From positions 36,134 to 100,133 of the forward strand of contig CAYIYH010000003.1 of assembly GCA_964367585.1 (NCBI GenBank): DNA of 64,000 nt. Reading direction: 5' to 3'. Within the stretch, counting starts at the first letter, position 1, and the number at the start of each line of letters is the position of its first letter. Made by a program: the position numbers and the translations under genes. The notes beneath the pieces are model-generated. The model was not told the origin of the DNA. It was given only the letters and a program-made list of their open reading frames with translations, and did not search any database. Positions 1 to 64,000 of this stretch are shown one piece after another. Origin of the DNA: an uncultured Oscillospiraceae bacterium. GTDB lineage: Bacteria > Bacillota > Clostridia > Peptostreptococcales > Anaerovoracaceae.

Positions 1-339
1 CATCTTACAAGTTCGGCGGATGCCAAGAAAGTCTTCATCGAATAGCCCCATGAATTGTCCCATACTCATGACCCATGTTTTATTGTCTTCCCAAGCGGTA
101 CCAGCCATGAATACATCTTGACGTCGTTGCATATTCTTTAGAGATTTTTTTAACGGTTTCCAAAATGTTTCCGCAACAGCTTCTGCACCAGTCTGATGCA
201 TGAATGGATATACCCCTTCCCACATAAAATCAATAGCCATATATTTTTGTAACACTTTTACCGCATCGTCAGGGGAGCATTTTTCCATTTCTTCGAAATA
301 TGCGCGTACATGATCTCTACTTTCCTGATATTTTCCCAT
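1..339 (-). CDS. SnoaL-like / ester-cyclase (NTF2-fold) protein, N-terminal 113 codons; gene runs off the window start
   Basis: My translation of the minus strand from the ATG at 337-339 (MGKYQESRDHVRAYFEEMEKCSPDDAVKVLQKY...FMGLFDEDFLGIRRT) stays open to position 1. GGAG lies about 9 nt upstream. The sequence resembles the domains of the 6701-7795 protein. It is absent from the ORF track because it is truncated. Confidence 0.5.
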   Translation of the reverse strand, partial: MGKYQESRDHVRAYFEEMEKCSPDDAVKVLQKYMAIDFMWEGVYPFMHQTGAEAVAETFWKPLKKSLKNMQRRQDVFMAGTAWEDNKTWVMSMGQFMGLFDEDFLGIRRTCKM

Positions 340-422
340 ATATAAAATCTCCTAGTATCTGAATTCGATGCCACAATTTTGGGCACCTTCCCCAGACGTT
401 ATTTATTTTTCTTTACAGAAAA

Positions 423-455
423 AAGAAATGGAGAGCATATAATTCTCCATTTCTT
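423..455 (-). terminator. Rho-independent terminator after the SSS symporter gene
   Basis: Stem aagaaatggaga / tctccatttctt with an 8-nt loop; a T-run follows on the minus strand. Confidence 0.6.
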
Positions 456-496
456 AAATTTTTCACGTGCTCATATATTATAGCATGTCTACTTTA

Positions 497-2113
497 TTAT
501 TGTACAGCCCAAAGAATGATAACTTGTACTGCGAATAGTCCTAGCATGATCCAGAAATATTTGTCTAACTTTAATGGTTCCATAGAACAACCACTTTCGT
601 CAGTCACGCCCTTTAATTCTTTACGAGCGCCAAAGAATGTATATTTATATGTACGATCACGTTCATTATCATTTTTAAATACTGTATACCCTAGCACTAA
701 CGCAAACCCAACGCTTATCAAACTTGTAATTACCCAAGTCCATAAGTAGAACCAGTTCATGTTAGAATTCAACCAGAATACAACTGCCGCACTGGCGATA
801 CTACCCCAGAACATCGCTTTATCATTGATTCTAGGGAAATAGAAACAACTGATTGCGATCGCAGTCGACATACCTGCGAATGGTGCAAGTAGATTTCCTG
901 CTACTAATAGGATTGACGAAGAAGTTTCTCCTAGATAGAAGTATACAAATGCTGTAACTACTACACCTACGGCAAGTGACACGTAAATATTTACTCTATT
1001 TGGCGTATTGCTTTTCTTACTGATATAAGGCTCGTAAACGTCCTTCACAAACACTGCTGAGAATGAATTTAATTTAGAGTCAAGCGTAGACATCGCCGCC
1101 GCAAAAATTGCTGCAATTAAGAGTCCACGGAAACCTAGTGGCATATAGTTAAGCATGAAGTCAATCATGATATTATTAGTATTTTCGAAATCAAGCGTAG
1201 CTGGATTTGATTGATAGAAGTGATGTAATACTACTCCCATGAAGTGTGCTGCCCAATAAATAAGTTGAATCGCTATGATTGCAAGGATGTTAGATTTCTT
1301 AATTGTGCGAGCATCTTTTGCAGTGATGTAACGTTGAATTTGTGTTTGGTCAGAAGCGAAATAGTCACCCCATGTATATGCACCCGCTAGTAGCGCACAC
1401 CAGAAAGTTAAGTCAACTAGGTTTATTGAATAATCGAAAGATTGTAACAAACCTGCATCACGACTTGTGTCCATCAGTTGGCTAATAGGCATTCCTAATT
1501 CATCGATACCTACCCATAAACAAACGATTACTCCGACAATCAAGATAATACCTTGAATCATGTCTGACCAAATAACTGCTTTAATACCACCGGCTATAGT
1601 GTAAATAATTGACATTACTACAACGATAGGAATCCAAACATTAAAATCAATTCCCGTCATCGCTTCCATCGCTAGGCAAGGGATATATACAACCGCACCA
1701 ACAGTGAAAATATTACTTAAAATCCAAGTACCACTACAGAATAAACGGGTCAAGGTACCAAAACGCTTGTATTGATATTCATAGATTGTAGTAATCTTGT
1801 GATAGTAGAAAATAGGGTGAATAAAATAGTTTGCGTATATTACACCTAGTGGCACACCGAAGTTGATCATTGCTGCAACAATCCCATCATAATAAGCCCA
1901 ACCAGGACCTCCTATAAATGTGCTTGCACTAATAAAAGTGGCACCTACTGAAAAACCTATCGCATACCATGGCATGTTACGGCTACCTGCAAAATAGTCT
2001 TCACTAGTCTTGTTTCCTCTACCTACATAATAACCTAAACCGAGCATTGCAGCTAGATATGCTACTATTACAATTATATCTATACTAGTCATAAATCTAC
2101 TTAAATGATGCAT
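497..2113 (-). CDS. Sodium:solute symporter (SSS) family transporter
   Basis: 538-aa multi-pass membrane ORF with an SSS-like N-terminus (YFxAGRxMPWxxxGxSxxAT-type block: EDYFAGSRNMPWYAIGFSVGATFISA). The real start is possibly the ATG at 2092 (MTSID...), see the uORF finding. Confidence 0.85.
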   Translation of the reverse strand: MHHLSRFMTSIDIIVIVAYLAAMLGLGYYVGRGNKTSEDYFAGSRNMPWYAIGFSVGATFISASTFIGGPGWAYYDGIVAAMINFGVPLGVIYANYFIHPIFYYHKITTIYEYQYKRFGTLTRLFCSGTWILSNIFTVGAVVYIPCLAMEAMTGIDFNVWIPIVVVMSIIYTIAGGIKAVIWSDMIQGIILIVGVIVCLWVGIDELGMPISQLMDTSRDAGLLQSFDYSINLVDLTFWCALLAGAYTWGDYFASDQTQIQRYITAKDARTIKKSNILAIIAIQLIYWAAHFMGVVLHHFYQSNPATLDFENTNNIMIDFMLNYMPLGFRGLLIAAIFAAAMSTLDSKLNSFSAVFVKDVYEPYISKKSNTPNRVNIYVSLAVGVVVTAFVYFYLGETSSSILLVAGNLLAPFAGMSTAIAISCFYFPRINDKAMFWGSIASAAVVFWLNSNMNWFYLWTWVITSLISVGFALVLGYTVFKNDNERDRTYKYTFFGARKELKGVTDESGCSMEPLKLDKYFWIMLGLFAVQVIILWAVQ

Positions 2114-2688
2114 TAAGCGAGAAACACATCATTTTACTCCTTTCATTTTTGCTTTTTAGATAATTTGAAATTAAATTTCGTTTATAAATTTTTATGTTTA
2201 GTAATACTATATTGGTGAACCCTCCCTTCTTGATACGTAGATTACTTGTCAGTTGCACAAGTCGTATTTTCATATAGCATATAATTTAAGTTCCATTGTT
2301 ATTATTCATTATACAAACTACTAGAAAATAATACCTTATCTATAAAGTCAAAAAAAAAACAAAAAAAGCCAATGTTTGGGGAGGATGATTGAAGAATATA
2401 TTCCAAGTGAAATTCAATAAAACTGCACTATTATGTAAACATAATAGAAGTTGTACAAAATAATAATATTGCATAATTGTATATTGTTAATTTGATATCA
2501 TTTAGTTGGCATTCAAACTACGAAAATTTACACAACTATATACAAATGAATATAAGCACATACGGATAATTAGTACAATAAAGACTTGAAATAGCAAAAA
2601 AAAGACATGCTATTGTACTAAAATTGCCATTTAATTACGGTGATGTTATAATATTTCCATATGAAATCACCTTTTAGGAGACTGTGTT

Positions 2689-3579
2689 ATGGATTTATAT
2701 AGACAACTAATACCATATGATATTCACTATCAATATGTTACAAAAAGCAGACGAGAGATATTTCACAGTTATAAAAAATGGGGTAGCGAACTCGTAATAA
2801 TCTTGAACGGATCCGCGACGTATAGAATAAATAACCATAGGTTTCCAATCATACGTGGAGACATCTTTTTACACACAGGAGATTATACAAAAGAAATATA
2901 CGATGCTAATAAACTGACCATATGCTCAATTTTTTTCCATGATGAGCATATCGAAAGAAGCACCGCACTATTTAGGCACATGCTCGGATATCAAAAGTTT
3001 TTTGTTGAGAATCCCTTGAATGAAAAAGGGGACGAACAATATATATTACATACAGACGAATCTTTTATATCAGAAATCGAACAATTATTATCTGCAATGT
3101 CACTGGAATACCAACACACCGAACTTGGTAGTGAACAAGTGTTAAATTCACTCTTTTTTGTGCTAATTACACTTATTTCCCGCGCATATTCAAAAGATAT
3201 TATGATCAACTCCGAACCGGAGAATTCTATTAGTGAAGTCGTTTCTTATATACGACTCCACTATACTGAAAATATTACGGTAGAACATCTTGCATCCATA
3301 GCATTTCTTTCACCACGCCATTTTAATCGCAAATTTAAAGATATTTTCAAGACCACACCGATACAATACATAAATAAATTAAGATTACAACATGCATGTC
3401 ATTTACTCGAACAAAGCAACCTTACAATTTCTGAGATTGCGATGAAATGCGGATTTAGCGATATTAATTATTTCTCTAAAAATTTCAAACGTCATTATGA
3501 TGATAACCCCAGCAATTATAGGAAGAAGTACATGTCCTCAATCTCTAATCCTAACAATACTGGAATGCGACCAGAGTAA
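2689..3579 (+). CDS. AraC family transcriptional regulator (cupin sensor + C-terminal HTH)
   Basis: 296 aa. The C-terminal AraC signature reads LASIAFLSPRHFNRKFKDIFKTTPIQYINKLRLQHACHLL...IAMKCGFSDINYFSKNFKRHY. The gene is divergent from the symporter. Confidence 0.85.
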   Translation: MDLYRQLIPYDIHYQYVTKSRREIFHSYKKWGSELVIILNGSATYRINNHRFPIIRGDIFLHTGDYTKEIYDANKLTICSIFFHDEHIERSTALFRHMLGYQKFFVENPLNEKGDEQYILHTDESFISEIEQLLSAMSLEYQHTELGSEQVLNSLFFVLITLISRAYSKDIMINSEPENSISEVVSYIRLHYTENITVEHLASIAFLSPRHFNRKFKDIFKTTPIQYINKLRLQHACHLLEQSNLTISEIAMKCGFSDINYFSKNFKRHYDDNPSNYRKKYMSSISNPNNTGMRPE

Positions 3580-3856
3580 ACACATTCCCCATTATTAATC
3601 AACCTCTTCAAAAAAATACATCTATTTTCTGTATATTTCTATTTCCATACATATACATACACTCATGTTCGTACCCAAAAAATTCTCACTTTGTAAAATC
3701 GCACAGCATAAAAACACATATCTATGGCAAAGTACACATTTTTTTCTAAATTTTTTGAATATTACACATATTTTCGCAATTCACATATTCCCATTCCAGA
3801 TGAAATGTGTTATATTAATTGCTTGAATTATATAAAAAGGAGTGGAAAGATTAAAA

Positions 3857-5128
3857 ATGGAAATGAAAGAAAAAGTAGTACTTGCATATTCTGGTGGATT
3901 AGATACTTCGGTAATAATCCCATGGTTAAAAGAAAATTATGATCTTGATGTAATAGCAGTTTGCTGTAATGCGGGACAAAATGAAGATTTCGATAAGATA
4001 GAAAAAAAGGCTATCAAATCAGGTGCATCTAAATGCTATATTGTCGACATAACAAAAGATTTTGTTGAAGATTTCGTTTGGCCGTCGCTAAAAGCGGGGG
4101 CTATATATGAAAAATCATATTTACTCGGGACAGCAATGGCACGTCCACTTATGGCTAAAACTTTGGTAGATATTGCAAAAAAAGAGAAGGCGTACTATAT
4201 TTGCCATGGATGTACAGGTAAAGGAAACGACCAAGTTAGATTCGAGACGACAATTAAAGGACTAGCTCCATCTATTAAAATAATTGCACCTTGGAGAGAA
4301 TGGGAGATTGAATCAAGAGAAGATTGCATAGCGTATGCAAAAAAACACAATGTCGAAATTGAACAAACAGAAGAAGATATATATAGCCGCGATGAAAACA
4401 TCTGGCACATAAGTCATGAAGGTGGTAACTTAGAGAATCCATGGAACGAACATGATGATGATATACATGTTTTAAGTGTTCCAATTGAAAAAGCTCCTGA
4501 TACTCCCGAATATGTCGAAATCGAATTTGAAAAAGGAATTCCTACAGGCCTTGACGGAGAGAAGATGGATAGCGTCACTATATTGCGCAAATTAAATGAA
4601 AAAGGCAGTAAACATGGAATAGGTACCATAGACATCATAGAAAACAGGCTCGTTGGAATGAAGTCGAGAGGTGTATATGAAACGCCAGGGGGAACAATTC
4701 TTTATAATTCACACATCGCTTTAGAACGATTGATTTTGGACAGAGACACTATGCACTATAAAAATATAGTTGCAGACAAATTTTCACAATTGCTATACGA
4801 TGGTCTTTGGTATACACCTCTTAGAGAAGCTATCCTTGCTTTTGTTGACTCTACGCAAGAATTGATAAGTGGTGTAGTCAAAATGAAGCTATACAAAGGA
4901 AATGCTATCGCAGTAGCTATGAAATCCGATAATTCTTTATACAGCGAAGAGTTTGCTACATTTAGTAAGGATGAAGTATATTCTCAAAAAGATGCTGAAG
5001 GATTCATTAATCTTATTTCCCTTCCTCTCAAAATAAGAGCGATACAAAAAGAGATGGATGGCAAAATAGCAAGCGACGATAGTAATTTAGAAAGAAGAGT
5101 TTTAAAGGCAAACGATTTTATTAGATAA
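3857..5128 (+). CDS. argG: Argininosuccinate synthase
   Basis: [17 protein letters not shown]-PPase motif with full-length ArgG-like sequence. AAAGGAG lies upstream. The start is ATG 3857 or 3863; the GTG at 3842 in the track is probably too early. Confidence 0.95.
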
Positions 5129-5137
5129 AGGAGCAAC

Positions 5138-6538
5138 ATGGCAAATTTATGGAGCGGCAGATTTGAAAAATCGATGGATGAAATTGTAGAAAAATATAAT
5201 GCATCCATCAGTTTTGATAAACGTCTTTATGAATTCGATATCAAAGGGAGTATAGCACATGTAACTATGCTGGGAGATCAAGGAATCATAACACATGACG
5301 AAAAAAACAAAATAATAGATGCCCTTAAACTTATCTTACAAAAAATAAAAAATGGTGAAATCACATTTACTCTCAAGCAAGAAGATATACACATGGCAAT
5401 TGAGGAAAATCTAATAGACTTGATTGGAGATGTGGGGAAAAAATTACATACCGCAAGAAGTAGAAATGATCAGTCTGTAGTCGATACAAAGATGTATGTT
5501 AGATTTGCAATAGAAGATATGTGTGATAAATTAAAGTTATTGGAATGCGTCTTGCTCGAAAAATCGGAAAAGTACATCGACTCAATCATGAGTGGTTATA
5601 CACACTTGCAACACGCACAGCCGGTAACTATAGGGTTTCATTTGATGGCTTATTTTCAAATGTTTAGACGTGACATTGAACGGTTAGAATCAATGCTAAC
5701 TCGTATGGACTATTGTCCGTTGGGTTCGTGTGCACTAGCGGGAACAACTTTTCCTATCGATCGTCATAAGACTGCCAGCTTACTAGGCTTTTCTGCGCCT
5801 ACAGAGAATGCTATGGATTCGGTAAGCGATCGAGATTACATGCTTGATTTTTTATCTGCTGCATCTATTTCTATGATGCACATAAGTAGAATTTCGGAAG
5901 AAATTGTAATGTGGAATAGCCAAGAATTTTCATATATAACAATAGATGACAGCTTCTGTACAGGCAGTAGTATCATGCCCCAAAAGAAAAATCCGGATAT
6001 TGCAGAGCTTTTGCGAGGTAAAGTAGGTCGAGTTTATGGAGACTTGATGTCATTACTAACAGTGCTTAAGGGTACGCCCTTGGCATTTAATAAGGATTTC
6101 CAAGAAGATAAAGAAAGCGTGTTTGATGCATACGATACGTGGTCAGACTCAACAGTTATTTTAGGTGAAATGCTAGAAAAAAGCGAATTCAAGGTAGACA
6201 ATATGAGAGCAAATCTTCGGAAAGGATTCCTAAATGCTACAGATATCGCAGACAATTTAGTAAGAAATGGTATAGCTTTTAGAGATGCTCATGAAATAGT
6301 AGGCAAGATGGTAAAGTACTGTGAAATAAATGACAAGGACTTCAATGAGCTAACAGAAAATGAATTCCCAGTAATTGACAGCAGAATTACTTTTGATATG
6401 ATGCCCGACTTAACGATGGAGGGGTGTGTTAATGCAAGGATATCATTTGGCGGAACAGCACCGAGTGAAGTAGCCAGACAAGTTAAAGTCGGAAGAGAAT
6501 GGCTAGACACTGTTAAAAAATTAAATTTAATTACTTGA
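5138..6538 (+). CDS. argH: Argininosuccinate lyase
   Basis: 466 aa. N-terminus MANLWSGRFEK and the fumarate-lyase signature GSSIMPQKKNPD. Starts 9 nt after argG. Confidence 0.95.
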   Translation: MANLWSGRFEKSMDEIVEKYNASISFDKRLYEFDIKGSIAHVTMLGDQGIITHDEKNKIIDALKLILQKIKNGEITFTLKQEDIHMAIEENLIDLIGDVGKKLHTARSRNDQSVVDTKMYVRFAIEDMCDKLKLLECVLLEKSEKYIDSIMSGYTHLQHAQPVTIGFHLMAYFQMFRRDIERLESMLTRMDYCPLGSCALAGTTFPIDRHKTASLLGFSAPTENAMDSVSDRDYMLDFLSAASISMMHISRISEEIVMWNSQEFSYITIDDSFCTGSSIMPQKKNPDIAELLRGKVGRVYGDLMSLLTVLKGTPLAFNKDFQEDKESVFDAYDTWSDSTVILGEMLEKSEFKVDNMRANLRKGFLNATDIADNLVRNGIAFRDAHEIVGKMVKYCEINDKDFNELTENEFPVIDSRITFDMMPDLTMEGCVNARISFGGTAPSEVARQVKVGREWLDTVKKLNLIT

Positions 6539-6582
6539 AGCATGCAAAAATAATAATCAGAAAAAAAGTATTTATTAAAAAA

Positions 6583-6613
6583 AGCGGGAGACTAGACTAT
6601 TCTAACTCCCGCT
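6583..6613 (+). terminator. Rho-independent terminator after argH
   Basis: Stem agcgggag / ctcccgct followed by atatctttt. Confidence 0.7.
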
Positions 6614-6644
6614 ATATCTTTTAGTAATTTTATTGCGATACTTT

Positions 6645-6700
6645 ATAACCATGGCACAGACTATCGTGCAAGCACGTTAGAACCTTGGCCTCGATTAAAA
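6645..6700 (+). repeat. Dispersed ~57-bp repeat, copy 1 (ATAACCATGGCAC...TGCAAGCAC...CGATTAAAA)
   Basis: Aligns by eye with 30538-30595, the reverse complement of 40178-40240, and 41803-41860. It abuts the stop codon of the 6701 gene. Confidence 0.75.
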
Positions 6701-7795
6701 TTATTCGCATTCGCAACAACAAGTATCCTCAGTCACATCTACAACTTGTCTCATTACATCGACAGCATCATATATGTCTACTGCCTCAATACATTTTCCA
6801 TCTTTCATAACATACTGTGTTACGCCTAAGATTTGTACCGGTTTGCCAGTAGGAGCACCATACATTCCAAATCCTTCATGGAATCCTCTAATTCTATATC
6901 TTACAGCGACATGATGAGTACCATCATTTTGGTCATTGCATGTAATTCTTTCAATTGTATATTTTGCATTAGGGAATGATGCAAGTAGGTTGATAAGGTT
7001 ACCTTGAATTTCATCATGTCCTACAAGTTTCTCGCCACCTACAGTATGTATCATGCAATTATCTGTGAATAGTTCTTTTGCACGATTAATTAATTTCACA
7101 TTATAAATATCGTTCAATAGCTCTTTGAACATTTCTCCAAGAGAATTGTCTGTTGCTTTGTATGATTCAGGCATTAGCTGTCCCTCCATAGTTTCAGGCA
7201 TTCCCGATATTTTTACTGGAGCCATCGTTTTTGCCATATCTTTTGCGACTTCAAGTGGATCTAATCCTAGCTGCTTAATAACACTTAAATTATCACGAAC
7301 TAGCCATTCCTCATATATTCTATTGTCTTTGATTGCGCAGTCTGCGATTGTGCGGAATACAAGTCTCTTTCCAGTAGCCGGCCCGTATGGAGTTGGTCCA
7401 TAATTTGTAGCCGTTGATAAATTACGATGTGAAGTATAGAATACTCCCGGGCTGTCTTCTGACCAGATTACTTCTTCGCCAATAAGCCTACGATCTGGAT
7501 AACTGTACAGTGTAGACATAGTTCCGGCTACAACACCAGCAATACCAGAACCTGTTCCAGGATTTGTGTGGACATGAACATCATTATGATACGTATCATA
7601 AATAATTCCTATTCCTTTTTCTTCCCAGATTCTATGGGTTATTTTTAAAATATAATCCACAATATCCAAATACTCTGGATCAAAACCAGGTAAATCCTGC
7701 TTTTTTTCCGTATTCTTTAAATAATCGTTGTAGTCTTTGTTCCCAAGAGGGTTCACTGACTCGTTACTACTGTAATACACGGGGATGTTTTTCAT
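6701..7795 (-). CDS. Tandem SnoaL-like/ester-cyclase (NTF2-fold) domain protein with C-terminal CCCECE tail
   Basis: Two SnoaL-like halves (...HRIWEEKGIGIIYDTYHNDV...ATGKRLVFRTIADC... and ...LFTDNCMIHTVGG...APTGKPVQILGVTQY...). I chose the start at ATG 7795 (MKNIPVYY) with AAAAGGAG upstream; the 7852 start in the track is probably too long. Confidence 0.6.
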   Translation of the reverse strand: MKNIPVYYSSNESVNPLGNKDYNDYLKNTEKKQDLPGFDPEYLDIVDYILKITHRIWEEKGIGIIYDTYHNDVHVHTNPGTGSGIAGVVAGTMSTLYSYPDRRLIGEEVIWSEDSPGVFYTSHRNLSTATNYGPTPYGPATGKRLVFRTIADCAIKDNRIYEEWLVRDNLSVIKQLGLDPLEVAKDMAKTMAPVKISGMPETMEGQLMPESYKATDNSLGEMFKELLNDIYNVKLINRAKELFTDNCMIHTVGGEKLVGHDEIQGNLINLLASFPNAKYTIERITCNDQNDGTHHVAVRYRIRGFHEGFGMYGAPTGKPVQILGVTQYVMKDGKCIEAVDIYDAVDVMRQVVDVTEDTCCCECE

Positions 7796-7926
7796 TATGT
7801 TACTCCTTTTTATAATATATACTACCATTACTTCATATTTACTCTTTTTCACATAATAACTTTCTTAAATTATTATAGTAAGAAAGTAAATTGCATCTCA
7901 ATATGTCACTTTTTTCTCTTACAATC

Positions 7927-10491
7927 CTAAATATAACTTTTTTCAGTTAGTATATTAATTGCTTTATCTTTATTGGCAGTGCTTATCATCACGATTGGTC
8001 CTGTGCACCCCATTCCACTTTCTGCATAGATTCCTTCGTTCCAAAGTGCTTCAACTGCGTCTTCTAAATCCATTACCTCTATTCCAGGAATTTGCTCTGT
8101 AACAGGCTCTTTTGCCGGTGCAGGTTTTGCAACTTCTTCTTTAGATGCAGCTTTGTTCGAATTCTTTATGCTCTCGATTATTTCTTTTAGGCCTGCTTTG
8201 TTTGCACTTGCATACTCAGCCTTTGCGATGTCGAACCATTTTCCATTCACTAATGAAGTGGCATATTCGATTGCACCTGATATTACAGGAGCTCCCGATG
8301 CTCTAGAAAGGATCATAACTAGTTTATCATATCCTTCGCCTATTCCAGGACCATATCCGTATCCAGTAGATTCATAATTTCCACCACTAGTATATGCGGA
8401 GAACATCTTAACCATCAAGTTCCCTGTAAGTGCATCCATGACCATGATATCAGATGTTGCGCTCAATAAGTCATTTCCTCTCATTACTATTCCGCCATCG
8501 TCTCTCACTGATTCAGCGAAATTAATGTCATAACCTCTCTTTTTTAGTTCCAATAGCGCTTTTTCGGCTTGTCTCGCACCGTCTATGTTCGCAATTCCTA
8601 CTGTAGGAGACTTAACTCCCGATGCCTTCGCAGAAATAATACCTGCTATTGCATTTCTTACCATAGCCGCAACTCTATCTGTGTCGGATGTACCTGTCGT
8701 ATTTGCAAGATATAGCTCTTTACCTTTAGAAGGAGTTATTATTCTACCTACTGTTGATACACCGATAGGGAAATTGTAGTGCATTGTAACAGCACCTGCA
8801 ATATCGCCGCTTTTTAACATTCCTTCCATCTTAGCGTGGACATCTCCACCTTCAATCAATACGGCAGAATATCCTTTTTTTCTTGCCATTTCGATTCCTT
8901 GTTTGATATTGTCATCGCCATGTTCACTGCCTTCGTTAGCAACACCGATTACAGGGTTACTTCCCGCTGTTGAAATATTGATGCCTTGGGCGTTAAAGTC
9001 TGAAGTCGCTTCTGTGCAAGAGTCCTCTTTAGATGCTGCGCTTCCTTCATTTTTTTCTATCAAGAAGCTAACGCCGTCAAACAAGTTAGTCATTCTACCT
9101 AGGAACAAACTACCTTTACCGATTATCATCGCATTTTTTGTATCTCCTGCTTTGATAGAGTCAATACAATGTCCGATATATGGAACTCCCGAAGGAATAT
9201 GTCCTTGTGTTGGAGCCCAACCCATCATGCCATGTGTTTTTACGAAGTCTCCGATTTGAGCTCTTTCTAGTTCTCCACGTTTAACTCCAAGTGCTGCTAT
9301 CATCTTGTAGTTTGCTTCCGGAACATCTCCTGCCCCTGCAGGTTTTGTGATATCAGGGTTTTGCATTTCTGGTGAGAATTTATCTATATCTGTTAATTTT
9401 AGATTTGCTCTGTCTAGTGGATCTGTCACAAGGCTACTGATTACTGCTTGTGGAGATGATCCTGTTCCAACATTATGTCTTCCGACAATATCAGTTCTAA
9501 CAACTGGGCTTACTGAATCGTCTGCTGTTATTAATACTGCGAATCCTGCAACCACATCTTCCAGGATAGGCATTTCTTTTTTAATATGGTCTTTACCATT
9601 CATTCCCAGTTTTGCAGTACAACCACCACCTGTTACTGCTACAGTCTTAAATGTACCTGCTTTAACTAGTGATGCTGCAGTGAGTATGGCATGAGAAGGT
9701 GCCGCACAGAATCCTCTAACGTCACAGCCAGTAGCATTGATAAAACCTGCAGTTTCAGCTGCTGCTTTTGCAAAGTTTCCACCACCACGTTGGTTCATGT
9801 CTCCACAAGCTTCTTCGCAACAGTCGATTACATATTCTACATCCTCTGCTGCAACTCCTGTAACTTTTACAAGGTTCAATAGTGACAATACGCTAGATGC
9901 TTTTGTAACAAGATTTTCTAATATAACATGAGAAGATAAATTCACGTCTACGTCATGCGCTTTTTTGACCGCTCCTATGAGTTTACCACCATCATATAAT
10001 GGTTCTGCATGCTCTTCTTCAACTAATGCCTTGATATCATCTTCACTGTCTTGATTTTTATCAAGAATATCAGCCTTTTCTCCAGACAATAATGGATGAG
10101 CATTTAATTTTGCTTTTACTGATTCACTGAAACTTTTTTCAAGCTTTACTAGGTCAAATACGTCACATATTTGCATAAGTCCATAAAATTCCGGTTGTGT
10201 TAGGATTTCTCCATGTTTGCCCACTGGTTTTGCATTTTCCGCCTTTTTGTCGAACCATGGTAATTCTATTTTATCTAATTCGTTCGGAGTAATATTACCA
10301 ATATATACTTGGTTAGGAATATAGTTTACTATTTCCTCATAGCTTCGTAGATATTTTGGTATATCCTTCAAATAATCCGAATCGGGATTTACTAATTTTT
10401 CTGTTGTTTGTGTAGTTCCTGCTGTCAATACCATATCAGGAGTAGCTGCTAACGTATATGCCGCTCCTTTTATTACCGCAAAATCGCTCAT
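7927..10491 (-). CDS. grdCD: Glycine reductase complex protein C, GrdC (ketoacyl-synthase-like) fused to GrdD (PlsX-like) in a single 854-aa ORF
   Basis: The N-terminal ~490 aa are GrdC-like (MSDFAVIKGAAYTL...). The C-terminal ~340 aa are GrdD-like (...VTMHYNFPIGVSTVGR...MDALTGNLMVKMF...). The ORF is uninterrupted and sits in grd operon context. Confidence 0.85.
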   Translation of the reverse strand: MSDFAVIKGAAYTLAATPDMVLTAGTTQTTEKLVNPDSDYLKDIPKYLRSYEEIVNYIPNQVYIGNITPNELDKIELPWFDKKAENAKPVGKHGEILTQPEFYGLMQICDVFDLVKLEKSFSESVKAKLNAHPLLSGEKADILDKNQDSEDDIKALVEEEHAEPLYDGGKLIGAVKKAHDVDVNLSSHVILENLVTKASSVLSLLNLVKVTGVAAEDVEYVIDCCEEACGDMNQRGGGNFAKAAAETAGFINATGCDVRGFCAAPSHAILTAASLVKAGTFKTVAVTGGGCTAKLGMNGKDHIKKEMPILEDVVAGFAVLITADDSVSPVVRTDIVGRHNVGTGSSPQAVISSLVTDPLDRANLKLTDIDKFSPEMQNPDITKPAGAGDVPEANYKMIAALGVKRGELERAQIGDFVKTHGMMGWAPTQGHIPSGVPYIGHCIDSIKAGDTKNAMIIGKGSLFLGRMTNLFDGVSFLIEKNEGSAASKEDSCTEATSDFNAQGINISTAGSNPVIGVANEGSEHGDDNIKQGIEMARKKGYSAVLIEGGDVHAKMEGMLKSGDIAGAVTMHYNFPIGVSTVGRIITPSKGKELYLANTTGTSDTDRVAAMVRNAIAGIISAKASGVKSPTVGIANIDGARQAEKALLELKKRGYDINFAESVRDDGGIVMRGNDLLSATSDIMVMDALTGNLMVKMFSAYTSGGNYESTGYGYGPGIGEGYDKLVMILSRASGAPVISGAIEYATSLVNGKWFDIAKAEYASANKAGLKEIIESIKNSNKAASKEEVAKPAPAKEPVTEQIPGIEVMDLEDAVEALWNEGIYAESGMGCTGPIVMISTANKDKAINILTEKSYI

Positions 10492-10602
10492 TTTTCACCT
10501 CATTTTTTATTAGAGAACATTCATTCGCCCTCACATATCATTTAATACTATATATTTTATATGCGTATTTGCTATGCATTTATTTCATTTATTTTAACAA
10601 AT

Positions 10603-10622
10603 GGGCGAGCTTACACTCGCCC
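10603..10622 (-). terminator. Hairpin (possible attenuator/terminator) between grdA and grdCD
   Basis: Stem gggcgag / ctcgccc with a 6-nt loop, 9 nt downstream of the grdA stop. The tail on the minus strand is only moderately T-rich. Confidence 0.45.
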
Positions 10623-10630
10623 ACTATAGA

Positions 10631-11101
10631 TTAGAATTTTGAGTATTGTTCTCTAATAGAGCTCATTTCTGATACTATATCGTCAACATCCAAAACCATC
10701 TCCATCATGCTTATTTGTTCATCATAGACACTTTCGTCTATTTCAGCTTTAACTGGTGGTTCACAAACATGATAAACTGCGAGTCCCAACGAGACTCCTG
10801 TCAATGGCCCAGCGTAAGTTGGATCACCAGCAGTTACAGTTTCAGCAGCTAATCCAGCTGCTTCACCTTCAGCTGCACCTAGTACTACTACTAGATTTTC
10901 AGCTCCATACTGTTCTGCGAAATCCTTAACTCTCTTTTGGTTTTCTAGGTCCATTGCTCCTGCCGCCGTTCAGACGAAGCACTCCGTCGAGGAAAATATT
11001 GTCTCTCCACCGGCAGTTTTTATGCATTCTTCTATAGCTGGTCCAGGAATTCCATCCCTATCGCCAATGACTATAACCTTTTTGTCTTTTAATATTGCCA
11101 T
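10631..11101 (-). CDS. grdA: Glycine reductase selenoprotein A; in-frame UGA (Sec) at 10970-10972, codon 44
   Basis: My translation is [55 protein letters not shown]..., continuing into track ORF 10631-10954. GGAAAGGAGG lies upstream of the ATG at 11101. Confidence 0.9.
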
Positions 11102-11269
11102 CACTATTCCTCCTTTCCATTATGATTCGTAGTGAATTACAAAGTTTATTTCTAAGCTACGTAATTCGCTGTATTTGTATTATTAACCTATAACCGAATG
11201 AGCTGATTTAACTCGTTTGGTTAATACCATTAAGAATTAAATGCTCAATTGGTTATGTCAAATTGAAAG

Positions 11270-11587
11270 TTAGATATATTTTTGGATCATAGCCTCGATA
11301 TTTTCGGCAGTCGCATCTTCTTTGACTAATTCTTCAATTTTTTCGCCACCCTTGTATATCGCAATTACAGGAAGACCCATAATTTTTTGACCAATTGCTA
11401 GTCTTCTTGCTTGTGTTGTGTTTAGCTTGCAAAATTTTATCTTGTCTCCGTATTTTCCAGACAATTCCATTACGTGTGGCATTAAAGCTTCACAAGGAAC
11501 ACATCCATCACCAAAAAAGTCTACTAAGACGACTCCGTCCGCTTTTAAAACTTCCTCTTCGAATGTTACTTTATCACATGTTACCAT
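11270..11587 (-). CDS. trxA: Thioredoxin (GCVPC active site)
   Basis: 105 aa with the motif [11 protein letters not shown], in grd operon context. Confidence 0.9.
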
Positions 11588-11766
11588 TTTTTTCTCCTAT
11601 TTATACAATATAAAACCTTTTAGTACTTACATAATAAACGATTAATCACATGATACCATTTTTATTTGCGCATTTCAAGAATACAAAATGAACTTTATGT
11701 TCACTTTGACTCACATATTACATTCACGTTTTTAAGATGTGCAATATGGTTCATAATGATTAATTT

Positions 11767-12699
11767 TTACTCGTTTTCTTCTATGTATTTCTCCGCTTGG
11801 ACCGCTGCAATTGCACCGTCTGCCGCTGCTGTGACAACTTGTCTTAGGCTTTTCACACGAATATCTCCCGCAACGAATACACCAGGAACACTTGTCTTCA
11901 TGTTTTCATCAGCAACAATATATCCATTTTGCATTTCCATTTTGCCTTCGAATATCTTTGACAAAGGAGCAAATCCTATGAAAACAAATACTCCAAATGT
12001 ACCATCTTCTTCGTCTGCAAATATTTCTTTTCTTTCGCCTGTCTTGACATTTTCTACAATCATAGACTCTAGCAATCCGTCACCTTTTAATTCTTTGATG
12101 ACAGAGTCCCACATGAAATCTATCTTTGGATTTGCTTTTGCTTTTTCTTGAATAGATTTCGCAGCTCTGAGTTCATCTCTTCTATGGATTATAGTAACTT
12201 TTCTTGCGAACTTAGTAAGATACATAGCTTCTTCCACTGCAGAATCGCCGCCGCCGACGACGTATACTTCAAAATCTTCAAAAAACGCAGCATCACAAGT
12301 TGCACAGTATGAAACACCTTTTCCGGTAAATTCCTTTTCTCCAGGGCATCCTATATGTATTGGAGTTGCGCCTGCAGCAATAATAACTGTTTTAGCTTGG
12401 TAGCTTTCTTTTTTACACTTGATTGTCTTGACAGGGCCTTCTAGATCCATGTCTTCTACAGTATCAAAAACTTTCTCAGCACCAAAATGCGAAGCTTGTT
12501 CTGACATTCTTTTTATTAGTGATGGTCCAGATTCTTCATCTATTCCACCTGGATAGTTTTCGATTTCTGACGTTTGTACGATCTGTCCACCGTCTTTATC
12601 TCTTTCAATAATCAATGTAGACATTCTTGCCCTACCTGCGTATAGTCCAGCAGAAAGACCTGCAGGACCCGCACCGATTATTATTATATCGTATACCAT
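11767..12699 (-). CDS. trxB: Thioredoxin reductase
   Basis: 310 aa with IIGAGPAGLSAG FAD motif, CATCD redox-active disulfide and VVGGGDSAVEEA NAD(P) motif. Confidence 0.9.
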   Translation of the reverse strand: MVYDIIIIGAGPAGLSAGLYAGRARMSTLIIERDKDGGQIVQTSEIENYPGGIDEESGPSLIKRMSEQASHFGAEKVFDTVEDMDLEGPVKTIKCKKESYQAKTVIIAAGATPIHIGCPGEKEFTGKGVSYCATCDAAFFEDFEVYVVGGGDSAVEEAMYLTKFARKVTIIHRRDELRAAKSIQEKAKANPKIDFMWDSVIKELKGDGLLESMIVENVKTGERKEIFADEEDGTFGVFVFIGFAPLSKIFEGKMEMQNGYIVADENMKTSVPGVFVAGDIRVKSLRQVVTAAADGAIAAVQAEKYIEENE

Positions 12700-12753
12700 T
12701 AATTTTCTCCTCTACTTTAACAAATTATGAAAGCTAAATAATCTTGCTATATT

Positions 12754-14064
12754 TTATTCAAATATTGTTTGTTTGTCAACAGGTGAAGATAGAGCTTCTA
12801 GTGCTTTTTCTACGATTTTGCGTCGAAGTGCTTTTTCTTCTTCCATCGAAATAGTTGGTTTTCCAAATGGATGAGGTATTGCAATTGCAGGAACTATTCT
12901 ATTTGCACCTACTGTCAATGAAATAGGAGTTACAGTACAAACGTGTACTACAGGTATACCCGCTCTTTCAATTTCTTTTACCATCGTTGCGCCGCAACGA
13001 GTACAAGTTCCTCAGGTAGATGTTAGGATAACTGCATCCACTCCGTCATTTTTAAGTTTTGATGTAAATTCAGTTGCAAATTCTCTAGAAGAAGCTACAG
13101 ATGTACCGTTTCCTGTTGTAGTGTAAAACAGATTATGCAAAGATCCGATTACTCCCTCTTTTTCCATGTCTCTGAGTACATCTACTGGCAATACTCTGTC
13201 TGCATCCTTGTTTGCATATACTGGGTCATATCCACCGTGGGCAGTTTCGTATTCACCTTCTAACAAGTCATTTACACCAGCTATATCATATTCTCCATAG
13301 TGTGAAGCACTTGAACTTTCGATATTATCAGGGTTACCTATTGGAACTATTCCGCCTGAAGTCACTAATGCAACTTTTGCTTTTTTCATATCAGCAATAG
13401 GTTGTGCAGGTTCTACCCTATCAAAATTCGGCATAGGATATTCTGTAGTGTATGGCTTTCCTGATATTTTGTTTAGAAGCATATTTACAGCTCTCTTAGA
13501 GCCTCTTTCTTCTTCGAAGAAGTTAACACGAACATCGTTAGGCAAGTATCCTTCTTCTACTGAAGCTCCTACAGCCTCTTTTTTTGCAAGTTTTAATGCG
13601 AGTGATACCATCTTTGGAACAGCATCTTTCATTCCTACCGCACTATTTTTTGTAGCGATAGTGTATACTTGATTCTTGTACATGTCTGCACCAGGATTCT
13701 CTTCATACATACCTGTCAAAGAAGGGATTCCTAATTCTTCTTGCACTAATGTAGCTACAGTACCGCATGCTACACCATAACGTCCTGCATTGAATGCAGG
13801 TCCTGCAATGAATATATCAGGTGATTGTGATTTTACCATTTCTAGTATCGTTGCTTTTGCTTCCTCAAGATTTTCATTAAAATATGAATCTCCGCAAACA
13901 ATTGTTGCAACTATTTCCGCCTCGTCTCCGAATTGAGTTTTGAATGCAAGACCAGGTCCGACAACTTCTCCCACACGGAGCTCAGCCTTATAGTCTGCTT
14001 TTTCTTCACCACCTATGTTGGCGAAAAATTGGTTTATATAATGGACGACTTTAATTTTTCCCAT
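12754..14064 (-). CDS. grdB: Glycine reductase protein B selenoprotein subunit; in-frame UGA (Sec) at 13012-13014
   Basis: Track ORFs 13012-14064 and 12754-12984 are in the same frame. They join as ...DAVILTST-U-GTCTRCGATMVKEIE..., the characteristic GrdB UxxCxxC region. Total length is 436 codons plus stop. Confidence 0.9.
12985..12999 (-). promoter_or_regulatory. Candidate bacterial SECIS hairpin for grdB
   Basis: On the minus strand, cgttgc-ggc-gcaacg (6-bp stem) begins 12 nt after the UGA. Confidence 0.45.
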
Positions 14065-14082
14065 TTTACTTCTTTATCCTTT

Positions 14083-15366
14083 CTATCTTGCACTAAGTTT
14101 ATTAAATCCAAGTTCATTAGTTGCACCTGTTATTACTTGCAACTCAACTTCCAAACTACCATCTGCTTTAAGAGTATGCTCGCTTGCTCCTGCAATTTTT
14201 GTAACATAATCCATAGTTCCAATAACCTTGTCAAGTTTTGGAAGAATAACAACCTCGTTTGCATTTCCTCCTGTAACAACTGCATCAGCTGCTGGATCCG
14301 CATCTGCAAGCGACTGAGACTTACCGTCTCTACCTGCATATTCATCGGTAATAATAACTGTTTTGACGCCTACGTCTTCGATTTTTTTACAGTTCATAAT
14401 CAAGTCTGCATCAGGGTTTCCGAAACCTTCTTGAGAAATTATTACAGCATCAAGGTCTAACATTTTGCACATTTTTGCCGTCCAGTCTGACGAACGGTGC
14501 TTGTCTGCTAGATAAACGTTCTCGTTAGTTATTAGTTGACAAACAAAATTCAATGTTTTACCATGCTCTGCAAATAAATCACACACTACAGGATTGTTTA
14601 AGTGATGATAAGTTGTGTTTTTGTCACATGCAGATACACAGTTACCAGATACGATAGCACCATCAAAGACTTCTGTAGGATTCATGATAGTAGAAAGAGT
14701 GTTTTTTGCATCAACACCATATACGTATGTATCATGCAATAAGCCTTGGCTTTGAAGCATTTGAACATAAGCAACTCTAGGTAAATCAGGATACATTTCC
14801 TTACCTTCCATTATAGAAGGAGTTTCATATGTAATAGTTTCATCAGGCGTAATGTTTCTAGCTAGTTCACCTAAGTATGTTGCAACCTTAAATCCAGCTA
14901 TTCTAACAATTTCTTCATAATCATATGGCTCGATATTGTCCACAGGTGTGCATACCATTACCAAGTTGTTTAATTTAGAAAAAGGAGTATATTTTGCGCC
15001 TTCCCCTGTCATGTCTATTATTCCTTCTTGGAAACCTACGATTTTACCAGCTGTGACTACCGCCATGTTTTTTAGTGCAATAGTTTTACCTTCACCTACC
15101 GCATCGACTTTTGCGATAACTCCTGGGAAAATTCCGCCTTTTCCTTCGACTTTAACACGTGGCTCTATTACATCCTTTACAGGTGTAATTCTCACAGATT
15201 CTCCGGGTTTTGCTATATCAAATTGTACACCCGCTAATTTTTCCTCTTTAAGAACTATTGCTTCCAATTCTTCCTTTGAAACATACAGGACACCTTTTTC
15301 AACTTTACTTTGCGAAGCAAATTGAATATCTGTAATAAATACATGTCCTACTTCTAACTTTACCAT
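14083..15366 (-). CDS. grdE: Glycine reductase protein B proprotein (alpha/beta subunits)
   Basis: GrdE-like sequence (MVKLEVGHVFITDIQF...). GAGGAGGA precedes the ATG at 15366, giving 427 aa; the track start at 15402 is probably too long. Confidence 0.9.
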   Translation of the reverse strand: MVKLEVGHVFITDIQFASQSKVEKGVLYVSKEELEAIVLKEEKLAGVQFDIAKPGESVRITPVKDVIEPRVKVEGKGGIFPGVIAKVDAVGEGKTIALKNMAVVTAGKIVGFQEGIIDMTGEGAKYTPFSKLNNLVMVCTPVDNIEPYDYEEIVRIAGFKVATYLGELARNITPDETITYETPSIMEGKEMYPDLPRVAYVQMLQSQGLLHDTYVYGVDAKNTLSTIMNPTEVFDGAIVSGNCVSACDKNTTYHHLNNPVVCDLFAEHGKTLNFVCQLITNENVYLADKHRSSDWTAKMCKMLDLDAVIISQEGFGNPDADLIMNCKKIEDVGVKTVIITDEYAGRDGKSQSLADADPAADAVVTGGNANEVVILPKLDKVIGTMDYVTKIAGASEHTLKADGSLEVELQVITGATNELGFNKLSAR

Positions 15367-15462
15367 ACGTATTCCTCCTCTTTTTTTATCAATACCCCAC
15401 ATTCTCGATGTGATATATTCAGAAATATAGTCTATATATATTGTGTTTACACACGTTTTGAA

Positions 15463-15846
15463 TCAAAGTCTATCGGCAGATGCTATTGCACTTGAAATCA
15501 AATCAAAATCTATCAATTGGAAATCTCTATATACTTTTTCATTATATTCGCCTCTTTTATCTTGAAACTTATCGCAGGATAATAGTGCACTCTCAATCAT
15601 ACTAAGGGATTGCTCATCGAGGCCGCTGTATTTCGTACTTATCATTATAGATTTATATGGCGTTTCCTTTGGTTTGAGACTGCCTGATAGGGGATGGGAA
15701 AGAAGCTTTGCACCTTTATGCACTTCATCTCGAACCTTTTTCAATACATCTTCATATGAACCATTAATATACTCTATATTTTTTTTTTCTTTCAAACTTT
15801 CGAATGTTAGAGGATTATTGGTGATTATGATATAGTCCGTTTTCAA
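15463..15846 (-). CDS. grdX: GrdX protein
   Basis: 127-aa ORF in the first position of the grd operon, with a TTG start preceded by GGAGAG. The sequence resembles GrdX as I remember it. Confidence 0.7.
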   Translation of the reverse strand: MKTDYIIITNNPLTFESLKEKKNIEYINGSYEDVLKKVRDEVHKGAKLLSHPLSGSLKPKETPYKSIMISTKYSGLDEQSLSMIESALLSCDKFQDKRGEYNEKVYRDFQLIDFDLISSAIASADRL

Positions 15847-15939
15847 TATTCTCTCCTAAATTAAATAAACCATAGAGATGCAATTATTATGCTGCGGTAA
15901 AGTGAGATAAAACACGCATTTTTTTACATTAATAAAAAA

Positions 15940-15977
15940 AGGAGTAAAAAAATGCTGTCTAACATTTATTCACTCCT
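15940..15977 (-). terminator. Terminator hairpin of the glycine riboswitch expression platform
   Basis: On the minus strand, AGGAGTGAATAAATG...CATTTTTTTACTCCT is followed by TTTTTTT. Confidence 0.55.
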
Positions 15978-16016
15978 CCCGTATTTGAAATATCTATTAT
16001 TCCAAGTTTCGGAATG

Positions 16017-16118
16017 CAGTCCCTTTTCTAATCCATTTGCCTGAAAGATTCACATGACACTAAATTCATGCTTGCCTCTTCGGCGCTTCTTTAACGAAGA
16101 CTCTCTTAGAAATCATCA
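16017..16118 (-). promoter_or_regulatory. Glycine riboswitch (single aptamer) upstream of grdX
   Basis: The minus strand reads AGAGAG-N14-GCGCCGAAGAGGCAAG...CTTTCAGGCAAATGG...GGGACTG. This matches the conserved GGAGAG...CACCGAAGGGGCAA...CUCAGGCAAAAGGAC core. I see only one aptamer. Confidence 0.7.
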
Positions 16119-16219
16119 ACCCGCTTTATTTTATATAGTTTTACTTTCAACTCGCAGATATTATACATAATCATATAATCTAATGCAAGCACTTTTTGCA
16201 TAAATTTGTTATAAATATA

Positions 16220-18127
16220 TCATGCAAGTATTCGAACGTCATCGACCAGTTGTGTTATTTTTTTTCTATCGAATGATTCAAGTATTGACACAGCGTATTT
16301 TCTAGATGTACCCAACATATCTCTGAACTCAGCTAGTGTGATGCTGTTGTTTTTGCTCATATGCTCTTTGAGAATAACCAGCGCCTTATTCCATGACTCT
16401 GTTGCAATTATTTGCTGAGATGACAGAGACATGAGATTTCCTTCGCTTACCAAATCATCTATTATATGCCGAACTGTCACTTTATCTTTATATTCTGCCA
16501 ACACTGTTTCTAATTCAGGAAACTCTATGCCAGTCGAAATGAATTTCTTCAGAATTTCATCTTTTATCGCTAATTGGCGTTGCGTATATGTTACCGAAAA
16601 ATCAGGGTTAGACACAACTCCTTGTTTAAGCTTTATTGCGTTGTGTTCCACTAATGTATTAAATAAAGATTCTAACACTTTTTCGTCATCGGTAGATATG
16701 CCTTTCATTACTTTGCTTTTATACTCTTCTTTTGCTATTCCCTGAGAAATAGGATTATTTGCATGGTAATCAGTAAGAATTGCACTCGATCTCTTTGCGA
16801 TCTCAGAAATAAAATCTCGGTGAACATATATCCCCGATACAATTTCTATTGCCGTTCCATCCTCACACAGGCTCAATAATTGTTGCTCAAATTCGGATTC
16901 AGAATAGCCAAGTTTCAAGAATATGTCCTTAATCGGAACTATCTTTCTACTCTGCTCCAGAATCGTCTGCGCCAATATTTCGGAAGAATTACCGCTTTCC
17001 TTGATTCGCAGTGCGCTGAGCGTTTTTTCGTCAAATCGCTTCTGCTTGTCAGGATTAGCATCGAGAATGACCCCACCACCGATTGAAATTGCTGGTGAGT
17101 AAAAGCGAATAATAAATCTATCCCCTTTTTTTACTGCGATTGGAGATTCTAGGCGTAGCTGTGCATATCCCTCTTTACCGCTTTCCAATACTTCTGAATC
17201 TAATAATACTACTTTGCAAAGAACTTCCGCAGATCCGTAATATAAATGGACTCTCGACGCATTCGACAGCGCTCTAGGGCTATCCGTAAACATAGATATT
17301 TTTACAGATAGCATGTTTGTTTGATTTAATGAGTTTGGGAAAGCTATGACGTCTCCCCGATTTATTTCTTCTTTTTTCACATTGAGGAGATTGATGGCTG
17401 TTCGCTGTCCTGCATACGCATGTTCCGACGGAACTCCATGAACTTGTATATTTCTTATTTTTGCCGATTTCCCTTCGGGATATATTTGTAACTCATCTCC
17501 AACTGAACACATTCCTTCTATAAGAGTTCCCGTAATGACTGTTCCAAATCCTGTCATAGTAAAGACCCTGTCGATCGGCAATCTTAGTAAATTGGGCGAC
17601 TCATTACGGGATACGATATTAGAGACCGAATCACATATAAGTGTTTTTAAATCACCTATGTTATGTCCTGTATATGAAGAAACATCTATTATTGGGGCAT
17701 CCTCCATGAATGTTCCTTTAAGATATTCTGAAATATCTTCTTTTACTAATTCCATCCACTCTTCATCGACCAAATCTGCCTTTGTCACTACTGTGATGCC
17801 TTTTTTTATACATAACGACTTTAATATTTGAAAATGCTCGGTTGTTTGTGGCATTATTCCTTCAGTAGCGTCTACTATGAGCATGACTAAATCTATCCCA
17901 CCTATACCGGCAAGCATGTTTTTTACAAACTTTTCATGGCCGGGAACATCTATAATTCCAATGTTTAGCCCTCTGTCATTGGGCATTTCGGTAAAACCTA
18001 GCTCAATTGTAATACCACGTTTTTTTTCTTCACTTAGTCTATCTGTGTCGGTTCCGGTAAGCGCTTTGATTAAGCTTGTCTTTCCATGGTCTACATGGCC
18101 TGCCGTTCCTATAATTACATTACTCAT
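16220..18127 (-). CDS. selB: Selenocysteine-specific translation elongation factor
   Basis: 635 aa. It has an EF-Tu-like GTPase N-terminus ([26 protein letters not shown]) and a long winged-helix C-terminal extension, and lies adjacent to selA. Confidence 0.9.
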
Positions 18128-19541
18128 ATATATCCCCAGAAAACTCTTTATCTATTTCTATTAAAGTATCTATAATTATTCGCATCTCTTTTTCCGTGAC
18201 TGTCCTCACGTCTAAATATAGTTTATCTTTGTTTATTCGTCCGATGATAGGAATCTCTGCTCTGCGCAATCTTCTTTCTATTTTTTCAATTTTGACATTG
18301 CTGGTGGATATTTCGACTGCAGCTCCATACAAAATAGTTTCCGGAGCACTCCCCCCTCCGACTCTATTTTTAGTATTCACCGAAGATACATTGAGATGTT
18401 GTAAATGACTTTTTAATTCTAGCACCATGTTATTGGCGGTTTCGACTAGTTCCTCTCGAGATTTCGTCAACATGTTTAACACAGGAATTGTCACTTTCGC
18501 GTTGTTTTCGTCCAAATATTCTCTAAAAGCACTCTCCATTGCAGCTATTGACATCTTGTCTATCCTAACTACCCTTGCTAGTGGATGTTTTTTCATCGCG
18601 TCGATGTATTTCTTTTTTCCTGCTATTATTCCACCCTGTGGTCCACCTAAAAGTTTATCCCCACTAAATAATATTACATCTATTCCTGTAGAAACACTTT
18701 TCTTGACCGATGGCTCGTCAATACCATACTCACTTAAGTCTATCATTAAACCACTGCCCATATCGTATATCACAGGCAATTGCGTTTCTTTACCAAGTTC
18801 AACTAATTCCTCGAGAGAAACATCTTTTGTAAATCCTACTATTTTATAGTTACTTGCATGGACTTTCATGAGAGCCGCTGTATTATCATTAATCGCCGAA
18901 TTATAATCGTTTATATTGGTTTTATTAGTCGTACCAACTTCTTTGAGCACACAACCACTTTGGGCCATCACGTCCGGAACCCTAAAAGAACCACCAATTT
19001 CAACAAGCTCACCTCGCGAAACTATGACTTCCTTATTCGCCCCTATTGCTGATAGGCATAACATAGTAGCGGCAGCATTATTGTTTACAACCATTGCTGC
19101 CTCCGTACCGGTAATAAGACATACTAATTTTTCTACATATTCATGTCTAGACCCTCTCTCTCCCCTTATTATGTCATATTCCAATGTTGTATAGTTCATC
19201 GCAGTCTCTACAACACTGTCACACATTTTTTTTGAAAGGCGAGCTCTTCCTAAATTTGTATGCAATACAACACCAGTAGCATTTATTACCTTTATTAATC
19301 TTTTATTATTTTTTTCTCTTATAGCATTAATAGCACGATTCACTAATTGATCAAAAGTGCAAGTTTTCGGATTATCGTCACTACCATTTAGTATTTCTTG
19401 ACGATATTCATCGATCACCTCTCTTACAGAATCAACTATGATTATTCGTGGCGTATCATAAAAAAATTCTGCAAGCGAATCAGCTTGCAGAATTTCATCA
19501 ATTTTTGGTATTTCTTTTAAATTTTTAGATTTTGAATTCAT
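18120..19541 (-). CDS. selA: L-seryl-tRNA(Sec) selenium transferase
   Basis: 473-aa SelA-like PLP enzyme (...[14 protein letters not shown]...[13 protein letters not shown]...). It overlaps the selB start by 8 nt. Confidence 0.9.
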
Positions 19542-19589
19542 ATTTTATAACCTCAAAGGACAGAGTACATTTAAACATTGTTACAAAAA

Positions 19590-19686
19590 TGGCGAGAGTA
19601 TGTGGGAATCGAACCCACCCAAGAGGCTCCTAACCCCTCGAACCGATTTTGAAGATCGGAAGGCACACCAGCACCCATCTACCCTC
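19590..19686 (-). tRNA. selC: tRNA-Sec (anticodon UCA), CCA encoded
   Basis: The minus strand reads GAGGGTAGATGGGTGCTGGTGTGCCTTCCGATCTTCAAAATCGG...long variable arm...GGGTGGGTTCGATTCCCACATACTCTCGCCA. It has a CU-UCA-AA anticodon loop and a GGTTCGATTCC T-arm, and is ~97 nt long. Confidence 0.85.
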
Positions 19687-19722
19687 ATGTAACATTATTT
19701 ATTCGTCAAACTTTAAAATAAA

Positions 19723-21024
19723 TTATTCATCAAACTTTGAACAAAATCTTTCTTCGTATTGAGCAATTAACTCTTCTCTAAACTTAGGATGAGCGATATT
19801 TATAAGATTTTTCGCTCTTTGTCTAAGCGAAACACCTTTCATAGGAGCTATTCCATATTCCGTTACTATATAGTCGACATCATTTCTGGATGTTGTTACG
19901 GCCGCACCATGATCTAAAAATGGAACTATCTTTGATATTTTTCCCTTAACAGTAGAAGGCATTGCCATTATGGCTGCTCCACCGTTACTTGCAGTTGCTC
20001 CTCTTACGAAGTCTACCTGCCCACCAACACCAGAAATTTGAACAGTTCCTATTGTTTCGGAAACAACTTGTCCCATAAAATCCACTTGCACACATGAGTT
20101 AATTGCTTTCATGTTATCGTTTTGTGATATTACGAATGGATTATTAACATAGTCTACGGGACGGAATTCTATATCCGGATTATTATCTATATAGTCATAT
20201 AACTTTCGAGTCCCCATTATAAATGTAAGGATGCTTTTTCCATTATGGATTGTCTTTTTACTATTGGTGATTACTCCTGCTTCCACAAGCTCAAGGACTC
20301 CATCGGAAATCATTTCAGAGTGGATTCCCAAATCTTTTTTTTCTTTGAGGAATAGTAAGACTGCATCGGGAATTGCACCTATCCCTAGTTGAATAGTGTC
20401 TCCATCATTAATCAGTTTTGCACAATTTTCTCCAATAGCCTTTTCGATATCTGTAATAGTTGGAGGTTGTAACTCGATAATAGGTTCATCGTATTCTACT
20501 ATACAATCTAGCTCTGATACATGAACTAAACTTCCGGAACCGGTCCAAGGCATCTGAACATTGACTTGAGCGATGACTGTCTTGGATTGCTTGATAGCCT
20601 CCAAAGTATAGTCGACAGACACTCCAAGTGAACAATATCCCTCTGCATTTGGAGGTGTTACCATTACAAGTGCCACATCAGGTTTTAGTACAGTTTTAAT
20701 TAATTTAGGTACTTCGTGAAAGAATGACGGTGTAAAGTCAATCAAATTTTCCCTTGAAGCTTTCCGTGTAGATGATCCTACAAAAATTGCGTTATGGTGG
20801 AAGTTCTCCGCATACTCAGGCAAACAATACTCGGCCTTTCCCATTGCGACTAAATGTATTATCTCAACATTTTTGTATTCCTTTGCATTTTTTACCATTG
20901 CTTCTACAATATGAGCTGGCTCTCCACAAGCATGACCAGTAAAAACTCTATCTCCAGATTTAATAAATTTTACAGCTTCTTCAGAAGTCATTTTTCGTTC
21001 GTCAAATATTTTTTTCCATTCCAT
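19723..21024 (-). CDS. Acetyl-CoA hydrolase/transferase family protein (4-hydroxybutyrate / butyryl-CoA:acetate CoA-transferase-like)
   Basis: MEWKKIFDERKMTSEEAVKFIKSGD... is typical of this family. GGAGGA precedes the ATG at 21024. Confidence 0.85.
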   Translation of the reverse strand: MEWKKIFDERKMTSEEAVKFIKSGDRVFTGHACGEPAHIVEAMVKNAKEYKNVEIIHLVAMGKAEYCLPEYAENFHHNAIFVGSSTRKASRENLIDFTPSFFHEVPKLIKTVLKPDVALVMVTPPNAEGYCSLGVSVDYTLEAIKQSKTVIAQVNVQMPWTGSGSLVHVSELDCIVEYDEPIIELQPPTITDIEKAIGENCAKLINDGDTIQLGIGAIPDAVLLFLKEKKDLGIHSEMISDGVLELVEAGVITNSKKTIHNGKSILTFIMGTRKLYDYIDNNPDIEFRPVDYVNNPFVISQNDNMKAINSCVQVDFMGQVVSETIGTVQISGVGGQVDFVRGATASNGGAAIMAMPSTVKGKISKIVPFLDHGAAVTTSRNDVDYIVTEYGIAPMKGVSLRQRAKNLINIAHPKFREELIAQYEERFCSKFDE

Positions 21025-21397
21025 ATGTATTCCTCCATAATTATCCATTAATATATGACATATAAATTTCTTTTTTCAAAGCAAAAATAATTTTATATTG
21101 TATTTTTTTTATTATTTTACATTTTTTTCTTTAATTTTCCTGTAAAAAATATTATAATTTAAAAAAGCGGAATATTTAGTAAGCTTTAACGAATAGATTT
21201 TCACACTATCCGAAACAAAATTAGTTTTGTGTATTTCAAAAGAATGGGATAAACAAATAATCCCACTCTATGTTAACTAATAGTTTAGGGGGATTATTTG
21301 TCGTTCGACCCGCCCTTGCTTCGCAAGATGGCAGATTCATATTAGCCGAGCTAATATAAATATCCGCATTATTAACATAATTCAGAGGAGGAATATT

Positions 21398-22471
21398 ATG
21401 AAAAAACTGTTGGCATTGCTTTTAATTGCAATCATGGCTTTCACATTGGTAGCATGTGGTGGTGATTCAGCTGAAGAAGAATCTGGAGCGGAAATTGCTT
21501 TAGTAACTGACGTAGGAACTATCGACGACCGTTCATTTAACCAAGGTGCTTGGGAAGGTGTTGAAGCATACTGCGAAGATAACGGTGTGACTTATGCATA
21601 CTACCAACCTACAGAAAACAGTGACGTAGCCAGAATGGAACAAATCGATAATGCCGTTGTAAATGGTGCAAAAATTGTCGTTACTCCAGGATTCTTATTT
21701 AACACTGTAATCCTTGAAGCACAAGACAAATATCCTGATGTTAATTTCATCTTCCTAGATGGAGTACCTCAAGATGCTGACTTCAATGTTAGAATCGAAG
21801 CAAACACAGTAGGTGTTTTATTCGCTGAACAAGAAGCTGGATACTTGGCTGGATATGCTGCTGTAAAAGAAGGATACACAAGCCTAGGATTCTTAGGTGG
21901 AATGGCTGTACCTGCGGTAGTTAGATTCGGATATGGATTCGTAGAAGGTGCAGAAGATGCAGCTCAAGAATTAGGTTTAGATTCTGTTGAAATTAAATAC
22001 GGATACACAGGAACATTCGAACCATCTCCAGACATCCAAACTAAAGCAGCTTCTTGGTACAATGATGGAACAGAAGTAATATTTGCTTGTGGTGGTGGAA
22101 TTTGGTCTAATATCGATGCTGCTGCTGACGAAGCAGGTGCACTTCTAATCGGTGTTGACTCTGACCAAAATCACCTGTCTGAAAACTTCCTTACTTCTTC
22201 TATGAAGGGATTACAAGCAGCTACTTACCAAATCATCGAATCTGTCTACAATGACACTTTCCAAGGTGGTGAAACTGTAATCTTAGGTGCTGCAGAAGAG
22301 GCTGTAGGGCTTCCTATGGATACATCTACGTTTGAAACATTTACACAAGATGATTACGATACATTATTCGCAATGATCCAAGATGGATCTGTTGATATCG
22401 TAACAGACGCTGATGTTGCATCTGCTGCGGAAATTGCTACTGATATAGTAACAGTTACTATAGTTGAGTAA
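21398..22471 (+). CDS. BMP-family (Med/PnrA-like) ABC-transporter substrate-binding lipoprotein
   Basis: 357 aa with a lipobox (FTLVAC-GG) and a BMP-like core (ALVTDVGTIDDRSFNQGAWEG). There are no adjacent permease or ATPase genes. Confidence 0.85.
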   Translation: MKKLLALLLIAIMAFTLVACGGDSAEEESGAEIALVTDVGTIDDRSFNQGAWEGVEAYCEDNGVTYAYYQPTENSDVARMEQIDNAVVNGAKIVVTPGFLFNTVILEAQDKYPDVNFIFLDGVPQDADFNVRIEANTVGVLFAEQEAGYLAGYAAVKEGYTSLGFLGGMAVPAVVRFGYGFVEGAEDAAQELGLDSVEIKYGYTGTFEPSPDIQTKAASWYNDGTEVIFACGGGIWSNIDAAADEAGALLIGVDSDQNHLSENFLTSSMKGLQAATYQIIESVYNDTFQGGETVILGAAEEAVGLPMDTSTFETFTQDDYDTLFAMIQDGSVDIVTDADVASAAEIATDIVTVTIVE

Positions 22472-22516
22472 AATAACGTTTACTTACATACTAGATAGTG
22501 GTACAATTATCTACGG

Positions 22517-22550
22517 AAAAAGGGGATTGTCTAATAGACAATCCCCTTTT
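22517..22550 (+). terminator. Bidirectional rho-independent terminator
   Basis: Stem aaaaggggattgtc / gacaatcccctttt with a 5-nt loop, flanked by A and T runs. Confidence 0.75.
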
Positions 22551-22683
22551 CTTTTACGTATTCATTATGTGTTTTACTATCAATAACATCAAATAAACAC
22601 TGCATAATTAGCTAATTTGTGGTCTTAGTTTTGCACACTCTTTTTTGCGCATTCGCAATACTATATAACAAATACTGCTCAAA

Positions 22684-23478
22684 TTACATATTTTTGGATT
22701 TTTCCTCACATGCTTTCATCGCTTCAAATATCGCACTCCTCAATCCTTTTTGCTCTAACGTGCGGACTGCCTCTATAGTCGTTCCTCCCGGAGAACAAAC
22801 CATATCTTTTAAAGTCGCAGGGTGAAAATCTGTTTCCTTTACCATCTTAGCACTTCCCATAACTGCCTGTGCAGCAAACCTATATGCCAATTCTCTCGAC
22901 ATGCCTCCATGCACCGCAGCGTCAGCCATAGCCTCTATTATCATATATACATATGCGGGAGAACTTCCACTCACGGAAACAACTACGTCTAATAATTTCT
23001 CCGCTACAGGTTCGACTTCCCCAAAACTCTCAAGTATATTTTTGACGGCATCAAAATCCTCTTTTTCGATCATACTATTTGCACACATCGCAGTCATACC
23101 CTCAAGAACTAGTGCTGGAGTATTTGGCATCGTCCTTATGAGCTTTACTTTTTTGAGAAATTTTTCCTCAAGCCACTCTATTGTTTTACCTGGCGCAACG
23201 GTTACGATTATATTATGATCTTCCACCGATGTTCTGATTTCTTCAATTACTTCCTCATAGAACTGAGGCTTAACCGTAAGAAGTATAATATCAGAATTCT
23301 TAACCACTTCGATATTGTCACTAGCGGTGTTAATACCAAACTTCTCGGCTGCTGCCTCAGTTTTTTCAGTGTCGATATCAAACACCGTAATATCAGAAGG
23401 TATTATTTCTTGTCTAAATAATATCCCCGTCGTCATGGCACGCGCCATATTTCCAAATCCCAAAAATCCAATTTTCAT
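22684..23478 (-). CDS. proC: Pyrroline-5-carboxylate reductase
   Basis: 264 aa with N-terminus MKIGFLGFGNMA and the ProC C-terminal signature (VCSPGGTTIEAV). Confidence 0.9.
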   Translation of the reverse strand: MKIGFLGFGNMARAMTTGILFRQEIIPSDITVFDIDTEKTEAAAEKFGINTASDNIEVVKNSDIILLTVKPQFYEEVIEEIRTSVEDHNIIVTVAPGKTIEWLEEKFLKKVKLIRTMPNTPALVLEGMTAMCANSMIEKEDFDAVKNILESFGEVEPVAEKLLDVVVSVSGSSPAYVYMIIEAMADAAVHGGMSRELAYRFAAQAVMGSAKMVKETDFHPATLKDMVCSPGGTTIEAVRTLEQKGLRSAIFEAMKACEEKSKNM

Positions 23479-23620
23479 AATCTATTCCTTTCCTTTCTGT
23501 TCTTTTATTTTATTTTCTATAAATCAATTTAAATCAAGGCTACAATTCACACGATTAATACGTGTCATATTAGCTGGATATATAGTTTCGCGTTAGGTGA
23601 AGTATAAAGGGTCATATTAA

Positions 23621-24385
23621 TTAAGGGGTTATCTCCTTGGCCACAACCAAAAATCTCCCCGGAGCATGCGTGTTGCTAGCCAAGCATGTCGACATCGTTA
23701 TGATGTTGTCTCCAAAGGATGCTGTAGCGCCTGTATCATATAATTCCATCGAATTAATTATTCCCATATATTCATTAAACGCTTGCTCGTCCGTAATATT
23801 TCCATATTCAAAGAAGTCAAAGAAATCCTCATCTATGCTTAGCAGTGATACTATTGCAACATTAATAATTTCATATTCTCTGATTTCGTCCATCGTATCG
23901 AACCGAATCACGTTGTTCTCCGAGAAAAATGCTGGATCATCATACTCGTCTAATTCCGCAAACATACTCCCATTTTGCATGTTATGTCCATGCACAATCA
24001 TATTGCTGCTTCCCGGTTCATAATAATCATCAATATATATAGAACCACTGCTCGCACTTTCTTTTTTATAATTTCTGTACAAATAGTAGTCACCACTATT
24101 CGGACTATACATAACCGGATAATTAATGTTAGTACTGGGAATTGTAATCCACCCCCAAAAATCATTATTTTCGTCATACATTTCTTTGTAAAATTGCAAA
24201 GTTGATTCTTCATAGAAATTTTCATTAAGTGAAGCTACTCGAGTATGTAAATCATCATATGCGGAGCTTTCTCGTTCAGAAGTAATGTAATAATCGGCTA
24301 TCCTGTATCCGCTCAGCAATACTACTATTAGAAGCAATATCATTATTAACTTATACAACCTATCTGTTTTTTTATTTTCGTCCAT
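23621..24385 (-). CDS. srtB: Class B sortase
   Basis: 254 aa with an N-terminal TM anchor, IVHGHNM and ITMSTC active-site motifs, and SrtB-like length. Confidence 0.75.
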   Translation of the reverse strand: MDENKKTDRLYKLIMILLLIVVLLSGYRIADYYITSERESSAYDDLHTRVASLNENFYEESTLQFYKEMYDENNDFWGWITIPSTNINYPVMYSPNSGDYYLYRNYKKESASSGSIYIDDYYEPGSSNMIVHGHNMQNGSMFAELDEYDDPAFFSENNVIRFDTMDEIREYEIINVAIVSLLSIDEDFFDFFEYGNITDEQAFNEYMGIINSMELYDTGATASFGDNIITMSTCLASNTHAPGRFLVVAKEITP

Positions 24386-24540
24386 CTTTATCCCTATAAA
24401 TTATAACCATTGCACGCTGTCCCCCGCCTCTTAGTCTTCTTTTTACCATATAGCTATCAGCACAGCCAGAATTCTTATTTACTAATATAGTATAACATAT
24501 TATCCGCGCATTTTTATAAGTGCATAAGAAATTTATAAAA

Positions 24541-24574
24541 AAAACCCTCAAAAGTACATTTTTTGAGGGTTTTT
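24541..24574 (-). terminator. Bidirectional terminator ending the MttB-family operon
   Basis: Stem aaaaccctcaaaa / ttttgagggtttt with T-runs on both strands. Confidence 0.7.
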
Positions 24575-24702
24575 GGTAATTATTTATAATTATATTACAG
24601 TGCTCATTCTATAAATCTTATTTTATTGCAAAACCTACTATCTTCAATTGATGTCAAAATATCAACAATTGTCATAAAAGTAACATCAATTCTCATAGAT
24701 GA

Positions 24703-26142
24703 CTAATATCGTGATTGCCAAATTTTTTCATGCTTTTCAATTATGTCTATTTTGTCTTGGCTTAAAGAAGGAACTTTATGGGTTATCAATATATCATTGA
24801 TTTTATCAATAATTTTATTATGCAAATAGTTTTTCTCATCCTTCACCATGTTCCTTGAATACAATTCGGGATACCACACATCTCTATATTGTTCAAGCGT
24901 TGTGTCTTCTTCGAGATAGTGATTGGCAGGCCCAACTTCCTTTATTGTTTGATACATTATCGCTTCTTTATTCACCTCTACACCCACCACGAAATGCTTT
25001 ACTTGTTCAATTATTTCATTAGCCAGAACAATATTTACAGGAGATATTCCGTATGAGTGTCCCATTTCGCCAACATCATGGACAAAACTTGCCTTACTCA
25101 TTATTGAGCTCATCAATCCTAACTGCATTTCAGAAACCGCTTGATAATCCATAGTGCTTGCATCTGTAACTGACCCAGTTCCATAAAATGGTAATCCATA
25201 ATACTCCGCCATCTCAGAACTTGCCGCATTACAAAGATAAAACTCCGGACATCCATACGATCCAATATTAGTTTTCATATCCATAATAGTATTCATAGCA
25301 CCATAAATAAAAGAACTTTTCTCTCGTACTGCTTGAGATATCACTAATCCAGTCAATACTTCCACATTATTTTGGACGATAATTGCCGCCTTACTCATCG
25401 GTGCGGTTGCGCCCATCATACTATAAGGCATATACACAAATGGAATCCCATGTTCCGCACATAATTTTATTCTAAGCGTGCTTTCCTCAGGATGAGATCT
25501 TGGAGAAATCGGTTCCGCATAATACATGAAAAACGGCTTTTCTCTAAGGGCTTCCGGGCCACCGGCAAACTCTACAGCAAATTCTAGTATGTCTTTTAAT
25601 CCATCTGTATCACTAGTACATACTTGGATTCCCTTAGTATAATATTTCAACACATCACAAAAACATTGCTGACATGCTATTTTAGAATTCCCCTCACGGA
25701 AAACACCTGTTGCCAATATGAAATCCATGTTGGGTAAGCAATCTGATATTGTACAAATAGTTTTAATATCCTCTCTCACAAAGTCTCGAGGCTCATTTGT
25801 TTCAGGTTGAAGGAATTCGAACTGATCAGCACCTGACCCAAAATATATGTTTCTCTTTTCGTCCATCTCGATACAAACTTCACCATCACGATTATAAATT
25901 GTAATATTCTTTGGTGCTAATTCTAGGGATTTTTGAACTAAACCTCTTGGAATTTTTGCAATATTATTATCAGAAAAGACGACGCCTTTTTCTTTTAGTA
26001 TCTCTACTACGTCATCCCCCTCAATTTTTACACCTAATTCTTCCATTATTTCAAGCGACACTTCATGGATTTCTTCTATTTTTTTCTTATCTAATACTCG
26101 AAAATCTATCCCTTGCGAAATATTTCTTTTTGGAAATGACAT
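24703..26142 (-). CDS. MttB (trimethylamine methyltransferase) superfamily protein, non-pyrrolysine type
   Basis: 479-aa uninterrupted ORF with MttB-family length and blocks (...MPYSMMGATAPMS...). There is no in-frame UAG. Confidence 0.8.
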   Translation of the reverse strand: MSFPKRNISQGIDFRVLDKKKIEEIHEVSLEIMEELGVKIEGDDVVEILKEKGVVFSDNNIAKIPRGLVQKSLELAPKNITIYNRDGEVCIEMDEKRNIYFGSGADQFEFLQPETNEPRDFVREDIKTICTISDCLPNMDFILATGVFREGNSKIACQQCFCDVLKYYTKGIQVCTSDTDGLKDILEFAVEFAGGPEALREKPFFMYYAEPISPRSHPEESTLRIKLCAEHGIPFVYMPYSMMGATAPMSKAAIIVQNNVEVLTGLVISQAVREKSSFIYGAMNTIMDMKTNIGSYGCPEFYLCNAASSEMAEYYGLPFYGTGSVTDASTMDYQAVSEMQLGLMSSIMSKASFVHDVGEMGHSYGISPVNIVLANEIIEQVKHFVVGVEVNKEAIMYQTIKEVGPANHYLEEDTTLEQYRDVWYPELYSRNMVKDEKNYLHNKIIDKINDILITHKVPSLSQDKIDIIEKHEKIWQSRY

Positions 26143-26287
26143 GTACTAAGCCTCTCTTTCCCAATTCCCTAATAATACTGTTATATATCATAGCACTTTT
26201 GTTTTGGTCTACTACTAGCATTTTATTTCCCTGACTCAACTCATACTATTTTTAAATCTTTTTTGTACATAACACTATTAATCAAAA

Positions 26288-27640
26288 TTACACGCCCAAT
26301 ATAGTCATAAATAATACTATCAATGGAATACAAATAATTGTTCTTAAAATAAATATTAGTAAAAGCTGAGTGAATTTTAGCGGTAATTTTGAACTTAATA
26401 GCAAAGCACCGACTTCAGACATATATATTAATTGTGTAATTGAAAGGACTCCTACAAAAAACTTAGTGTATTCCGAAGTTATAGTTGAAGACGCTAACAC
26501 AGAAGGAATAAACATATCCCCAAACCCTGATAACACAGTAGCTGCGGCAGCCTCTGCTTCAGGAATTCCAAGTAGATTCAAAAATGGTACAAATGGCACT
26601 CCTAGCCAAGAAAAGAAGTCCGTATAATATGAGATAATTAATGAAACTGTACCTATAAGCATAACAGTTGGCATACAAGATATAGAAGCCTCAAAGCTTG
26701 TTTTCACTCCCTTTTTAACAAAGTTCACGATTGACGTGGATTCTGCATCACTGCGTGTAACAGCTCTAGATAATGCCAAAGAAAAAATCTTACCAGTATG
26801 TTTTTCCTCTTTATTTTGTGTTTCAACATGGTAAGTATCCGATATCCTAGATAAAGGTGGTATCCTCGTCATGATAGCACCACATGTGAATCCTGTCAAA
26901 ATATTTACCACAAAGAAAGGTAAAAACATATGAGTTAACTGAAGCTGACTTACTACTAATAATGAAAAGGATATACTTACTGCCGAAAATGTGGTGGCAA
27001 TTACTGCTGCTTCACGCTTTGAATAGTATCCGTCTTGATATTGCTTAGTCGTGATCAAAATACCAATAATCGCATCACCTAGCCAAGAAGCCAAGCAATC
27101 TATAGCACTTCTCCCAGGAACTCTATATAGCGGTCTCATTATCTTAGACATATAACTTCCTACAAATTCAAGCAATCCATAATTTAGTAATAAATCCATC
27201 AGTGAACCGGCAACAAGTATTGTCATAACCCAATACACTAATAATCCATGAATCAAAAACGACCCAGTGTCTGCAGATATTATCATTTCCGGCCCTACTT
27301 GTAGCATACACAAAAAAGTTATGACTGCGCCCAAAATACGCACAGTAAACCATATATTTCCGACATAAAATAGCGTTTTTATCCATTCTGTTTGCATAAT
27401 AAAATTAGGTTTAAAAACTCTTGCTACAATAGTTCCTATAGCAGATAAATATATTAACCCATACACCACATAAGGCATTATCGGAAGTGTCATATTTGTA
27501 GCTGTACTGGCCAATACAGCAATTGTTAAATTCCATTCCCCATTAATTGGAACAGGGAAAAGAAACAAAAACACACCGATTAGCGACGGTATCAAAAATC
27601 TTAATATTTGTTTTGAACTATATTTTTTCTCTTCATTCAT
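26288..27640 (-). CDS. YjiH-like / nucleoside-recognition (Gate) domain multi-pass membrane transporter
   Basis: ~450 aa with about 10-12 TM segments. It is a paralog of 45057-46430 and 53491-54837 (shared blocks LEFxGxxMxKxMRPLxxxPGRSxxDxLASWxG). The probable start is ATG 27640 (MNEEKKY). Confidence 0.7.
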   Translation of the reverse strand: MNEEKKYSSKQILRFLIPSLIGVFLFLFPVPINGEWNLTIAVLASTATNMTLPIMPYVVYGLIYLSAIGTIVARVFKPNFIMQTEWIKTLFYVGNIWFTVRILGAVITFLCMLQVGPEMIISADTGSFLIHGLLVYWVMTILVAGSLMDLLLNYGLLEFVGSYMSKIMRPLYRVPGRSAIDCLASWLGDAIIGILITTKQYQDGYYSKREAAVIATTFSAVSISFSLLVVSQLQLTHMFLPFFVVNILTGFTCGAIMTRIPPLSRISDTYHVETQNKEEKHTGKIFSLALSRAVTRSDAESTSIVNFVKKGVKTSFEASISCMPTVMLIGTVSLIISYYTDFFSWLGVPFVPFLNLLGIPEAEAAAATVLSGFGDMFIPSVLASSTITSEYTKFFVGVLSITQLIYMSEVGALLLSSKLPLKFTQLLLIFILRTIICIPLIVLFMTILGV

Positions 27641-27740
27641 TTTATTCTCTTCTTTCCGCCTTATTATCAAGGCATTGATAAACGATGTTACTCCAATTAT
27701 ATTATTTTCTATTTTCTACGAATATTCTGAAGCGAATTAG

Positions 27741-28937
27741 TTATCTAATATACTCATTAATTTCTTTCGCTGTCATTCCACCAAGCCCTATATCTTCTAA
27801 AGTGTATCCTTCACTATAGTAATCACGTTCTAACATTACAGATGATAATGAAATCATAGAATCTATGAGTGGTGTTTTAACCCCAAGAAGTTTTCCTAAC
27901 AAATGAAAAATATGACAACCGACAGGAATGTCTTCTGTTAAATACCTCGTATTTATTGTAGTTGGCCCTGTTCCCCATGCTACGTGGTTTATGTCTTCAA
28001 ATGGAATTGCAAAATCCGGTCCCATGTACTCTTCTCCCAAGATACTCTCTCTGGAATAGAATTTTGACTCGTCGTACTCTTGCATTTTTACACCTAATGC
28101 CTTAGCCAAAGCCATTTCTTCGAGATAAATTCCATATTGAACTTTAGAAATTGATGGACAATAAACATGAGAATATATTGAGAAGTTTTCTTTGTGATCA
28201 CCGTATATTAATCCGAAGTTCTCCATAGCACCTACCCCTAGAATTACACCCGGTGCATGCAGTATTGGATTGACGTTACTAAATCCAATATCCATAACGG
28301 TATCACCACTAGTAGGCCCATCTCCTGTATATATAGACTCTAAAGCTCCGATATATTTACCACTTTCCAAAAATTCCTCTTGGTCGGATAATGGCATTGC
28401 GGAACCTCTCAATGTAATAGCCCTATATGATACATCTACGGAAGGCATAACTACTCCACCCATGGAATCTACACGTGCTCCGTACGGAGAACTTGACCAG
28501 CCGCCTACGATTACTTTTTTATTACAACCTGCCTCTTTCATCATTTTACGGAGTATTAAACTTCCATAATTGTCAGGGAAAATATGGATTGCCATTCCAT
28601 CTTCCAATAAAGGTATCAGCTTTTCAAAAAACAACTTATGTCCCACGCATGGAAGAGCTGTTACAATAATATCAGCACCTTTGATTGCTTTTTCAATATC
28701 GTCGGTCGCAAATTCTAAGTGTGCAATTCCAGAGCGGTGAAATCCATACAAATTAACCTGTTTTCCATATAGATTAATTCCACTTCTCTCAATACCAAAT
28801 AAAGATTTTTCTGCGAATGGTGCAAGATCACAAATTCTAACTTTGCATCCCGCCAAAGATGAGTCCGCTGCAATTGCCTTTCCGACAGCACCAGCTCCCA
28901 ATACCGTAATTGTTTTTGATCGATATTTTTTATCCAT
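27741..28937 (-). CDS. NAD(P)-dependent opine (octopine/nopaline) dehydrogenase family protein
   Basis: It has a Rossmann motif (ITVLGAGAVGKA) and a C-terminal opine-DH-like block (INTRYLTEDIPVG). The start is ATG 28937 with GGAAGGAG upstream. The longer track ORF would run into the promoter. Confidence 0.8.
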   Translation of the reverse strand: MDKKYRSKTITVLGAGAVGKAIAADSSLAGCKVRICDLAPFAEKSLFGIERSGINLYGKQVNLYGFHRSGIAHLEFATDDIEKAIKGADIIVTALPCVGHKLFFEKLIPLLEDGMAIHIFPDNYGSLILRKMMKEAGCNKKVIVGGWSSSPYGARVDSMGGVVMPSVDVSYRAITLRGSAMPLSDQEEFLESGKYIGALESIYTGDGPTSGDTVMDIGFSNVNPILHAPGVILGVGAMENFGLIYGDHKENFSIYSHVYCPSISKVQYGIYLEEMALAKALGVKMQEYDESKFYSRESILGEEYMGPDFAIPFEDINHVAWGTGPTTINTRYLTEDIPVGCHIFHLLGKLLGVKTPLIDSMISLSSVMLERDYYSEGYTLEDIGLGGMTAKEINEYIR

Positions 28938-28983
28938 CAGTTTACACTCCTTCCTCGTAGATAATAACCTAAATAGTTTATAA

Positions 28984-28999
28984 AGCAATTATCATGCCA
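28984..28999 (-). promoter_or_regulatory. Sigma54 (-24/-12) promoter
   Basis: The minus strand reads TGGCAT-GATAA-TTGCT. The GG-N10-GC spacing is exact, and it lies ~47 nt upstream of the ATG at 28937. Confidence 0.7.
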
Positions 29000-29053
29000 C
29001 CCTTTTTTCTTGCATTTTAAAGAAAAAAAAGTCTCATCTTAATAGTTTGAAGT

Positions 29054-29099
29054 AAAAAAACAGGACATTGTAAAAATTTTCTTTACTACTTCCTGTTTT
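29054..29099 (-). terminator. Terminator after the sigma54 activator gene
   Basis: Stem aaacagga / tcctgttt with a long loop; a T-run follows on the minus strand. Confidence 0.5.
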
Positions 29100-29150
29100 C
29101 TAATACTATATGATAATTATTTCACTTATTATCTTATCTAGTATATTGTT

Positions 29151-30515
29151 TTAACCATTTTGCCTTTTTATGTTTAATTTATTTAACTTGTAGTTTAACA
29201 ACTGTTTAGATATATTTAATTTTTTTGCAGCTTCGACTTTATTGCTACTTTTTTTCATAATTTCAGCAATGTATGCTCTTTCAAATTCCAACATGCTTTT
29301 ATCTAATGATGTCATTTCCTTAACATGTTTCTTTGCCTGATATTCATAATATATTCGCTTTGGTATATCAGAGATAGTAATTATTCTATCATCCGTCAAA
29401 TGACACATTGCCTCTACTACATTCTTCAACTCTCTAATATTTCCTGGCCAGGAATACGCTTTTAAACACTCCATCGTCTCTTTGTCAACTTCTCTAACCA
29501 TTTTAGGGTTATCATTCTTTAACTGATTCAAAAAATATTCTACTAGAAGCTCAATATCAGATCTTCTTTCATGAAGAGACGGAACATCTAGAGTTATTGC
29601 ACTAATTCTATAGAATAAATCTTTTCTCAAATTCCCAATTCTAATTGAATCAAAAGGATCTTCATTACATGCGCAAATTATTCTAACATCAACAGGAACA
29701 TATTCTTGACCACCAATCTTCATTATTTTTTGTTCCTCTATTGCCTTTAGTATTTTACCTTGAGATTCTATGTCCATCGAGTTAATTTCATCTAAAAACA
29801 ATGTTCCCCCTGTTGCTAATTGGAAAATTCCCAATTTATTTTCCGCTCCGGTAAATCCCCCTTTTTCGGTTCCAAATAAAATACTCTCAAGTAAATTACC
29901 AGGAATTGCTGCACAGTTTTGCGAGATAAAGGGCTTTCTTTTTCTATCACTAGATGAGTGAATAGCTTGTGCAACTAATTCTTTACCTGTTCCCGTATCT
30001 CCACATATCAAGATTGGCATATCAGTCTTTGCAGCTTTTTTAATTAGCTCCTTTAACGAAATCATCTTCTCATCTTTTGTTATTATGTCATCAAGCGTAT
30101 AATTCCTATTCTGCCCGATTCCCTTTTTGCTTTTTAAATAAATTGCGTGATTATTCTTTTTCACATCATGAATTTTTGCAATTTCTACAGCACCTACGAC
30201 AACACCATCTTCGATAATTGGTAATGTATCAACGATACCAGTATGTGTATCTCCCTTAAATGTAGTCCAAGTAGTCAAGTGATTTAATATTGGTTTCTCA
30301 GTTTTAATCACCTTATACATATTACTGCTTTCTTCGTTTGAGCTCACATAAACATCAAACAAGTGTGAGCCTATAATCTCTTTTAAATCAAAAGAATATG
30401 CCCCATCTAAAAAAGTTTCCGCATATACAATATACCCATCCTTATCAATAATGCATATATCGTCTACCAAATTATACAGCATTAGTATACGTTCAATATT
30501 ATGTTGCAGCATCAT
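29151..30515 (-). CDS. Sigma54-dependent transcriptional activator (PAS + AAA+ + Fis-type HTH)
   Basis: Motifs GDTGTGKELVAQAIH, ESILFGTEKGGFTGA and a C-terminal HTH. The start is ATG 30515 or 30512 (MMLQH) with GGAGG upstream. The track's N-terminal extension reads through repeat copy 2. Confidence 0.85.
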   Translation of the reverse strand: MMLQHNIERILMLYNLVDDICIIDKDGYIVYAETFLDGAYSFDLKEIIGSHLFDVYVSSNEESSNMYKVIKTEKPILNHLTTWTTFKGDTHTGIVDTLPIIEDGVVVGAVEIAKIHDVKKNNHAIYLKSKKGIGQNRNYTLDDIITKDEKMISLKELIKKAAKTDMPILICGDTGTGKELVAQAIHSSSDRKRKPFISQNCAAIPGNLLESILFGTEKGGFTGAENKLGIFQLATGGTLFLDEINSMDIESQGKILKAIEEQKIMKIGGQEYVPVDVRIICACNEDPFDSIRIGNLRKDLFYRISAITLDVPSLHERRSDIELLVEYFLNQLKNDNPKMVREVDKETMECLKAYSWPGNIRELKNVVEAMCHLTDDRIITISDIPKRIYYEYQAKKHVKEMTSLDKSMLEFERAYIAEIMKKSSNKVEAAKKLNISKQLLNYKLNKLNIKRQNG

Positions 30516-30537
30516 ATGCCTCCTAATATATGTTATT

Positions 30538-30595
30538 ATAACCACGGCACGGACTAATCGTGCAAGCACATCAGCTCCTTAGCATCGATTTAAAA
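30538..30595 (+). repeat. Dispersed ~57-bp repeat, copy 2
   Basis: ATAACCACGGCACGGACTAATCGTGCAAGCACATCAGCTCCTTAGCATCGATTTAAAA. Confidence 0.75.
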
Positions 30596-30690
30596 TAAAT
30601 TTGTATTTTAAAATGTTTACTTTAATAGTATAATAAAAACAAGAGAAAAAAAAATAAAAATTGAAATATTTTTATAGTAAGGAATTAAAA

Positions 30691-31320
30691 TTGTTCAAGA
30701 AAATTATATTTCTAATGTTAGGATTTTTTATTTGTGCATTAGGACAAAGCTTATTCATATTCTGTGACTTAGGAGCTGATCCCTGGACTGTTTTCCACCA
30801 AGGATTAACTTTTTATTTCCCCATTACTATTGGCCAAGCCATACAAATAGTTGGTTTTGCAATAATTGCCGGTGGAGTATTCGTAAAAATCTATCCCGGA
30901 ATAGGGACTGTGCTAAACATGATATTTATCGGACTATTTACGGATATTATTATAGAATCAAACTTAATATCTACCCCCGACACTCTATTCTCAAAATTAT
31001 TAATGTGCATATTAGGTGTCTTCATCTTTGGTTTCGGAATTTTTCTTTATATTAGTCAAGAATTAGGTGCAGGGCCTCGAGATGGAGTAATGGTTATACT
31101 AACACAAAAAACTAAATTCCAAGTAGGTACAGTTAGAAATTTAATAGAAATAACTGTTTTAATTATAGGGTATTTTTTAGGCGGAACAGTAGGAATAGGC
31201 ACTCTAATTGCAAGCCTTGGAGCAGGTGTTTCACTCCAACTTTTCTTCACACTTTTTAAAAGAAATGCAAAGGATTTAAATCAAAAAACCTTGGTCGACT
31301 TGTTTCAAAAAAGCAAATAA
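30691..31320 (+). CDS. YczE/YitT-like small multi-pass membrane protein
   Basis: It is a paralog of 50364-50999. Both appear to begin at TTG-TTC-AAG-AAA after AGGA, and both carry the ELGAGPRDG motif. Confidence 0.65.
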   Translation: MFKKIIFLMLGFFICALGQSLFIFCDLGADPWTVFHQGLTFYFPITIGQAIQIVGFAIIAGGVFVKIYPGIGTVLNMIFIGLFTDIIIESNLISTPDTLFSKLLMCILGVFIFGFGIFLYISQELGAGPRDGVMVILTQKTKFQVGTVRNLIEITVLIIGYFLGGTVGIGTLIASLGAGVSLQLFFTLFKRNAKDLNQKTLVDLFQKSK

Positions 31321-31422
31321 AAGTATTTTCGCACAGTTTATCTTAAAAATAATTTTACACAATTTATACTCGCGCGAGTCGCTGCTTCTCTTCGTAATTT
31401 CAAACAAACTTTCCCGTTTCGC

Positions 31423-32301
31423 TTATTTCAATCGATTATTTTGCGAAAGCATTTGCAACCGATTTATTCTTTCTGATGTAGGTGGATGAGTATCAGCCAA
31501 TGCAGAGAAAAACCCTTGCTTTTTGGAACTCTTTGTGATCTCACATAGCGCTGATGCTAATGTTAATCCATACCCTAATCTGTGCGCATACTCATCTGCT
31601 TTGAATTCATTTTCTCTAGAGCTCTTATGCACCAACAATACTCCGATTCGTGTCCATATCCACATAAACAGTCCTGTGACTGCTATCAAAATGAGTTGGA
31701 ATATTACACTAAGCAGGCTCCCTATTCTCGATATTCCTAATATGGTCAAAATCAACCATATTACTATTCTCGTTACTACTATTATAGTTGTAATTACTAA
31801 ATTCCCCACAGATATTAACAACAGTAAATCCGTATCCCTATTGACTAAATGCGCAAACTCGTGCGCCAATATCGCCTGTATTTTAGTAGGGGGTAAATTC
31901 AAAAGTCCCCGATTTATACATATCGTCTTGCGACCTGTTGCAAATGCGTTTGCCGTCGGATCTTCTATTACAAATAGTTTTATGTTATCCGGCAACTCTG
32001 GATTCAATACTTTTGCTCTCCTATAGACTACATCAAATAGTGGCATCAGTGCATAGCTATCGGCAGGTTTCATTTTTTTTGCACCAATCTCTAATCTTAA
32101 CATAAACTCTCCAATAGGAGAAAGTGCAATAATCATTGACACTATATAGACTAGCAGTGATGTGCCCACTGCGGTCAAGATATCGAGTGAAAATAGTCCA
32201 CTAAAAATAAACGCAATCAATGCTATATTTAGAAAAACATATACTAAAGCACTAATGTTAGATTCTCTAAATAACTTTTTAATAAAATCGAATATATACA
32301 T
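31423..32301 (-). CDS. M48-family (HtpX-like) zinc metalloprotease
   Basis: It has an HEFAH zinc motif and several TM segments. The probable start is ATG 32301 (MYIFDF). Confidence 0.8.
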   Translation of the reverse strand: MYIFDFIKKLFRESNISALVYVFLNIALIAFIFSGLFSLDILTAVGTSLLVYIVSMIIALSPIGEFMLRLEIGAKKMKPADSYALMPLFDVVYRRAKVLNPELPDNIKLFVIEDPTANAFATGRKTICINRGLLNLPPTKIQAILAHEFAHLVNRDTDLLLLISVGNLVITTIIVVTRIVIWLILTILGISRIGSLLSVIFQLILIAVTGLFMWIWTRIGVLLVHKSSRENEFKADEYAHRLGYGLTLASALCEITKSSKKQGFFSALADTHPPTSERINRLQMLSQNNRLK

Positions 32302-32418
32302 AGATTTTCTCCGAGCGACTTTAAGGCAATAAAATAACACATGTTGTATTATCACTATATGTTATTTTATCAAAACAAACTATCTATACTTCATAATACA
32401 TCTTATCAACCAAAATTT

Positions 32419-34098
32419 CTAAGACTTAGTCAATTTCTTCTTCATTCTGCGAGGCTTAGATGCTTCGGGACCTAATCGGGATACTCTATTGCGTTGATAC
32501 GACTCGAAGTTCCCTTCGTGCCAGAACCAGTTTCCAGGTTCTTCATCAGTACCTTCCCAAGCTATAATATGTGTAGCTATGCGATCGAGGAAAAATCTAT
32601 CATGGCTTATTACAACAGAACATCCTGGGAAATCCAAGAGTGCCTCCTCTAGGCTAGACAACGTTGCTATATCCAAATCGTTGGTCGGTTCGTCTAATAG
32701 AATCAAATTTCCGCCTTCTTTTAGCGTCAGTGCAAGATTCAATCTGTTTCTTTCACCACCCGAGAGGACTCCTGCCTTCTTTTGCTGATCCGAGCCTTTA
32801 AATCCAAATCCCGAAAGGTATGCCCGGCTTGGTATCTCGACATTGCCTACCTTGATATAATCTTCACCGCCTGAGACTACTTCCCACAAAGTTTTATCGG
32901 GGTCTAATCCCGCTCTGTTTTGGTCGACATAAGAAATCTTTACGGTATCACCTATCTCGAGCGAACCACCACTTATTTCTTCCAATCCAACTATTGCTTT
33001 AAAAAGAGTAGTTTTTCCCACACCATTAGGTCCGATTACTCCTACAATCCCACCCTGTGGAAGTGAAAAAGAAAGGTCTTTTATCAAAACACGGTCACCA
33101 AATGATTTGCTGATATGGTCTGCAACTATTACTTTTGTTCCAAGACGTTCTCCGACTTGTATTTTAATATCTGTAAAATCTACGTTTTTAGCCGCGGCAG
33201 CTTCTGCCTGCATTTCAGCGAATCGCTCTAGACGAGCCTTACTTTTAGTTTGACGAGCCTTAGGGGAACTTCTTACCCATTCCAATTCTGCCTCTATTCT
33301 TTTTACAAGCTTTGCTTGCTGTTGTCCTTGTGCGGCAAGCCTAGACGCTTTTGTTTCAAGATATGTAGAGTAGTTACCTTCGTATGGATATAACTGTCCT
33401 CGATCGACTTCACAAATCCACTCTGCTACGTTGTCTAAAAAGTATCTATCATGCGTTACTGCTAAAACTGCCCCAGGGTAAGTCTTTAAGAATTGCTCAA
33501 GCCAAAGGACTGATTCGGCATCAAGGTGGTTAGTAGGTTCGTCGAGTAAAAGCAAATCAGGAGCTTCTAATAGTAATTTACAAAGTGCTACACGGCGTCT
33601 TTCTCCTCCAGACAAGATATTGATTGGAGTATCTGCCTCCGGGCATTGAAGGGCATCCATAGCCTGATACAATTTGCTATCTATATCCCAGCCGTCTGCG
33701 GCTTCTATTTCGACTTGCAAATCTCCCATTTCCGCCATCAAACCGTCAAAATCGGCATCGGGCTCCATCATTTCTTCGCCAATCTTGTTATATCTTTCCA
33801 CTTTTTGCATCAATTCGCCAAATGCCTGTCTGATATTTTCAATTACTGTCTTATCCTCGTCGAGATGCGGTTCTTGTTGCAATATTCCAACTGTAAATCC
33901 CGGAGTAAGCTTTGCATCTCCCGCAGAAACTTCTTCCAAACCCGCCATAACTTTTAGCATCGTCGATTTTCCCATTCCATTCGGTCCGACTACTCCGATT
34001 TTTGCCCCATGATAAAACGAAAGTGAAACATCATCGAGAATGACTTTGTCACCATGCGCTTTGCGCGCCTTGTACATTTGGTATATAAATTCCGGCAT
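32419..34098 (-). CDS. ettA: ABC-F ATPase, energy-dependent translational throttle protein
   Basis: 559 aa with two ABC cassettes (GPNGMGKST; GPNGVGKTT; LSGGERRR/LSGGERNR). The N-terminus is EttA-like (MPEFIYQMYKARKAHGDK). Confidence 0.9.
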   Translation of the reverse strand: MPEFIYQMYKARKAHGDKVILDDVSLSFYHGAKIGVVGPNGMGKSTMLKVMAGLEEVSAGDAKLTPGFTVGILQQEPHLDEDKTVIENIRQAFGELMQKVERYNKIGEEMMEPDADFDGLMAEMGDLQVEIEAADGWDIDSKLYQAMDALQCPEADTPINILSGGERRRVALCKLLLEAPDLLLLDEPTNHLDAESVLWLEQFLKTYPGAVLAVTHDRYFLDNVAEWICEVDRGQLYPYEGNYSTYLETKASRLAAQGQQQAKLVKRIEAELEWVRSSPKARQTKSKARLERFAEMQAEAAAAKNVDFTDIKIQVGERLGTKVIVADHISKSFGDRVLIKDLSFSLPQGGIVGVIGPNGVGKTTLFKAIVGLEEISGGSLEIGDTVKISYVDQNRAGLDPDKTLWEVVSGGEDYIKVGNVEIPSRAYLSGFGFKGSDQQKKAGVLSGGERNRLNLALTLKEGGNLILLDEPTNDLDIATLSSLEEALLDFPGCSVVISHDRFFLDRIATHIIAWEGTDEEPGNWFWHEGNFESYQRNRVSRLGPEASKPRRMKKKLTKS

Positions 34099-34177
34099 AT
34101 TCTTCTCCTAACTTTTAATAAATCTTATTAAATTATATATAACTTTTTTCTCTGCCTGGCTTAAGTGTTATGTAACT

Positions 34178-35092
34178 TTATACGATTCTATTTTTATCTC
34201 CGCCTTGCTTAAATGTTTCTATATTTTCTCTACAAACTTCAATTACCTTTTTTCTCATTTCGAGCGGTGCCCATGCCACATGAGAAGTTGCAAAACAATT
34301 AGGTAACTCTATAAATGGATGATTTACCACAGGTGGTTCTTTTGCTAAAACATCGACACCAAGTGCTTTTATTTTTCCACTAATCAATGCTTCTCGCACA
34401 TCATTTTCATTTAATAATGCACCTCTTGCCGTATTAATTATGATAACGCCATCATTCAATTTGGCAATGAATTCTTTGTTTACAAATCCTATGTTTTCGG
34501 GTGTTGCTGGGCAATGAAGAGATATAATATCGGACTTAAGAGTTTCCGTTTTATCTTGGCTATATATATTTACCTTCATCCCAAGAGCGGTAGCTATATT
34601 CGCGACTAATTTCCCTATACTGCCATACCCAATTATTCCTAAGCTTTTGCCATGTAGCAGCATGATGTCGTGATTAACCATTGCGAAGTCTTTGCTTTCA
34701 TACCATTTGCCATCTTTTACGTCTTTGTCGAACGCGGATACATTGTTTGCAATTGCTAAAATAAGTGCAAATGTGTGTTGCGCAACCGATTCCGTAGAAT
34801 ACGCAGGCACATTAAATACTGCCACTCCGTTTTCTTTAGCAGCATTAATGTCTACATTGTCGTAGCCAGTAGCCGTCACGCCTACAAACTTGAGATTTGG
34901 GCATGCTCTCATAATATCAGTATTTATTTTTACCTTACAAATTAGTATTCCATCTGCATCGCCAATGCGATTGATAACTTCCTCAGGAGGAGTCCTGTCA
35001 TATATAGTTATCTCACTTACAACCGATTCAACTGGTTTCCAATCGGCATCTTCTCTGTTAACTGCATACCCATCTAAAACTACTATTTTCAT
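34178..35092 (-). CDS. D-isomer-specific 2-hydroxyacid dehydrogenase
   Basis: 304 aa with GIIGYGSIGKLVA NAD motif and ARGALLNE...SHVAW catalytic blocks. Confidence 0.85.
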   Translation of the reverse strand: MKIVVLDGYAVNREDADWKPVESVVSEITIYDRTPPEEVINRIGDADGILICKVKINTDIMRACPNLKFVGVTATGYDNVDINAAKENGVAVFNVPAYSTESVAQHTFALILAIANNVSAFDKDVKDGKWYESKDFAMVNHDIMLLHGKSLGIIGYGSIGKLVANIATALGMKVNIYSQDKTETLKSDIISLHCPATPENIGFVNKEFIAKLNDGVIIINTARGALLNENDVREALISGKIKALGVDVLAKEPPVVNHPFIELPNCFATSHVAWAPLEMRKKVIEVCRENIETFKQGGDKNRIV

Positions 35093-35169
35093 TTAACTTA
35101 TCCTTTCATATAAACTCTGCACTAATGCAATAATACCTTAATTTTTATTGATGCCCACAAATGAACGAT

Positions 35170-35493
35170 CTAAAAATTACTTCTCGAATATTTCACAGCA
35201 ACGATAAGAACTCCTTTTTTCACTTCATCAATACGGTATATAATTGTAAAGTTCTTCACGAATACTTGTCGATACCCCCTGTTTGCGAATGCACCTGTCC
35301 TTCGTCTAGGAAACCGGTGTGGCATAATTTCAAGTGAAATCACAGTTTCTTCCAATTTTTCCACTAGGGTTTTTGCCGCAGTATTAGATTTCAATTCATT
35401 AGAAATGTAGCAATAAATATCATCTATTTGCTCCACAGCACGCGAGAGCAATCTTACTTGATATTTATTCAAAATGCTTCCTCCGCAAGTCAT
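35170..35493 (-). CDS. RelE/ParE-family type II toxin
   Basis: Small basic protein directly downstream of, and overlapping, a Phd/YefM antitoxin gene. The start is ATG 35493 or TTG 35472. Confidence 0.7.
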   Translation of the reverse strand: MTCGGSILNKYQVRLLSRAVEQIDDIYCYISNELKSNTAAKTLVEKLEETVISLEIMPHRFPRRRTGAFANRGYRQVFVKNFTIIYRIDEVKKGVLIVAVKYSRSNF

Positions 35494-35728
35494 TCAAAGA
35501 TTCTCTTGCCTCAAAAAGCTTTCCATCTAAAAGATACTGCGCTTCGGCACTGGCTATTTCTGCATCCAATGCCAAGTCGTCAAGCATTGCCTCGTAAGTT
35601 TCTACGCTCATAACAACCAAATCACCATATCCATTTTTCGTGATAAAAATAGGTTCATTTTTTGCGTGACATAATTCAGAAATCTCATTTGTGTTTCTTA
35701 ATTCTGTTATTGGTCTGATCTGTGCCAT
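35465..35728 (-). CDS. Phd/YefM-family type II antitoxin
   Basis: 87 aa with an N-terminus (IRPITELRNTNEISELCHAKNEPIFITKNGYGDLVVMSVETYE) typical of Phd/YefM. Confidence 0.8.
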   Translation of the reverse strand: MAQIRPITELRNTNEISELCHAKNEPIFITKNGYGDLVVMSVETYEAMLDDLALDAEIASAEAQYLLDGKLFEARESLNDLRRKHFE

Positions 35729-35810
35729 ATCCCCACCCCTTTCTTATGCATATAATTATAGCATAATAATATACAAAATGTAATAATACTATGATTTAGT
35801 TTGCAAAAAT

Positions 35811-38267
35811 TTACTGTGTTTCTAAATATAGAAGAAAACCAAACAGGATTATTCCTACTGATGATACTACTATCCCTGCATTTTTCAATGGAGCTTTGAA
35901 TTCTAGGGTAAATTCGTGATCACCGGCTGATAGCTCTGCTCCTACATATCTGCCATTGACCTTTTCTATCTCAATCCTTTCGCCGTTCACAGTCAATTCG
36001 AATCCCTCTGAGTATGGAATAGATGTCACCAAATAGCCGTCTTCCCCCATAGAAATTTCACCACTGATAATATCTCCATGCACGTCATTGATTTGAGCTT
36101 CGATAATACCATCCGACACACTGTCCAAATATCCCAATTCACCTACAAAAATCTGAACATTCTCGATAGAATGTAACCCTTTGGAAAACTGAAAAGTAAG
36201 CATATCTAAATCGGAACTTGCAAACACATAGTTAAAATTATAGTTTCCATTGTGATACTTCCAGTCTTCCATAGTGAGTCTATTATTTTGATCATTTATG
36301 CCTATCGTCATATCTTTTCCGGGGCTCGTCTCGTTTGAATTGTTTTCAAAATTAATGATCAATATTTTGCCTTGCATATAGTAGGGAAGTTTATATTCGT
36401 ACGTTTCAGTTTCATTCCCATTGATTTCATAAGAATCTCCAAATGTTTTAAATTCTATTAAAAATTCCTCGGGTAGATGTACTTCTTCAAAATTAAATTC
36501 TGTTTTTATCGATTCGACTCCTAAATTTGCATTTTCGACAACTACACCCTCTAGCAACAACTCATTATTATATGGATATGTTAAAGAACCAAAGTAATTC
36601 GTTGAAAAAATGTTACTGCTCCCATATATTATCGGGAAGGCGAGGCGATTTTCGTATACTACCAATCCATCATTTTCATTTCCGATATCATTGAAGTTGC
36701 TATTATCGTTATTATTGTCAGTCTCATTCTCGTTTTTTTCTTCGTGTGCTATTTCCTCAACTTCCTCATGCCCATACGTATTGAATTCCCCTGCCCCCTT
36801 TTTGCTCACAATATATTTACTTCCATTTACTATATTGAATATCGGATTTTCGGTTTCCGATATAATATTAGAACTCCTATTCCTGTGATTGTTATTAAAA
36901 ATATCAAAGTAGGCTTCGTGATAATTCAAGTTTGTGGTGGAAGAATATAAAGTGCTAATGTTATGATTTTTATCTGCGACTGTGTTTATTTCCGACATGC
37001 CCATATTGCTTGTGCTTATTCTATAAAACCCGTCGTCGCCCGAGATTATTTCTCTTACTATATTTTCGTACTCACTACTGTCCAAAGCTCTTTCTTCCAC
37101 ATAATCATCCATGCTCGATCCGATAAGTCCAATACTTACAGAGCTAATCATCAACAAACACATCAGCGGTCGCATCAAAACTTTTCGATTTAGAACTTGC
37201 GAACTCCATACTAAAAACTCTTTTATTGATATTATCATAAGTGGCAAAAACGGGATTAATATTTTACCTTCTACATACATAAATCCGTTTAACACGTACG
37301 TAATAATTGGGAATACTACGGGAAGTGCCAACATAATGCCCAGGAATCTTTTTTCTCTTCTTTGAGTTAACAAGTATATTATGCTTATTAACCCAATCAA
37401 TCCCAATCCTATGCCATAATACCTATACAAAATAAAGTGCAAATTAACAGCCGGTAAAAGTAGGTTCAATAAATTTTCATCGGTATTTACCGAAGTTCTA
37501 TTCGTCAATATTACATAAAATGTCGGCAATATTAGGAATGTGGACATCAATACTCCCACGAAAACTGGCGAAATAAAATTAATTCCGTCTATAATAAATG
37601 ATTTAATTCGAACGGATTTATTCAAGGCGATATATCGATATACCCCATATATTATTGTAGCGATAATTGCCGAAATGCTGTAGTAATAGCTCGTCATAAT
37701 GATCAAAAAAATCGCAATAGATAATAATGCATTTTTACCTTCTTCTAATTTTTTATCTACTCCCCAAAGTGCTAGTATCAAAAAGGGCATATAGAGCATA
37801 AACATTATATGTCTGTGCGAATGAAAGAACATTCCTCCTGAAAACATGAATATTACAGACAAGCAAAAACTAGTAAATGGAGTGACATCTTTTTTACGAA
37901 AAAATGCATACATAATAATCGTTGCAGATAGGACTGCAACGATGGAAATTATACTAATATAAGTCGTCATTTCTAGGGTTGGGAATAGATATGAAGGCAA
38001 AATTAACGGGTTAAATAGTCCGTAGTATACGATGTTGTATATGTTCTGCCCGCCTCCAAGATTCATTGCAAAATCCGGAAAAATGTCGCCCGTATCATAA
38101 TACAATTGCCTTAGGTAGTCTGGAAAAACAGTATGCTGAAATTGCCAGTCCATCTCTGAGCCATACATTTTATTCGGGAATATTAACATTCCAACTGCCG
38201 CAATAAGTAAAATAAAAAGAAAAAGAATCGATATGAAATCCGATTTTTGAGGGAATTTTTTTTGCAT
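35811..38267 (-). CDS. YfhO-family membrane protein (GT-C-like extracytoplasmic glycosyltransferase)
   Basis: 818 aa with an N-terminal multi-TM region, a large extracytoplasmic domain and a C-terminal TM. It lies in the same locus as GtrA and GT2 genes. Confidence 0.7.
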   Translation of the reverse strand: MQKKFPQKSDFISILFLFILLIAAVGMLIFPNKMYGSEMDWQFQHTVFPDYLRQLYYDTGDIFPDFAMNLGGGQNIYNIVYYGLFNPLILPSYLFPTLEMTTYISIISIVAVLSATIIMYAFFRKKDVTPFTSFCLSVIFMFSGGMFFHSHRHIMFMLYMPFLILALWGVDKKLEEGKNALLSIAIFLIIMTSYYYSISAIIATIIYGVYRYIALNKSVRIKSFIIDGINFISPVFVGVLMSTFLILPTFYVILTNRTSVNTDENLLNLLLPAVNLHFILYRYYGIGLGLIGLISIIYLLTQRREKRFLGIMLALPVVFPIITYVLNGFMYVEGKILIPFLPLMIISIKEFLVWSSQVLNRKVLMRPLMCLLMISSVSIGLIGSSMDDYVEERALDSSEYENIVREIISGDDGFYRISTSNMGMSEINTVADKNHNISTLYSSTTNLNYHEAYFDIFNNNHRNRSSNIISETENPIFNIVNGSKYIVSKKGAGEFNTYGHEEVEEIAHEEKNENETDNNNDNSNFNDIGNENDGLVVYENRLAFPIIYGSSNIFSTNYFGSLTYPYNNELLLEGVVVENANLGVESIKTEFNFEEVHLPEEFLIEFKTFGDSYEINGNETETYEYKLPYYMQGKILIINFENNSNETSPGKDMTIGINDQNNRLTMEDWKYHNGNYNFNYVFASSDLDMLTFQFSKGLHSIENVQIFVGELGYLDSVSDGIIEAQINDVHGDIISGEISMGEDGYLVTSIPYSEGFELTVNGERIEIEKVNGRYVGAELSAGDHEFTLEFKAPLKNAGIVVSSVGIILFGFLLYLETQ

Positions 38268-38313
38268 AGTTTGAGCCTTTATTTTTGATAGTATATTTTA
38301 CATATTTAAGCCT

Positions 38314-39003
38314 TTATTTTGGAGAGATTTTTTTAAGGAATATATCTGTATCTCGTTCAATTAATTGAAGCTTTTTACTTACGATGTTAATGTATTTTTC
38401 TTCGTTCTTTTGCGATATATCTCGTTCATTTTCCAATATTTCCAAGTATGCGATTATTTCCGACAATGGAGATTTGCATTGATTTATGTATTCTATTCTC
38501 ATATCGTTTTCTCTATTTTTTTTATATTGTTTTTCCGCTGCTTTTATGCTATCCTTTTGAATTTCTATGTTTATTATATCTTCTAATTTGTATAAAACCT
38601 TATCATGTTTACCTAAATCATATTCCTGCGAAACGCCTTTTTTCTTACAGAACATTATTATCGAATCTATATATTCTTTATCCTTTTTTTGTTCTTGATA
38701 ATACATTACATATATTATTAGTACAACTAAAACCGCAAAGAATATATCTCTTGGCATTCCTGCATAAATTATAAAATTGAGGAAACCATACTGATCATAA
38801 TATTGATATGAAAACATAATTCCCAAAATTACAGAAAGAAGTAGCAACGATGTATAGAGCGCGATTACAGTAATTATTATCTTTTCCCAGAATATCTTTT
38901 GCAAATTTATTATTCTATCATCATTATTTTTCGATTGATTTTTCCAGCGTTTTTTTCGCCTTCTGTGAATACTATCAGATATGTTTTTAAACAATACTAA
39001 CAT
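38314..39003 (-). CDS. Membrane protein with a degenerate HisKA (DHp)-like C-terminus and no ATPase domain
   Basis: It has two TM segments, then EYINQCKSPLSEIIAYLEILENERDISQKNEEKYINIVSKKLQ. This aligns to the H-box of the upstream kinase (YLAHDLKTPLTSIIGYIDLLKEESNLSDENKEKYLSIALKKAK) with Asn in place of His. Confidence 0.45.
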   Translation of the reverse strand: MLVLFKNISDSIHRRRKKRWKNQSKNNDDRIINLQKIFWEKIIITVIALYTSLLLLSVILGIMFSYQYYDQYGFLNFIIYAGMPRDIFFAVLVVLIIYVMYYQEQKKDKEYIDSIIMFCKKKGVSQEYDLGKHDKVLYKLEDIINIEIQKDSIKAAEKQYKKNRENDMRIEYINQCKSPLSEIIAYLEILENERDISQKNEEKYINIVSKKLQLIERDTDIFLKKISPK

Positions 39004-40177
39004 AATTATCACCCTGTCCTATAACTGGATTGGTATCTATCTCTTCGCTATTCTTTTCGAAAGAAGTTATCGGTAAAATTACTACAAATTCAACATATCC
39101 ATCTTGGCTCATTGCCTCGATAGTGCCACCATGTATTTCGACTATTTTTTTTGTGATTGCTAAACCTAATCCAGTACCCCCCGTTTCCGATTGTCTAGAT
39201 TCATCACTCCTATAAAATTGATCGAATACTCTTTTTAACTTCTCTTCCGGGAGCGTTTCTCCTGTATTTCTGAATTGCAATACTACATTGTGCCCTATCC
39301 TTTTAAGGAATATATTTATTTCTCCACCTTCTTGAGAATATCTGACGGCATTAGTCATAAGATTATCGATTACACGCTCTATTTTGTCCACGTCGCATTT
39401 TATTTCTACATCCTTTTCTAAATCGAGAGTACATTTAATATTCTTTTTTTCTTGTGCTATAGCATATTCGGATGACATTTGTTCTATGAATCGTGTAATA
39501 TTTATATTCTGATAGTTTAGTTCGATTTCTGATAAATTAAACCTAGTAATATCGAAGAACTCGTTAATCAAGTAGTCTAATTTTTTTGCTTTTTTTAATG
39601 CTATAGATAAATACTTTTCTTTGTTTTCGTCTGACAAATTAGATTCTTCCTTCAAAAGATCTATGTATCCAATTATAGATGTTAATGGAGTTTTCAGGTC
39701 GTGCGCCAAGTATACGATGAGATTGTTTTTTCTCTGTTCCGTCTCAATAATCGCTCTTTTCTTATTTTCGCTTTCGGAAATAATTTGATTCATTTGACGC
39801 TCTATTTCCTTTAAATCATCGGGAAGCGAAATCATTTCCGTACGTCCCTTGCTTATTTCCGCAGTAGCCAATGCGATTGCATTTAAATTCTTCTCTCTTA
39901 TCCGTAACTCTTTTCTGACAAGCAACAATAGAGCAATAGTTGATGCGATGATGATTATAAAATAGTCATTTATCAAAAAAATTCTATATATTCCATCTAC
40001 TACTATATATAAAGTGTACCAAAATTCTTCTCTACCCGGTTCACTTGTAAAATTACTCAAAGTCCAAGCTAATTGATCAGATCCCTCTAAAAGTAATTGG
40101 ACTGTAATTGTGATTACGGCCAACACTATCACAAACTTTATTACTAATTTTCGAAACATCTTATTATTTTCCTCCAT
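38987..40177 (-). CDS. Sensor histidine kinase (VanS/OmpR-partner type)
   Basis: It has two TM segments, an H-box (LAHDLKTPL), an N-box (DNLMTNAVRY) and G-boxes (GGTGLGLAI). The start may be the second ATG at 40159. Confidence 0.85.
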   Translation of the reverse strand: MEENNKMFRKLVIKFVIVLAVITITVQLLLEGSDQLAWTLSNFTSEPGREEFWYTLYIVVDGIYRIFLINDYFIIIIASTIALLLLVRKELRIREKNLNAIALATAEISKGRTEMISLPDDLKEIERQMNQIISESENKKRAIIETEQRKNNLIVYLAHDLKTPLTSIIGYIDLLKEESNLSDENKEKYLSIALKKAKKLDYLINEFFDITRFNLSEIELNYQNINITRFIEQMSSEYAIAQEKKNIKCTLDLEKDVEIKCDVDKIERVIDNLMTNAVRYSQEGGEINIFLKRIGHNVVLQFRNTGETLPEEKLKRVFDQFYRSDESRQSETGGTGLGLAITKKIVEIHGGTIEAMSQDGYVEFVVILPITSFEKNSEEIDTNPVIGQGDNYVSIV

Positions 40178-40240
40178 TTTTAAATCGAGACTAAGGAGCT
40201 AACGTGCTTGCATGACTACTCCGTCGTATCGTGGTTATAT
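40178..40240 (-). repeat. Dispersed ~57-bp repeat, copy 3 (inverted orientation)
   Basis: The reverse complement reads ATATAACCACGATACGACGGAGTAGTCATGCAAGCACGTTAGCTCCTTAGTCTCGATTTAAAA. It fills almost the whole GT2-HK intergenic gap. Confidence 0.75.
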
Positions 40241-40250
40241 CCGTACTCTT

Positions 40251-41240
40251 TTATACTACTTTCCTATGTAAATGAAGCGCATTTTCTCTTTTCTTCAAGA
40301 TCATTGTTTTTGGTATTCTCTCGGTTTCTTCACTGATAATATATACGGGACGGTCTTTGACTTCCTCATATATTTTAGACATATAGTACCCTATAACTCC
40401 TAGGGATATCATCAATATACTACTCATAAACAATGTTGTCAAAATTACTGTCGTAAATCCTTCTAATGCTACTCCGGCAAAATACATCGCAAAAGTGTGG
40501 ATTGATAAGATAGATGCTCCTATCAAGAGTACCATTCCTAAAAATGTAATTGCCTTAAGAGGCATATTTGAAAAGCTTGTAATATTATTGATTGCATAGT
40601 TAATTAATTGTTTTACTTTCCATTTGCTCTCACCATGCTGTCTTTCTTCTACACAGTAATATACTTTAGTGGTTTTAAATCCAACCCAGGAAGATAGCCC
40701 TCTTAGAAACATGTTTTTTTCAGGTAAATCCCTGAGAACTTGTACGACCTTTTTATCGAAGAGCTTAAAGTCTGATGCATTTTCCATGTCTAATTTCATT
40801 GTCCTACTCATTAAGTCATAGAATTTTTTCGATGCGAACTTGTATGCCGAAGACTCGTTACCCCTATCACTCTTTACTCCTTCTACAATTTCATAGCCTT
40901 TCAGCCAAAGGTGATACATTTCGACTATCTTTTCGGGCGGGTGTTGCATGTCACAATCTATTATTACACAACACCCCCCATTTACATAATCAAGACCTGC
41001 TTTCATGGCAGCTTCTTTTCCAAAATTTCTACTAAATCTTACCCCTGTCACATTTTCATTCTTTTTCGCTTCCCCAATTATATACTGATAAGTATCATCC
41101 TGTGAACCGTCATCTACAAATATTATTTCGTAAGGAATATTCTTTTCTACAAAAATCCCTTTTAATCTCTCGCCTATGAGCCTAACTCCTACTGACTCGT
41201 TATACGCAGGAATAATGATGCTGATAATTTTATTTTCCAT
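40251..41240 (-). CDS. Family 2 glycosyltransferase (GtrB/CsbB-like polyprenyl-phosphate sugar transferase)
   Basis: 329 aa with N-terminus ISIIIPAYNE, DDGSxD and DCDMQHPP motifs, and two C-terminal TM helices. Confidence 0.85.
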   Translation of the reverse strand: MENKIISIIIPAYNESVGVRLIGERLKGIFVEKNIPYEIIFVDDGSQDDTYQYIIGEAKKNENVTGVRFSRNFGKEAAMKAGLDYVNGGCCVIIDCDMQHPPEKIVEMYHLWLKGYEIVEGVKSDRGNESSAYKFASKKFYDLMSRTMKLDMENASDFKLFDKKVVQVLRDLPEKNMFLRGLSSWVGFKTTKVYYCVEERQHGESKWKVKQLINYAINNITSFSNMPLKAITFLGMVLLIGASILSIHTFAMYFAGVALEGFTTVILTTLFMSSILMISLGVIGYYMSKIYEEVKDRPVYIISEETERIPKTMILKKRENALHLHRKVV

Positions 41241-41334
41241 AATTTACTCCCCTCTAATAAAACAGATAGCCTAGATATAAAATTACGATACATTCGAGGC
41301 AACTTATTTACACTTAAATCTAGATACTATAGTA

Positions 41335-41787
41335 TCATTCCGAGAATAATACTTTTTCTCTTTTGCTAAAAACAAATACTTTCCCCGTGATATAGTTAAC
41401 AACAATTACTATTGCAGACACTATTATCTTAGATTCAATATCTCCAATAGCGAACAAATACACGGACGACCATATTAGTGCCATTTCCAGGAACATGGAA
41501 AACACCCTACTCCAAACAAAAATTATACATTCTCGAATAATTCCCTTATCTCTGCTTTGAAACACGACTACTCTATTAGCTAAATACGCAAAGATTACTG
41601 CAACTATCCAACTTATGAAATTGGCGAATATAATATCTACATGAAAAAGTCTTGTCGCAAGTACATATACACTCCAGTTAACGACTGTCGTCACGATGCC
41701 AATCATTAAATAAGCAGATATTTCCCGTGTCAGTTTTTTACCTCTCATATCAACAATGACTCTATTCGTTCGAATATTTTGCTCCAT
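41335..41787 (-). CDS. GtrA-family membrane protein (putative lipid-linked sugar flippase)
   Basis: 150 aa with four TM segments and a GtrA-like pattern (...ANRVVVFQS...). GGAGG lies upstream of the ATG. Confidence 0.8.
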   Translation of the reverse strand: MEQNIRTNRVIVDMRGKKLTREISAYLMIGIVTTVVNWSVYVLATRLFHVDIIFANFISWIVAVIFAYLANRVVVFQSRDKGIIRECIIFVWSRVFSMFLEMALIWSSVYLFAIGDIESKIIVSAIVIVVNYITGKVFVFSKREKVLFSE

Positions 41788-41802
41788 TTTTGCACCTCCA
41801 TT

Positions 41803-41860
41803 TGCAACATGGCACCGACTTATAGTTAAAGAACTTATGCTCCTTTGCCCCGATTCAAAA
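41803..41860 (+). repeat. Dispersed ~57-bp repeat, copy 4 (more diverged)
   Basis: TGCAACATGGCACCGACTTATAGTTAAAGAACTTATGCTCCTTTGCCCCGATTCAAAA. It shares the GGCAC, GCTCCTT and CGATTNAAAA blocks. Confidence 0.6.
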
Positions 41861-41898
41861 TACTTTGCATTCTCATCAGTATTACACTCATAAATGCA

Positions 41899-41940
41899 AA
41901 AAACTGTAGCTGATCATATTTTATCAGTTACAGTTTTTTT
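41899..41940 (-). terminator. Bidirectional terminator after the response regulator gene
   Basis: Stem aaactgtagctgat / atcagttacagttt (one mismatch), with A and T runs on both sides. Confidence 0.65.
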
Positions 41941-42007
41941 ATACTTGCGTTTATTCCTAAGTGTTTTTGATTTTTCTATTACTTATTCCTTACGATTTTC
42001 TTACGCC

Positions 42008-42718
42008 TTACTTTTCTATCTTATAGCCAACACCCCATACTGTTTTTACAAACTTAGGTTTTCTGGGAGGTTCTTTCAATTTTTCTCTAAGTCTAGCCAC
42101 ATGTGCCATTACTGTATTATTATTCTCATAAAACTTCTCTTTCCAAACAGCTTCGAACAATTCCTCAGAAGATACGACTTTATTCAAATTCTGACAAAGA
42201 TAGAATAATATAGAAAATTCGATTGGAGTTAATCTTATACTTTCACCATAAAGTCTACAAGTATGCGTGTTTTTTTCGATATAAAGCCCCCGTATGTCAT
42301 ACTCTGCACTTTCATCCTCGATTCTATCTTCTGCCTGCTTACTTGAATTATACTTTTTGTGTCGTCGCAATTGGGTTTTCACTCGGGCAACGACTTCTAG
42401 CGGATTAAACGGCTTGGTAATATAATCATCGGCACCCAAAGTAAGGCCTTTAATCTTATCTGTATCTTCACCCATTGCCGTTAGCATTATTATCGGAAAA
42501 AAATGTGCATCTCTTATTTTTTGACAAAGTTGAAAGCCCGAAATATCAGGAAGCATAACATCTAAAAGTGCGATATCCACACCCTCTGCCGACAAGCACT
42601 CGAACGCATCCATCCCATTATAAAATTTTAGTACATTATATCCGTCGTTTGCAAAATATATTTCCAAAAGGTCTGCGATTTCCTTTTCATCTTCAACTAT
42701 TAATACCGTTTCTTTCAT
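42008..42718 (-). CDS. OmpR-family response regulator
   Basis: It has a receiver domain (LIVEDE...DVMLPD...) and a winged-helix C-terminus (...VWGVGYKIEK). The probable start is ATG 42718. Confidence 0.85.
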   Translation of the reverse strand: MKETVLIVEDEKEIADLLEIYFANDGYNVLKFYNGMDAFECLSAEGVDIALLDVMLPDISGFQLCQKIRDAHFFPIIMLTAMGEDTDKIKGLTLGADDYITKPFNPLEVVARVKTQLRRHKKYNSSKQAEDRIEDESAEYDIRGLYIEKNTHTCRLYGESIRLTPIEFSILFYLCQNLNKVVSSEELFEAVWKEKFYENNNTVMAHVARLREKLKEPPRKPKFVKTVWGVGYKIEK

Positions 42719-42788
42719 AAATGCCCTTTCTCCTAGCCTCGATAAACTCATAGTATATTTACGGAGCCAGTTAATTCTTGCTGTAAAC

Positions 42789-43775
42789 TTATAACTTATA
42801 GTACATTTGATTTTTACTTGTTGGTTTATCAGGATCAGTTGGTTTTATTAATCCTTCACTAATCGCCGGGTCTATGTAATTTTTCCTTAAAGTTTCTTTA
42901 GATTTTACATTTAGCTTCCCCATAATTTCATTAGCGGAAAGTGGGATATCATAGTCTAGTACATTTAGTAAATTCACAACAAATTTATTATTACTTCTAG
43001 ATAAATTAGAATTGCTTAGTTCTTCTAATTCTTCATGTATCATTTTTAGCATAAATTCCACGAAGATAGTTGCGTTGCCATTTTTATTACAAATATTAAT
43101 TGATTCATAATAATCACTTTGATATTTTTTTATCCTTGATTCAACTGGCATAAATTCAAATAACTTTTTATAATTTGACAAAATGACATTTTGCCATAGC
43201 CTCGCTGTTCTACCATTACCATCTGAAAAAGGATGGATAAACACAAATTCATAGTGAAATATTGACGATAAAATAAGCGGATGTACTCTTTCTTTATTGT
43301 TATTTAACCATTCAAATAAATTAGACATTAATGTAGGAACATTATTGTGCGGTGGAGCCATGAAAATACAAATATCATTATCAAATACTCCTACTGCACT
43401 TTTCCTAAAATTGCCAGAATCCGTAGTTAATGATTTAGTAATTATGCCCTGAATTTTTAACAGATCATCCATGCTATAAGGATTCAATTCGTTAATAATA
43501 GAGTACGCCTCATGTGCGTTTTTTACTTCTATGATGTCTGATTCTTTACCTATAACATTTTTTCCATTAATTACATCCTTTACCTGTTCTAAAGTCAAAG
43601 AATTTCCCTCGATTAATAACGAAGAATGTATCGATTTTATTTTATTATTCCTTCTCATTATGGGCATTTTATCTAAATCGTAGTAGTTGTTTATCTTTCC
43701 GATAAGCTCCATTATTTTTGATACGTAGTCTATCATTTCATTTGTAATTTCGTAAGGCGGTTTATATTTTTCCAT
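42789..43775 (-). CDS. Fic-family protein (AMPylase-type) with C-terminal wHTH-like region
   Basis: Canonical Fic motif HPFSDGNGRTAR. Confidence 0.85.
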   Translation of the reverse strand: MEKYKPPYEITNEMIDYVSKIMELIGKINNYYDLDKMPIMRRNNKIKSIHSSLLIEGNSLTLEQVKDVINGKNVIGKESDIIEVKNAHEAYSIINELNPYSMDDLLKIQGIITKSLTTDSGNFRKSAVGVFDNDICIFMAPPHNNVPTLMSNLFEWLNNNKERVHPLILSSIFHYEFVFIHPFSDGNGRTARLWQNVILSNYKKLFEFMPVESRIKKYQSDYYESINICNKNGNATIFVEFMLKMIHEELEELSNSNLSRSNNKFVVNLLNVLDYDIPLSANEIMGKLNVKSKETLRKNYIDPAISEGLIKPTDPDKPTSKNQMYYKL

Positions 43776-43964
43776 ATTTTATTACCCTCAATCATGGTTC
43801 GTTTTAGTGGCACGTCTAGCATCAGAAAAGCGCTCTTACCATGCATATATTATACTACCAAAATAAAAAAGATTCAAGCATCTTGCGTAAATCCTACTTA
43901 TATCTTGCTTATTTTAGATAGTTTTGCTTCTAACTGTTGACAGTTCTATCCCAAAATTGCAATA

Positions 43965-44010
43965 AAAAATCCCCTTATACTCTGCTAATTTAGCATTTAT
44001 GTAAGGGGAT
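43965..44010 (-). terminator. Terminator after the 44043 ureohydrolase gene
   Basis: Stem atcccctta / taaggggat with a long loop; ATTTTTTATT follows on the minus strand. Confidence 0.55.
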
Positions 44011-44042
44011 TGCTTTATACCTTTGCAGTATATTAGAAAGTT

Positions 44043-44978
44043 CTATTTATCTCTGATATATCCCATAAAGCTTGCAACTAACAACATAGCCATATATGCC
44101 GTTCCTTGTGTTCCTGTATCAAGCGTTGGCGCGACTTCTACCATATCAAATCCCACCACCTTGTAGTTTCGACCGATATGCTTTAGAGCATTTTGCAAGT
44201 CTTTGAATAATAATCCACCGGGTTCGCCCGACACACATCCAGGAACAAGACTGATGTCTAAGGCGTCTATGTCTATCGATACGTAGTACTCCATGTCCTT
44301 ATCTAATAATTTATCAAGAAGTTCGCCTCCGCCATCATTGTACTCCTCAACACTCACTAATGTACACTTGTCAGATAGCTTAGTGTTATAAGGCATATCT
44401 CTCAACGTTCTGCCACCTATATGGACGAGTTGTTTTACATTTTCCATTTCCAAAATATGAGATACTGGATGTCCATTGGTATATTTAAAGTTTTCTTCAA
44501 TCGGCAAGTCATCGAAGTGAGCATCGAAGTATATTACGCCTATATTTTTTTCCGAGAAAGCCCTGACTAGAGGAAAGCTAACGGTATGGTCTCCACCCAA
44601 TACAACAAGCAATTTGTTTTTGTCTATAATCTTCTTCGCCATTTCGGTCGTTCTGTTTAGTGATCCTTCTACGTCAGTGGGGATTATACAAACATCACCA
44701 TAATCAACTATCTCTCCATTTTGAATTGAATCGGCTAAGAAACATCTATCTTCGTCTTTATCATATATTCCCAGTGGTGACATTCTCAATGATTGATCGC
44801 GTATTGCGCTTGCACAAAAACGCTGCCCAGCAATATAAGCACATCCCTCGTCAAATGGAACGCCCATTACTCCGATTTTACCTTTTTCATCAGAAATATC
44901 ATCGATATTGACGTGATCCGCTCTCAAAAAAGTTCTTATTCCGCTATACGGATACATTTCATAGTCTTTTGCATTCAT
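44043..44978 (-). CDS. Agmatinase/guanidino-acid hydrolase family ureohydrolase (canonical metal site)
   Basis: All signature blocks are present: VLGGDHTVSFP, IYFDAHFDD, SIDIDALD, GFDMVEVAP. Confidence 0.85.
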   Translation of the reverse strand: MNAKDYEMYPYSGIRTFLRADHVNIDDISDEKGKIGVMGVPFDEGCAYIAGQRFCASAIRDQSLRMSPLGIYDKDEDRCFLADSIQNGEIVDYGDVCIIPTDVEGSLNRTTEMAKKIIDKNKLLVVLGGDHTVSFPLVRAFSEKNIGVIYFDAHFDDLPIEENFKYTNGHPVSHILEMENVKQLVHIGGRTLRDMPYNTKLSDKCTLVSVEEYNDGGGELLDKLLDKDMEYYVSIDIDALDISLVPGCVSGEPGGLLFKDLQNALKHIGRNYKVVGFDMVEVAPTLDTGTQGTAYMAMLLVASFMGYIRDK

Positions 44979-45056
44979 TTGTAGTCTCCCTCCTACAGTA
45001 GTTAAATTGAAAAATCTAAATTTCTCGTCTTGCGTTACGTGACCTTGCTACAGAAA

Positions 45057-46430
45057 CTAGTCTACGATACCTAATAAGTATGTGAATGGTATTAAGACCA
45101 ACATTGCGATAACTGTTCTTTCTATGAATATAATTACCATGTCTCTAAACTTAATTGGAATTCTTGAGTTCAGCAAGAAAGAAATTACTTCTGAAATGAA
45201 CACAATTTGTGTAAGTGCAACTACAGTAACGATGAATCTTAGTTGAATAGACGCGGATTCAGCGATAAGGACAACAGGTAAAAACATGTCAAAGAATCCA
45301 GACGCGATCGCAGCTCCACCTTCAAATGCACCCGGAACTCCGGCAACTTGCAATATTAGGCCAAACGGATATCCTACCCATGTTAATATTGGCGTGTATT
45401 CCGCTATTGCCAAACTGATAACCCCTATTATCATTACGATTGGAACAAGTGTCAACAAAATCATTAAGTTTTGTTGTATTATTTTCTTTACTGTTCCTGC
45501 AATCCCAGCTGTGCTTGCGGCTTTCTCCGCTCCAAGTTGGCAAGAATATGAAACTAAAGACTGCCCACTAGGTCTACTGTCTACAGGGTCTATATTGTTT
45601 TCATTTGTTACCATATACTTATCTGGCAATTTTGACAATGGTGCTAATCTTACAGTAATAACTGCTACGATAAAACCTACCAAGAAAATTGCCGCGAAAA
45701 ATGGAATCAAGTACCCTTCCGTTACGCCTGTCATTTCTCCACAAACTAGCCAAAAAGCTACGCCTGTTGCAGTAAAGCAAGTTGCAATACTTGTTGCTTC
45801 TCTTTCTGTGTAATAACCTCTCGCATATTGGTCATCGGTAACTATCAAGCCCAGTTCAACCATTCCGACCCATGATGCTAATAAGTCTACTGAAGATCTA
45901 CCTGGTAGACGAAATAAAGGACGAATCATTTTGTTTACTAAAGTCCCTAAGAATTCCATTAATCCAAATTCAACGAGTAAAGGCATTAGTATTATAGCGG
46001 GTATTAGTTCGATACCAACTATAACACAAAGTCCTAACATTGTTCCACCAACATTTGGATTCAAAAGCATTTCTGGCCCGATATTGAATGCCACCATTAA
46101 TAGCAATACACTTCCCGCCAATCGTGCGATTAAGTTTAATTTTTTAGCATAAAATAGTTCATAAATCATGCTTTCTTTAGAAAACTTCGCAGGACATACT
46201 AATGATACAACCACCGTACCAATAAATGAAACTGCCGCCATAAGCATAGTGATATATTGTGCCAATGGGCCGAGTGTGTCATGAAACCATGTAGTAATAA
46301 TTCCTATAATTAAAGTAGTCGATCCCCCTGTGTAAAAATCGGGTACTGGACATAGGAAAATAAAAAAACCTAATAATGATAAAATTGCAAATTTAGCGTA
46401 ATTTCTTTTTTTGTCGACGTTATTGTTCAT
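45057..46430 (-). CDS. YjiH-like / Gate-domain membrane transporter (paralog 2)
   Basis: 457-aa multi-TM protein sharing the LMEFLGTLVNKMIRPLFRLPGRSSVDLLASWVG block with the other two paralogs. Confidence 0.7.
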   Translation of the reverse strand: MNNNVDKKRNYAKFAILSLLGFFIFLCPVPDFYTGGSTTLIIGIITTWFHDTLGPLAQYITMLMAAVSFIGTVVVSLVCPAKFSKESMIYELFYAKKLNLIARLAGSVLLLMVAFNIGPEMLLNPNVGGTMLGLCVIVGIELIPAIILMPLLVEFGLMEFLGTLVNKMIRPLFRLPGRSSVDLLASWVGMVELGLIVTDDQYARGYYTEREATSIATCFTATGVAFWLVCGEMTGVTEGYLIPFFAAIFLVGFIVAVITVRLAPLSKLPDKYMVTNENNIDPVDSRPSGQSLVSYSCQLGAEKAASTAGIAGTVKKIIQQNLMILLTLVPIVMIIGVISLAIAEYTPILTWVGYPFGLILQVAGVPGAFEGGAAIASGFFDMFLPVVLIAESASIQLRFIVTVVALTQIVFISEVISFLLNSRIPIKFRDMVIIFIERTVIAMLVLIPFTYLLGIVD

Positions 46431-46439
46431 ACTTTTTAC

Positions 46440-47411
46440 CTACTTTCTATTATATTTCCAAATATACGACAACATATCTAACATCAAACTAGCTGCATAT
46501 AATGATGTGCTTTCATTAGTATCATATGGTGGGCATACCTCCACCATGTCAAATCCCACGACCTTACCTTTTTTTGCGATACCTTCAAAAATTGGCGGGA
46601 TTTCCTCATAATGAAATCCAAAAGGTTGCGGGGATCCACACCCAGGAACTAAGCTTTGATCCATAGCATCGATGTCGAATGTGACATAATAATTTTCAGC
46701 CTTTGGAATATTATCTATGACCCATTGAATTCCGTTGTCTCTAACTTCTTTCATATTCATTATAATATTTCCATTATTTCTCGCGTCTTTCCAGTCACTC
46801 GGTTGAGAACTTCCAATGCCTCTCATTCCTATTTGTACTATTTGACTTACATTCTTCAGTGTAGAAGCATGACGCATTGGACTACCTTGTCCCTCAGAGA
46901 TTCCACCCGGATTAAGCGAAAAATCCAAATGCGCATCAATGTGTATCACACATAGATCTTCATATTTGTCAAAACCTCTAAGTATCGGAATTGTAATCGC
47001 ATGGTCTCCACCAATAGTAAATGGCACGGCTCCTTTTTCGATAATTTTTCTTATTGCACTTTCACAATTAACAAAAGACTGCTCATATTCAGTGTGGACA
47101 ACATCGATATCGCCTAAATCGACAACTTTCCAATTCTCATCCATATAAACTTCATCATCGGTTGGATTGTACCATCCGTTATGAGAGTAGCAATTCCATG
47201 TAGATGCTTCTCTGATTGCTCTCGGTGCGAATCTAGCACCGGGCCTAATCGCTGTCCCCAAATCATAAGGCATGCCAATTACAGCAACATCCGCATCCAA
47301 TTCATCGATATTTCCCTCGTATGGCGCTTTTAAAAACGTTGATATTCCGACAAAAGGATTATGCATTGCCTTTTTCTCATTTGTGGTAAAACCCCAATTC
47401 TCAACCTTCAT
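46440..47411 (-). CDS. Agmatinase/guanidinobutyrase-like ureohydrolase (canonical metal site)
   Basis: Signature blocks TIGGDHAITIP, IHIDAHLDF, TFDIDAMD and GFDMVEVCPPYD. Confidence 0.85.
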   Translation of the reverse strand: MKVENWGFTTNEKKAMHNPFVGISTFLKAPYEGNIDELDADVAVIGMPYDLGTAIRPGARFAPRAIREASTWNCYSHNGWYNPTDDEVYMDENWKVVDLGDIDVVHTEYEQSFVNCESAIRKIIEKGAVPFTIGGDHAITIPILRGFDKYEDLCVIHIDAHLDFSLNPGGISEGQGSPMRHASTLKNVSQIVQIGMRGIGSSQPSDWKDARNNGNIIMNMKEVRDNGIQWVIDNIPKAENYYVTFDIDAMDQSLVPGCGSPQPFGFHYEEIPPIFEGIAKKGKVVGFDMVEVCPPYDTNESTSLYAASLMLDMLSYIWKYNRK

Positions 47412-47574
47412 AATATTTCCCTCATTACTCTCATAATATTCTATTAATTACAATTTTCTATTAATTCAAATATTATACAACAAAAGAAAGTTCGTTCCCC
47501 CGATTTGCTTACACATTTTCTTTTCAATCTTAAAAAAATACTTCCTTTTCTTATTAACTTTCTTCCTAAAATTA

Positions 47575-47610
47575 CAAAAAGAGTGCAAACTCTATTGAGC
47601 AAGCACTCTT
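47575..47610 (-). terminator. Terminator after the AraC-type regulator gene
   Basis: Stem aagagtgc / gcactctt; a T-rich tail follows on the minus strand. Confidence 0.5.
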
Positions 47611-47658
47611 CTTATTATTTCATAATCGCTCATAATCAGCCAAGAGAATAATTCCAAC

Positions 47659-48879
47659 TTAGGAATGTGGTTCTAAGTTATTAATATGATTCTGAGTAAT
47701 TACAACGATTCCGTCTTCTTCATCACTCATATTCTCTATAACAATCCAATCGTCGTATTTTTCGTGTTCTAGAATTTTAATTTCTTTACCTTTCAATATT
47801 TTTATACTATCTCCGTATGCTCTTTTCAACATCAAATTGGCATTAGTTTCAATATAAAAAATTTTCCCCTCTACACCATCAGTGCCATATACGCCCGGAG
47901 AATACTCTGAAAATCCTTTTGGTATTTTGCTATCGTGGATATTACTAATTTTAGATTCGGTTATATTCGCTTTTCCCGTACTTAGGCAAATATTTTCGAT
48001 AAAAGAATTTTTATCATCTAAAATAGTATATGAAAATCTCTTATTCGCATTTTCCTTTCGGAATGAATTAGGCGACATATCAAACTGTTCTTTAATAGCT
48101 TTATAGTAGTATTTCTCGCTTGAAAATCCCGCCTTATCGATTATTTCACTATTCGTAAAATCCGAATTCAATAATAGTGAAACTGCATGCATAGTCCTAT
48201 AATATGTCATAATGGATTGAAACGATTTTGTGAATTTAGATGTTATTTCCGCTGACATATATGTTGAAGTCATATGAGTCAAATCGCTAATATCATTAAG
48301 TGTCACTTTATTTGATAGATTATTTAGCATATAGTTATCTACACTCAAAAATCTCTCTACTTCGGTTTGCTTTATCCCTGGGATGGCAAGTAAGTTTTCC
48401 TTGATATCATCAAAGTTTTCAACTAAAAATTGCATTATGTCTTTGCCTTTTTGTTGCAACTCTAAATCATTTACATTCGATTTACTATTATCGATATGCA
48501 ACTTGAGGAATTTTTTCGTTTTTTCTTTAAAGCTGTCTACATTCCTGTTCCTATTTTTTTTCAGCAGGGCTGTATCAGCAAAAAAAGCAGTTGTAGCTAT
48601 ATTTATTATTTTATTTTCTATGCTAGGCTCCCATTTAAGACATAGCTCTTTGCTAAATGAAATGACTAGCACTTTATTTTCTTCTGCTCCAAAAATACTT
48701 ACCGGTTCATTTATATTGAGAGTCTCTATGCTGCCTTCTTCTAAGGTTGCTTTTCCCCCGATAAATCCAATTTCAATTTCACCCTCTAATATCCATATTA
48801 TTCTAAACCATGGAATAGAATGATAATTCATTTCTTTAATATTCAGGAGTTCTATTTTGATTTGCTTTTCATCTACCAT
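47659..48879 (-). CDS. AraC-family regulator with an additional ~120-aa C-terminal domain
   Basis: 406 aa. It has an N-terminal cupin-like region, a central AraC HTH (...MTYYRTMHAVSLLLNSDFTNSEIIDKAGFSSEKYYYKAIKEQFDMSP) and an extra C-terminal beta-rich segment. Confidence 0.75.
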   Translation of the reverse strand: MVDEKQIKIELLNIKEMNYHSIPWFRIIWILEGEIEIGFIGGKATLEEGSIETLNINEPVSIFGAEENKVLVISFSKELCLKWEPSIENKIINIATTAFFADTALLKKNRNRNVDSFKEKTKKFLKLHIDNSKSNVNDLELQQKGKDIMQFLVENFDDIKENLLAIPGIKQTEVERFLSVDNYMLNNLSNKVTLNDISDLTHMTSTYMSAEITSKFTKSFQSIMTYYRTMHAVSLLLNSDFTNSEIIDKAGFSSEKYYYKAIKEQFDMSPNSFRKENANKRFSYTILDDKNSFIENICLSTGKANITESKISNIHDSKIPKGFSEYSPGVYGTDGVEGKIFYIETNANLMLKRAYGDSIKILKGKEIKILEHEKYDDWIVIENMSDEEDGIVVITQNHINNLEPHS

Positions 48880-48963
48880 AGGTATTTCTCACTATTAAAC
48901 AAAAGACTTAACTTAATTTTTGAAGTGGTTTTTCAATTTTTCGATCTGCTTATGCTTTATATT

Positions 48964-49431
48964 CTATACATAATTATATACCTTGTTTTCAATTTTACCT
49001 AATATTTCGAGCAAATCGGTAGTATTTATTATCATTGTAATCTCGGCGACACCCGGCGAGAAAATGAGTCTTTCGTGGCGCTTTACTTCTTCGTCTAGTA
49101 TTATTACTACATCTTTTTCATAACCAAGTAAAGATGCGCATCCTGGTAGACACCCTGTAACTTCAGTTAATTCTGCCCCGGGACATATTGAAATTTTCTC
49201 TCCGACTAGAGATTTTGCCTGGTTTAGATTAATCTTAACTCCCTCAACTGTTATGAATACGTAGTACGCCGAAGATTTGCCCTTCAGAAACAAACTCTTG
49301 CTTTCTGTTCCGACAAATCCCAACTCCTCACCGACTTTGCGCGCCGTTTCGTAAGACAGTATAGGCTCATGCTCGTATTCTTCGTATTTTATATCATTGT
49401 CTTTCAACAGTTTTAGAACTTTTTCATACAT
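48964..49431 (-). CDS. YbaK/EbsC-type aminoacyl-tRNA editing domain protein
   Basis: ~155 aa from ATG 49431 (MYEKVLKLLKDNDIKYEEYEHEP...). The pattern is YbaK-like as I remember it. Confidence 0.6.
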   Translation of the reverse strand: MYEKVLKLLKDNDIKYEEYEHEPILSYETARKVGEELGFVGTESKSLFLKGKSSAYYVFITVEGVKINLNQAKSLVGEKISICPGAELTEVTGCLPGCASLLGYEKDVVIILDEEVKRHERLIFSPGVAEITMIINTTDLLEILGKIENKVYNYV

Positions 49432-49539
49432 TTTATTTAGACTCCTAATTTCACACACATATGACTTATTTATAACCACATCACGATGTCCTCCGTCTCT
49501 ATATGCGACGGGCTACACTTCAGACTTTCTTTCTTTGCT

Positions 49540-50061
49540 TTACAATACTTTTCCATACATTTTCAGATTGTATACGTTTCCATTTTTGAATACTGCATTT
49601 CGAAGAGTCCCCTCTAATATAAACCCATTTCTCTCTAATATTTTCGCAGATGCAACATTAGGTTCGTATATTAATCCACTAATTCGAAGAATATCAAGCT
49701 GTGAAAAAGAAAGCTCACATATTAATGAAACTGCTTGTGTCATTATTCCCTTGCCTGCATGTTCATCGAGCAAAAAGTATCCGATTTCACAGTCCTTTTG
49801 ATATACGTCTTCTTTTAATTCGACAGAAATATTTCCGATATATTCTCCATCGACTACTATTGCACGAAATATTCCATCTTTACCATCTATGCCTTCTACT
49901 CTGTTCAGCCACCACTCCGCACTTTCATTTGTGTACGGGTATGGCAATCTATTTGAAAGGTATTTTCTATCTACCGAGTTGCATAAATTAACTAACAAAT
50001 CTTTATCTTTTATATCCCATTGTTTTAGTTCTACATTCATCTGTATTTTCTCCTGATTCAC
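49540..50061 (-). CDS. GNAT-family N-acetyltransferase (RimJ/RimL-like)
   Basis: 173 aa with the GNAT motif A region (HAGKGIMTQAVSL). Confidence 0.8.
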   Translation of the reverse strand: MNQEKIQMNVELKQWDIKDKDLLVNLCNSVDRKYLSNRLPYPYTNESAEWWLNRVEGIDGKDGIFRAIVVDGEYIGNISVELKEDVYQKDCEIGYFLLDEHAGKGIMTQAVSLICELSFSQLDILRISGLIYEPNVASAKILERNGFILEGTLRNAVFKNGNVYNLKMYGKVL

Positions 50062-50363
50062 TGTTTTTAATCATTCGTTTTGAATCTATTTTTCTAAGTA
50101 CATCGCGCTTCTTGTGATAATCCAAACATCCTTAGTGATTTACAATTATATTAACTTTTATTTCAGACTTATATTATATCATTTCCTAAGAATGCGCTAT
50201 ATATTTTTTTTATATTAAATAAATTCTCTTGTTTATTTTACATTCATTATGTAAGTATTATTTTACATAAGTTTATTACCATGGAAACAATCTTTTTATG
50301 GTAAAGTGTTCGAATCAATTATATAATAGATAAAATAGAATTAAATACGTGAAAGGATAAGAA

Positions 50364-50999
50364 TTGTTCAAGAAACTTTTATTATTAATGATAGGATTTT
50401 TCATCTGTGCTTTAGGGCAAAGCTTATTCATTTTTTGTGACTTAGGGCTTAATCCTTGGAGTGTTTTCCATCAAGGATTAACTTTTTATTTTCCAATCAC
50501 AATCGGTCAAGCCTCGCAATTAACGGGATTAATAATAATAGTTGTAGGAATATTTATTAGAGTCTACCCTGGTGTGGGTACTATATTAAACATGATTTTT
50601 ATTGGATTATTTACTGATATTATAATAGAATCAAATTTACTGTATACTCCCGATACATTTGTGGCAAAACTGGTGATGTGTATATCAGGAGTATTAATTC
50701 TTGGGTTTGGTATTTTCCTTTATATTATCCAAGAATTAGGTGCAGGACCACGTGACGGCCTAATGATTATGCTAACACAAAAGACAAAATTCCAAGTAGG
50801 AACGGTGAGAAACTTTATAGAAGTAACTATACTAATTATTGGGTATATTTTAGGTGGAACTGTTGGAATAGGCACTCTAATTTCGAGTTTGGGCGCAGGT
50901 TTTTCACTTCAATTATTCTTCGTGATTTTTAAGAAAAATGCAAAAAAGCTTAATCAAAAAAACTTATCAAATTTATTTCAGTCTAAAAAAAGCAGTTAG
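50364..50999 (+). CDS. YczE/YitT-like small multi-pass membrane protein (paralog of 30691-31320)
   Basis: 211 aa with a TTG start. By eye it is roughly three quarters or more identical to the 30691 protein. Confidence 0.65.
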   Translation: MFKKLLLLMIGFFICALGQSLFIFCDLGLNPWSVFHQGLTFYFPITIGQASQLTGLIIIVVGIFIRVYPGVGTILNMIFIGLFTDIIIESNLLYTPDTFVAKLVMCISGVLILGFGIFLYIIQELGAGPRDGLMIMLTQKTKFQVGTVRNFIEVTILIIGYILGGTVGIGTLISSLGAGFSLQLFFVIFKKNAKKLNQKNLSNLFQSKKSS

Positions 51000-52061
51000 T
51001 TATCTAATAACACTTTCAATCCAGTCCTTTATTACCATGGCAATTTCAATGTTATTTTTTTCCATCATCATCATATGGCCATTTCCATAAATTCCCTTCT
51101 CTTCTAGCCTCAAGTGTTCACAAGAAACCCCTGCTTGTCTCAAGTATTCATATGTCAAATGATCATACCTGGCATGATATGATGCTTCTGACGATAAAAT
51201 AAGGGTTGGTATATCTTTCAAATTTGGCAATGAATGAATTGGTTCACTTTGCAAAAAACCATCCGCCAAGCTTGCATTTCCGGAATCAAATATCTCTTTA
51301 CGAATATTATTTGCATCCTCAATTAACGGATCATATTTCAATGGAGTTTCGCTTAACCCCCACGGCCTTGCATCTTCATTTTCTATCGCAACATTTTGGA
51401 ACGGAGGCCCGATAGGCTCGATTGCAATTATTGCATTTACAAGCTCGGGACATTTTTCCGCAATTATCCAACCAAAGTTACCTGCTTGCGAATGAGTAAT
51501 TAGAGTTGCTTCACCTATTTCACTTAAGAGCGCAGCACCTGCTTTTTGAACTAATGTCTCAGTCTCCAAGTCACTTTTTAAAAAACCGACAGTGCTCCGG
51601 TAAAAATTGTCAAAAAACTTATCTCCCATCCTACCAGTTCCAGGCCATTGAGTATGTCTTTTAGCCTGTGGCCAATCGCCCAAACTCGAGGTGGCAGTAA
51701 AAAGACTTTCTAATAATTCCGCGCTATAGTAGTTCAATTCTCCTTGAAGTTTAGAGTTATATATCGATCTTCCTCTTGCTGGTTGTTCAAAAGTATAAAC
51801 AATAAAGCCCTCATCTATAAAATAGTTAATCCATCCATTTCTTCCATCTGGAGTTTCATGCCAACATAAAGATGTTAATGCTGATCCGTGAAAAAAAACT
51901 AGCGGTTTGGAATTGCGTATTTCTTTTGGAACGAATTTTTCTATATACGACTGGCCAATTAGATAGTTTTCGCCTTCTATTTCAATATACTCTCCACCTA
52001 CAAAAAAATTCTCTTTATATCGCATGTTTAATAGGGGACATACTTTAGAACTATCATTCAC
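51000..52061 (-). CDS. Alpha/beta-fold hydrolase
   Basis: 353 aa with a nucleophile-elbow-like motif (THSQAGN) and a C-terminal GNGHMMM block. Its stop codon directly abuts the stop of the convergent 50364 gene. Confidence 0.7.
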   Translation of the reverse strand: MNDSSKVCPLLNMRYKENFFVGGEYIEIEGENYLIGQSYIEKFVPKEIRNSKPLVFFHGSALTSLCWHETPDGRNGWINYFIDEGFIVYTFEQPARGRSIYNSKLQGELNYYSAELLESLFTATSSLGDWPQAKRHTQWPGTGRMGDKFFDNFYRSTVGFLKSDLETETLVQKAGAALLSEIGEATLITHSQAGNFGWIIAEKCPELVNAIIAIEPIGPPFQNVAIENEDARPWGLSETPLKYDPLIEDANNIRKEIFDSGNASLADGFLQSEPIHSLPNLKDIPTLILSSEASYHARYDHLTYEYLRQAGVSCEHLRLEEKGIYGNGHMMMMEKNNIEIAMVIKDWIESVIR

Positions 52062-52132
52062 AATAATGACATCCTTTCATTACATATAAAAAATAAGATA
52101 TCCAATATGTATTTTTGTCTAATTTGAAAATG

Positions 52133-52209
52133 AAACACCTTGAATCGCAAATTGAACTTCCAGTAAAACACATGTTTTTATTACGGAAGTAATTTATTCA
52201 AGATGTTTT
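52133..52209 (-). repeat. Long nested imperfect inverted repeat (~77 nt)
   Basis: It has three nested arm pairs: outer aaacaccttgaat / attcaagatgttt, middle acttcc / ggaagt, and centre aaaaca-ca-tgtttt. Confidence 0.45.
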
Positions 52210-52344
52210 ATTTCCATGTTTACCTGTTTAAGGTATTTCCATAATTATATTTCAGTAATAAAATGCGAACTATTTTTACACTCTAGTCCTTACCGCTTTA
52301 CAAATAGTTATTTTCTTCCCTAATCTATTATTAATAAAATTAAA

Positions 52345-53466
52345 TTATCTTGCAAATAGATCTTCTAGTATTGTACGCGCATCACTGTTGGTATATCCCC
52401 CAGGTGTACGGTCGAAATTTGGTGGGCGGTAAGAATCAAAGCGCTTCATTACATCGTCGATTTCATCCATACTTAAAACTGGCATTTCATAATCAAGAAG
52501 AGAATTCAAAAGCTCTGTCAATTCTTCTCTCGTAGAATTAATTGCTTCATAAAATTGTACGCTTTTTTCTGATGCGTGTTTTTCAGCTTTTTCTAAACAA
52601 GAAGGCAAAAATACTGCACAAGCATAACCATGTGGAACATGATAGTTTTCCGACAAAAAATATCCTAAAGCATGTCCAAAACATGTACTTGCAATGTTCA
52701 ATGAAAACCCAGCTAATATTGAAGCGAAATATAGATCGTCTCTCATTTCTTTTGTAAGCTCTATGATTTCCGCCTTATCTTTCAACACTCTATATACAGG
52801 CAATAGCATTTTAATTGCTTCAATTGAAAACATATCAGAAACTAGATTTCCTCTTGTTGAAAAATATCCTTCGCACGCATGACAAAATGCATCTATAGTA
52901 GTTGGAAGTGTATGTTTTAATGGAAGACCATCTGTATATTTTGGGTCGCAAAAAGCTATTTTTGCAAGAGTATCTTTGGATGATATACTTTTCTTTAGTC
53001 CAGTTGAATCCATTGTTATAACTGAATAAGGAGTTATTTCGCTGCCAGTTCCCGCTGTTGTACCTATCAAAACGAATGGCAATGCTGAATTTGTCCACTT
53101 ATGTTCCAAAATGGTTTCACCTTTAATGTCATTTGACGCAAATACAGATATCACCTTACATGAGTCAAGAGGAGAACCTCCACCTATTCCAATAATAAAG
53201 TCCACTTTGTTATTTCTAGCTATTGCCCCTGCTCTTTCACAAACCGAAAGCAATGGGTTGGGCTTCACCTCATCAAATAGGATATACTCAATACTGTTAT
53301 CGGCTAACGCACTCAAAACATCATCCAAAGCACCGCTCATTTTTGCGGACGTGCCACCGGTTACAATCATTGCTTTTTTTCCAAGTTTGAGTGCATTTGA
53401 ATGACTTCTTATACAATCTCTACCTGAAATTATTCTTACTGGAACATTAAAGTTTATGTTAATCAT
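52345..53466 (-). CDS. Iron-containing (group III) alcohol dehydrogenase
   Basis: 373 aa with GIGGGSPLDSCK and His-rich metal-site blocks (DAFCHACE...HALGY). Confidence 0.85.
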   Translation of the reverse strand: MININFNVPVRIISGRDCIRSHSNALKLGKKAMIVTGGTSAKMSGALDDVLSALADNSIEYILFDEVKPNPLLSVCERAGAIARNNKVDFIIGIGGGSPLDSCKVISVFASNDIKGETILEHKWTNSALPFVLIGTTAGTGSEITPYSVITMDSTGLKKSISSKDTLAKIAFCDPKYTDGLPLKHTLPTTIDAFCHACEGYFSTRGNLVSDMFSIEAIKMLLPVYRVLKDKAEIIELTKEMRDDLYFASILAGFSLNIASTCFGHALGYFLSENYHVPHGYACAVFLPSCLEKAEKHASEKSVQFYEAINSTREELTELLNSLLDYEMPVLSMDEIDDVMKRFDSYRPPNFDRTPGGYTNSDARTILEDLFAR

Positions 53467-53490
53467 TAATTCTCCTTATGTTTATATTAT

Positions 53491-54837
53491 CTAAAAGAAA
53501 ATGTGTATAAAAGGAACTATAAGTACAATAGTTAATATAACTCTTTCGAAGTAAATAATGAAAATGTCTCTAACTCTCAAAGGAACCGAGGATCCTAAAA
53601 TAATAGGAATTGGTTGAGCTATATAAAGCACTCCTGTAGTACCAATAACTGCGGTGAAAAATCTTGAGATTTCAGACTCCAAAGTCCCACCTATTACTGG
53701 AGCTAATAATTGGTCAACTACCCCTACAGTAATTGAAGTTGCTGTTTCAAATGGCTCTGGGATTCCAGCAAGCTGAATCAACCATCCAAATGGATACGCA
53801 AGAGTTTGTAATATACTAGTATATTCAAATATAGCAAGTGCTATCGTTCCTAAGGCCATTACTACAGGAACAACGCTAACGGCCATGCTTAAACCATCGA
53901 CAACACCTTCTTTTAGAGAGCCAGAAATAGTTCCTGTTTTTGCTCTGTTTACACCAGCTGCAACCGCAGCAGAAAACATGTCTTTACTTGCTGGAGATTC
54001 GCTCCTTACAATTTCTTTTCCGTTTAAATCAGTATTTTTATATCTATTTAAAGGATAAATTCTTGGTGTAATCATCGCGATAATAATACATATAATATAC
54101 GAAGTTAATATAAATTGGTATGCCATATGTCCTAAATTAACCATTTCTGCCATTACATACAAGAAGGGCATACTTACTAAAGAAAAGTTAGTGATAATAA
54201 TTGCCGCCTCCTTATCTGTATATTGTCCACTTTTATGCATTTTAGCAGTGTAATACATTCCTAATCCAGAAGAGCCAACCCAAGAAACAAGACAATCAAT
54301 ACAAGACATTCCAGGCACTTTGAATAATGTGTACATAATTTTTTGCATAAAAATGCCAATAAATTGAAGTGCTCCAAAGTTAGTTAAGAAAGGTAATATT
54401 AGACCACCAATTAGTACTGCAAGAGAAACAGATACACTCATTGACCCCATCAACCCACCTGTATTAGAACTGATTATAAACTCAGGTCCAATTTGCAATA
54501 AAGTCATTCCAAGAAAAAGAGCTCCTAGTATTCTGCAAATAGCCCATAGAGGTTTAGTTTTTACATTTTTTTCTAAAAAGCTAATTTTACCCTTTATGAA
54601 ATATGATAATATAGTTAAAATAGCACCTATTGAACAAATGACAAATGCGACCGGCACACGATTTTCCGATCCAATTGCCGATTTAACAGAATCTAATAAC
54701 CATGATAAAAAAGTTGTAACCTGACCATCTGAGGTAATCGGTCCTAAAAATATTAAAAAGGCAATAATTGAGGGTATTATGAATTTTAAATATTCACTAG
54801 TGGTAAATTTTTCTTTTGCTTTGCTTAATTCTGACAT
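53491..54837 (-). CDS. YjiH-like / Gate-domain membrane transporter (paralog 3)
   Basis: 448-aa multi-TM protein carrying the LQFIGIFMQKIMYTLFKVPGMSCIDCLVSWVG block. Confidence 0.7.
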   Translation of the reverse strand: MSELSKAKEKFTTSEYLKFIIPSIIAFLIFLGPITSDGQVTTFLSWLLDSVKSAIGSENRVPVAFVICSIGAILTILSYFIKGKISFLEKNVKTKPLWAICRILGALFLGMTLLQIGPEFIISSNTGGLMGSMSVSVSLAVLIGGLILPFLTNFGALQFIGIFMQKIMYTLFKVPGMSCIDCLVSWVGSSGLGMYYTAKMHKSGQYTDKEAAIIITNFSLVSMPFLYVMAEMVNLGHMAYQFILTSYIICIIIAMITPRIYPLNRYKNTDLNGKEIVRSESPASKDMFSAAVAAGVNRAKTGTISGSLKEGVVDGLSMAVSVVPVVMALGTIALAIFEYTSILQTLAYPFGWLIQLAGIPEPFETATSITVGVVDQLLAPVIGGTLESEISRFFTAVIGTTGVLYIAQPIPIILGSSVPLRVRDIFIIYFERVILTIVLIVPFIHIFF

Positions 54838-54966
54838 AGTTTTTCTCCTTTACATCTAACAATTACATACGAAACCATTTATTAGTTTTATTAGAATTTA
54901 AATAAAATTATTAATTTCTATAACCAATCATCTTTATATACTACTTAATCGTAGTATTTTTTATCG

Positions 54967-55941
54967 TCATATTATAAATTCATCTAGAAGTCTTAATAAA
55001 TAATATGCCGATATTCTCTCGCTTCTTCCCGACGGATCAAGTTCTGGCGCCACTTCAACGATGTCTATTCCATCTATTGGAGCGCTTGAAAGGGAATCCA
55101 TTATTTCACAGAACTGTCTAGGTGTTAACTTACTTTGTACGATTGATCCTGTACCAGGAAGAAAACCGGCATCTGTTGCATCTATATCTATAGATAAATA
55201 CACATGATCAACTCCCTTTGTCGCATGTTTGATAGCCATTAAGGCTATCTCTTTTGCACCTAAACGCCTAATATCATCCGAGGAAAAAATTTTTCCACCC
55301 ATGGATTCAATTATTGCGGTTTCCTCGCTATCAATCCAACCTGAGATTCCAATCCATACCATATTTGATTTTTCTACATTAGACAATTCCGAAATTCGAC
55401 GGGAATTTGTAGCATGATTATATTCCCCCCATGCCCCTAATCTGTCAGAAAAGTCCAAATGTCCGTCAATTTGAATATATCCAAACTTCGCATTAGGATC
55501 TATCTCTTCTAATGCTCTCGAATATCCTAAACATGCGGGATAACTATTAAAATGATCTCCGCCTAATGCGAGTGGTATCGTTCCAGCAATTCTTATCGCT
55601 TTTGTCATACTTGCAATAGATTCAATTGTCTGTGTCGGATCTTCCGGAAAAATAGTTGCGTTACCATAGTCAATAAGTTTACTGCGTCGTTTATTAGCAA
55701 ACGTTTTACCTGTTTTAATATCAATTATTTCATTTTTATCTTTTAAAGCACTTGTTTCTATTATTTCTGTTGATGCAACCCTTAGTGCATATGGCCCTAA
55801 TCTTGAACCAGTTCTACTTGAGTGAGTCCAATCTGATGGCATTCCCACTACCCCAATTCCTCCGTTTTTCACGTCATCTATATCTCCTACTGGAGACTTA
55901 AAAAGAGTAGGACTTGGAGATCCTATATTCTTATTTATCAA
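54967..55941 (-). CDS. Ureohydrolase (agmatinase/arginase family), canonical metal ligands
   Basis: Signature blocks LALGGDHFNSYP, IQIDGHLDF, SIDIDATD and GIDIVEVAPELD. A TTG start overlaps the upstream stop as TTGA. Confidence 0.8.
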   Translation of the reverse strand: MINKNIGSPSPTLFKSPVGDIDDVKNGGIGVVGMPSDWTHSSRTGSRLGPYALRVASTEIIETSALKDKNEIIDIKTGKTFANKRRSKLIDYGNATIFPEDPTQTIESIASMTKAIRIAGTIPLALGGDHFNSYPACLGYSRALEEIDPNAKFGYIQIDGHLDFSDRLGAWGEYNHATNSRRISELSNVEKSNMVWIGISGWIDSEETAIIESMGGKIFSSDDIRRLGAKEIALMAIKHATKGVDHVYLSIDIDATDAGFLPGTGSIVQSKLTPRQFCEIMDSLSSAPIDGIDIVEVAPELDPSGRSERISAYYLLRLLDEFII

Positions 55942-56930
55942 ATTATCACCTCATCTTTTTCTAAAAGGTCCATTCTAGCATAAATATACTTTAGAAGTGC
56001 GGTGACAAGCATTCTCTGCCCTGTTTTTACAATTCCAAATCCATTCACCGTGGGGTCAATACCCGTTACTATCAACGATGAAGTAGGGATTTGCCCCAAA
56101 GCAATAAGCATATTTTGAATTTCAACCAATGACATTCCATTCAAATTAGGCTTTTCAGACATACCGTGCAAGCTTGAATCCATAAACGAAATATCTAATA
56201 CAGCAACAACTTCATCCACTTTATCCCTTATTTCTTCAAATAACGACCTATAATTTCCGTGTAGAGCTTTTATTTTATTTTTGCTAACGATTTTTCCATT
56301 GTTATTAACAAAATCTTCATAAAATTCTATAGTTGGAAGCGAGTTTGGAGCAATAAATATCATGTTTTTCTTATCAATTACTTTTTCATTTACTAACTTC
56401 TCAACAGATAACTGTGATTTTGAATCCTTATTTTGAGAAACACTTCCCCCAAGTTGTATATAACCAATCTGATTACCTTCTGAAATTCCCTTAACAACAC
56501 TATAAATACTACCTTCACTTCCAGCTAAAACTATTGTGCTTGCTTTCGTATTTTGCAAATCAGAAAAAATTGATGATATTTTTTCACTAATCTCATTTTT
56601 TGTCAATCCATCAAGCGAAATATCACCTATATCAACAAGTTTTTCATTAATGCACCCAGTATCAACTACTTGTCTACTAACTACATCAATCGGTGCACTT
56701 TTGAATTGTGGATTTGAAAACCATCCATAATATACAGAAGTTTCCCGTATTCCAAGTGAAGCATATCTATATCCAGTAGAGTCTGAGTCTGATTCGAAAG
56801 GAATTCCAATCACAGCCACTTTGTCTGAGGTAAGTTCTTCCATCTGCTCAAATTTAGCACGCATGAAAGTTAGTCTTCCTGCAAGTCTGGGTAGTGCTGA
56901 AGTTCTTAATACAGAATTATCATCACTCAT
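55938..56930 (-). CDS. Arginase-fold paralog with degenerate metal site (predicted non-catalytic or neofunctionalised)
   Basis: It has the same block order as the ureohydrolases, but GGDH reads AGSEG, DAHxD reads LGGSVS and DxDxxD reads LDISFMD. Confidence 0.7.
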   Translation of the reverse strand: MSDDNSVLRTSALPRLAGRLTFMRAKFEQMEELTSDKVAVIGIPFESDSDSTGYRYASLGIRETSVYYGWFSNPQFKSAPIDVVSRQVVDTGCINEKLVDIGDISLDGLTKNEISEKISSIFSDLQNTKASTIVLAGSEGSIYSVVKGISEGNQIGYIQLGGSVSQNKDSKSQLSVEKLVNEKVIDKKNMIFIAPNSLPTIEFYEDFVNNNGKIVSKNKIKALHGNYRSLFEEIRDKVDEVVAVLDISFMDSSLHGMSEKPNLNGMSLVEIQNMLIALGQIPTSSLIVTGIDPTVNGFGIVKTGQRMLVTALLKYIYARMDLLEKDEVII

Positions 56931-56931
56931 A

Positions 56932-57852
56932 TTACTCCTCTTTTCCTAATATATTTACTATCAAAGTACATATTTCCTGTACCGATTCGATTTCATCGCG
57001 CCCCCAGAGGTCAATCTCTGGAACAAATCCCGTGAAGTCTCCAGCGATGAAGGATTTTTTTATTCTTTTAAGCGAAATTAACAATCTTTTCAATTCTTCT
57101 AGATCTAACCCCGAATACAAATTCTCGTAGGTCGTCTTCAAAATTAAAGGTTTCAACACATCTGCATCAACACTAATATATAACCCATCGAAATTCCTAG
57201 CCCACATATTGATGTCAACAATCAACTCTTCTATTTTGTTTTCTTTAATTTTATGGGATGGAATAACTTTAATACCCTCGGATTTTACAATTTCTTCGTT
57301 AGAAACAATACCCGAAACACCGATAATATTAATCTTTCCTTTATCGCATTCTAACAAGTCAATAATAGTCGAAGTTGTTTCGTATCTTGTTACTCCTGGA
57401 TTCTTTTCACTTTTATTTTTCGCAAGATCTAGACGTCTTGAAATCCTAATGAATCCTATGTTCTTCGTTTTTAATTCTTCCAAAATCCCATCAAATATTG
57501 GAGGGATAATGCTGTAATCTCCACCTATTATCAATTGCTTTGATTTTGTATCTATTATTTTTTGTGACTGACTTTTCAAAACATGATAATTCTTTTCGTA
57601 TTCCAAAGGAAATACATTCAAATCACCAATATCCACAACCTCAAATTGTGTGCATTCTATTCCATTTCTTTTTTCATTAGGATAACTTGAGTACCTCAAC
57701 TGACGCGGCATAATCCTTGAACCGGGAGTTCCACCACCATAATGGTCACAAAAAACGCCAGCAACGGCAATCGTTTTATCTGAAAGATCATTTAATTCAC
57801 AAAACGGTGCATCAAAAAATGTAGGAATATCTCTTAATTTATAGTCGTTCAA
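56932..57852 (-). CDS. Arginase-fold paralog with degenerate metal site
   Basis: GGDH reads GGDY and DAHxD reads ISRRLD, while SVDADVL retains D-x-D. A TTG start overlaps the upstream stop as TTGA, with AAGGAGG 7 nt upstream. Confidence 0.7.
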   Translation of the reverse strand: MNDYKLRDIPTFFDAPFCELNDLSDKTIAVAGVFCDHYGGGTPGSRIMPRQLRYSSYPNEKRNGIECTQFEVVDIGDLNVFPLEYEKNYHVLKSQSQKIIDTKSKQLIIGGDYSIIPPIFDGILEELKTKNIGFIRISRRLDLAKNKSEKNPGVTRYETTSTIIDLLECDKGKINIIGVSGIVSNEEIVKSEGIKVIPSHKIKENKIEELIVDINMWARNFDGLYISVDADVLKPLILKTTYENLYSGLDLEELKRLLISLKRIKKSFIAGDFTGFVPEIDLWGRDEIESVQEICTLIVNILGKEE

Positions 57853-58808
57853 TCAAACACCTCCTTCAAAATAAAGGAATTAATAACATTCAAAATTGTC
57901 TGCGCTGCAATATATTGCGTATGATTTCTATTGTCGAGTGATGGTGCTACATTTGTTAGTGAAACTGCGGTGAGCTTATTCCCTATCTCAATTCCATTTG
58001 ACAGGTTGATCAAGTGTTCCGGTTTTAATCCTCCGATATTTAAAACTGGAGTACCCGCCGCAAATCCAGTATCAACTACCGCCATATCTATAGAACAAAT
58101 TATATTTTCACATTGAGATACAAATTCATTAATTTTACCAGAAATATATTTTATTTCATTTTCATATATCTCCTCTGCAGTAATTACTTGAGCTGTGATA
58201 CGATCCAAATCATTCATTTGTATTTTGGATACATACCCATTCAACCCTATAATCATTACTTTCTTAACATTCTCAATCTGAGATAAAAGAGTTAGTAATT
58301 CCGTGGACTCTTCATCAACAAGATTCGGAAACGACAAACTATTCGAAAAAATAATTATCCCTGTATTAGAACAATATAGGTCAGGATTACTGATTATTGA
58401 TTCACTAATTCTACTATCTCCACCAAGTAGTATGGGAATTCCGCCTTTTGAATTGATTTCTGAAACTAATAATTTAAGTGAATCCATGTTTTTTTTGTAT
58501 AACATGTAGGATTCGTCAACATCCCCAAAATCGAATCCTGCATTTTCCCCAATAAATCTGTATTTTTTATTTGTTTCTATATCAATTATTGTATTTGAGG
58601 GAGATTCCCTATAACAATCAAGTATAGAGCCGACCATCCTTCTTATTTCTTTAGGACCATCTGAAGTGCCTACCCTAAGAGGTGGCACAGAATCCACCGG
58701 AATCCCCACGACACATAGCATATCTTTTAAAATAGATTCATCATTTTTGCTTGGAAATTGCGCAAAATTTGGGATATCTTTCTTCGAGACCATTATATTT
58801 TTTTTCAT
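57849..58808 (-). CDS. Arginase-fold paralog with degenerate metal site
   Basis: GGDH reads GGDS, DAHxD reads FSNSLS and DxDxxD reads SIDMAVVD. GGAGGA lies upstream of the ATG at 58808. Confidence 0.7.
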   Translation of the reverse strand: MKKNIMVSKKDIPNFAQFPSKNDESILKDMLCVVGIPVDSVPPLRVGTSDGPKEIRRMVGSILDCYRESPSNTIIDIETNKKYRFIGENAGFDFGDVDESYMLYKKNMDSLKLLVSEINSKGGIPILLGGDSRISESIISNPDLYCSNTGIIIFSNSLSFPNLVDEESTELLTLLSQIENVKKVMIIGLNGYVSKIQMNDLDRITAQVITAEEIYENEIKYISGKINEFVSQCENIICSIDMAVVDTGFAAGTPVLNIGGLKPEHLINLSNGIEIGNKLTAVSLTNVAPSLDNRNHTQYIAAQTILNVINSFILKEVFD

Positions 58809-58823
58809 TTTTCCTCCAAAATT

Positions 58824-59714
58824 TTAGTCACACACATTAATATTTATATTATGTCCACTATAAACGCCTTCAATCATTGACTTTTCGTATTTTGCCGCGT
58901 TCAACAACTTCTCATAATCTATACCTGTATCATATCCCATGTTATTTAGCATGAACACCAAATCTTCCGTGGAAGTATTTCCTGAAGCCCCTTTAGCAAA
59001 GGGACATCCACCCAAGCCACCTAGGGAAACTTGAACATCTGTAATTCCGCATTCGATAGCCGCGAGCGTATTTAGCATCCCCATATTCCTTGTATCGTGG
59101 ATATGCACCTGAATACAGCAATCAGGAAACTCTTGTATTGCTTTTTTTACGAATTCACGTATTATATCCGGCGTCGCAATCCCTATTGTGTCGGCTAATA
59201 TAAAATTTCTTATCCCAAAGGCATAACCTTTTTTCATGAAATCAATTAACTCGTGGACTTGTGGGAGACCCTCAATGGGGCACCCAAACGCAGTTGCTAT
59301 TCCCATCCATATTTTTAATTCCGGGATTTCTTCCATAATATTTTTCATGTCCTCAAATGACTGCTCATGTGTTCTATTTATGTTTGCCATATTATGACTT
59401 TTGCTTAGAGAAATAACATATGCCACTTCTTTTATTCCCAAAGAAATCGCCTTTTTTGCTCCAAACAAATTAGGAACTAATGCACTGAATACAACATCCT
59501 TGTATCTTTTTAAACATTCTTCAACTATCTCTTGTGCATCTTTTAATTGTGGAATTGCTTTTGGACTTACAAATGAAGTAACTTCCATGTGCTTTACACC
59601 GGATTGCAAAATTTGATCGATAATTTCCAATTTTGTTTTTGCAGGTATGTATTCTTTTAAATTTTGAAACCCATCTCTTGGGCCTACTTCGATTATATTA
59701 ATTTTCTTATTCAC
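58824..59714 (-). CDS. HMG-CoA lyase-like (DRE-TIM metallolyase) enzyme
   Basis: 296 aa with N-terminus INIIEVGPRDGFQN and an HIHDTRNMG metal-site block. Confidence 0.85.
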   Translation of the reverse strand: MNKKINIIEVGPRDGFQNLKEYIPAKTKLEIIDQILQSGVKHMEVTSFVSPKAIPQLKDAQEIVEECLKRYKDVVFSALVPNLFGAKKAISLGIKEVAYVISLSKSHNMANINRTHEQSFEDMKNIMEEIPELKIWMGIATAFGCPIEGLPQVHELIDFMKKGYAFGIRNFILADTIGIATPDIIREFVKKAIQEFPDCCIQVHIHDTRNMGMLNTLAAIECGITDVQVSLGGLGGCPFAKGASGNTSTEDLVFMLNNMGYDTGIDYEKLLNAAKYEKSMIEGVYSGHNININVCD

Positions 59715-59732
59715 ACTTATACCCCATGTAGA

Positions 59733-60959
59733 CTAAATGATACCTTTAAGCTTTAGCTCTTCAATTTTCTTTGAGTCAAAGCCCAAATATTCATTATAAA
59801 TTTCTTCATTATGTTGACCTAACAGAGGGGATGGCATTCTTATCTCGGCTTTTTTATCACTAAATTTAATATGATCACCTGTGATAGTTGTTTTTCCCGC
59901 AACAGGATGATCTACTTCAACAAACATTTCTCTTGCCTTAGCGATATGAGGATCTGTGACAACTTTATCAATTGTATAAATCGGAGCCGAAGGCACTCCA
60001 ACTTCTAATAATATTTCTACTATTTGCTCTACATCATATTTTAATGACCAACTTTCAATAATAGTCTTTAATTCTTCATGATGTTTTAGTCTGCTTGGAT
60101 TATCAGCAAATTTCTCTTCTTCCAGTACTTCCGGAAATCCGGCTACTTTTGCGAAAACTTCGAATAATTTGTCATTTCCGGCTGCAATCACAACCGTTCC
60201 ATCTTTAGCTCTAAAGGTATCGTAAGGATAAGATGATGCATATCTATTTCCGTTTCTTTGTGGTATTTTTCCTTCCGTGAGGTATATTTGTGTGATTATC
60301 TCTAAAGATGAAACTACCGAATCAACTAATGAAACATCTATTTTCTGTCCTTCTCCCGTTTTTATTTTATTAACCACAGCAGCCAAAACACCAATTGTCA
60401 TGCTTAAACCACCTAAAACATCTCCCATAGCAGTGCCTGTACGAGTCGGTTCTCCTCCAGGCCATCCAGTGGTACTCATTAACCCTCCCATAGCCTGTGC
60501 AATAATGTCATATCCCGGTCTCTCGCTATACGGCCCATAATGACCAAAACCCGAGACGCACCCATATACTATTCCAGGATTTACTTTCTTCAATTCTTCA
60601 TATCCAATACCTAACCTATCCATAACACCTGGCCTATAGTTTTCTAATACTACATCAGCTTGTTTTACCATCTCCAGAAACATACTCTTACCTTTTTCAG
60701 ATTTTAAGTTTAATGTAATACCTTTTTTGTTTCTGTTAATATTCATATAGTAAGCGCTTTCACCATTTACAAAAGGTGCGAATGCTCTTGTATCGTCGCC
60801 TTTTTCTGGGATTTCTATTTTAATAACATTCGCACCCATGTCCGCCAAAAGCATCCCACTATAGGGCCCTGCCAAAACTCTTGTTAAATCTAAAACTGTA
60901 ATCCCATCTAAAATTCCCTTATTCACCTTAATCACATTTTCCTTCCGTTGATATATCAA
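59733..60959 (-). CDS. Family III (CaiB/BaiF) CoA-transferase
   Basis: GITVLDLTRVLAGPYSGMLLADMGANVIKIE is typical of the family. The track start is TTG 60959; GTG 60935 after GGAAGGA is an alternative. Confidence 0.85.
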   Translation of the reverse strand: MIYQRKENVIKVNKGILDGITVLDLTRVLAGPYSGMLLADMGANVIKIEIPEKGDDTRAFAPFVNGESAYYMNINRNKKGITLNLKSEKGKSMFLEMVKQADVVLENYRPGVMDRLGIGYEELKKVNPGIVYGCVSGFGHYGPYSERPGYDIIAQAMGGLMSTTGWPGGEPTRTGTAMGDVLGGLSMTIGVLAAVVNKIKTGEGQKIDVSLVDSVVSSLEIITQIYLTEGKIPQRNGNRYASSYPYDTFRAKDGTVVIAAGNDKLFEVFAKVAGFPEVLEEEKFADNPSRLKHHEELKTIIESWSLKYDVEQIVEILLEVGVPSAPIYTIDKVVTDPHIAKAREMFVEVDHPVAGKTTITGDHIKFSDKKAEIRMPSPLLGQHNEEIYNEYLGFDSKKIEELKLKGII

Positions 60960-61003
60960 AGTACAAAAGCTACCGATCTTTTCTTTGTTATAATCAATGA
61001 AAT

Positions 61004-61019
61004 AGCAAACATCGTGCCA
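61004..61019 (-). promoter_or_regulatory. Sigma54 (-24/-12) promoter
   Basis: The minus strand reads TGGCAC-GATGT-TTGCT, a consensus match with exact spacing, ~45-70 nt upstream of the CoA-transferase start. Confidence 0.75.
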
Positions 61020-61115
61020 AAGCAGAAAAATATATAAAAATGATACTTTTTACACTAAAAGACTTGAAATGTACACTTCCGGAGGTATTTTGTCTATTTA
61101 TGGAAAAAATGACCA

Positions 61116-61161
61116 TTGCAACATGTTGCTACTTTATGCAACATAGTAACATTATGTTGCA
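61116..61161 (-). promoter_or_regulatory. Candidate enhancer (UAS) sites for the sigma54 activator
   Basis: There is a perfect 12-bp palindrome GCAACATGTTGC (61118-61129) and the pair TGCAACATA-N7-TATGTTGCA (61137-61161). Both share a TGCAACAT half-site and lie ~100-145 bp upstream of the -24 element. Confidence 0.5.
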
Positions 61162-61230
61162 GCGCAAGACGCTACATCCTTATGCAAACATTTTTTTATA
61201 AACTTCATGATTTCACACATAGCAATATAA

Positions 61231-61266
61231 AAAAGGAGATATTCGCCAAAATGCCGATATCTCCCT
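61231..61266 (-). terminator. Terminator after the PrpR-type activator gene
   Basis: Stem ggagatat / atatctcc; CTTTTTTATATT follows on the minus strand. Confidence 0.6.
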
Positions 61267-61299
61267 TTAAGGTTCTAGATTAATATGTGTAAACACAAC

Positions 61300-63285
61300 T
61301 TATATTTTTATATTATATTTATTCATTTTTCTCCAAAGAGTTTGCCTACTCATGGATAATATTCTCGCAGTCTTAATGACTGAAAAATTATTTTCAGTTA
61401 AAGCTTCTATTATTGCTATTCTTTCTAAGTTACCATCTTCATATGTGTACTTCTGCGCTATCGAGCACCTATTCTCCATACTCGACATATCAATATTATT
61501 GGAATTATCTTCACTAATATTAGTTAGCAAGCTTTTTCCAATTAAAGAGCTGTTTAACACATCATAACCATTTTTCATCAGTATGAAGAATCTTTCTACG
61601 AAATTCTGCAACTCTCTAACATTGCCGTACCATTTATAGTTTTTAATTACATCCATATATATAACAGTCTCGAAATCATTCGTGAAATCGATTGATAAAT
61701 CTTTCGAATATTCTTTCAAAAACTTATGGCCCAAAAAGGCAATATCCCCCTCTCTGTTTCTCAAAGGTGGGATTTTCACATCTAGAACACTTAATCTAAA
61801 ATATAAATCTCTCCTAAATTCGTTATTTTTAACCTCTTCTTCCAAATCTTTGTTAGTAGCAGTAATAACTCTAATATCTACCGGAATTACTTCACTACTC
61901 CCTATTCTCCTCACTTCTTTTTCTTGAAGCACTCGCAGCAGATTAACTTGAGTCTCTCTTGAAATTTCGCCTATTTCATCTAAAAATATTGTCCCACCAT
62001 GTGCCATTTCAAAAAAACCCGGCTTTCCCTCTTTGTTTGCACCTGTAAAAGAACCTTCTTCATATCCAAACAACTCACTTTCCAATAGCCCTTTAGCTAT
62101 TGCAGCGCAATTAACTGCCACAAAAGGTCCATTCCTTCTCTCACTTGCATTATGGATACTTTGAGCAAACAACTCTTTCCCAGTGCCAGTCTCTCCTCTG
62201 ATAATTACTGCAGCATTTTCCTTTGCATAACTTTTGGCAATACTGATCGCTGACAATATTTCCGCAGATTGCCCTAGTATATCCTCAAACTTGTATTTTG
62301 CAATCAACCCTTTTTTTGCTAATTTCATTCTTATTTTTTTTTCATTATTTTGTATAGTATTTATGTCCTGAAAAGTCGCAACTATACCCTTTATATCCCT
62401 GTTCACCATTATTGGTATTATATTTGTTATTAATAAGGTGTTGTTTATGTTTATTAGCTTGTTTAATTTTGGAACTTCACTCTCAAGCACTTCTTTTATT
62501 TCTTCTTGCAAAATAGGCACTGATAATGACATATCAAAATGATCATCCGCATGTTTGCCTATCATTTTACTAGCATTATTATTAATTGTTAATATATTAC
62601 AGTTCTGATCTGTTACGATAATTGAATCATGACTATAATTCAAAATTGCCATATATTTTTCTAATTGAGTTTTTAGTTCAATCTGCCTTATCTCTTCTTC
62701 TTTATGAATTTTTAACATTTTCTTTGCTACATTTATAGCACTTATAATGGCATCGTCAGAACTTTCTACGATAACATGCTCAAGACCAAGCTCTTTAGCA
62801 TATTTTTCTGTAACACTACCACCAACAGCCATTTTTGCACCATCTTTTATGGCTTCTCGAACACAAATTTCACAATCTTTATTGTTCTTATAATAATATG
62901 GCCTAATATTGACATCTAATATTTTACAAATAGCCTTTATATCCAAACTCACTTCTTGATAAGTAAAAAGAGCAACTAATCCTTCACAATCTTTAGTTGC
63001 TTCAAATATCCTAATATAATCCTCAGTGCTTGTTTCCACATTTACGACATTAGCTTTGTATTTACTACTTAAGTAACTTGCAACACCTTTTCGACTAATA
63101 AAGATCTTCGCACCTGAACTAATAAGTTCGCGATACAGACCGTCAACTTCATCAACTGTACTTAAATATACCCCTATATTATGTTCATTATTTTCACTAA
63201 TAATTTTTTCCGCATTCTCCACAAGGTATTTTGATGGTGCAATGAAGCAGATTTCATTCGCCTTTATTTTATGATTTAAATTCAT
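61300..63285 (-). CDS. Sigma54-dependent activator with PrpR-like N-terminal sensor domain, PAS, AAA+ and HTH
   Basis: 661 aa with motifs GETGTGKELFAQSIH and ESELFGYEEGSFTGA, a C-terminal HTH, and an N-terminal ~190 aa that resemble the PrpR_N domain. Confidence 0.85.
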   Translation of the reverse strand: MNLNHKIKANEICFIAPSKYLVENAEKIISENNEHNIGVYLSTVDEVDGLYRELISSGAKIFISRKGVASYLSSKYKANVVNVETSTEDYIRIFEATKDCEGLVALFTYQEVSLDIKAICKILDVNIRPYYYKNNKDCEICVREAIKDGAKMAVGGSVTEKYAKELGLEHVIVESSDDAIISAINVAKKMLKIHKEEEIRQIELKTQLEKYMAILNYSHDSIIVTDQNCNILTINNNASKMIGKHADDHFDMSLSVPILQEEIKEVLESEVPKLNKLININNTLLITNIIPIMVNRDIKGIVATFQDINTIQNNEKKIRMKLAKKGLIAKYKFEDILGQSAEILSAISIAKSYAKENAAVIIRGETGTGKELFAQSIHNASERRNGPFVAVNCAAIAKGLLESELFGYEEGSFTGANKEGKPGFFEMAHGGTIFLDEIGEISRETQVNLLRVLQEKEVRRIGSSEVIPVDIRVITATNKDLEEEVKNNEFRRDLYFRLSVLDVKIPPLRNREGDIAFLGHKFLKEYSKDLSIDFTNDFETVIYMDVIKNYKWYGNVRELQNFVERFFILMKNGYDVLNSSLIGKSLLTNISEDNSNNIDMSSMENRCSIAQKYTYEDGNLERIAIIEALTENNFSVIKTARILSMSRQTLWRKMNKYNIKI

Positions 63286-63366
63286 TTTTATTTACCCTTT
63301 ACCATTACTATCACCACAAAACAAAAAAATTTGGAACTGTCTTATTATTTCACTTTATATATTTGA

Positions 63367-64000
63367 CTACTTAATGTATTTAATAATAAACTTCGTATAT
63401 TCATTTTCAACGGATTTAACTTCTATCATGCCGCCATCTTTTTCAATTATTGTTTTAGCAAGATTTAGCCCGATGCCGAATCCTTTTGAATTATTGGTTT
63501 TATGGTATCGCTCGAACACTTTACTGATGTCCTCTTTTTTTATTCCAATTCCTTCATCTTGTACGGTTATCATCGTATAGAAGTTATTGTCTGAAATATT
63601 AATAGCTATTATACCATTTTCTTTGCTATACTCTACACAATTTTTTATTATATTGGTCAATGCTTCTTCTTGCCATTTGGGGTCCACATTGATACTTATA
63701 GTATTCATCGGGGTTACCTTAGCGCCAGATGGTATAGATGCAGTGATCGATGGGATTACTGTACCGCCTGATGGGTTAATCTCAATATTTATATTTTTAT
63801 CTCGACACAGCTCTTCAAGCGAGTTTTTTGCGTTATCAAGAAGCATTGATACTTTGACATTTTCTCGATTAAACTCAATTACACTGGCATCCAGTCTAGA
63901 TAGTTTCAGCATCACTTGGATTAAATCACTAATCTTCTCGATTTTCGTCTCTATTTTCCTTAAATAATCTTCTTTCCTGCTTGTGGGCATCTCCTCATCA
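63367..64000 (-). CDS. Sensor histidine kinase, C-terminal part (5' end beyond the window)
   Basis: It has a HATPase_c region (NIIKNCVEYS...DEGIGI...GFGIGLNLAK). The reading frame stays open upstream of the ATG at 63990 to the window edge, and the H-box is not in the window. Confidence 0.75.
   Translation of the reverse strand, partial: DEEMPTSRKEDYLRKIETKIEKISDLIQVMLKLSRLDASVIEFNRENVKVSMLLDNAKNSLEELCRDKNINIEINPSGGTVIPSITASIPSGAKVTPMNTISINVDPKWQEEALTNIIKNCVEYSKENGIIAINISDNNFYTMITVQDEGIGIKKEDISKVFERYHKTNNSKGFGIGLNLAKTIIEKDGGMIEVKSVENEYTKFIIKYIK

Follow-up and report, generated by a model that had tools for sequence, protein, structure and literature searches.

Dispersed 57-bp repeats of an Anaerovoracaceae genome as probable relics of a ~180-nt structured element

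Four copies of a sequence of about 57 bp lie in the window (i.e., the whole stretch of 64,000 nucleotides analysed here), each within 1-2 nt of the place given by the first-pass annotation when the sequence is read directly. What are these repeats: mobile DNA, sites for a protein, or structured RNA? The answer favoured here, with moderate confidence, is that they are the dead remains, shortened by internal deletion, of a non-autonomous element of ~180 nt that would have multiplied as a folded single strand.

Structured repeats devoid of a transposase (BOX, ERIC, bcr) are a long-standing puzzle as regards both their movement and their retention. The present family offers four handles: (i) sharp ends kept across genera; (ii) a fully covarying fold; (iii) lineages with copies at three stages, from young to eroding; (iv) an orientation rule of 35:4 for intact copies versus none for deleted ones. 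With these handles, one can test directly whether such a family is mobile DNA, functional RNA, or both.

Family size and full-length unit

The first profile was built from the four window copies and searched with nhmmer against the whole genome to which the window belongs (G000, 1.89 Mb). It recovers the window copies with E values from 7e-18 to 9e-15 and gives 48 more matches at E<1e-3. The family comprises about 60 loci (52-63, short and full-length profiles), far above chance, at a mean density of ~1 copy per 31 kb. The copies are dispersed singly, and all but one of the loci are intergenic with reference to a crude ORF map. The initial description as a dispersed intergenic family of the REP/MITE kind is thus supported. 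The family is undescribed; a literature search with four conserved 12-13-mers returned nothing relevant. Exact-pattern scans, which are uninformative, gave 3 chance matches in unrelated phyla for genome contigs and 0 for metagenome contigs.

The 57-bp repeat, first taken as the unit, is a deletion derivative of a unit of ~180 nt. Alignment of the long copies defines this full unit as 171-187 nt, TATAAC...CGATTTAAA, and G000 contains ~11 full-length copies of it, all outside the window. In the 57-mer, the 5' tip TATAACCAY is joined to the 3' hairpin of the full element. The join of the 57/58-nt form sits at a 7-nt direct repeat, CGGCACG, one copy of which belongs to the 5' strand of helix P1 (see below) and the other to the 5' arm of the 3' hairpin; the ~120 nt between the two heptamers are missing. 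The junctions of short and medium forms fall at the repeats CGGCACG and CGCCTCT, and other microhomologies lead to forms of 39, 45, 78, 98, 107 and 119 nt.

The six family members of the window are described in Table 1. The possible internally deleted remnant first placed at 24403-24445 does exist, although as a weak match (E~0.006); it is the 5' end of the full element and not a deleted 57-mer. The second 5' fragment, at 49471-49529, was missed by the first-pass annotation.

Table 1. Copies and fragments of the repeat family in the window (R1, covariance model)
Feature	Position	Strand	Length (nt)	nhmmer E	R1 (bits)	Composition	Setting
Short copy 1	6644..6700	+	57	2.6e-16 (whole genome)	65.5	5' tip TATAACCATGGCAC fused to 3' hairpin module, end GATTAAAA	Convergent gap, past argH terminator; stop codon (6701-6703) of a minus-strand SnoaL-domain gene directly after the copy
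5'-end fragment	24402..24436	+		0.0056 (full-length profile, model positions 15-50; weak alone)		TATAACCATTGCACGCTGTCCCCCGCCTCTTAG; 5' tip, P1 5' strand and HP1 5' arm, remainder gone	Sortase gene start on one side, MttB gene stop on the other
Short copy 2	30537..30594	+	58	7e-18	77.4	Best-preserved in the window	Divergent gap; antisense to minus-strand sigma-54 activator gene, 14 nt upstream of its RBS; 67 nt upstream of a + strand ORF
Short copy 3	40179..40239	-	61	7.7e-15	57.6	Small insertion in 5' arm	Between GT2 gene stop and histidine-kinase gene; sense
Short copy 4	41802..41859	+	58	8.8e-15	51.7	Diverged; 5' tip TTGCAACA in place of TATAACCA, TATAAC tip gone	Between response-regulator gene stop and gtrA start; antisense
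5' fragment	49471..49529	+		4.3e-9 (full-length profile, model positions 11-79)		TATAACCAC..., then HP1 and beginning of HP2; stops after CAGACTTTC	Between two minus-strand genes; antisense

The copies had been said to abut gene ends very precisely. This holds for the stop codon at 6701, directly next to copy 1. The supposed start codon at 40177 probably results from ORF extension: it has no Shine-Dalgarno (SD) sequence, whereas GGAGG at 40171-40175 precedes an ATG at 40159. The SD-plus-start-like string (SD plus GTG) noticed in three copies in reverse orientation is nothing but the hairpin's 3' arm and loop in reverse reading, and is coincidental; a GGAGG and an ATG proper to the sigma-54 activator gene lie at 30512-30523. 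For annotation, such repeats are a source of false ORF extensions and SD-like strings (30569 and 40177 in the window).

Fold, covariation and decay

The full element is predicted to fold into a four-way junction, i.e., a 7-bp closing helix (P1) around three hairpins; after it comes a long, imperfect 3' hairpin whose loop, GCAAGC, is conserved. HP1 begins ~16 nt from the 5' end and the 3' hairpin finishes ~5 nt before the 3' end. The consensus fold has an energy of -80 kcal/mol (z=-8.6), and the consensuses of three sub-lineages lead to the identical architecture.

No covarying helices had been found on the sole basis of the window. Such helices exist, and their covariation is strong once other lineages are added. 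For the copies of one related genome alone (G080), RNAalifold reports compensatory change in 16 of 50 pairs. In the joint alignment, which was fitted to the model, 90.6% of the cells are paired and 33 of the 50 pairs are altered on both sides (7/7 for P1, 11/11 for the 3' hairpin); the score is reached by 0/500 shuffles, and slid controls attain at most 41%. The covariation spans the whole length of the element, beyond its ends. On the forward strand, G-T deviations outnumber A-C ones, though weakly (56:37, p=0.06).

The short copies behave as neutrally decaying DNA. At the paired positions of G000, wobble GT and mismatch AC are in the ratio 31:31. For three of the window's four copies, the fold is no better than that of shuffled sequences (z of -0.6 for copy 1, then +0.8 and +0.3). 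The copy at 30537 has a marginal fold (z -1.9, 7/200 shuffles). In copy 4, the stem reads AGTT/AACT in place of CGTG/CACG, i.e., a compensatory swap.

This decay bears on the proposal that the 57-bp copies serve as functional DNA sites bound by a host protein (operator or nucleoid-protein site), or as recombination sites bounding either a 24-kb block or a gtrA-GT2 cassette. It is true, as first pointed out, that copies 1 and 2 are direct repeats bracketing the 24-kb grd/sel/MttB segment. However, this bracketing is uninformative, since contig C3 contains 11 family members over 86 kb (10 in + orientation), with a fragment between copies 1 and 2; a composite element is unsupported. Chance bracketing is expected at ~1 copy per 31 kb with 10/11 in the same orientation, and fragments are found inside the block (24402) and elsewhere (49471). 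The inverted copies 3 and 4 flank gtrA-GT2, which splits a response-regulator/kinase pair whose orthologues are adjacent and overlapping in the genomes G003 and G008. The repeats mark sites of local rearrangement such as this one. Nevertheless, the copies are diverged, partly destroyed and decaying symmetrically, and their positions are not conserved in the relatives carrying the family. A function as protein or recombination site is therefore very improbable.

Orientation with respect to genes

Over three lineages, full-length copies face the start of the downstream gene in 35 of 39 cases (p=3e-7). For G000 alone, the ratio of copies facing a gene start to those that do not is 9:2 for full-length copies, 9:14 for short copies and 1:8 for 5'-only fragments. 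Short copies have no orientation bias to gene starts, and in the window three of them run antisense or are ambiguous in this respect; the mixed orientation described for them at the outset is borne out. For intact copies, divergent and convergent gaps are in the ratio 13:1, plus one copy of the f5 type without a called left-hand gene. About half of the intact copies are 7-40 nt from the start codon and must thus be co-transcribed. No significant bias in replication orientation was found, either overall (27:36) or by class (6:2 for full-length copies).

The gene-start bias of intact copies points to an RNA-level or expression-linked property. The earlier preference for a DNA-level element over an RNA holds for the short relics; it is less certain for the intact element, given how strongly the copies of the latter point to gene starts. 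The intact element could be mainly a cis-acting structured RNA module (5'-leader or intercistronic), spread by an unspecified route, that would stabilise, process, insulate or otherwise condition the downstream mRNA. Selection would keep the sense copies, while antisense or useless ones would shrink to the 57-bp stubs of the window. The bias to gene starts, the proximity to start codons and the covariation over the entire length agree with this explanation, as do the weak excess of G-T deviations and the existence of a copy in the genome G245 that is 97% identical to the consensus from the copies of G223, a genome of a different genus. On the contrary, the downstream genes are unrelated in function (dtd, ECF sigma, rplS, flgB, truA, carA, uppS-like, transporters), hence no ligand-specific riboswitch is indicated. 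Several copies are located upstream of apparent promoters, outside the 5' UTR, and neither a sigma-70 promoter nor a terminator is predicted in the element interior. Moreover, near-identical copies within a genome reflect recent multiplication, for which a mobility mechanism is still required.

No known RNA was matched in Rfam 15. At the gathering threshold, the window contains only tRNA-Sec, SECIS_4 and a glycine riboswitch, all elsewhere than the repeats; at an E-value threshold, 8 full-length G000 copies and 6 f5-type loci gave chance miRNA matches only. Taken together, the explanation by an RNA module is possible, though rather unlikely.

A bolder proposal combines both aspects: the intact ~180-nt element might be a new mobile, self-contained RNA module, inserted or kept solely in sense, directly upstream of start codons. 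We regard it as doubtful. If true, the module would act on the host mRNA, e.g., by insulating or stabilising it or as a leader that processes itself or directs a nuclease; its spread would depend on its RNA or ssDNA image, and it would be a bacterial counterpart, absent from Rfam, of the mobile RNAs that bear ribozymes or guides.

Two promoter readings were rejected: (i) TATAAC as an insertion mark in -10 boxes, there being no -35 enrichment 16-18 nt upstream; (ii) a sigma-54 promoter (GGCAC...TTGC), whose spacing and order do not fit on either strand (by reading). A tRNA-like or hammerhead-like reading was rejected on inspection of the core motifs.

Homologues, mobility and known systems

Three further genomes of the same bacterial family contain homologues, and a 116-nt version restricted to the 5' domain is found in a different family of the order. 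The copy number is ~60 in G000, 3 in G001, 6 in G054 and ~22 in G080; ~115 further genomes of the family gave no match. A model made from G080 alone recovers 10/10 full-length G000 copies end to end. The identity to consensus is 92-98% for G080, 93-100% for G223 and 84-90% for G000. Three stages are thus represented by three lineages: young copies (G223), an intermediate state (G080) and an extinct, eroding family (G000).

The genomes are too distant for a comparison of filled and empty loci. G001, of the same genus, has 65-73% DNA identity to G000; the nearest ArgH is 86% identical, hence no strain of the same species was found, and the GtrA of G000 has no exact protein match on record. The argH loci of three relatives contain no copy, and G080 has no relative of its genus within the genome set. 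With no record of a close strain, no empty site was obtained, and we infer mobility from the lineage-specific expansions and the near-identical copies in other genomes.

The ends of the element are asymmetric, and conserved as such across genera. In three lineages the left edge invariably reads TATAA, which in several copies includes the stop codon of the upstream gene and may be either target or element sequence. These ends argue against a classical DDE-type MITE (IS630/Tc1-like or similar), i.e., an element with terminal inverted repeats (TIR) and target-site duplications (TSD) moved by a cut-and-paste transposase. The small size, the many copies, the intergenic location and the AT-rich ends of the family would fit such a MITE, as would the T or A that mostly follows its 3' end. 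Yet both expected features are absent: direct repeats flank 0/31 two-ended copies of G000 and none of 20 copies of G080; there is no convincing TIR (TATAACCACGGC vs. TTTAAATCGAGGC), and the ends TATAACCACGG... and ...CCTCGATTTAAA are not mutual inverted copies. G000 has neither rve, nor DDE_Tnp_1, nor IS-like repeats >250 bp. A DDE-type origin is thus extremely improbable.

The favoured explanation can be formulated as follows. The intact element would have spread by transposing as a folded single strand, most likely ssDNA on which an HUH/Y1 (IS200/IS605-type) enzyme acted in trans. The loss of ~120 nt between the two CGGCACG copies would have given the 57/58-nt form. G000 would then have lost the enzyme, leaving copies that only decay. 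Both the single-strand intermediate and the Y1 enzyme are postulated. Two observations hint at Y1. Y1 genes are carried by the genomes with the youngest copies: PF01797 is abundant in G223 and G196, and present but decayed in G080. In an IS200-like element of G080, the right-end hairpin resembles the 5'-proximal hairpin of the family (local alignment z 4.5-6.5, 0/300 shuffles); it matches the arms of HP1 and the start of HP2, with no similarity end to end.

Other results go the opposite way. G000 has no gene for Y1, TnpB, rve, DDE_Tnp_1, RVT_1 or IS110 (six Pfam families searched), and its small contigs C18-C24 show no obvious transposase ORFs (translations read by eye, no Pfam scan); neither Y1 nor TnpB was found in G001 and G054. 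The Y1 loci sampled in G223, G245 and G196 have nothing in common with the element; no similarity was found with the 10 Y1 loci other than that of G080, and an autonomous element sharing the ends was not found in any genome. The hairpins at both ends of IS200/IS605 elements are usually similar; those at the 5' and 3' ends of the present element are not. Lastly, a transposase would need the ends alone, yet all 170 nt are structurally constrained.

With reference to known systems, the closest include the PATEs, i.e., non-autonomous IS200/IS605 derivatives, and the REPIN-RAYT systems, in both of which HUH Y1 enzymes act on ssDNA hairpins. The family shares with them: (i) short, non-coding and multi-copy units without TIR or TSD; (ii) sharp asymmetric ends with subterminal hairpins. 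Two further features may be common to both: a constant left motif, TATAA, and the 5'-proximal hairpin, given its resemblance to one of an IS200-like element. The family differs by the lack of a Y1 gene in G000 and two other carrier genomes, by the dissimilar end hairpins, by the constraint on the whole element and not on the ends alone, and by an orientation set by gene starts instead of a replication-strand bias. REPs are palindromes of 20-40 nt, often in inverted pairs, and flank a RAYT, whereas the unit here has ~180 nt and G000 has no RAYT; no link to the RAYT-like genes of G223 and G245 was found, and these have their own unrelated GGGACG-type flanks. An integron attC was also rejected: the copies are single and dispersed, and their termini do not fit the core sites RYYYAAC...GTTRRRY (by reading).

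The structured intergenic repeats of Firmicutes and Proteobacteria, i.e., BOX (Streptococcus pneumoniae), bcr1 (Bacillus cereus group) and the Correia/ERIC type, are comparable by description: ~100-200 nt, tens of intergenic copies, strong predicted structure, modular size variants, no linked transposase and co-transcription with neighbours. A relationship in sequence is not expected. However, bcr1, Correia and RUP carry TIRs and TSDs, neither of which is found here. To our knowledge, a four-way junction with cross-genus covariation and a 35:4 bias has not been reported for the BOX, bcr1, Correia or ERIC families. The multi-copy cis-RNAs (e.g., c-di-GMP riboswitches) are alike in their conserved, covarying multi-helix fold and in their sense location before the starts of diverse genes. 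They are unlike in that, here, no Rfam family matches, there is no terminator-type expression platform, many copies are antisense or truncated, and the identity between copies of one genome reaches 100%, even at non-essential positions, which makes them recent duplicates.

It must be added that the 58-nt form is present in three genera. The short form itself may thus have propagated, or the long form may be composite.

Copies and deletion forms of the repeat family

The repeat family is real and abundant. The four copies claimed in the window by the first-pass annotation are all present (see the table), each being found by nhmmer with E between 7e-18 and 9e-15. The profile built from these four copies gives 52 loci at E<1e-3 in the genome of origin (G000: 1.89 Mb, 24 contigs, 35.6% GC; the window is C3:36134-100133), i.e., about one copy per 31 kb. 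The 57-mer had been taken as the unit; printed with their flanks, many copies run on upstream into conserved sequence. All-against-all extension and alignment within G000 leads to discrete size classes of ~58, 98 and 171-187 nt, the consensus of the full-length element being TATAACCACGGCACGATGTCCCCCGCCTCTATAGGTGGCGGGGGACATTTCCGACTTTCAGTGGCGAGTACATAATCTCCCACTGAAACCCTGAGAGGCTAATCGCCTCTCGTGCCAGCTTGCAATCTTCGGCACGGACTAATCGTGCAAGCACGTTAGCTCCTTAGCCTCGATTTAAA. With a full-length profile, ~60 loci are found in G000: ~11 full-length copies, ~23 short copies («3' core»), ~12 medium or 5'-truncated copies and ~9 fragments with the 5' part only, two of them in the window. One of these two is the «remnant» annotated at 24403-24445, a true piece of the family, coming however from the opposite (5') end of the element.

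Features of the window
Feature	Position	Strand	Basis
Copy 1	6644-6700	+	read in sequence
Copy 2	30537-30594	+	read in sequence
Copy 3	40179-40239	-	read in sequence
Copy 4	41802-41859	+	read in sequence
5' fragment	24402-24436		full-length profile, E=0.006
5' fragment	49471-49529		full-length profile, E=4e-9
Histidine-kinase gene	38990-40159		
Response-regulator gene	42011-42751		
SECIS_4	12974-13011	-	Rfam, gathering level
Glycine riboswitch aptamer	16019-16118	-	Rfam, gathering level
tRNA-Sec	19594-19686	-	Rfam, gathering level

The heptamer CGGCACG occurs twice in the full-length consensus, at nt 8-14 and directly before GACTAATCG. In the 58-nt form the sequence is TATAACCA-CGGCACG-GACTAATCG..., exactly matching the product expected from a deletion between the two heptamers; in the same manner, the 98-nt form is what remains after a deletion between two CGCCTCT repeats. 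Further forms of 39, 45, 78, 107 and 119 nt are present in G000, and two copies of a related genome (G080) carry a deletion between CTGAG repeats. It can be considered as settled that (i) the window repeats derive by deletion and erosion from a larger family of structured repeats; (ii) this family has expanded lineage-specifically and is now inactive in G000.

Fold, relatives and covariation

As a single strand, the full-length consensus forms a very stable fold whichever sense is taken (-80.3 and -86.7 kcal/mol, z -8.6 and -7.4). In the predicted fold, the 7-bp helix P1 (GGCACGA/TCGTGCC) encloses three hairpins (HP1, HP2 and HP3) and is followed by a linker, then by a long imperfect 3' hairpin (AATC..GGC..GGACTAA.CGTG-CAAG-CACG.TTAG.TCC..GCC..GATT); the 3' tail is TAAA. 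The window 57-mers consist of nine 5'-tip bases followed by the 3' hairpin. As ssDNA, three of them are no more stable than shuffled sequence (z -0.6, +0.8 and +0.3) and copy 2, at 30537, is borderline (z -1.9, 7/200 shuffles), which is why no helices had been seen from the window. Within G000, compensatory change between sub-lineages of the 3' hairpin is modest (5/18 pairs), and deviations from pairing are symmetric (31 G-T vs. 31 A-C), as predicted by neutral decay of inserted DNA.

Among 41 genomes (G000 included), BLAST finds the family in G000, plus one match in G001 (same genus), and no others. Within the same bacterial family, which, judged by relatives of ArgH, is Anaerovoracaceae- or Sedimentibacter-like, 120 genomes were scanned with a covariance model for the 3' hairpin (R1); outside G000 it has 3, 6 and 9 matches, in G001, G054 and G080, respectively. 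G080 contains ~22 copies, mostly full-length, in two sub-families (A and B), ten copies being 92-98% identical to their own consensus. The ends TATAAC... and ...CGATTTAAA(T), as well as blocks of HP1, HP2 and the GCAAGC loop, are common to G080 and G000. The stems differ in a compensatory manner: P1 is GGCACGA/TCGTGCC in G000, GCCTGAG/CTCAGGC in G080-A and TCGCAG/CTGCGA in G080-B; HP3 is GAGAGGC/GCCTCTC in G000 and GAGGAGC/GCTCCTC in G080-A; in the 3' hairpin the loop is kept and the stems are almost wholly replaced. Folded independently, the three consensuses adopt the same architecture.

Applied to G080 copies alone, RNAalifold gives 50 pairs, of which 16 show compensatory change. All ten full-length copies of G000 are matched from end to end (E 2.5e-14 to 5.5e-6) by a model made solely from G080 (R2). 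In the resulting alignment, which is fitted to the model so that the counts lean towards structure, 90.6% of cells pair and 33/50 pairs are changed on both sides (7/7 in P1, 11/11 in the 3' hairpin); these values are reached by 0/500 shuffles, and slid controls stay at or below 41%. Covarying helices, not found in the first-pass annotation, come out once G080 is added. When deviations are counted solely at pairs with a Watson-Crick group majority, G-T (56) vs. A-C (37) weakly favours the forward strand (p=0.06).

In a scan of 150 genomes from the order, the joint model (R3) picks up a 116-nt relative, TATAACTAAATTAAGATGTCCCCCGCCTCTATAGGCGGCGGGTTCCACTTAATTTTTTCAGTGGGAGTTCAATCTCCCACTGAAAACGTTGAATGACGGGCAAAGCCCTTATTGAA, in G223, G245 and G196, members of another bacterial family. 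This relative shares the 5' tip, HP1 and HP2 with the element and has no 3' hairpin. In G223 there are 9-12 copies, with 93-100% identity, and a copy from G245, which is of another genus, matches the consensus of G223 copies at 97% identity. A second, unrelated repeat family was observed in G080 (L053:171-337, G080:C165): ~165 nt, rich in GC hairpins, at least 12 copies at 80-94% identity.

Proposed mobility and Y1 enzymes

No match to the element is found in Rfam. TIR and TSD are absent from 31 two-ended G000 copies and from 20 G080 copies; taken with ends that are conserved and asymmetric, with subterminal hairpins and with a constrained single-strand fold, this opposes a cut-and-paste MITE and points to an element moving or acting as a folded single strand. 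The reading ranked first, held with slightly better than even confidence as a whole, is that the window repeats are relics and that a Y1/HUH-type (IS200/IS605-like) ssDNA mechanism is involved, i.e., the family would have been spread by such an enzyme acting on folded ssDNA.

In G000, Y1_Tnp, TnpB zinc-ribbon, rve, DDE_Tnp_1, RVT_1 and IS110 give no match (search controls responded), no long IS-like repeats are found, and translations of the small contigs, read by eye, contain no obvious transposase. Public genome and metagenome collections, scanned for exact patterns, yielded chance matches or none. Four IS200-like loci occur in G080; at least some are decayed and interrupted by stop codons, and the ends of the four have no overall match to the element. 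The right-end hairpin of one locus, GGAACCCGCCGAC-TTTCA-GTCGGCGGTGGTTC, resembles the HP1 arms and the start of HP2 (local alignment z 4.5-6.5, 0/300 shuffles, simple shuffles being a lenient null for GC-rich palindromes); this likeness is suggestive only. Many Y1 genes are present in G223 (25 matches), G196 and G245, most of them RAYT-like, 250-318 aa, with their own unrelated inverted flanks. Those at L139, L136 and L140 (G223:C25, G245:C19) have a C-terminal extension, and each is flanked by short inverted repeats of its own, of GGGACG(G/C)TT type. Over three or four genomes only, copy freshness parallels Y1 presence, the copies of G223 being the youngest, followed by those of G080 and then of G000.

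Position and orientation relative to genes

On crude ORF maps, also used for orientation, G000 copies lie between ORFs with one exception. An element is said to face a gene start when its 3' end points towards the start, not the end, of the gene. In G000 the start:end counts are 9:2 for full-length, 9:14 for short, 6:6 for medium and 1:8 for 5'-only copies (full-length vs. short, p=0.03, Fisher's test). A gene start is faced by 17/18 full-length copies of G080 (gaps: 8 divergent, 8 co-directional sense, 1 antisense, 0 convergent) and by 9/10 copies of the 116-nt family, four of which have the stop codon of the upstream gene inside TATAAC. Pooled intact copies give 35:4 (p=3e-7, related genomes being non-independent samples). 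The 3' end is often just 7-40 nt from the start codon, so that co-transcription with the gene is unavoidable for about half of the intact copies.

A cis-acting RNA module, ranked second and regarded as rather unlikely, does not exclude the Y1/HUH mechanism. A transposase alone does not explain why intact copies obey an orientation rule, why non-conforming copies are deleted and why covariation extends over the whole length; these are the most interesting features without explanation. The genes downstream are functionally unrelated, no -35 signal lies upstream of TATAAC, and neither promoter nor terminator is predicted inside the element. No replication bias is seen for all G000 copies pooled (27:36 by GC-skew sign); the forward strand of full-length copies tends to the GC-skew-positive strand (6:2) and that of 58-nt copies to the opposite one (5:12), which is not significant (p=0.08).

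Mechanical ORF calls run into the repeats at 30512-30569 and 40157-40177. The start codon (ATG) at 40177 said to abut copy 3 is probably such an artefact, GGAGG at 40171-40175 and ATG at 40159 being the proper pair; a GTG start at 30569 is another (proper pair GGAGG and ATG at 30512/30515, 30512-30523). The SD/GTG-like string noted in three copies is the 3' hairpin read backwards. Copies 1 and 2 do bracket 24 kb, as annotated; this is expected by chance since the contig holds 11 family members, 10 of them on the + strand.

Copies 4 and 3, inverted with 3' ends pointing outwards, flank gtrA and a GT2 glycosyltransferase gene, which separate the response-regulator gene from the histidine-kinase gene. 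In G003 (L090) and G008 (L091) the orthologous regulator and kinase genes lie side by side and overlap. The two copies may have mediated this insertion. The SECIS_4, glycine riboswitch and tRNA-Sec matches fit the glycine-reductase and selenoprotein gene context. Finally, a distinct 3'-hairpin sub-family is found at G000:C17:14696-14752 and 15841-15970, with CTTA/TAAG and CATG/CATG stems and the end GATTATATA. It comprises a head-to-tail pair (period ~84 nt) adjoining a 100-N assembly gap, which may be a collapsed tandem array, and a third, inverted copy 1.1 kb away.

Follow-up and report, generated by a model that had tools for sequence, protein, structure and literature searches.

A conserved set of four arginase-fold genes in a sigma-54-controlled operon probably encodes one multi-subunit hydrolase

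We describe a gene module that probably encodes one multi-subunit hydrolase starting an undescribed breakdown pathway, because the same set of four arginase-fold genes recurs beside an HMG-type CoA-transferase and lyase. In the window, the whole stretch of 64,000 nucleotides that was analysed, the module occupies positions 52345-61019 of the minus strand. On balance, and by a modest lean, we read it as one sigma-54-dependent catabolic operon under an adjacent PrpR_N-PAS activator, in which the paralogues A1-A4 would form a heteromeric ureohydrolase (one catalytic and three degenerate subunits) that opens guanidino or amidino catabolism via an HMG- or citrate-like acid. The features, from the activator gene onwards, are as follows.

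61300-63285, minus strand: sigma-54 enhancer-binding activator with PrpR_N, PAS, Sigma54_activat, AAA_lid_14 and HTH_8 domains (Pfam, NCBIfam, motifs)
61231-61268, minus strand: hairpin AAAAGGAGATAT/ATATCTCCCTTT, then a T-run on the coding strand (inverted repeat I6)
61117-61161, no strand assigned: palindromic repeats TGCAACAT...ATGTTGCA, about 100-150 bp upstream of the promoter (inverted repeats I2 and I12)
61004-61019, minus strand: -24/-12 sigma-54 promoter TGGCACGATGTTTGCT, the sole exact TGGCAC-N5-TTGCW match in the window
59733-60926, minus strand: class III CoA-transferase (59733-60959 in the initial annotation; Pfam CoA_transf_3, 428 bits)
58824-59714, minus strand: HMG-CoA-lyase-family (HMGL-like) enzyme (NCBIfam PRK05692, 278.7 bits against a cutoff of 246)
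57849-58808, minus strand: A1, degenerate metal site (GGDS, FSNSL, DMA; Pfam Arginase, 98 bits; PDB alignment)
56932-57852, minus strand: A2, degenerate metal site (GGDY, SRRLD, DAD; Pfam Arginase, 96 bits)
55938-56930, minus strand: A3, without a metal site (AGSE, LGGSV, DIS; Pfam Arginase, 42 bits)
54967-55941, minus strand: A4, all six ligands (GGDH, DGHLD, DID; Pfam Arginase, 188 bits)
53491-54837, minus strand: membrane transporter, identified by its Pfam Gate domain
52345-53466, minus strand: iron-containing alcohol dehydrogenase (Fe-ADH), the last gene of the unit (Pfam, NCBIfam)
52126-52216, minus strand: long hairpin, some 90 nt in length, downstream of the Fe-ADH gene (folding against shuffles)
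51000-52061, minus strand: alpha/beta hydrolase (Pfam Abhydrolase_6)

Every gene call of the initial annotation is backed by Pfam or NCBIfam matches, and its central observation, a sigma-54 promoter and activator gene with a run of minus-strand genes, is confirmed. One start codon was corrected: the CoA-transferase had been begun at a TTG at 60959, and the GVG at 60926 (VNKGILDG...) is most likely its start. For the transporter, earlier labelled YjiH-like, the domain match supports a Gate-domain assignment and nothing narrower. From the CoA-transferase to the Fe-ADH, the genes are separated by 18, 15, -4, 1, -4, 129 and 24 nt, which bears out the proposal of a single, tightly packed unit. Sigma-54 control of the PrpR_N type is likewise real, since an exact promoter, with 0.03 matches expected from shuffles (3 of 100 contained any), lies downstream of the activator gene. 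The activator carries the AAA+ motifs GETGTGK (Walker A) and GSFTGA, and a 58% identical orthologue adjoins the same cluster at another Firmicute locus (L063). Between the activator and CoA-transferase genes, the hairpin and T-run likely terminate the activator transcript, and the palindromic repeats are candidate upstream activating sites (UAS) that the activator would bind. At the far end, the 283-nt gap after the Fe-ADH gene had been called structured, and its fold is indeed more stable than all 200 shuffles (z = -2.6). It contains the 90-nt hairpin, probably the transcript's 3′ end with a putative terminator role; neither gap nor hairpin matched an Rfam family. The alpha/beta hydrolase, earlier suggested as a possible operon member, lies past this hairpin, is not conserved with the cluster and has no specific similarity to the hydrolase of some proteobacterial loci. 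It is probably outside the operon.

We then consider how widely the genes travel together. The A1-A2-A3-A4 set was found in 51 of 185,579 species representatives, with its order fixed in 54 non-redundant loci, and the A3 family comprises 35 cluster representatives at E <= 1e-30 among 1.84 billion. Its carriers are rare Firmicutes (L012, L063-L066) and about 50 mostly marine species of Alpha-, Beta- and Gammaproteobacteria, so the genes have not come together by chance. Aerobic marine Proteobacteria make up most of the carriers, and the initial link to Clostridia and fermentation falls away, the cluster being specific to neither. A class III CoA-transferase stands beside the four-gene set in 34 of the 54 loci. 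At least 28 of these 34 also have a lyase, HMGL-like in 16 and citryl-CoA-lyase-like in 12 (NF004864, 432 bits; cutoff 261), which is a non-orthologous replacement. An aldehyde or alcohol oxidoreductase is usual, an aldehyde dehydrogenase (ALDH) in aerobes and an Fe-ADH in Firmicutes, while the transporter, regulator and redox genes of proteobacterial loci differ from the window's. Among the Firmicutes, transporter orthologues (51-61% identical) occupy the corresponding position in L012, L063 and L064, followed in the latter two by a 60% identical Fe-ADH. In L066 the HMGL-like gene lies directly upstream of A1; in L012 the CoA-transferase and lyase genes come after the transporter, and the locus continues into a pyruvate:ferredoxin oxidoreductase gene, which fits an oxo-acid product. 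Full-text literature searches turned up no paper on the module, and neither they nor the Clostridiales sigma-54 regulon paper gave an assigned pathway, in keeping with the earlier remark that the combination maps to no known pathway.

The CoA-transferase and lyase themselves point to HMG-type chemistry. The closest solved relative of the CoA-transferase is succinate--hydroxymethylglutarate CoA-transferase (SUGCT), with matches to PDB 9br6 (308 bits) and YfdE (300 bits), and the Asp of its GTAMGD motif occupies what we take to be the catalytic position. The lyase best matches human HMG-CoA lyase (HMGCL, 2cw6; 217 bits) and retains GPRDG, HIHD and GLGGCP, presumably the catalytic motifs; the HMG-type assignment rests on these relatives and intact motifs. 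The earlier proposal of CoA activation followed by retro-Claisen cleavage gains support, the CoA-transferase's neighbour being a lyase of the HMGL-like or citryl-CoA-lyase-like type. It is nevertheless conceivable, though unlikely, that the hydrolase is heteromeric and that the CoA-transferase, lyase and alcohol dehydrogenase do something else, for instance salvage of the HMG or ketone-body type, and only share the operon. In some loci (L010, L011, L022, L024 and L027) neither a CoA-transferase nor a lyase lies near the four-gene set, so the hydrolase can serve other contexts, and both enzymes look like generic SUGCT/HMGCL-type proteins. They are 35-41% identical to their proteobacterial counterparts, compared with 55% for A4, and the window and proteobacterial enzymes may act on different substrates. 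However, the linkage recurs across phyla despite differing transporters, regulators and gene orders and a non-orthologous lyase, which makes a linkage without function unlikely, and in the window one promoter is common to all these genes.

The hydrolase's own substrate class is approached through A4. Across 47 sequences per family (the window and 46 orthologous sets, from Firmicutes to Proteobacteria), A4 has all six binuclear-metal ligands in 38, and it is the only window paralogue with a complete set. Judged by median identity to the window protein (A4 55%, A3 35%, A2 29%, A1 24.5%), A4 is the slowest-evolving family; it is the presumed catalytic subunit. Its best PDB matches are a guanidine hydrolase (7esr, 95 bits) and guanidinopropionase (3nip, 93 bits), and chains of metformin hydrolase rank with the best matches of A4 and A3 in sequence and fold. 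These relatives raise the prospect that the substrate of the complex is a substituted guanidine, from which it releases an amine or ammonia and not urea, mainly for nitrogen acquisition; free guanidine, methylated guanidines and guanylurea-type compounds would be examples, as for GdmH, DmgH and MefH. Guanidine hydrolases (7esr, 9fek), together with metformin hydrolase, are indeed the nearest solved relatives of A4 and A3, and MefH and DmgH are so far the only enzymes of this kind known to be heteromeric. Yet the cluster has no Ni chaperone, urea carboxylase or guanidine carboxylase genes, Rfam detects no guanidine riboswitch, the operon is rich in carbon-processing enzymes, and its transporter is of an organic-solute kind (SBP nearest to mannopine and GABA binders). 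We regard nitrogen acquisition as decidedly unlikely.

The initial annotation had implicitly treated the arginase-fold genes as four enzymes, that is, as independent ureohydrolases for different guanidino substrates. All four do exceed the Pfam Arginase gathering score, and two further stand-alone arginase-family genes lie elsewhere in the window, so the organism uses several. But most of the six ligands are missing from A1 (0-2 kept), A2 (0-4, mostly 1 or 3) and A3 (1-2), with 1-3 the usual number overall, consistently across the 47 sequences of each family. The TTG start of A2 overlaps the A1 stop, the TTG start of A4 overlaps the A3 stop, A2 and A3 are 1 nt apart, and each arginase-gene junction contains an internal RBS: the four genes are translationally coupled. 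The fixed order, the overlap of stop and start codons and the joint inheritance of the genes indicate one assembly, and four separate enzymes are very improbable. That A1-A3 are decaying, functionless duplicates and the module a historical accident is hardly credible: their low Pfam scores (42-98 bits) and degenerate metal sites fit decay, but their reading frames are intact in all loci from Firmicutes to Alpha-, Beta- and Gammaproteobacteria, translational coupling is maintained, each family has invariant motifs of its own (RETSVYYGW, NPQF and VKTGQR in A3), A3 has 57 invariant columns among 12 sequences 35-58% identical to the window's, and the AF2 model of A3 (pTM 0.79) keeps the ureohydrolase fold (matches at TM ~0.66), all of which argues for selection.

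The favoured reading, a heteromeric hydrolase feeding CoA-dependent cleavage, suggests the following sequence of events. The adjacent activator would turn the operon on, its PrpR_N domain most likely sensing the HMG- or citrate-like acid, and the Gate-domain protein, the presumed importer, would bring in the substrate, plausibly a guanidino-substituted hydroxy or keto acid as first suggested. Within the hydrolase complex, A4 would hydrolyse the C-N bond of a guanidino or amidino group, with urea as the most likely product, while A1, A2 and A3 would assemble with it as non-catalytic subunits that shape or stabilise the active enzyme, as the metal-free beta subunits do in metformin and dimethylguanidine hydrolase. 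The carbon skeleton would then become a 3-hydroxy-3-substituted dicarboxylic acid of the HMG, citramalate or citrate type, be activated by the SUGCT-like CoA-transferase and be cleaved by the HMG-CoA-lyase-type enzyme to acetyl-CoA and an oxo-acid; Fe-ADH, or ALDH in aerobic carriers, may perform an aldehyde/alcohol step. Several points weigh against this reading. No natural compound is known to us that combines a guanidino or amidino group with an HMG-like skeleton, which leaves the passage from the hydrolase to the CoA steps chemically unexplained. The swap of Fe-ADH (Firmicutes) for ALDH (Proteobacteria) is hard to account for under it. The cluster also lacks HypA/HypB-type metal chaperones, which the MefH and GdmH systems do have. 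The arginase fold usually forms trimers or hexamers, an architecture that four different subunits do not easily fit. The initial interpretation is thus partly supported: its regulation stands and its CoA chemistry gains support, and its four separate enzymes, fermentation link and extra hydrolase do not hold.

Known systems share parts of this arrangement. PrpR, the 2-methylcitrate-responsive activator of prpBCDE, has PrpR_N, AAA+ sigma-54 and HTH_8 domains in common with the window activator, which however scores 371 bits for TIGR02329 (equivalog cutoff 499), has an extra PAS domain and regulates another operon, with no prp genes. SUGCT and HMG-CoA lyase likewise pair a class III CoA-transferase with an HMGL-family lyase, in agreement with the PDB matches and motifs, and pairs of this type convert a free 3-hydroxy-3-methyl dicarboxylate to acetyl-CoA and an oxo-acid; the R-citramalate CoA-transferase and R-citramalyl-CoA lyase of Chloroflexus are another such pair. 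Linkage to ureohydrolases, to sigma-54 control or to a dedicated transporter is not known for any of these pairs, and in 12 module loci a citryl-CoA-lyase-family protein replaces the lyase. GdmH (Synechocystis Sll1077, PDB 7esr/7oi1) and the Nitrospira guanidinase (9fek), which among solved proteins best match A4 (95 bits) and also A1-A3 in sequence, belong with A1-A4 to the family's agmatinase-like branch. They are homomeric, retain all ligands, depend on Ni chaperones and act on free guanidine, and their low identity to A4 makes a transfer of substrate unjustified.

The nearest parallels are metformin hydrolase MefH (MfmAB/MetCaCb) and dimethylguanidine hydrolase DmgH, heteromeric Ni-dependent ureohydrolases (PMC11399263, PMC11271267) that are active only as alpha/beta heteromers with ligands in alpha only (PMC11399263). 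As in the A1-A4 set, tandem arginase-family genes encode the His/Asp metal ligands in one subunit type only; in MefH and DmgH the degenerate-site subunit is needed for activity. Both also rank with the best matches to A4 and A3 in sequence and fold. In contrast, MefH and DmgH have two paralogues where the window has four, three of them degenerate, and the gene context in the window is that of carbon catabolism (CoA-transferase, lyase) and not of urea or guanidine nitrogen metabolism. MefH is described as recently evolved and plasmid-borne, and it is accompanied by genes for a Ni transporter and the hypA/hypB Ni chaperones, which the window cluster lacks; the A1-A4 module is ancient, with paralogues mutually 14-24% identical, and spans phyla. 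If our reading is true, a four-paralogue enzyme extends the two-subunit metformin and dimethylguanidine hydrolases of 2024.

Pfam and NCBIfam searches of the window's genes recovered the minus-strand run that the initial annotation had described, tightly packed from the CoA-transferase to the Fe-alcohol dehydrogenase (Fe-ADH; intergenic distances of 18, 15, -4, 1, -4, 129 and 24 nt) and accompanied by a regulator gene and several non-coding elements.

61300-63285, minus strand: PrpR_N-PAS-AAA+-HTH_8 activator (Pfam/NCBIfam; Walker A GETGTGK, GSFTGA at residue 411)
61231-61268: terminator-like hairpin in the interval separating activator gene and promoter
61117-61161: palindromic TGCAACAT/ATGTTGCA repeats in the same interval
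61004-61019, minus strand: sigma-54 -24/-12 promoter TGGCACGATGTTTGCT (TGGCAC-N5-TTGCT)
59733-60959 as called, minus strand: class III CoA-transferase (Pfam)
58824-59714, minus strand: HMGL-like protein (Pfam/NCBIfam)
57849-58808, minus strand: A1, Arginase family (Pfam)
56932-57852, minus strand: A2, Arginase family (Pfam)
55938-56930, minus strand: A3, Arginase family (Pfam)
54967-55941, minus strand: A4, Arginase family (Pfam)
53491-54837, minus strand: Gate-domain membrane protein (Pfam)
52345-53466, minus strand: Fe-ADH (Pfam/NCBIfam)
52126-52216, minus strand: ~90-nt hairpin in the 283-nt gap 3' of the Fe-ADH gene
51000-52061, minus strand: Abhydrolase_6 protein (Pfam)

The sigma-54 promoter proposed at the head of the run is well supported: it is the sole exact TGGCAC-N5-TTGCW in 64 kb, where shuffled sequences are expected to contain 0.03. 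Its -24/-12 spacing is correct and it lies ~78 nt upstream of a GTG at 60926, which is most likely the start of the CoA-transferase gene. The upstream regulator combines an AAA+ domain (PF00158, 231 bits) with HTH_8, which identifies it as a sigma-54 enhancer-binding protein, and the palindromic repeats at 61117-61161 could be sites for it. We rejected its identification as PrpR, the propionate catabolism regulator, as it scores 371 bits against the TIGR02329 equivalog cutoff of 499 and has no adjacent prpBCDE genes. No rpoN was seen among the window genes scanned; another sigma-54 activator, with a near-consensus promoter, elsewhere in the window suggests that the sigma-54 system is in use. 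This second unit (24703-30569, minus strand) comprises a PAS-AAA+-HTH_8 activator (29151-30569), a -24/-12 site with one mismatch (TGGCATGATAATTGCT, 28984-28999), an Octopine_DH-family dehydrogenase (27741-28988), a paralogous Gate transporter (26288-27670) and an MttB-family methyltransferase (24703-26142), a content that suggests opine or quaternary-amine catabolism.

Downstream of the last gene, Fe-ADH, the 283-nt gap is indeed structured, with a ~90-nt hairpin (fold z = -2.6), followed by a weak U-tract, that may have a regulatory or processing role. The gap has no Rfam match, and Rfam detected neither a guanidine riboswitch nor any other riboswitch in or near the operon. The alpha/beta hydrolase at 51000-52061, suggested as a possible further member, is absent from the cluster in Firmicute relatives and has no specific similarity to the PcaD-like hydrolase of eight proteobacterial loci. 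Because it lies beyond the hairpin, is not conserved with the cluster and lacks such similarity, we leave it out of the unit.

The source is a low-GC (~35%) anaerobe fermenting amines and amino acids. A minus-strand region at 7927-19686 carries selenoprotein machinery (selA, selB and tRNA-Sec, 19594-19686) and a glycine/sarcosine/betaine reductase cluster downstream of a glycine riboswitch (16019-16118). The cluster includes a Gly_reductase component B subunit, a GrdB that ends at an in-frame stop followed directly by SECIS_4 (12974-13011), a thioredoxin-reductase-like protein and a fused GrdC/D-like protein of 854 aa. An AraC-linked unit (44043-48879, minus strand) contains an AraC-type regulator (47659-48879), a paralogous Gate transporter (45057-46430) and two canonical arginase-family genes (46440-47411 and 44043-44978). 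The former passes the agmatinase equivalog (TIGR01230, 188 versus 174 bits), and both enzymes retain six of six metal ligands.

The four consecutive arginase-fold proteins of the operon all score above the PF00491 gathering threshold, which bears out their family assignment; they are not, however, four enzymes, as only A4 has a full metal site. Ligands were counted by aligning the proteins to solved ureohydrolases, and then by a joint alignment of the window proteins with 46 orthologous sets (47 sequences per family). The six His/Asp ligands of the binuclear metal site (GGDH, DxHxD, DxD) are complete in the window's A4 (GGDH, DGHLD, DID) and in 38 of the 47 A4 sequences. By comparison, A1 keeps 0-2 of the six, A2 keeps 0-4 (mostly one or three) and A3 keeps 1-2. 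In seven loci (L001, L007, L014, L015, L020, L021 and L059), the A4 orthologue has a Cys for the first Asp of DxD (SLCIDAMD), an unusual change in a SUP05/Njordibacter-type clade that may reflect a different metal.

The genes are also closely coupled: the TTG starts of A2 and A4 overlap the preceding TGA, with the Shine-Dalgarno sequence inside the upstream gene at the A1/A2 and A3/A4 junctions, and A2 and A3 are 1 nt apart. The four paralogues are 14-24% identical to one another, while the identity of orthologues to the window proteins is highest for A4 (55%), followed by A3 (35%), A2 (29%) and A1 (24.5%), indicating that the duplications are old and that the catalytic subunit is the most constrained.

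In A3, the degenerate state is itself conserved. Its ligand positions invariably read x-G-x-x-D-S/T, and an alignment of sequences 35-58% identical to the window's A3 has 57 invariant columns, which include motifs of its own (RETSVYYGW, NPQF and VKTGQR). The ureohydrolase fold is retained, since an AF2 model (pTM 0.79) matches solved structures of metformin hydrolase, guanidinase and formiminoglutamase at a TM of ~0.66. Conservation is strongest in residues 1-25 and 48-77 (LRTxxLPRxAGxLTFMR and RETSVYYGWxxNPQF), where pLDDT is below 50 in the monomer model, a combination that fits segments serving as an interface or as partner-dependent loops.

A3-type proteins are rare. Among 5.8 billion proteins searched by word index there were 21 relatives, and full HMMER screening of 1.84 billion cluster representatives yielded 35 A3-type matches at E <= 1e-30, with matches ranked below ~1e-27 being ordinary HDHDDD ureohydrolases. 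Metagenome scans for Firmicute-type A3 relatives returned no match, and every window protein tested was a singleton when 15 billion proteins were clustered at 90% identity. Among 185,579 species, each represented by one genome, a scan identified 51 loci with the module, mostly in marine Alpha- and Gammaproteobacteria (Ruegeria, Shimia, Sulfitobacter, Pelagimonas, Ca. Thioglobus/Pseudothioglobus and Njordibacter), together with a few Betaproteobacteria, Desulfuromonadales or Acidimicrobiales MAGs and one Firmicutes MAG; the order A1-A2-A3-A4 is kept in all of them. Cultured carriers (Ruegeria lacuscaerulensis, Shimia abyssi DSM 100673 and Pelagimonas varians DSM 23678) are available, making the question directly testable. 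One assembly holds the whole proteobacterial cluster three times (L007, L008 and L009, on contigs of 0.33, 0.64 and 9.4 Mb from one sample), each copy bordered by transposase genes (IS66, IS91 or IS1595) and with the aldehyde dehydrogenase (ALDH) shortened to 98 aa; the cluster seems mobile or amplified of late.

We then compared gene context across 54 non-redundant loci. The initial annotation had called for a co-occurrence analysis, and it shows that the four-gene set, a CoA-transferase and a CoA-ester lyase recur together across phyla, and that Firmicute relatives mirror the window: L066 reads HMGL-A1-A2-A3-A4-TIGR04076-Gate; L063 and L064 read A(1/2)-A3-A4-TIGR04076-Gate-FeADH, with L063 also carrying a PrpR_N activator 58% identical to that of the window; and L012 reads A2-A3-A4-Gate-CoAT-HMGL-FeADH-PFOR. 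A class III CoA-transferase is present in 34 of the 54 loci, and its neighboring gene encodes an HMGL-like protein in 16 loci and a citrate-synthase-fold protein in 12, the latter passing the NCBIfam citryl-CoA-lyase equivalog (432 versus 261 bits). An ALDH closest to alpha-ketoglutaric semialdehyde dehydrogenase occurs in 30 of 54 loci, and an ABC importer in 33-36 of them, its binding protein nearest to mannopine (MotA, 214 bits), agropine and GABA binders. IclR regulators are common; in Roseobacter loci, an apparently conserved 270-aa ORF separating A1 from the ABC genes was discarded as an ORF-caller artefact, the real gene being an IclR regulator on the other strand. An association that outlasts changes of phylum, transporter, regulator, gene order and even lyase family argues for a functional link. 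In a minority of loci, the four-gene set stands alone in unrelated surroundings, which indicates that the hydrolase is an autonomous unit usable in other contexts.

A small conserved protein often comes directly after A4. In 33 of the 54 loci, in Proteobacteria, it is a 236-aa protein (L001:9107-9817 and 32 others) rich in Trp, Cys and His (HRHEDIGWRP, CRGY, NEWD), which has no sequence match in Pfam, NCBIfam or the PDB and whose AF2 model (pLDDT 81) gives non-significant matches to FGE-like folds only; the family forms 93 clusters, some of which contain over 350 metagenomic members. Firmicute relatives have, at this position, a Cys-rich TIGR04076 protein of 100 aa (L063:2492-2794, L066:4363-4665), and the window has neither protein, with a 129-nt gap in their place. 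The small protein could serve as an additional subunit or in metal delivery.

The CoA-transferase and lyase point to the chemistry of the acid. The window's CoA-transferase matches PF02515 with 428 bits over its full length (1-366 of 366), is most similar to human succinate--hydroxymethylglutarate CoA-transferase (SUGCT, 308 bits) and then to YfdE, and contains a GTAMGD motif whose Asp we take, from formyl-CoA transferase, to be catalytic; it reaches no NCBIfam equivalog cutoff. The lyase passes the PRK05692 (HMG-CoA lyase) cutoff (278.7 versus 246 bits), finds its nearest matches in human and bacterial HMG-CoA lyases, and retains GPRDG, HIHD and GLGGCP, whose Arg-Asp, His-x-His and Cys are presumably catalytic, as in human HMGCL. 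The archetype of the PrpR_N sensor domain binds 2-methylcitrate. Taken with this archetype, the SUGCT/HMG-CoA-lyase-like pair, its exchange for a citryl-CoA-lyase-type enzyme and the PFOR downstream in L012 point to an intermediate of the HMG, citramalate or citrate type. On the most economical reading, the acid activated and cleaved would be a 3-hydroxy-3-substituted dicarboxylate of this type.

We propose the following route. The Gate protein would import the substrate, and an A1-A4 heteromer, with A4 alone catalytic, would hydrolyze a guanidino or amidino C-N bond. An aldehyde/alcohol step on the carbon skeleton would follow, catalyzed by Fe-ADH in this operon and by ALDH in aerobic carriers; the SUGCT-like enzyme would activate the resulting acid, and the lyase would split the CoA ester into acetyl-CoA and an oxo-acid. 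That A1-A4 make up an obligate holoenzyme of four components, three of them pseudo-enzymes and one catalytic, which opens an undescribed guanidino or amidino catabolism via an HMG- or citrate-like acid to acetyl-CoA, is a tentative proposal that we place just short of an even chance. None of the natural guanidino compounds known to us fits an HMG-like skeleton cleanly. Candidate substrates were weighed and none was supported: 4-guanidino-3-hydroxybutyrate, hydroxyarginine, octopine/nopaline-type opines, ectoine-type cyclic amidines, galegine, guanidinoacetate/creatine and mevalonate-like guanidino acids. A full-text literature search, together with a Clostridiales sigma-54 regulon study, yielded no description of a four-paralogue ureohydrolase or of the present cluster, in line with the initial view that the gene combination maps to no known pathway.

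If the holoenzyme exists, its heteromeric complexity has not been described for the arginase fold, and a hitherto unrecognized guanidino or amidino metabolite would be common enough to support a pathway both in marine Proteobacteria (Roseobacter, SUP05-type and others) and in anaerobic Firmicutes. The module also marks a conserved catabolic cluster of 8-12 genes. The clusters of the no-Pfam protein, with hundreds of metagenomic members, point to an unrecognized dissolved organic nitrogen compound and a new marine source of urea or ammonia.

The closest known systems are the metformin and dimethylguanidine hydrolases MefH/DmgH, alpha2beta4 ureohydrolases that are active solely as heteromers and carry the metal ligands on alpha alone, an architecture termed unprecedented in the ureohydrolase family in 2024 (PMC11399263). 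Heteromeric ureohydrolases were first recognized in that year and presented as a recent adaptation to a drug. The present module shares with them adjacent paralogous genes with a complete metal site in only one (the criterion of PMC11399263). Unlike them, it has three distinct degenerate paralogues and a carbon-catabolic context, and hypA/hypB-type Ni chaperones are absent from the window operon and from the conserved neighbors of the 54 loci. By analogy, we rate the module as extending this heteromeric kind of ureohydrolase, embedded in a conserved pathway without a published assignment; it would show that arginase-fold pseudo-subunit architectures are ancient, more elaborate than in MefH/DmgH and tied to natural metabolism.

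Follow-up and report, generated by a model that had tools for sequence, protein, structure and literature searches.

Why should a bacterium keep four arginase-fold genes side by side when only one of them retains the residues that hold the binuclear metal centre? This question is raised by a window of 64,000 nucleotides (i.e., the whole stretch of DNA analysed) from an uncultured Oscillospiraceae bacterium (GCA_964367585.1, CAYIYH010000003.1:36134-100133). Four consecutive genes on its minus strand, here g1 (57849..58808, 319 aa), g2 (56932..57852, 306 aa), g3 (55938..56930, 330 aa) and g4 (54967..55941, 324 aa), all score above the gathering score (22 bits) of the Pfam arginase family PF00491, with 97.8, 95.7, 42.3 and 187.9 bits, respectively. 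An earlier note on this DNA had described them as coupled paralogs with good ribosome-binding sites, and its account of the gene layout is borne out, i.e., the g1/g2 and g3/g4 junctions, read directly, are TTGA overlaps in which the TTG start of the downstream gene overlaps the stop of the upstream one, g2 and g3 are separated by a gap of 1 nt (also read directly), and a GGAGG-like Shine-Dalgarno sequence lies ca. 8 nt upstream of each of the four starts. Junctions of -1, -4, -8 or -10 nt are kept across related loci, and the overlap of stop and start codons would couple the synthesis of the four chains.

Of the four, g3 has the weakest Pfam score, and the three-layer alpha/beta/alpha arginase fold was checked by structure model for this protein only. 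In a Foldseek search against PDB, the top matches of its AlphaFold2 model (pLDDT 72, pTM 0.80) were all ureohydrolases (probability 1.0, TM 0.62-0.69), and g3, as modelled, is thus a ureohydrolase fold. Metal ligands, the mapping of which the earlier note had proposed, were located by phmmer alignments to solved structures and by hhalign comparison of orthologue families with the g4 family, to which the g1, g2 and g3 family profiles aligned with probabilities of 99.9-100%. As the note had claimed, all six ligands are found in g4 only (H130, D159, H161, D163, D252, and D254) and each of the others lacks at least three, with one of six kept in g1 (motifs GGDS / FSNSLS / DMA; ligand positions S132, S155, S157, S159, D241, A243), three in g2 (GGDY / ISRRLD / DAD; Y113, S138, R140, D142, D229, D231) and one in g3 (AGSE / LGGSVS / DIS; E139, G161, S163, S165, D246, S248). 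The guanidinium-binding Glu (E277-equivalent) is E296 in g4, and its position is taken by N286 in g1, G275 in g2 and a Gly in g3. This pattern, a complete ligand set in g4 only, holds in 43-57 orthologues per family: the six ligands and E296 are invariant among g4 orthologues (except for D252, which is Cys in nine), and the degenerate residues at ligand positions are fixed within each of the g1, g2 and g3 families, all of which keep the first Asp of DxD. No conserved His was found at any position of the g1-g3 families, and a canonical cluster with ligands at shifted positions is thus excluded. The comparisons support g4 as the only one of the four predicted to be catalytically equipped, i.e., a ureohydrolase subunit with a complete binuclear-metal site, next to three predicted non-catalytic subunits, g3 putatively with a specific role. 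An arginase fold without the binuclear cluster is also seen in the arginase-like protein of Trypanosoma brucei (PDB 4rhi series), which g1 matches weakly (E 3e-4); metal-free proteins of this type are solitary, whereas g1-g3 invariably have a catalytic paralog encoded beside them.

Among solved structures, the guanidine hydrolases GdmH (Synechocystis Sll1077, PDB 7esr/7oi1) and the Nitrospira inopinata guanidinase (9fek) are the closest to g4 and likewise to g1-g3. The g4 family profile scores 144 bits on 7esr and 146 bits on 9fek, while the single g4 sequence reaches 95 bits against guanidine hydrolases, i.e., family-level similarity only. Both enzymes share the six ligands and an N-terminal segment with g4, but their PDB entries contain a single chain type, whereas g4 is always accompanied by three degenerate partners. 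Agmatinase SpeB, guanidinobutyrase GbuA and guanidinopropionase GpuA belong to the same family and have the same catalytic residues as g4 and are, unlike the quartet, single-gene homo-oligomers. Assignment of g4 as an agmatinase, arginase or formimidoylglutamase equivalog was rejected, as it scores under all curated NCBIfam cut-offs (TIGR01230, 117.1 vs 174.3; NF002564, 116.8 vs 302; TIGR01227, 102.2 vs 229; TIGR01229, 78.5 vs 227.6). The names "agmatinase" and "agmatinase family protein", under which relatives of g3 and g4 are found in databases, are misleading.

The order g1-g2-g3-g4 was found in ca. 140 independent loci, a recurrence far beyond chance. The hosts are marine Alpha-, Gamma-, and Betaproteobacteria, Desulfuromonadales and Firmicutes, with carriers that include SUP05/Thioglobus, the roseobacter group (Ruegeria, Shimia, Sulfitobacter), other marine Proteobacteria and anaerobic Firmicutes, and the neighbourhood search suggested by the earlier note traced the conserved four-gene block beyond the Firmicutes. 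A g3-seeded search retrieved 55 loci, all of which, as far as their contigs extend, have this gene order, and in which each gene best matches its positional counterpart in the window; a g4-seeded search likewise found g1-g2-g3 in 60/60 metagenome loci with at least 3.2 kb upstream of g4. For g1, 43 distinct positional orthologues were collected, and orthologues amounted to 57 for g2 and 52 for g4. The g3 family is a small one (21 clusters in a set of 5.8e9 proteins; 35 representatives at E <= 1e-30), and some protein clusters of quartet relatives contain hundreds of metagenome members. Two loci (L017 and L068) carry the quartet amid unrelated genes, with neither the CoA-transferase nor the lyase described below; the quartet behaves as a self-contained unit.

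Might g1-g3 simply be decaying duplicates, placed next to g4 by historical accident? They do evolve faster than g4 (20-49% vs 50-67% identity to the window genes in genome loci, the closest g4 relative reaching up to 72%) and have lost catalytic residues, yet none of the loci with sufficient sequence has an interrupted ORF among them, every family shows invariant residues of its own and the gene order is kept from Firmicutes to Proteobacteria. Their dN/dS, 0.09-0.47 overall (0.14-0.30 for g1, 0.17-0.38 for g2) next to 0.05-0.20 for g4, is far under 1 and indicates purifying selection. Neither frameshifts nor frequent loss of g1-g3 were seen in relatives, except in the fragmented assembly L050. 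Taken together, the order across phyla, fixed residues, dN/dS values, and co-occurrence designate g1-g3 as conserved non-catalytic paralogs. They are intact and tightly coupled, as the earlier note had held; a pseudogene reading is refuted by the intact ORFs, dN/dS and co-occurrence in relatives, and decay is almost certainly not what happened here. The loss of the metal site in g1-g3 is, judging from the sequences, ancient.

The earlier note knew of no described heteromeric ureohydrolase with one catalytic and several degenerate subunits, a statement that has been overtaken by metformin hydrolase (MetCaCb/MefH/MfmAB) and dimethylguanidine hydrolase DmgH (2024), both alpha2beta4 complexes in which the beta subunit has lost 3-5 of the six ligands and for which co-expression is needed for activity (PMC11271267, PMC11399263, PMC11647477; structures PDB 8x3g, 8ryi, 8snf). 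Activity requires MetCb/MefH-beta, a pseudoenzyme with the arginase fold that covers the catalytic subunit's active site with its N- and C-terminal segments (PMC11271267, PMC11399263). The quartet resembles these systems in having adjacent arginase-family genes, one with six of six ligands along with degenerate partners, but it comprises four genes instead of two, with three distinct pseudo-subunit families. Orthology of the quartet to the MetCa/MetCb clades was considered and rejected: against the two chains of metformin hydrolase, the g4 family profile reaches 95 and 82 bits, and it is closer to guanidine hydrolases, and g1-g3, as single sequences, gave no match to these chains at E < 0.01.

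Based on the constant co-occurrence of the four genes, and on the block also standing alone in unrelated neighbourhoods, we consider the best-supported reading, with a probability of roughly 60%, to be that the quartet encodes subunits of one hetero-oligomeric ureohydrolase, g4 being catalytic and g1-g3 its non-catalytic partners. The enzyme is probably an obligate hetero-oligomer acting on a guanidine-type compound. No hypA/hypB Ni-chaperone Pfam families were found among the operon genes of the window, L002-L004, L057, and L141-L143, whereas metformin, dimethylguanidine and guanidine hydrolases have Ni-chaperone genes (in guanidine hydrolases, presumably adjoining the enzyme gene). Another metal-loading helper could thus be needed, which would suit a different arrangement, in which g4 is an ordinary homo-oligomeric enzyme and g1-g3 are separate non-enzymatic proteins of the pathway (ligand-binding or sensor proteins, metal-delivery proteins, regulators), not stoichiometric subunits. 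Metal-cluster-free arginase-fold proteins do exist alone, in both eukaryotes and prokaryotes (PMC11271267, discussion), and the very unequal constraint on g1, g2 and g3 (25, 16, and 56 conserved positions) would fit different jobs. However, separate roles sit uneasily with strict co-occurrence, fixed order and conserved overlaps in ca. 140 loci across phyla, with a quartet that moves as a unit into unrelated neighbourhoods, and with the fact that the one system of neighbouring catalytic and degenerate arginase genes to have been characterised is an obligate complex; we regard them as unlikely, albeit the most credible of the alternatives. Besides the missing Ni-chaperone genes, it counts against a single enzyme that co-occurrence and gene overlap are likewise compatible with four proteins acting in sequence or separately, and that the usual trimer or hexamer of the arginase fold is one onto which four different chains do not readily map.

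Among the degenerate paralogs, g3 is by its sequence the most divergent yet the most constrained. Its conserved positions (at least 93% conserved among orthologues, a threshold that gives 112 in g4) lie mostly in residues 8-80 and 246-319, and the near-invariant polar or charged ones are R9, R15, R24, E46, R62, E63, T64, S65, Y67, W70, N73, Q75, D100, D103, Q159, D246, S248, K302, Q305, and R306. This exceeds what a simple scaffold might need and, coupled with the DxD first Asp kept in all three degenerate families, could suggest that at least one of g1-g3, with g3 the likeliest, gained a metal-independent catalytic or substrate-processing site, as part of a multi-activity complex or a short cascade. 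We consider this quite improbable, given that a recognisable catalytic motif is absent, that no His or Cys is conserved, that the Roseobacter-clade versions of g1-g3 have large central deletions, including the region round the former active site, and that conservation is concentrated at the termini, as expected of interface or capping segments. The new chemistry that the earlier note had envisaged for the degenerate genes found no positive evidence.

The neighbouring genes hint at what the enzyme may be for. A family III CoA-transferase (59733..60959, minus strand; Pfam CoA_transf_3, 427.6 bits) is the operon's first gene, and its nearest NCBIfam models (CoA:oxalate, succinate-glutarate, and succinyl-CoA:mesaconate CoA-transferases) are all under their cut-offs. 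The same operon contains an HMG-CoA-lyase-family gene (58824..59714, minus strand; Pfam HMGL-like, 145.5 bits), the product of which scores 278.7 bits with NCBIfam NF004283 (HMG-CoA lyase subfamily), above the cut-off of 246. Genes of both types lie near the quartet in most related loci, partners unlike those of the metformin hydrolase operon. A predicted sigma-54 (-24/-12) promoter, the exact match TGGCACGATGTTTGCT (61004..61019, minus strand), precedes the CoA-transferase start by 45 nt, and farther upstream an inverted repeat, I2 (TGCAACATGTTGCTACT / AGTAACATTATGTTGCA), and a direct repeat, D1 (together 61117..61187, no strand assigned), are by their position candidate activator-binding sites. 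The operon is likely regulated by the sigma-54-dependent activator encoded at 61300..63285 (minus strand; PrpR_N-PAS-AAA+-HTH_8 by Pfam), the gene of which has a terminator-like hairpin at 61231-61268; a regulator of the same type adjoins the quartet in the Firmicute relatives L059 and L141-L143.

Directly downstream of g4 is a membrane transporter with Gate (nucleoside-recognition) domains (53491..54837, minus strand; Pfam Gate, 51.7 bits), an orthologue of which lies 3' of g4 in the Firmicute loci L005, L059, and L141-L143, and then an iron-containing alcohol dehydrogenase (52345..53466, minus strand; Pfam Fe-ADH, 159 bits), which also follows the transporter in L059 and L141-L143 and belongs to the conserved part of the operon in its Firmicute form, an aldehyde dehydrogenase taking its place in Proteobacterial operons. 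Operon membership is uncertain for an alpha/beta hydrolase (51000..52061, minus strand; Pfam Abhydrolase_6) encoded 284 nt after the Fe-ADH gene, for which tblastn against related loci L001-L055 (E <= 1e-5) gave no homologue. Proteobacterial operons often carry a different, PcaD-like alpha/beta hydrolase.

We postulate that g4, as the sole catalytic subunit, would use its binuclear metal centre to activate water for attack on a guanidinium-type carbon, and that g1-g3 would have arisen by ancient duplication, lost the metal site and the guanidinium Glu, and been retained as non-catalytic partners. By analogy with the metformin hydrolase beta subunit, the most likely role of the partners is to stabilise g4 and, through their conserved N- and C-terminal segments, to form or cover its substrate pocket, which would set substrate specificity. 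The transporter, CoA-transferase, HMG-CoA-lyase-type enzyme and iron alcohol dehydrogenase suggest a sigma-54-controlled catabolic operon, the likely job of which would be to convert an imported guanidino compound to urea (or a related small product), with the carbon skeleton passing into a CoA ester and then being cleaved to acetyl-CoA and a carbonyl compound. As the link to CoA-transferase and lyase is not universal, this pathway is a weaker proposal than the enzyme itself. A bolder version, which we hold to be rather unlikely, would see here a new class of arginase-fold holoenzyme with four chains, the three pseudoenzymes of which, beyond stabilising, form a closed substrate chamber or a second metal-independent site (g3 being the best candidate), acting on an abundant marine guanidino-type metabolite and feeding an undescribed cleavage route of CoA-transferase and HMG-CoA-lyase type.

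No heteromeric ureohydrolase is known to have been described before 2024, and those then described were reportedly interpreted as recent adaptations to a synthetic drug. The quartet, which would extend this two-subunit precedent, is old, occurs widely among marine bacteria and anaerobic Firmicutes, and is no recent drug adaptation. It points to a catabolic route without assignment in abundant marine bacteria, and so to a nitrogen-rich substrate, and offers a natural system for studying how duplicated enzymes turn into obligate non-catalytic partners. If the one-enzyme reading is true, the heteromeric ureohydrolase principle would be old, widespread and extendable to three different pseudo-subunits.

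Four adjacent arginase-type genes on the minus strand, here called g1 to g4 in transcription order (g1, 57849-58808, 319 aa; g2, 56932-57852, 306 aa; g3, 55938-56930, 330 aa; g4, 54967-55941, 324 aa), lie where the earlier note had placed them, and direct reading gives the same junctions, i.e., TTGA overlaps (TTG start over TGA stop) at g1/g2 and g3/g4, a 1-nt gap at g2/g3, and a GGAGG-like ribosome-binding site ca. 8 nt 5' of each start. The proposed arginase fold also stands: all four proteins exceed the gathering score of Pfam Arginase (PF00491; 97.8, 95.7, 42.3, and 187.9 bits for g1 to g4), and the PDB matches of the AlphaFold2 model of g3 (pLDDT 72, pTM 0.80) are ureohydrolase structures only (probability 1.0, TM 0.62-0.69). 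None of the four reaches the curated cut-offs of the NCBIfam agmatinase, arginase, and formimidoylglutamase models, and g1-g3 share 21-27% pairwise identity with g4.

Metal ligands were mapped by alignment to solved structures and by profile-profile comparison (hhalign) of the g1, g2, and g3 orthologue families with that of g4 (probability 99.9-100%), and the two methods were concordant; the first ligand position of g2 was taken from a separate analysis. As the earlier note had read from the sequence, g4 alone keeps all six His/Asp ligands (H130, D159, H161, D163, D252, and D254), while one of six is left in g1 (GGDS / FSNSLS / DMA), three of six in g2 (GGDY / ISRRLD / DAD), and one of six in g3 (AGSE / LGGSVS / DIS). 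In the arginase family a Glu residue (E296 in g4) binds the guanidinium group; it is replaced by Asn in g1 and by Gly in both g2 and g3. Retention of the ligands at shifted positions is rejected by the profile-profile alignments, and the absence of any conserved His across the g1, g2, and g3 families rules out a displaced canonical cluster. Each of these families has its own fixed set of degenerate residues; in g3, for example, Gly is invariant where DxHxD has its first Asp, and 51 of 53 sequences have Ser in place of the second Asp of DxD. Nine g4 orthologues from related loci (L003, L004, L007, L008, L013, L014, L052, L057, and L058) carry Cys for the first Asp of DxD (motif SLCIDAMD); these loci come from genomes of Gammaproteobacteria (Thioglobus, Njordibacter, Pseudomonadales) and from metagenome contigs without classification. 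In arginases this Asp bridges the two metals, and its replacement may indicate another metal, one that is more thiophilic.

Relatives of g3 are few: searches gave 21 clusters at E<=1e-3 in a set of 5.8 billion proteins and 35 representatives at E<=1e-30 in one of 1.84 billion. Scanning one genome per species with a g3 alignment recovered 51 loci, from marine Alphaproteobacteria (Ruegeria, Shimia, Sulfitobacter, Pelagimonas, HTCC2083), Gammaproteobacteria (Thioglobus/SUP05, Njordibacter, Halioglobus), Betaproteobacteria, Desulfuromonadales, and one uncultured Firmicute. Wherever the contig reaches far enough, the order and strand of g1-g4 are identical and each gene best matches the window gene of the same position, and junctions of -1, -4, -8, or -10 nt recur throughout. 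Identity to the window proteins is 50-67% for g4 (72% for its closest relative in the protein collection) and only 20-49% for g1-g3. As a g3-based search is biased toward loci that contain g3, metagenome contigs were also scanned with a g4 alignment; this returned 80 loci. In 60 of them the contig extends 3.2 kb or more upstream of g4, and g1, g2, and g3 were present in order in 60/60. The neighbourhood search that the earlier note had proposed thus finds the four-gene block conserved in both scans. In two loci, L017 (8125-11980) and L068 (4988-8975), no transporter, CoA-transferase, or lyase lies alongside, and the block sits amid unrelated genes (pantoate ligase, phosphoribosyltransferase, Ppx/GppA, a GMC oxidoreductase, the last in L068, and, in L017, a molybdoenzyme of the xanthine dehydrogenase type); the four genes therefore behave as a single, self-contained unit. 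Three contigs of a single metagenome sample (L002-L004; 0.33, 0.64, and 9.4 Mb) each carry the whole operon, with an aldehyde dehydrogenase truncated to 98 aa, beside transposase genes of the IS66, IS1595, or IS91 type, which suggests that the cluster has moved recently.

Loss of ligands could also mean that g1-g3 are decaying pseudogenes. Across 14 informative locus pairs (Nei-Gojobori), dN/dS was 0.14-0.30 for g1, 0.17-0.38 for g2, 0.09-0.47 for g3, and 0.05-0.20 for g4; these low values place g1-g3 under purifying selection, albeit roughly two to three times weaker than that on g4. Positions at least 93% conserved number 112 in g4, 56 in g3, 25 in g1, and 16 in g2, and those of g3 cluster at residues 8-80 and 246-319. 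In the Roseobacter clade (L028, L030-L050) g1, g2, and g3 have lost much of the middle of the fold and measure ca. 256, 224, and 291 aa, with the terminal blocks kept and g4 at full length; the shortened genes are still intact open reading frames under purifying selection. Given the conservation of the locus, the dN/dS values, and the 60/60 co-occurrence with g4, we reject pseudogene decay; that g1-g3 are intact genes, as first proposed, is borne out.

The closest relatives are uncultured Firmicutes (L005, L059, L141-L143), and Firmicute relatives share the operon layout. In the window, a sigma-54 promoter (TGGCACGATGTTTGCT, 61004-61019, minus strand), preceded by repeats (61117-61187), is followed on the same strand by a family III CoA-transferase, an HMG-CoA-lyase-family enzyme (above the NCBIfam NF004283 cut-off), g1-g4, a Gate-domain transporter, and an iron alcohol dehydrogenase. 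Upstream lies a PrpR_N-PAS-AAA+ sigma-54 activator with its own hairpin and T-run (AAAAGGAGATAT / ATATCTCCCTTT, 61231-61268, minus strand) directly 3' of the gene, which looks like an intrinsic terminator dividing the regulator from the operon. One of the Firmicute relatives additionally has a transporter of the TRAP type and a pyruvate:ferredoxin oxidoreductase (the oxidoreductase 3' of the operon in L143, 16168-19686), and L059 (2492-2794), L141, and L142 have a 100-aa TIGR04076-family protein between g4 and the transporter; the window has neither the oxidoreductase nor the 100-aa protein. None of the related loci L001-L055 has an equivalent of the window's alpha/beta hydrolase (51000-52061), which is therefore not counted as a firm part of the operon. 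Abutting its gene on the opposite strand is one for a YczE-family membrane protein (50364-50999, plus strand; 164 bits, short of the NCBIfam cut-off of 205), followed by genes for a GNAT acetyltransferase (49540-50061) and for a protein with a YbaK-type tRNA-editing domain (48964-49479); these three have no apparent link to the quartet.

Proteobacterial operons begin with a PotD-sized binding protein, in some cases with a PcaD-like alpha/beta hydrolase after it, then an ABC ATPase and two permeases, g1-g4, a 236-aa protein, an aldehyde dehydrogenase, a CoA-transferase, an HMG-CoA-lyase-type enzyme, and sometimes a second CoA-transferase. The 236-aa protein, absent from the window, is always 3' of g4 (9107-9817 in L057, equivalent position in ca. 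90 loci) and has 51 invariant positions, including four Trp and a C-R-G motif, in a 27-sequence alignment. Pfam and NCBIfam searches gave no match, all of its 93 clusters (some with 235-396 metagenome members) are called hypothetical, and its AlphaFold2 model (pLDDT 78) has no significant PDB fold match, the best being formylglycine-generating enzyme (E 0.24, not significant).

A second arginase locus (44043-48879, minus strand) comprises two genes of the arginase family in which the six ligands are complete, 46440-47411 (GGDH/IDAHLD/DIDAMD; 188 against the TIGR01230 agmatinase cut-off of 174.3) and 44043-44978 (GGDH/FDAHFD/DIDALD; below it), flanking a second Gate-domain transporter (45057-46430), plus an AraC-type regulator (47659-48879); the window therefore holds six arginase-family genes. 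In another sigma-54 unit (24703-30569, minus strand), the gene for an activator (29151-30569) is accompanied by an exact -24/-12 promoter (TGGCATGATAATTGCT, 28984-28999) and by genes for a member of the octopine/nopaline dehydrogenase family (27741-28988), a third Gate transporter (26288-27670), and a methyltransferase of the MttB family (24703-26142). Judged by gene content, this unit and the arginase genes suggest that the organism specialises in opines, guanidino compounds, and methylated amines.

We consider that g1-g4 most likely assemble into a single ureohydrolase of several subunits, in which g4 would be the catalytic chain and g1-g3 would be obligate partners without catalytic function. 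The earlier note had raised the subunit idea, which comparative genomics strengthens, but its view that no precedent exists is out of date: in metformin and dimethylguanidine hydrolases a catalytic alpha and a degenerate arginase-fold beta chain, each inactive alone, build an alpha2beta4 hexamer of alpha-beta-beta trimers, in which N- and C-terminal beta segments cap the alpha active site (PMC11271267, PMC11399263, PMC11647477). Conserved termini and a dispensable centre in the degenerate chains are what a model of this type would predict. The two beta chains of a trimer are non-equivalent in position, and a plausible route to more than one pseudo-subunit would be the splitting of these positions among separate paralogs. 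Four chains in equal numbers do not fit a trimer or hexamer. The quartet would work alike but lies outside the metformin hydrolase clade: the g4 profile scores 95 and 82 bits on its chains, lower than on guanidine hydrolases, and g1-g3 as single sequences do not match them. It also differs in having three pseudo-subunit families instead of one and no Ni-chaperone genes, hypA/hypB-type genes being absent from the window and from the Firmicute-relative and proteobacterial operons examined. A published survey of paired arginase genes lists no quartets, its pairs coming from Proteobacteria, Actinomycetota, Acidobacteriota, and Planctomycetota; in the literature searched, we found only the two-subunit metformin and dimethylguanidine hydrolases and no description of the quartet or its operon, and public names of the relatives are generic ("agmatinase family protein", "arginase family enzyme", "hypothetical protein").

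Since the nearest solved relatives of g4 by family profile are guanidine hydrolases (Nitrospira inopinata, 146 bits; Synechocystis, 144 bits), ahead of guanidinopropionase (116 bits) and an agmatinase (108 bits), its substrate is likely a small or unusual guanidine-type compound. The operon partners suggest that the carbon skeleton would pass through an aldehyde, oxidised in aerobes and handled by the alcohol dehydrogenase in anaerobic Firmicutes, and then through a CoA ester cleaved to acetyl-CoA and a carbonyl compound. An HMG- or mevaldate-type skeleton, citramalate, and 4-guanidino-3-hydroxybutyrate cleaved to guanidinoacetaldehyde were also considered; all three come from enzyme-family logic, and we do not claim them. 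The module would represent an old and broadly distributed extension of a principle that had been considered recent and rare, tied to a pathway without assignment in abundant marine bacteria.
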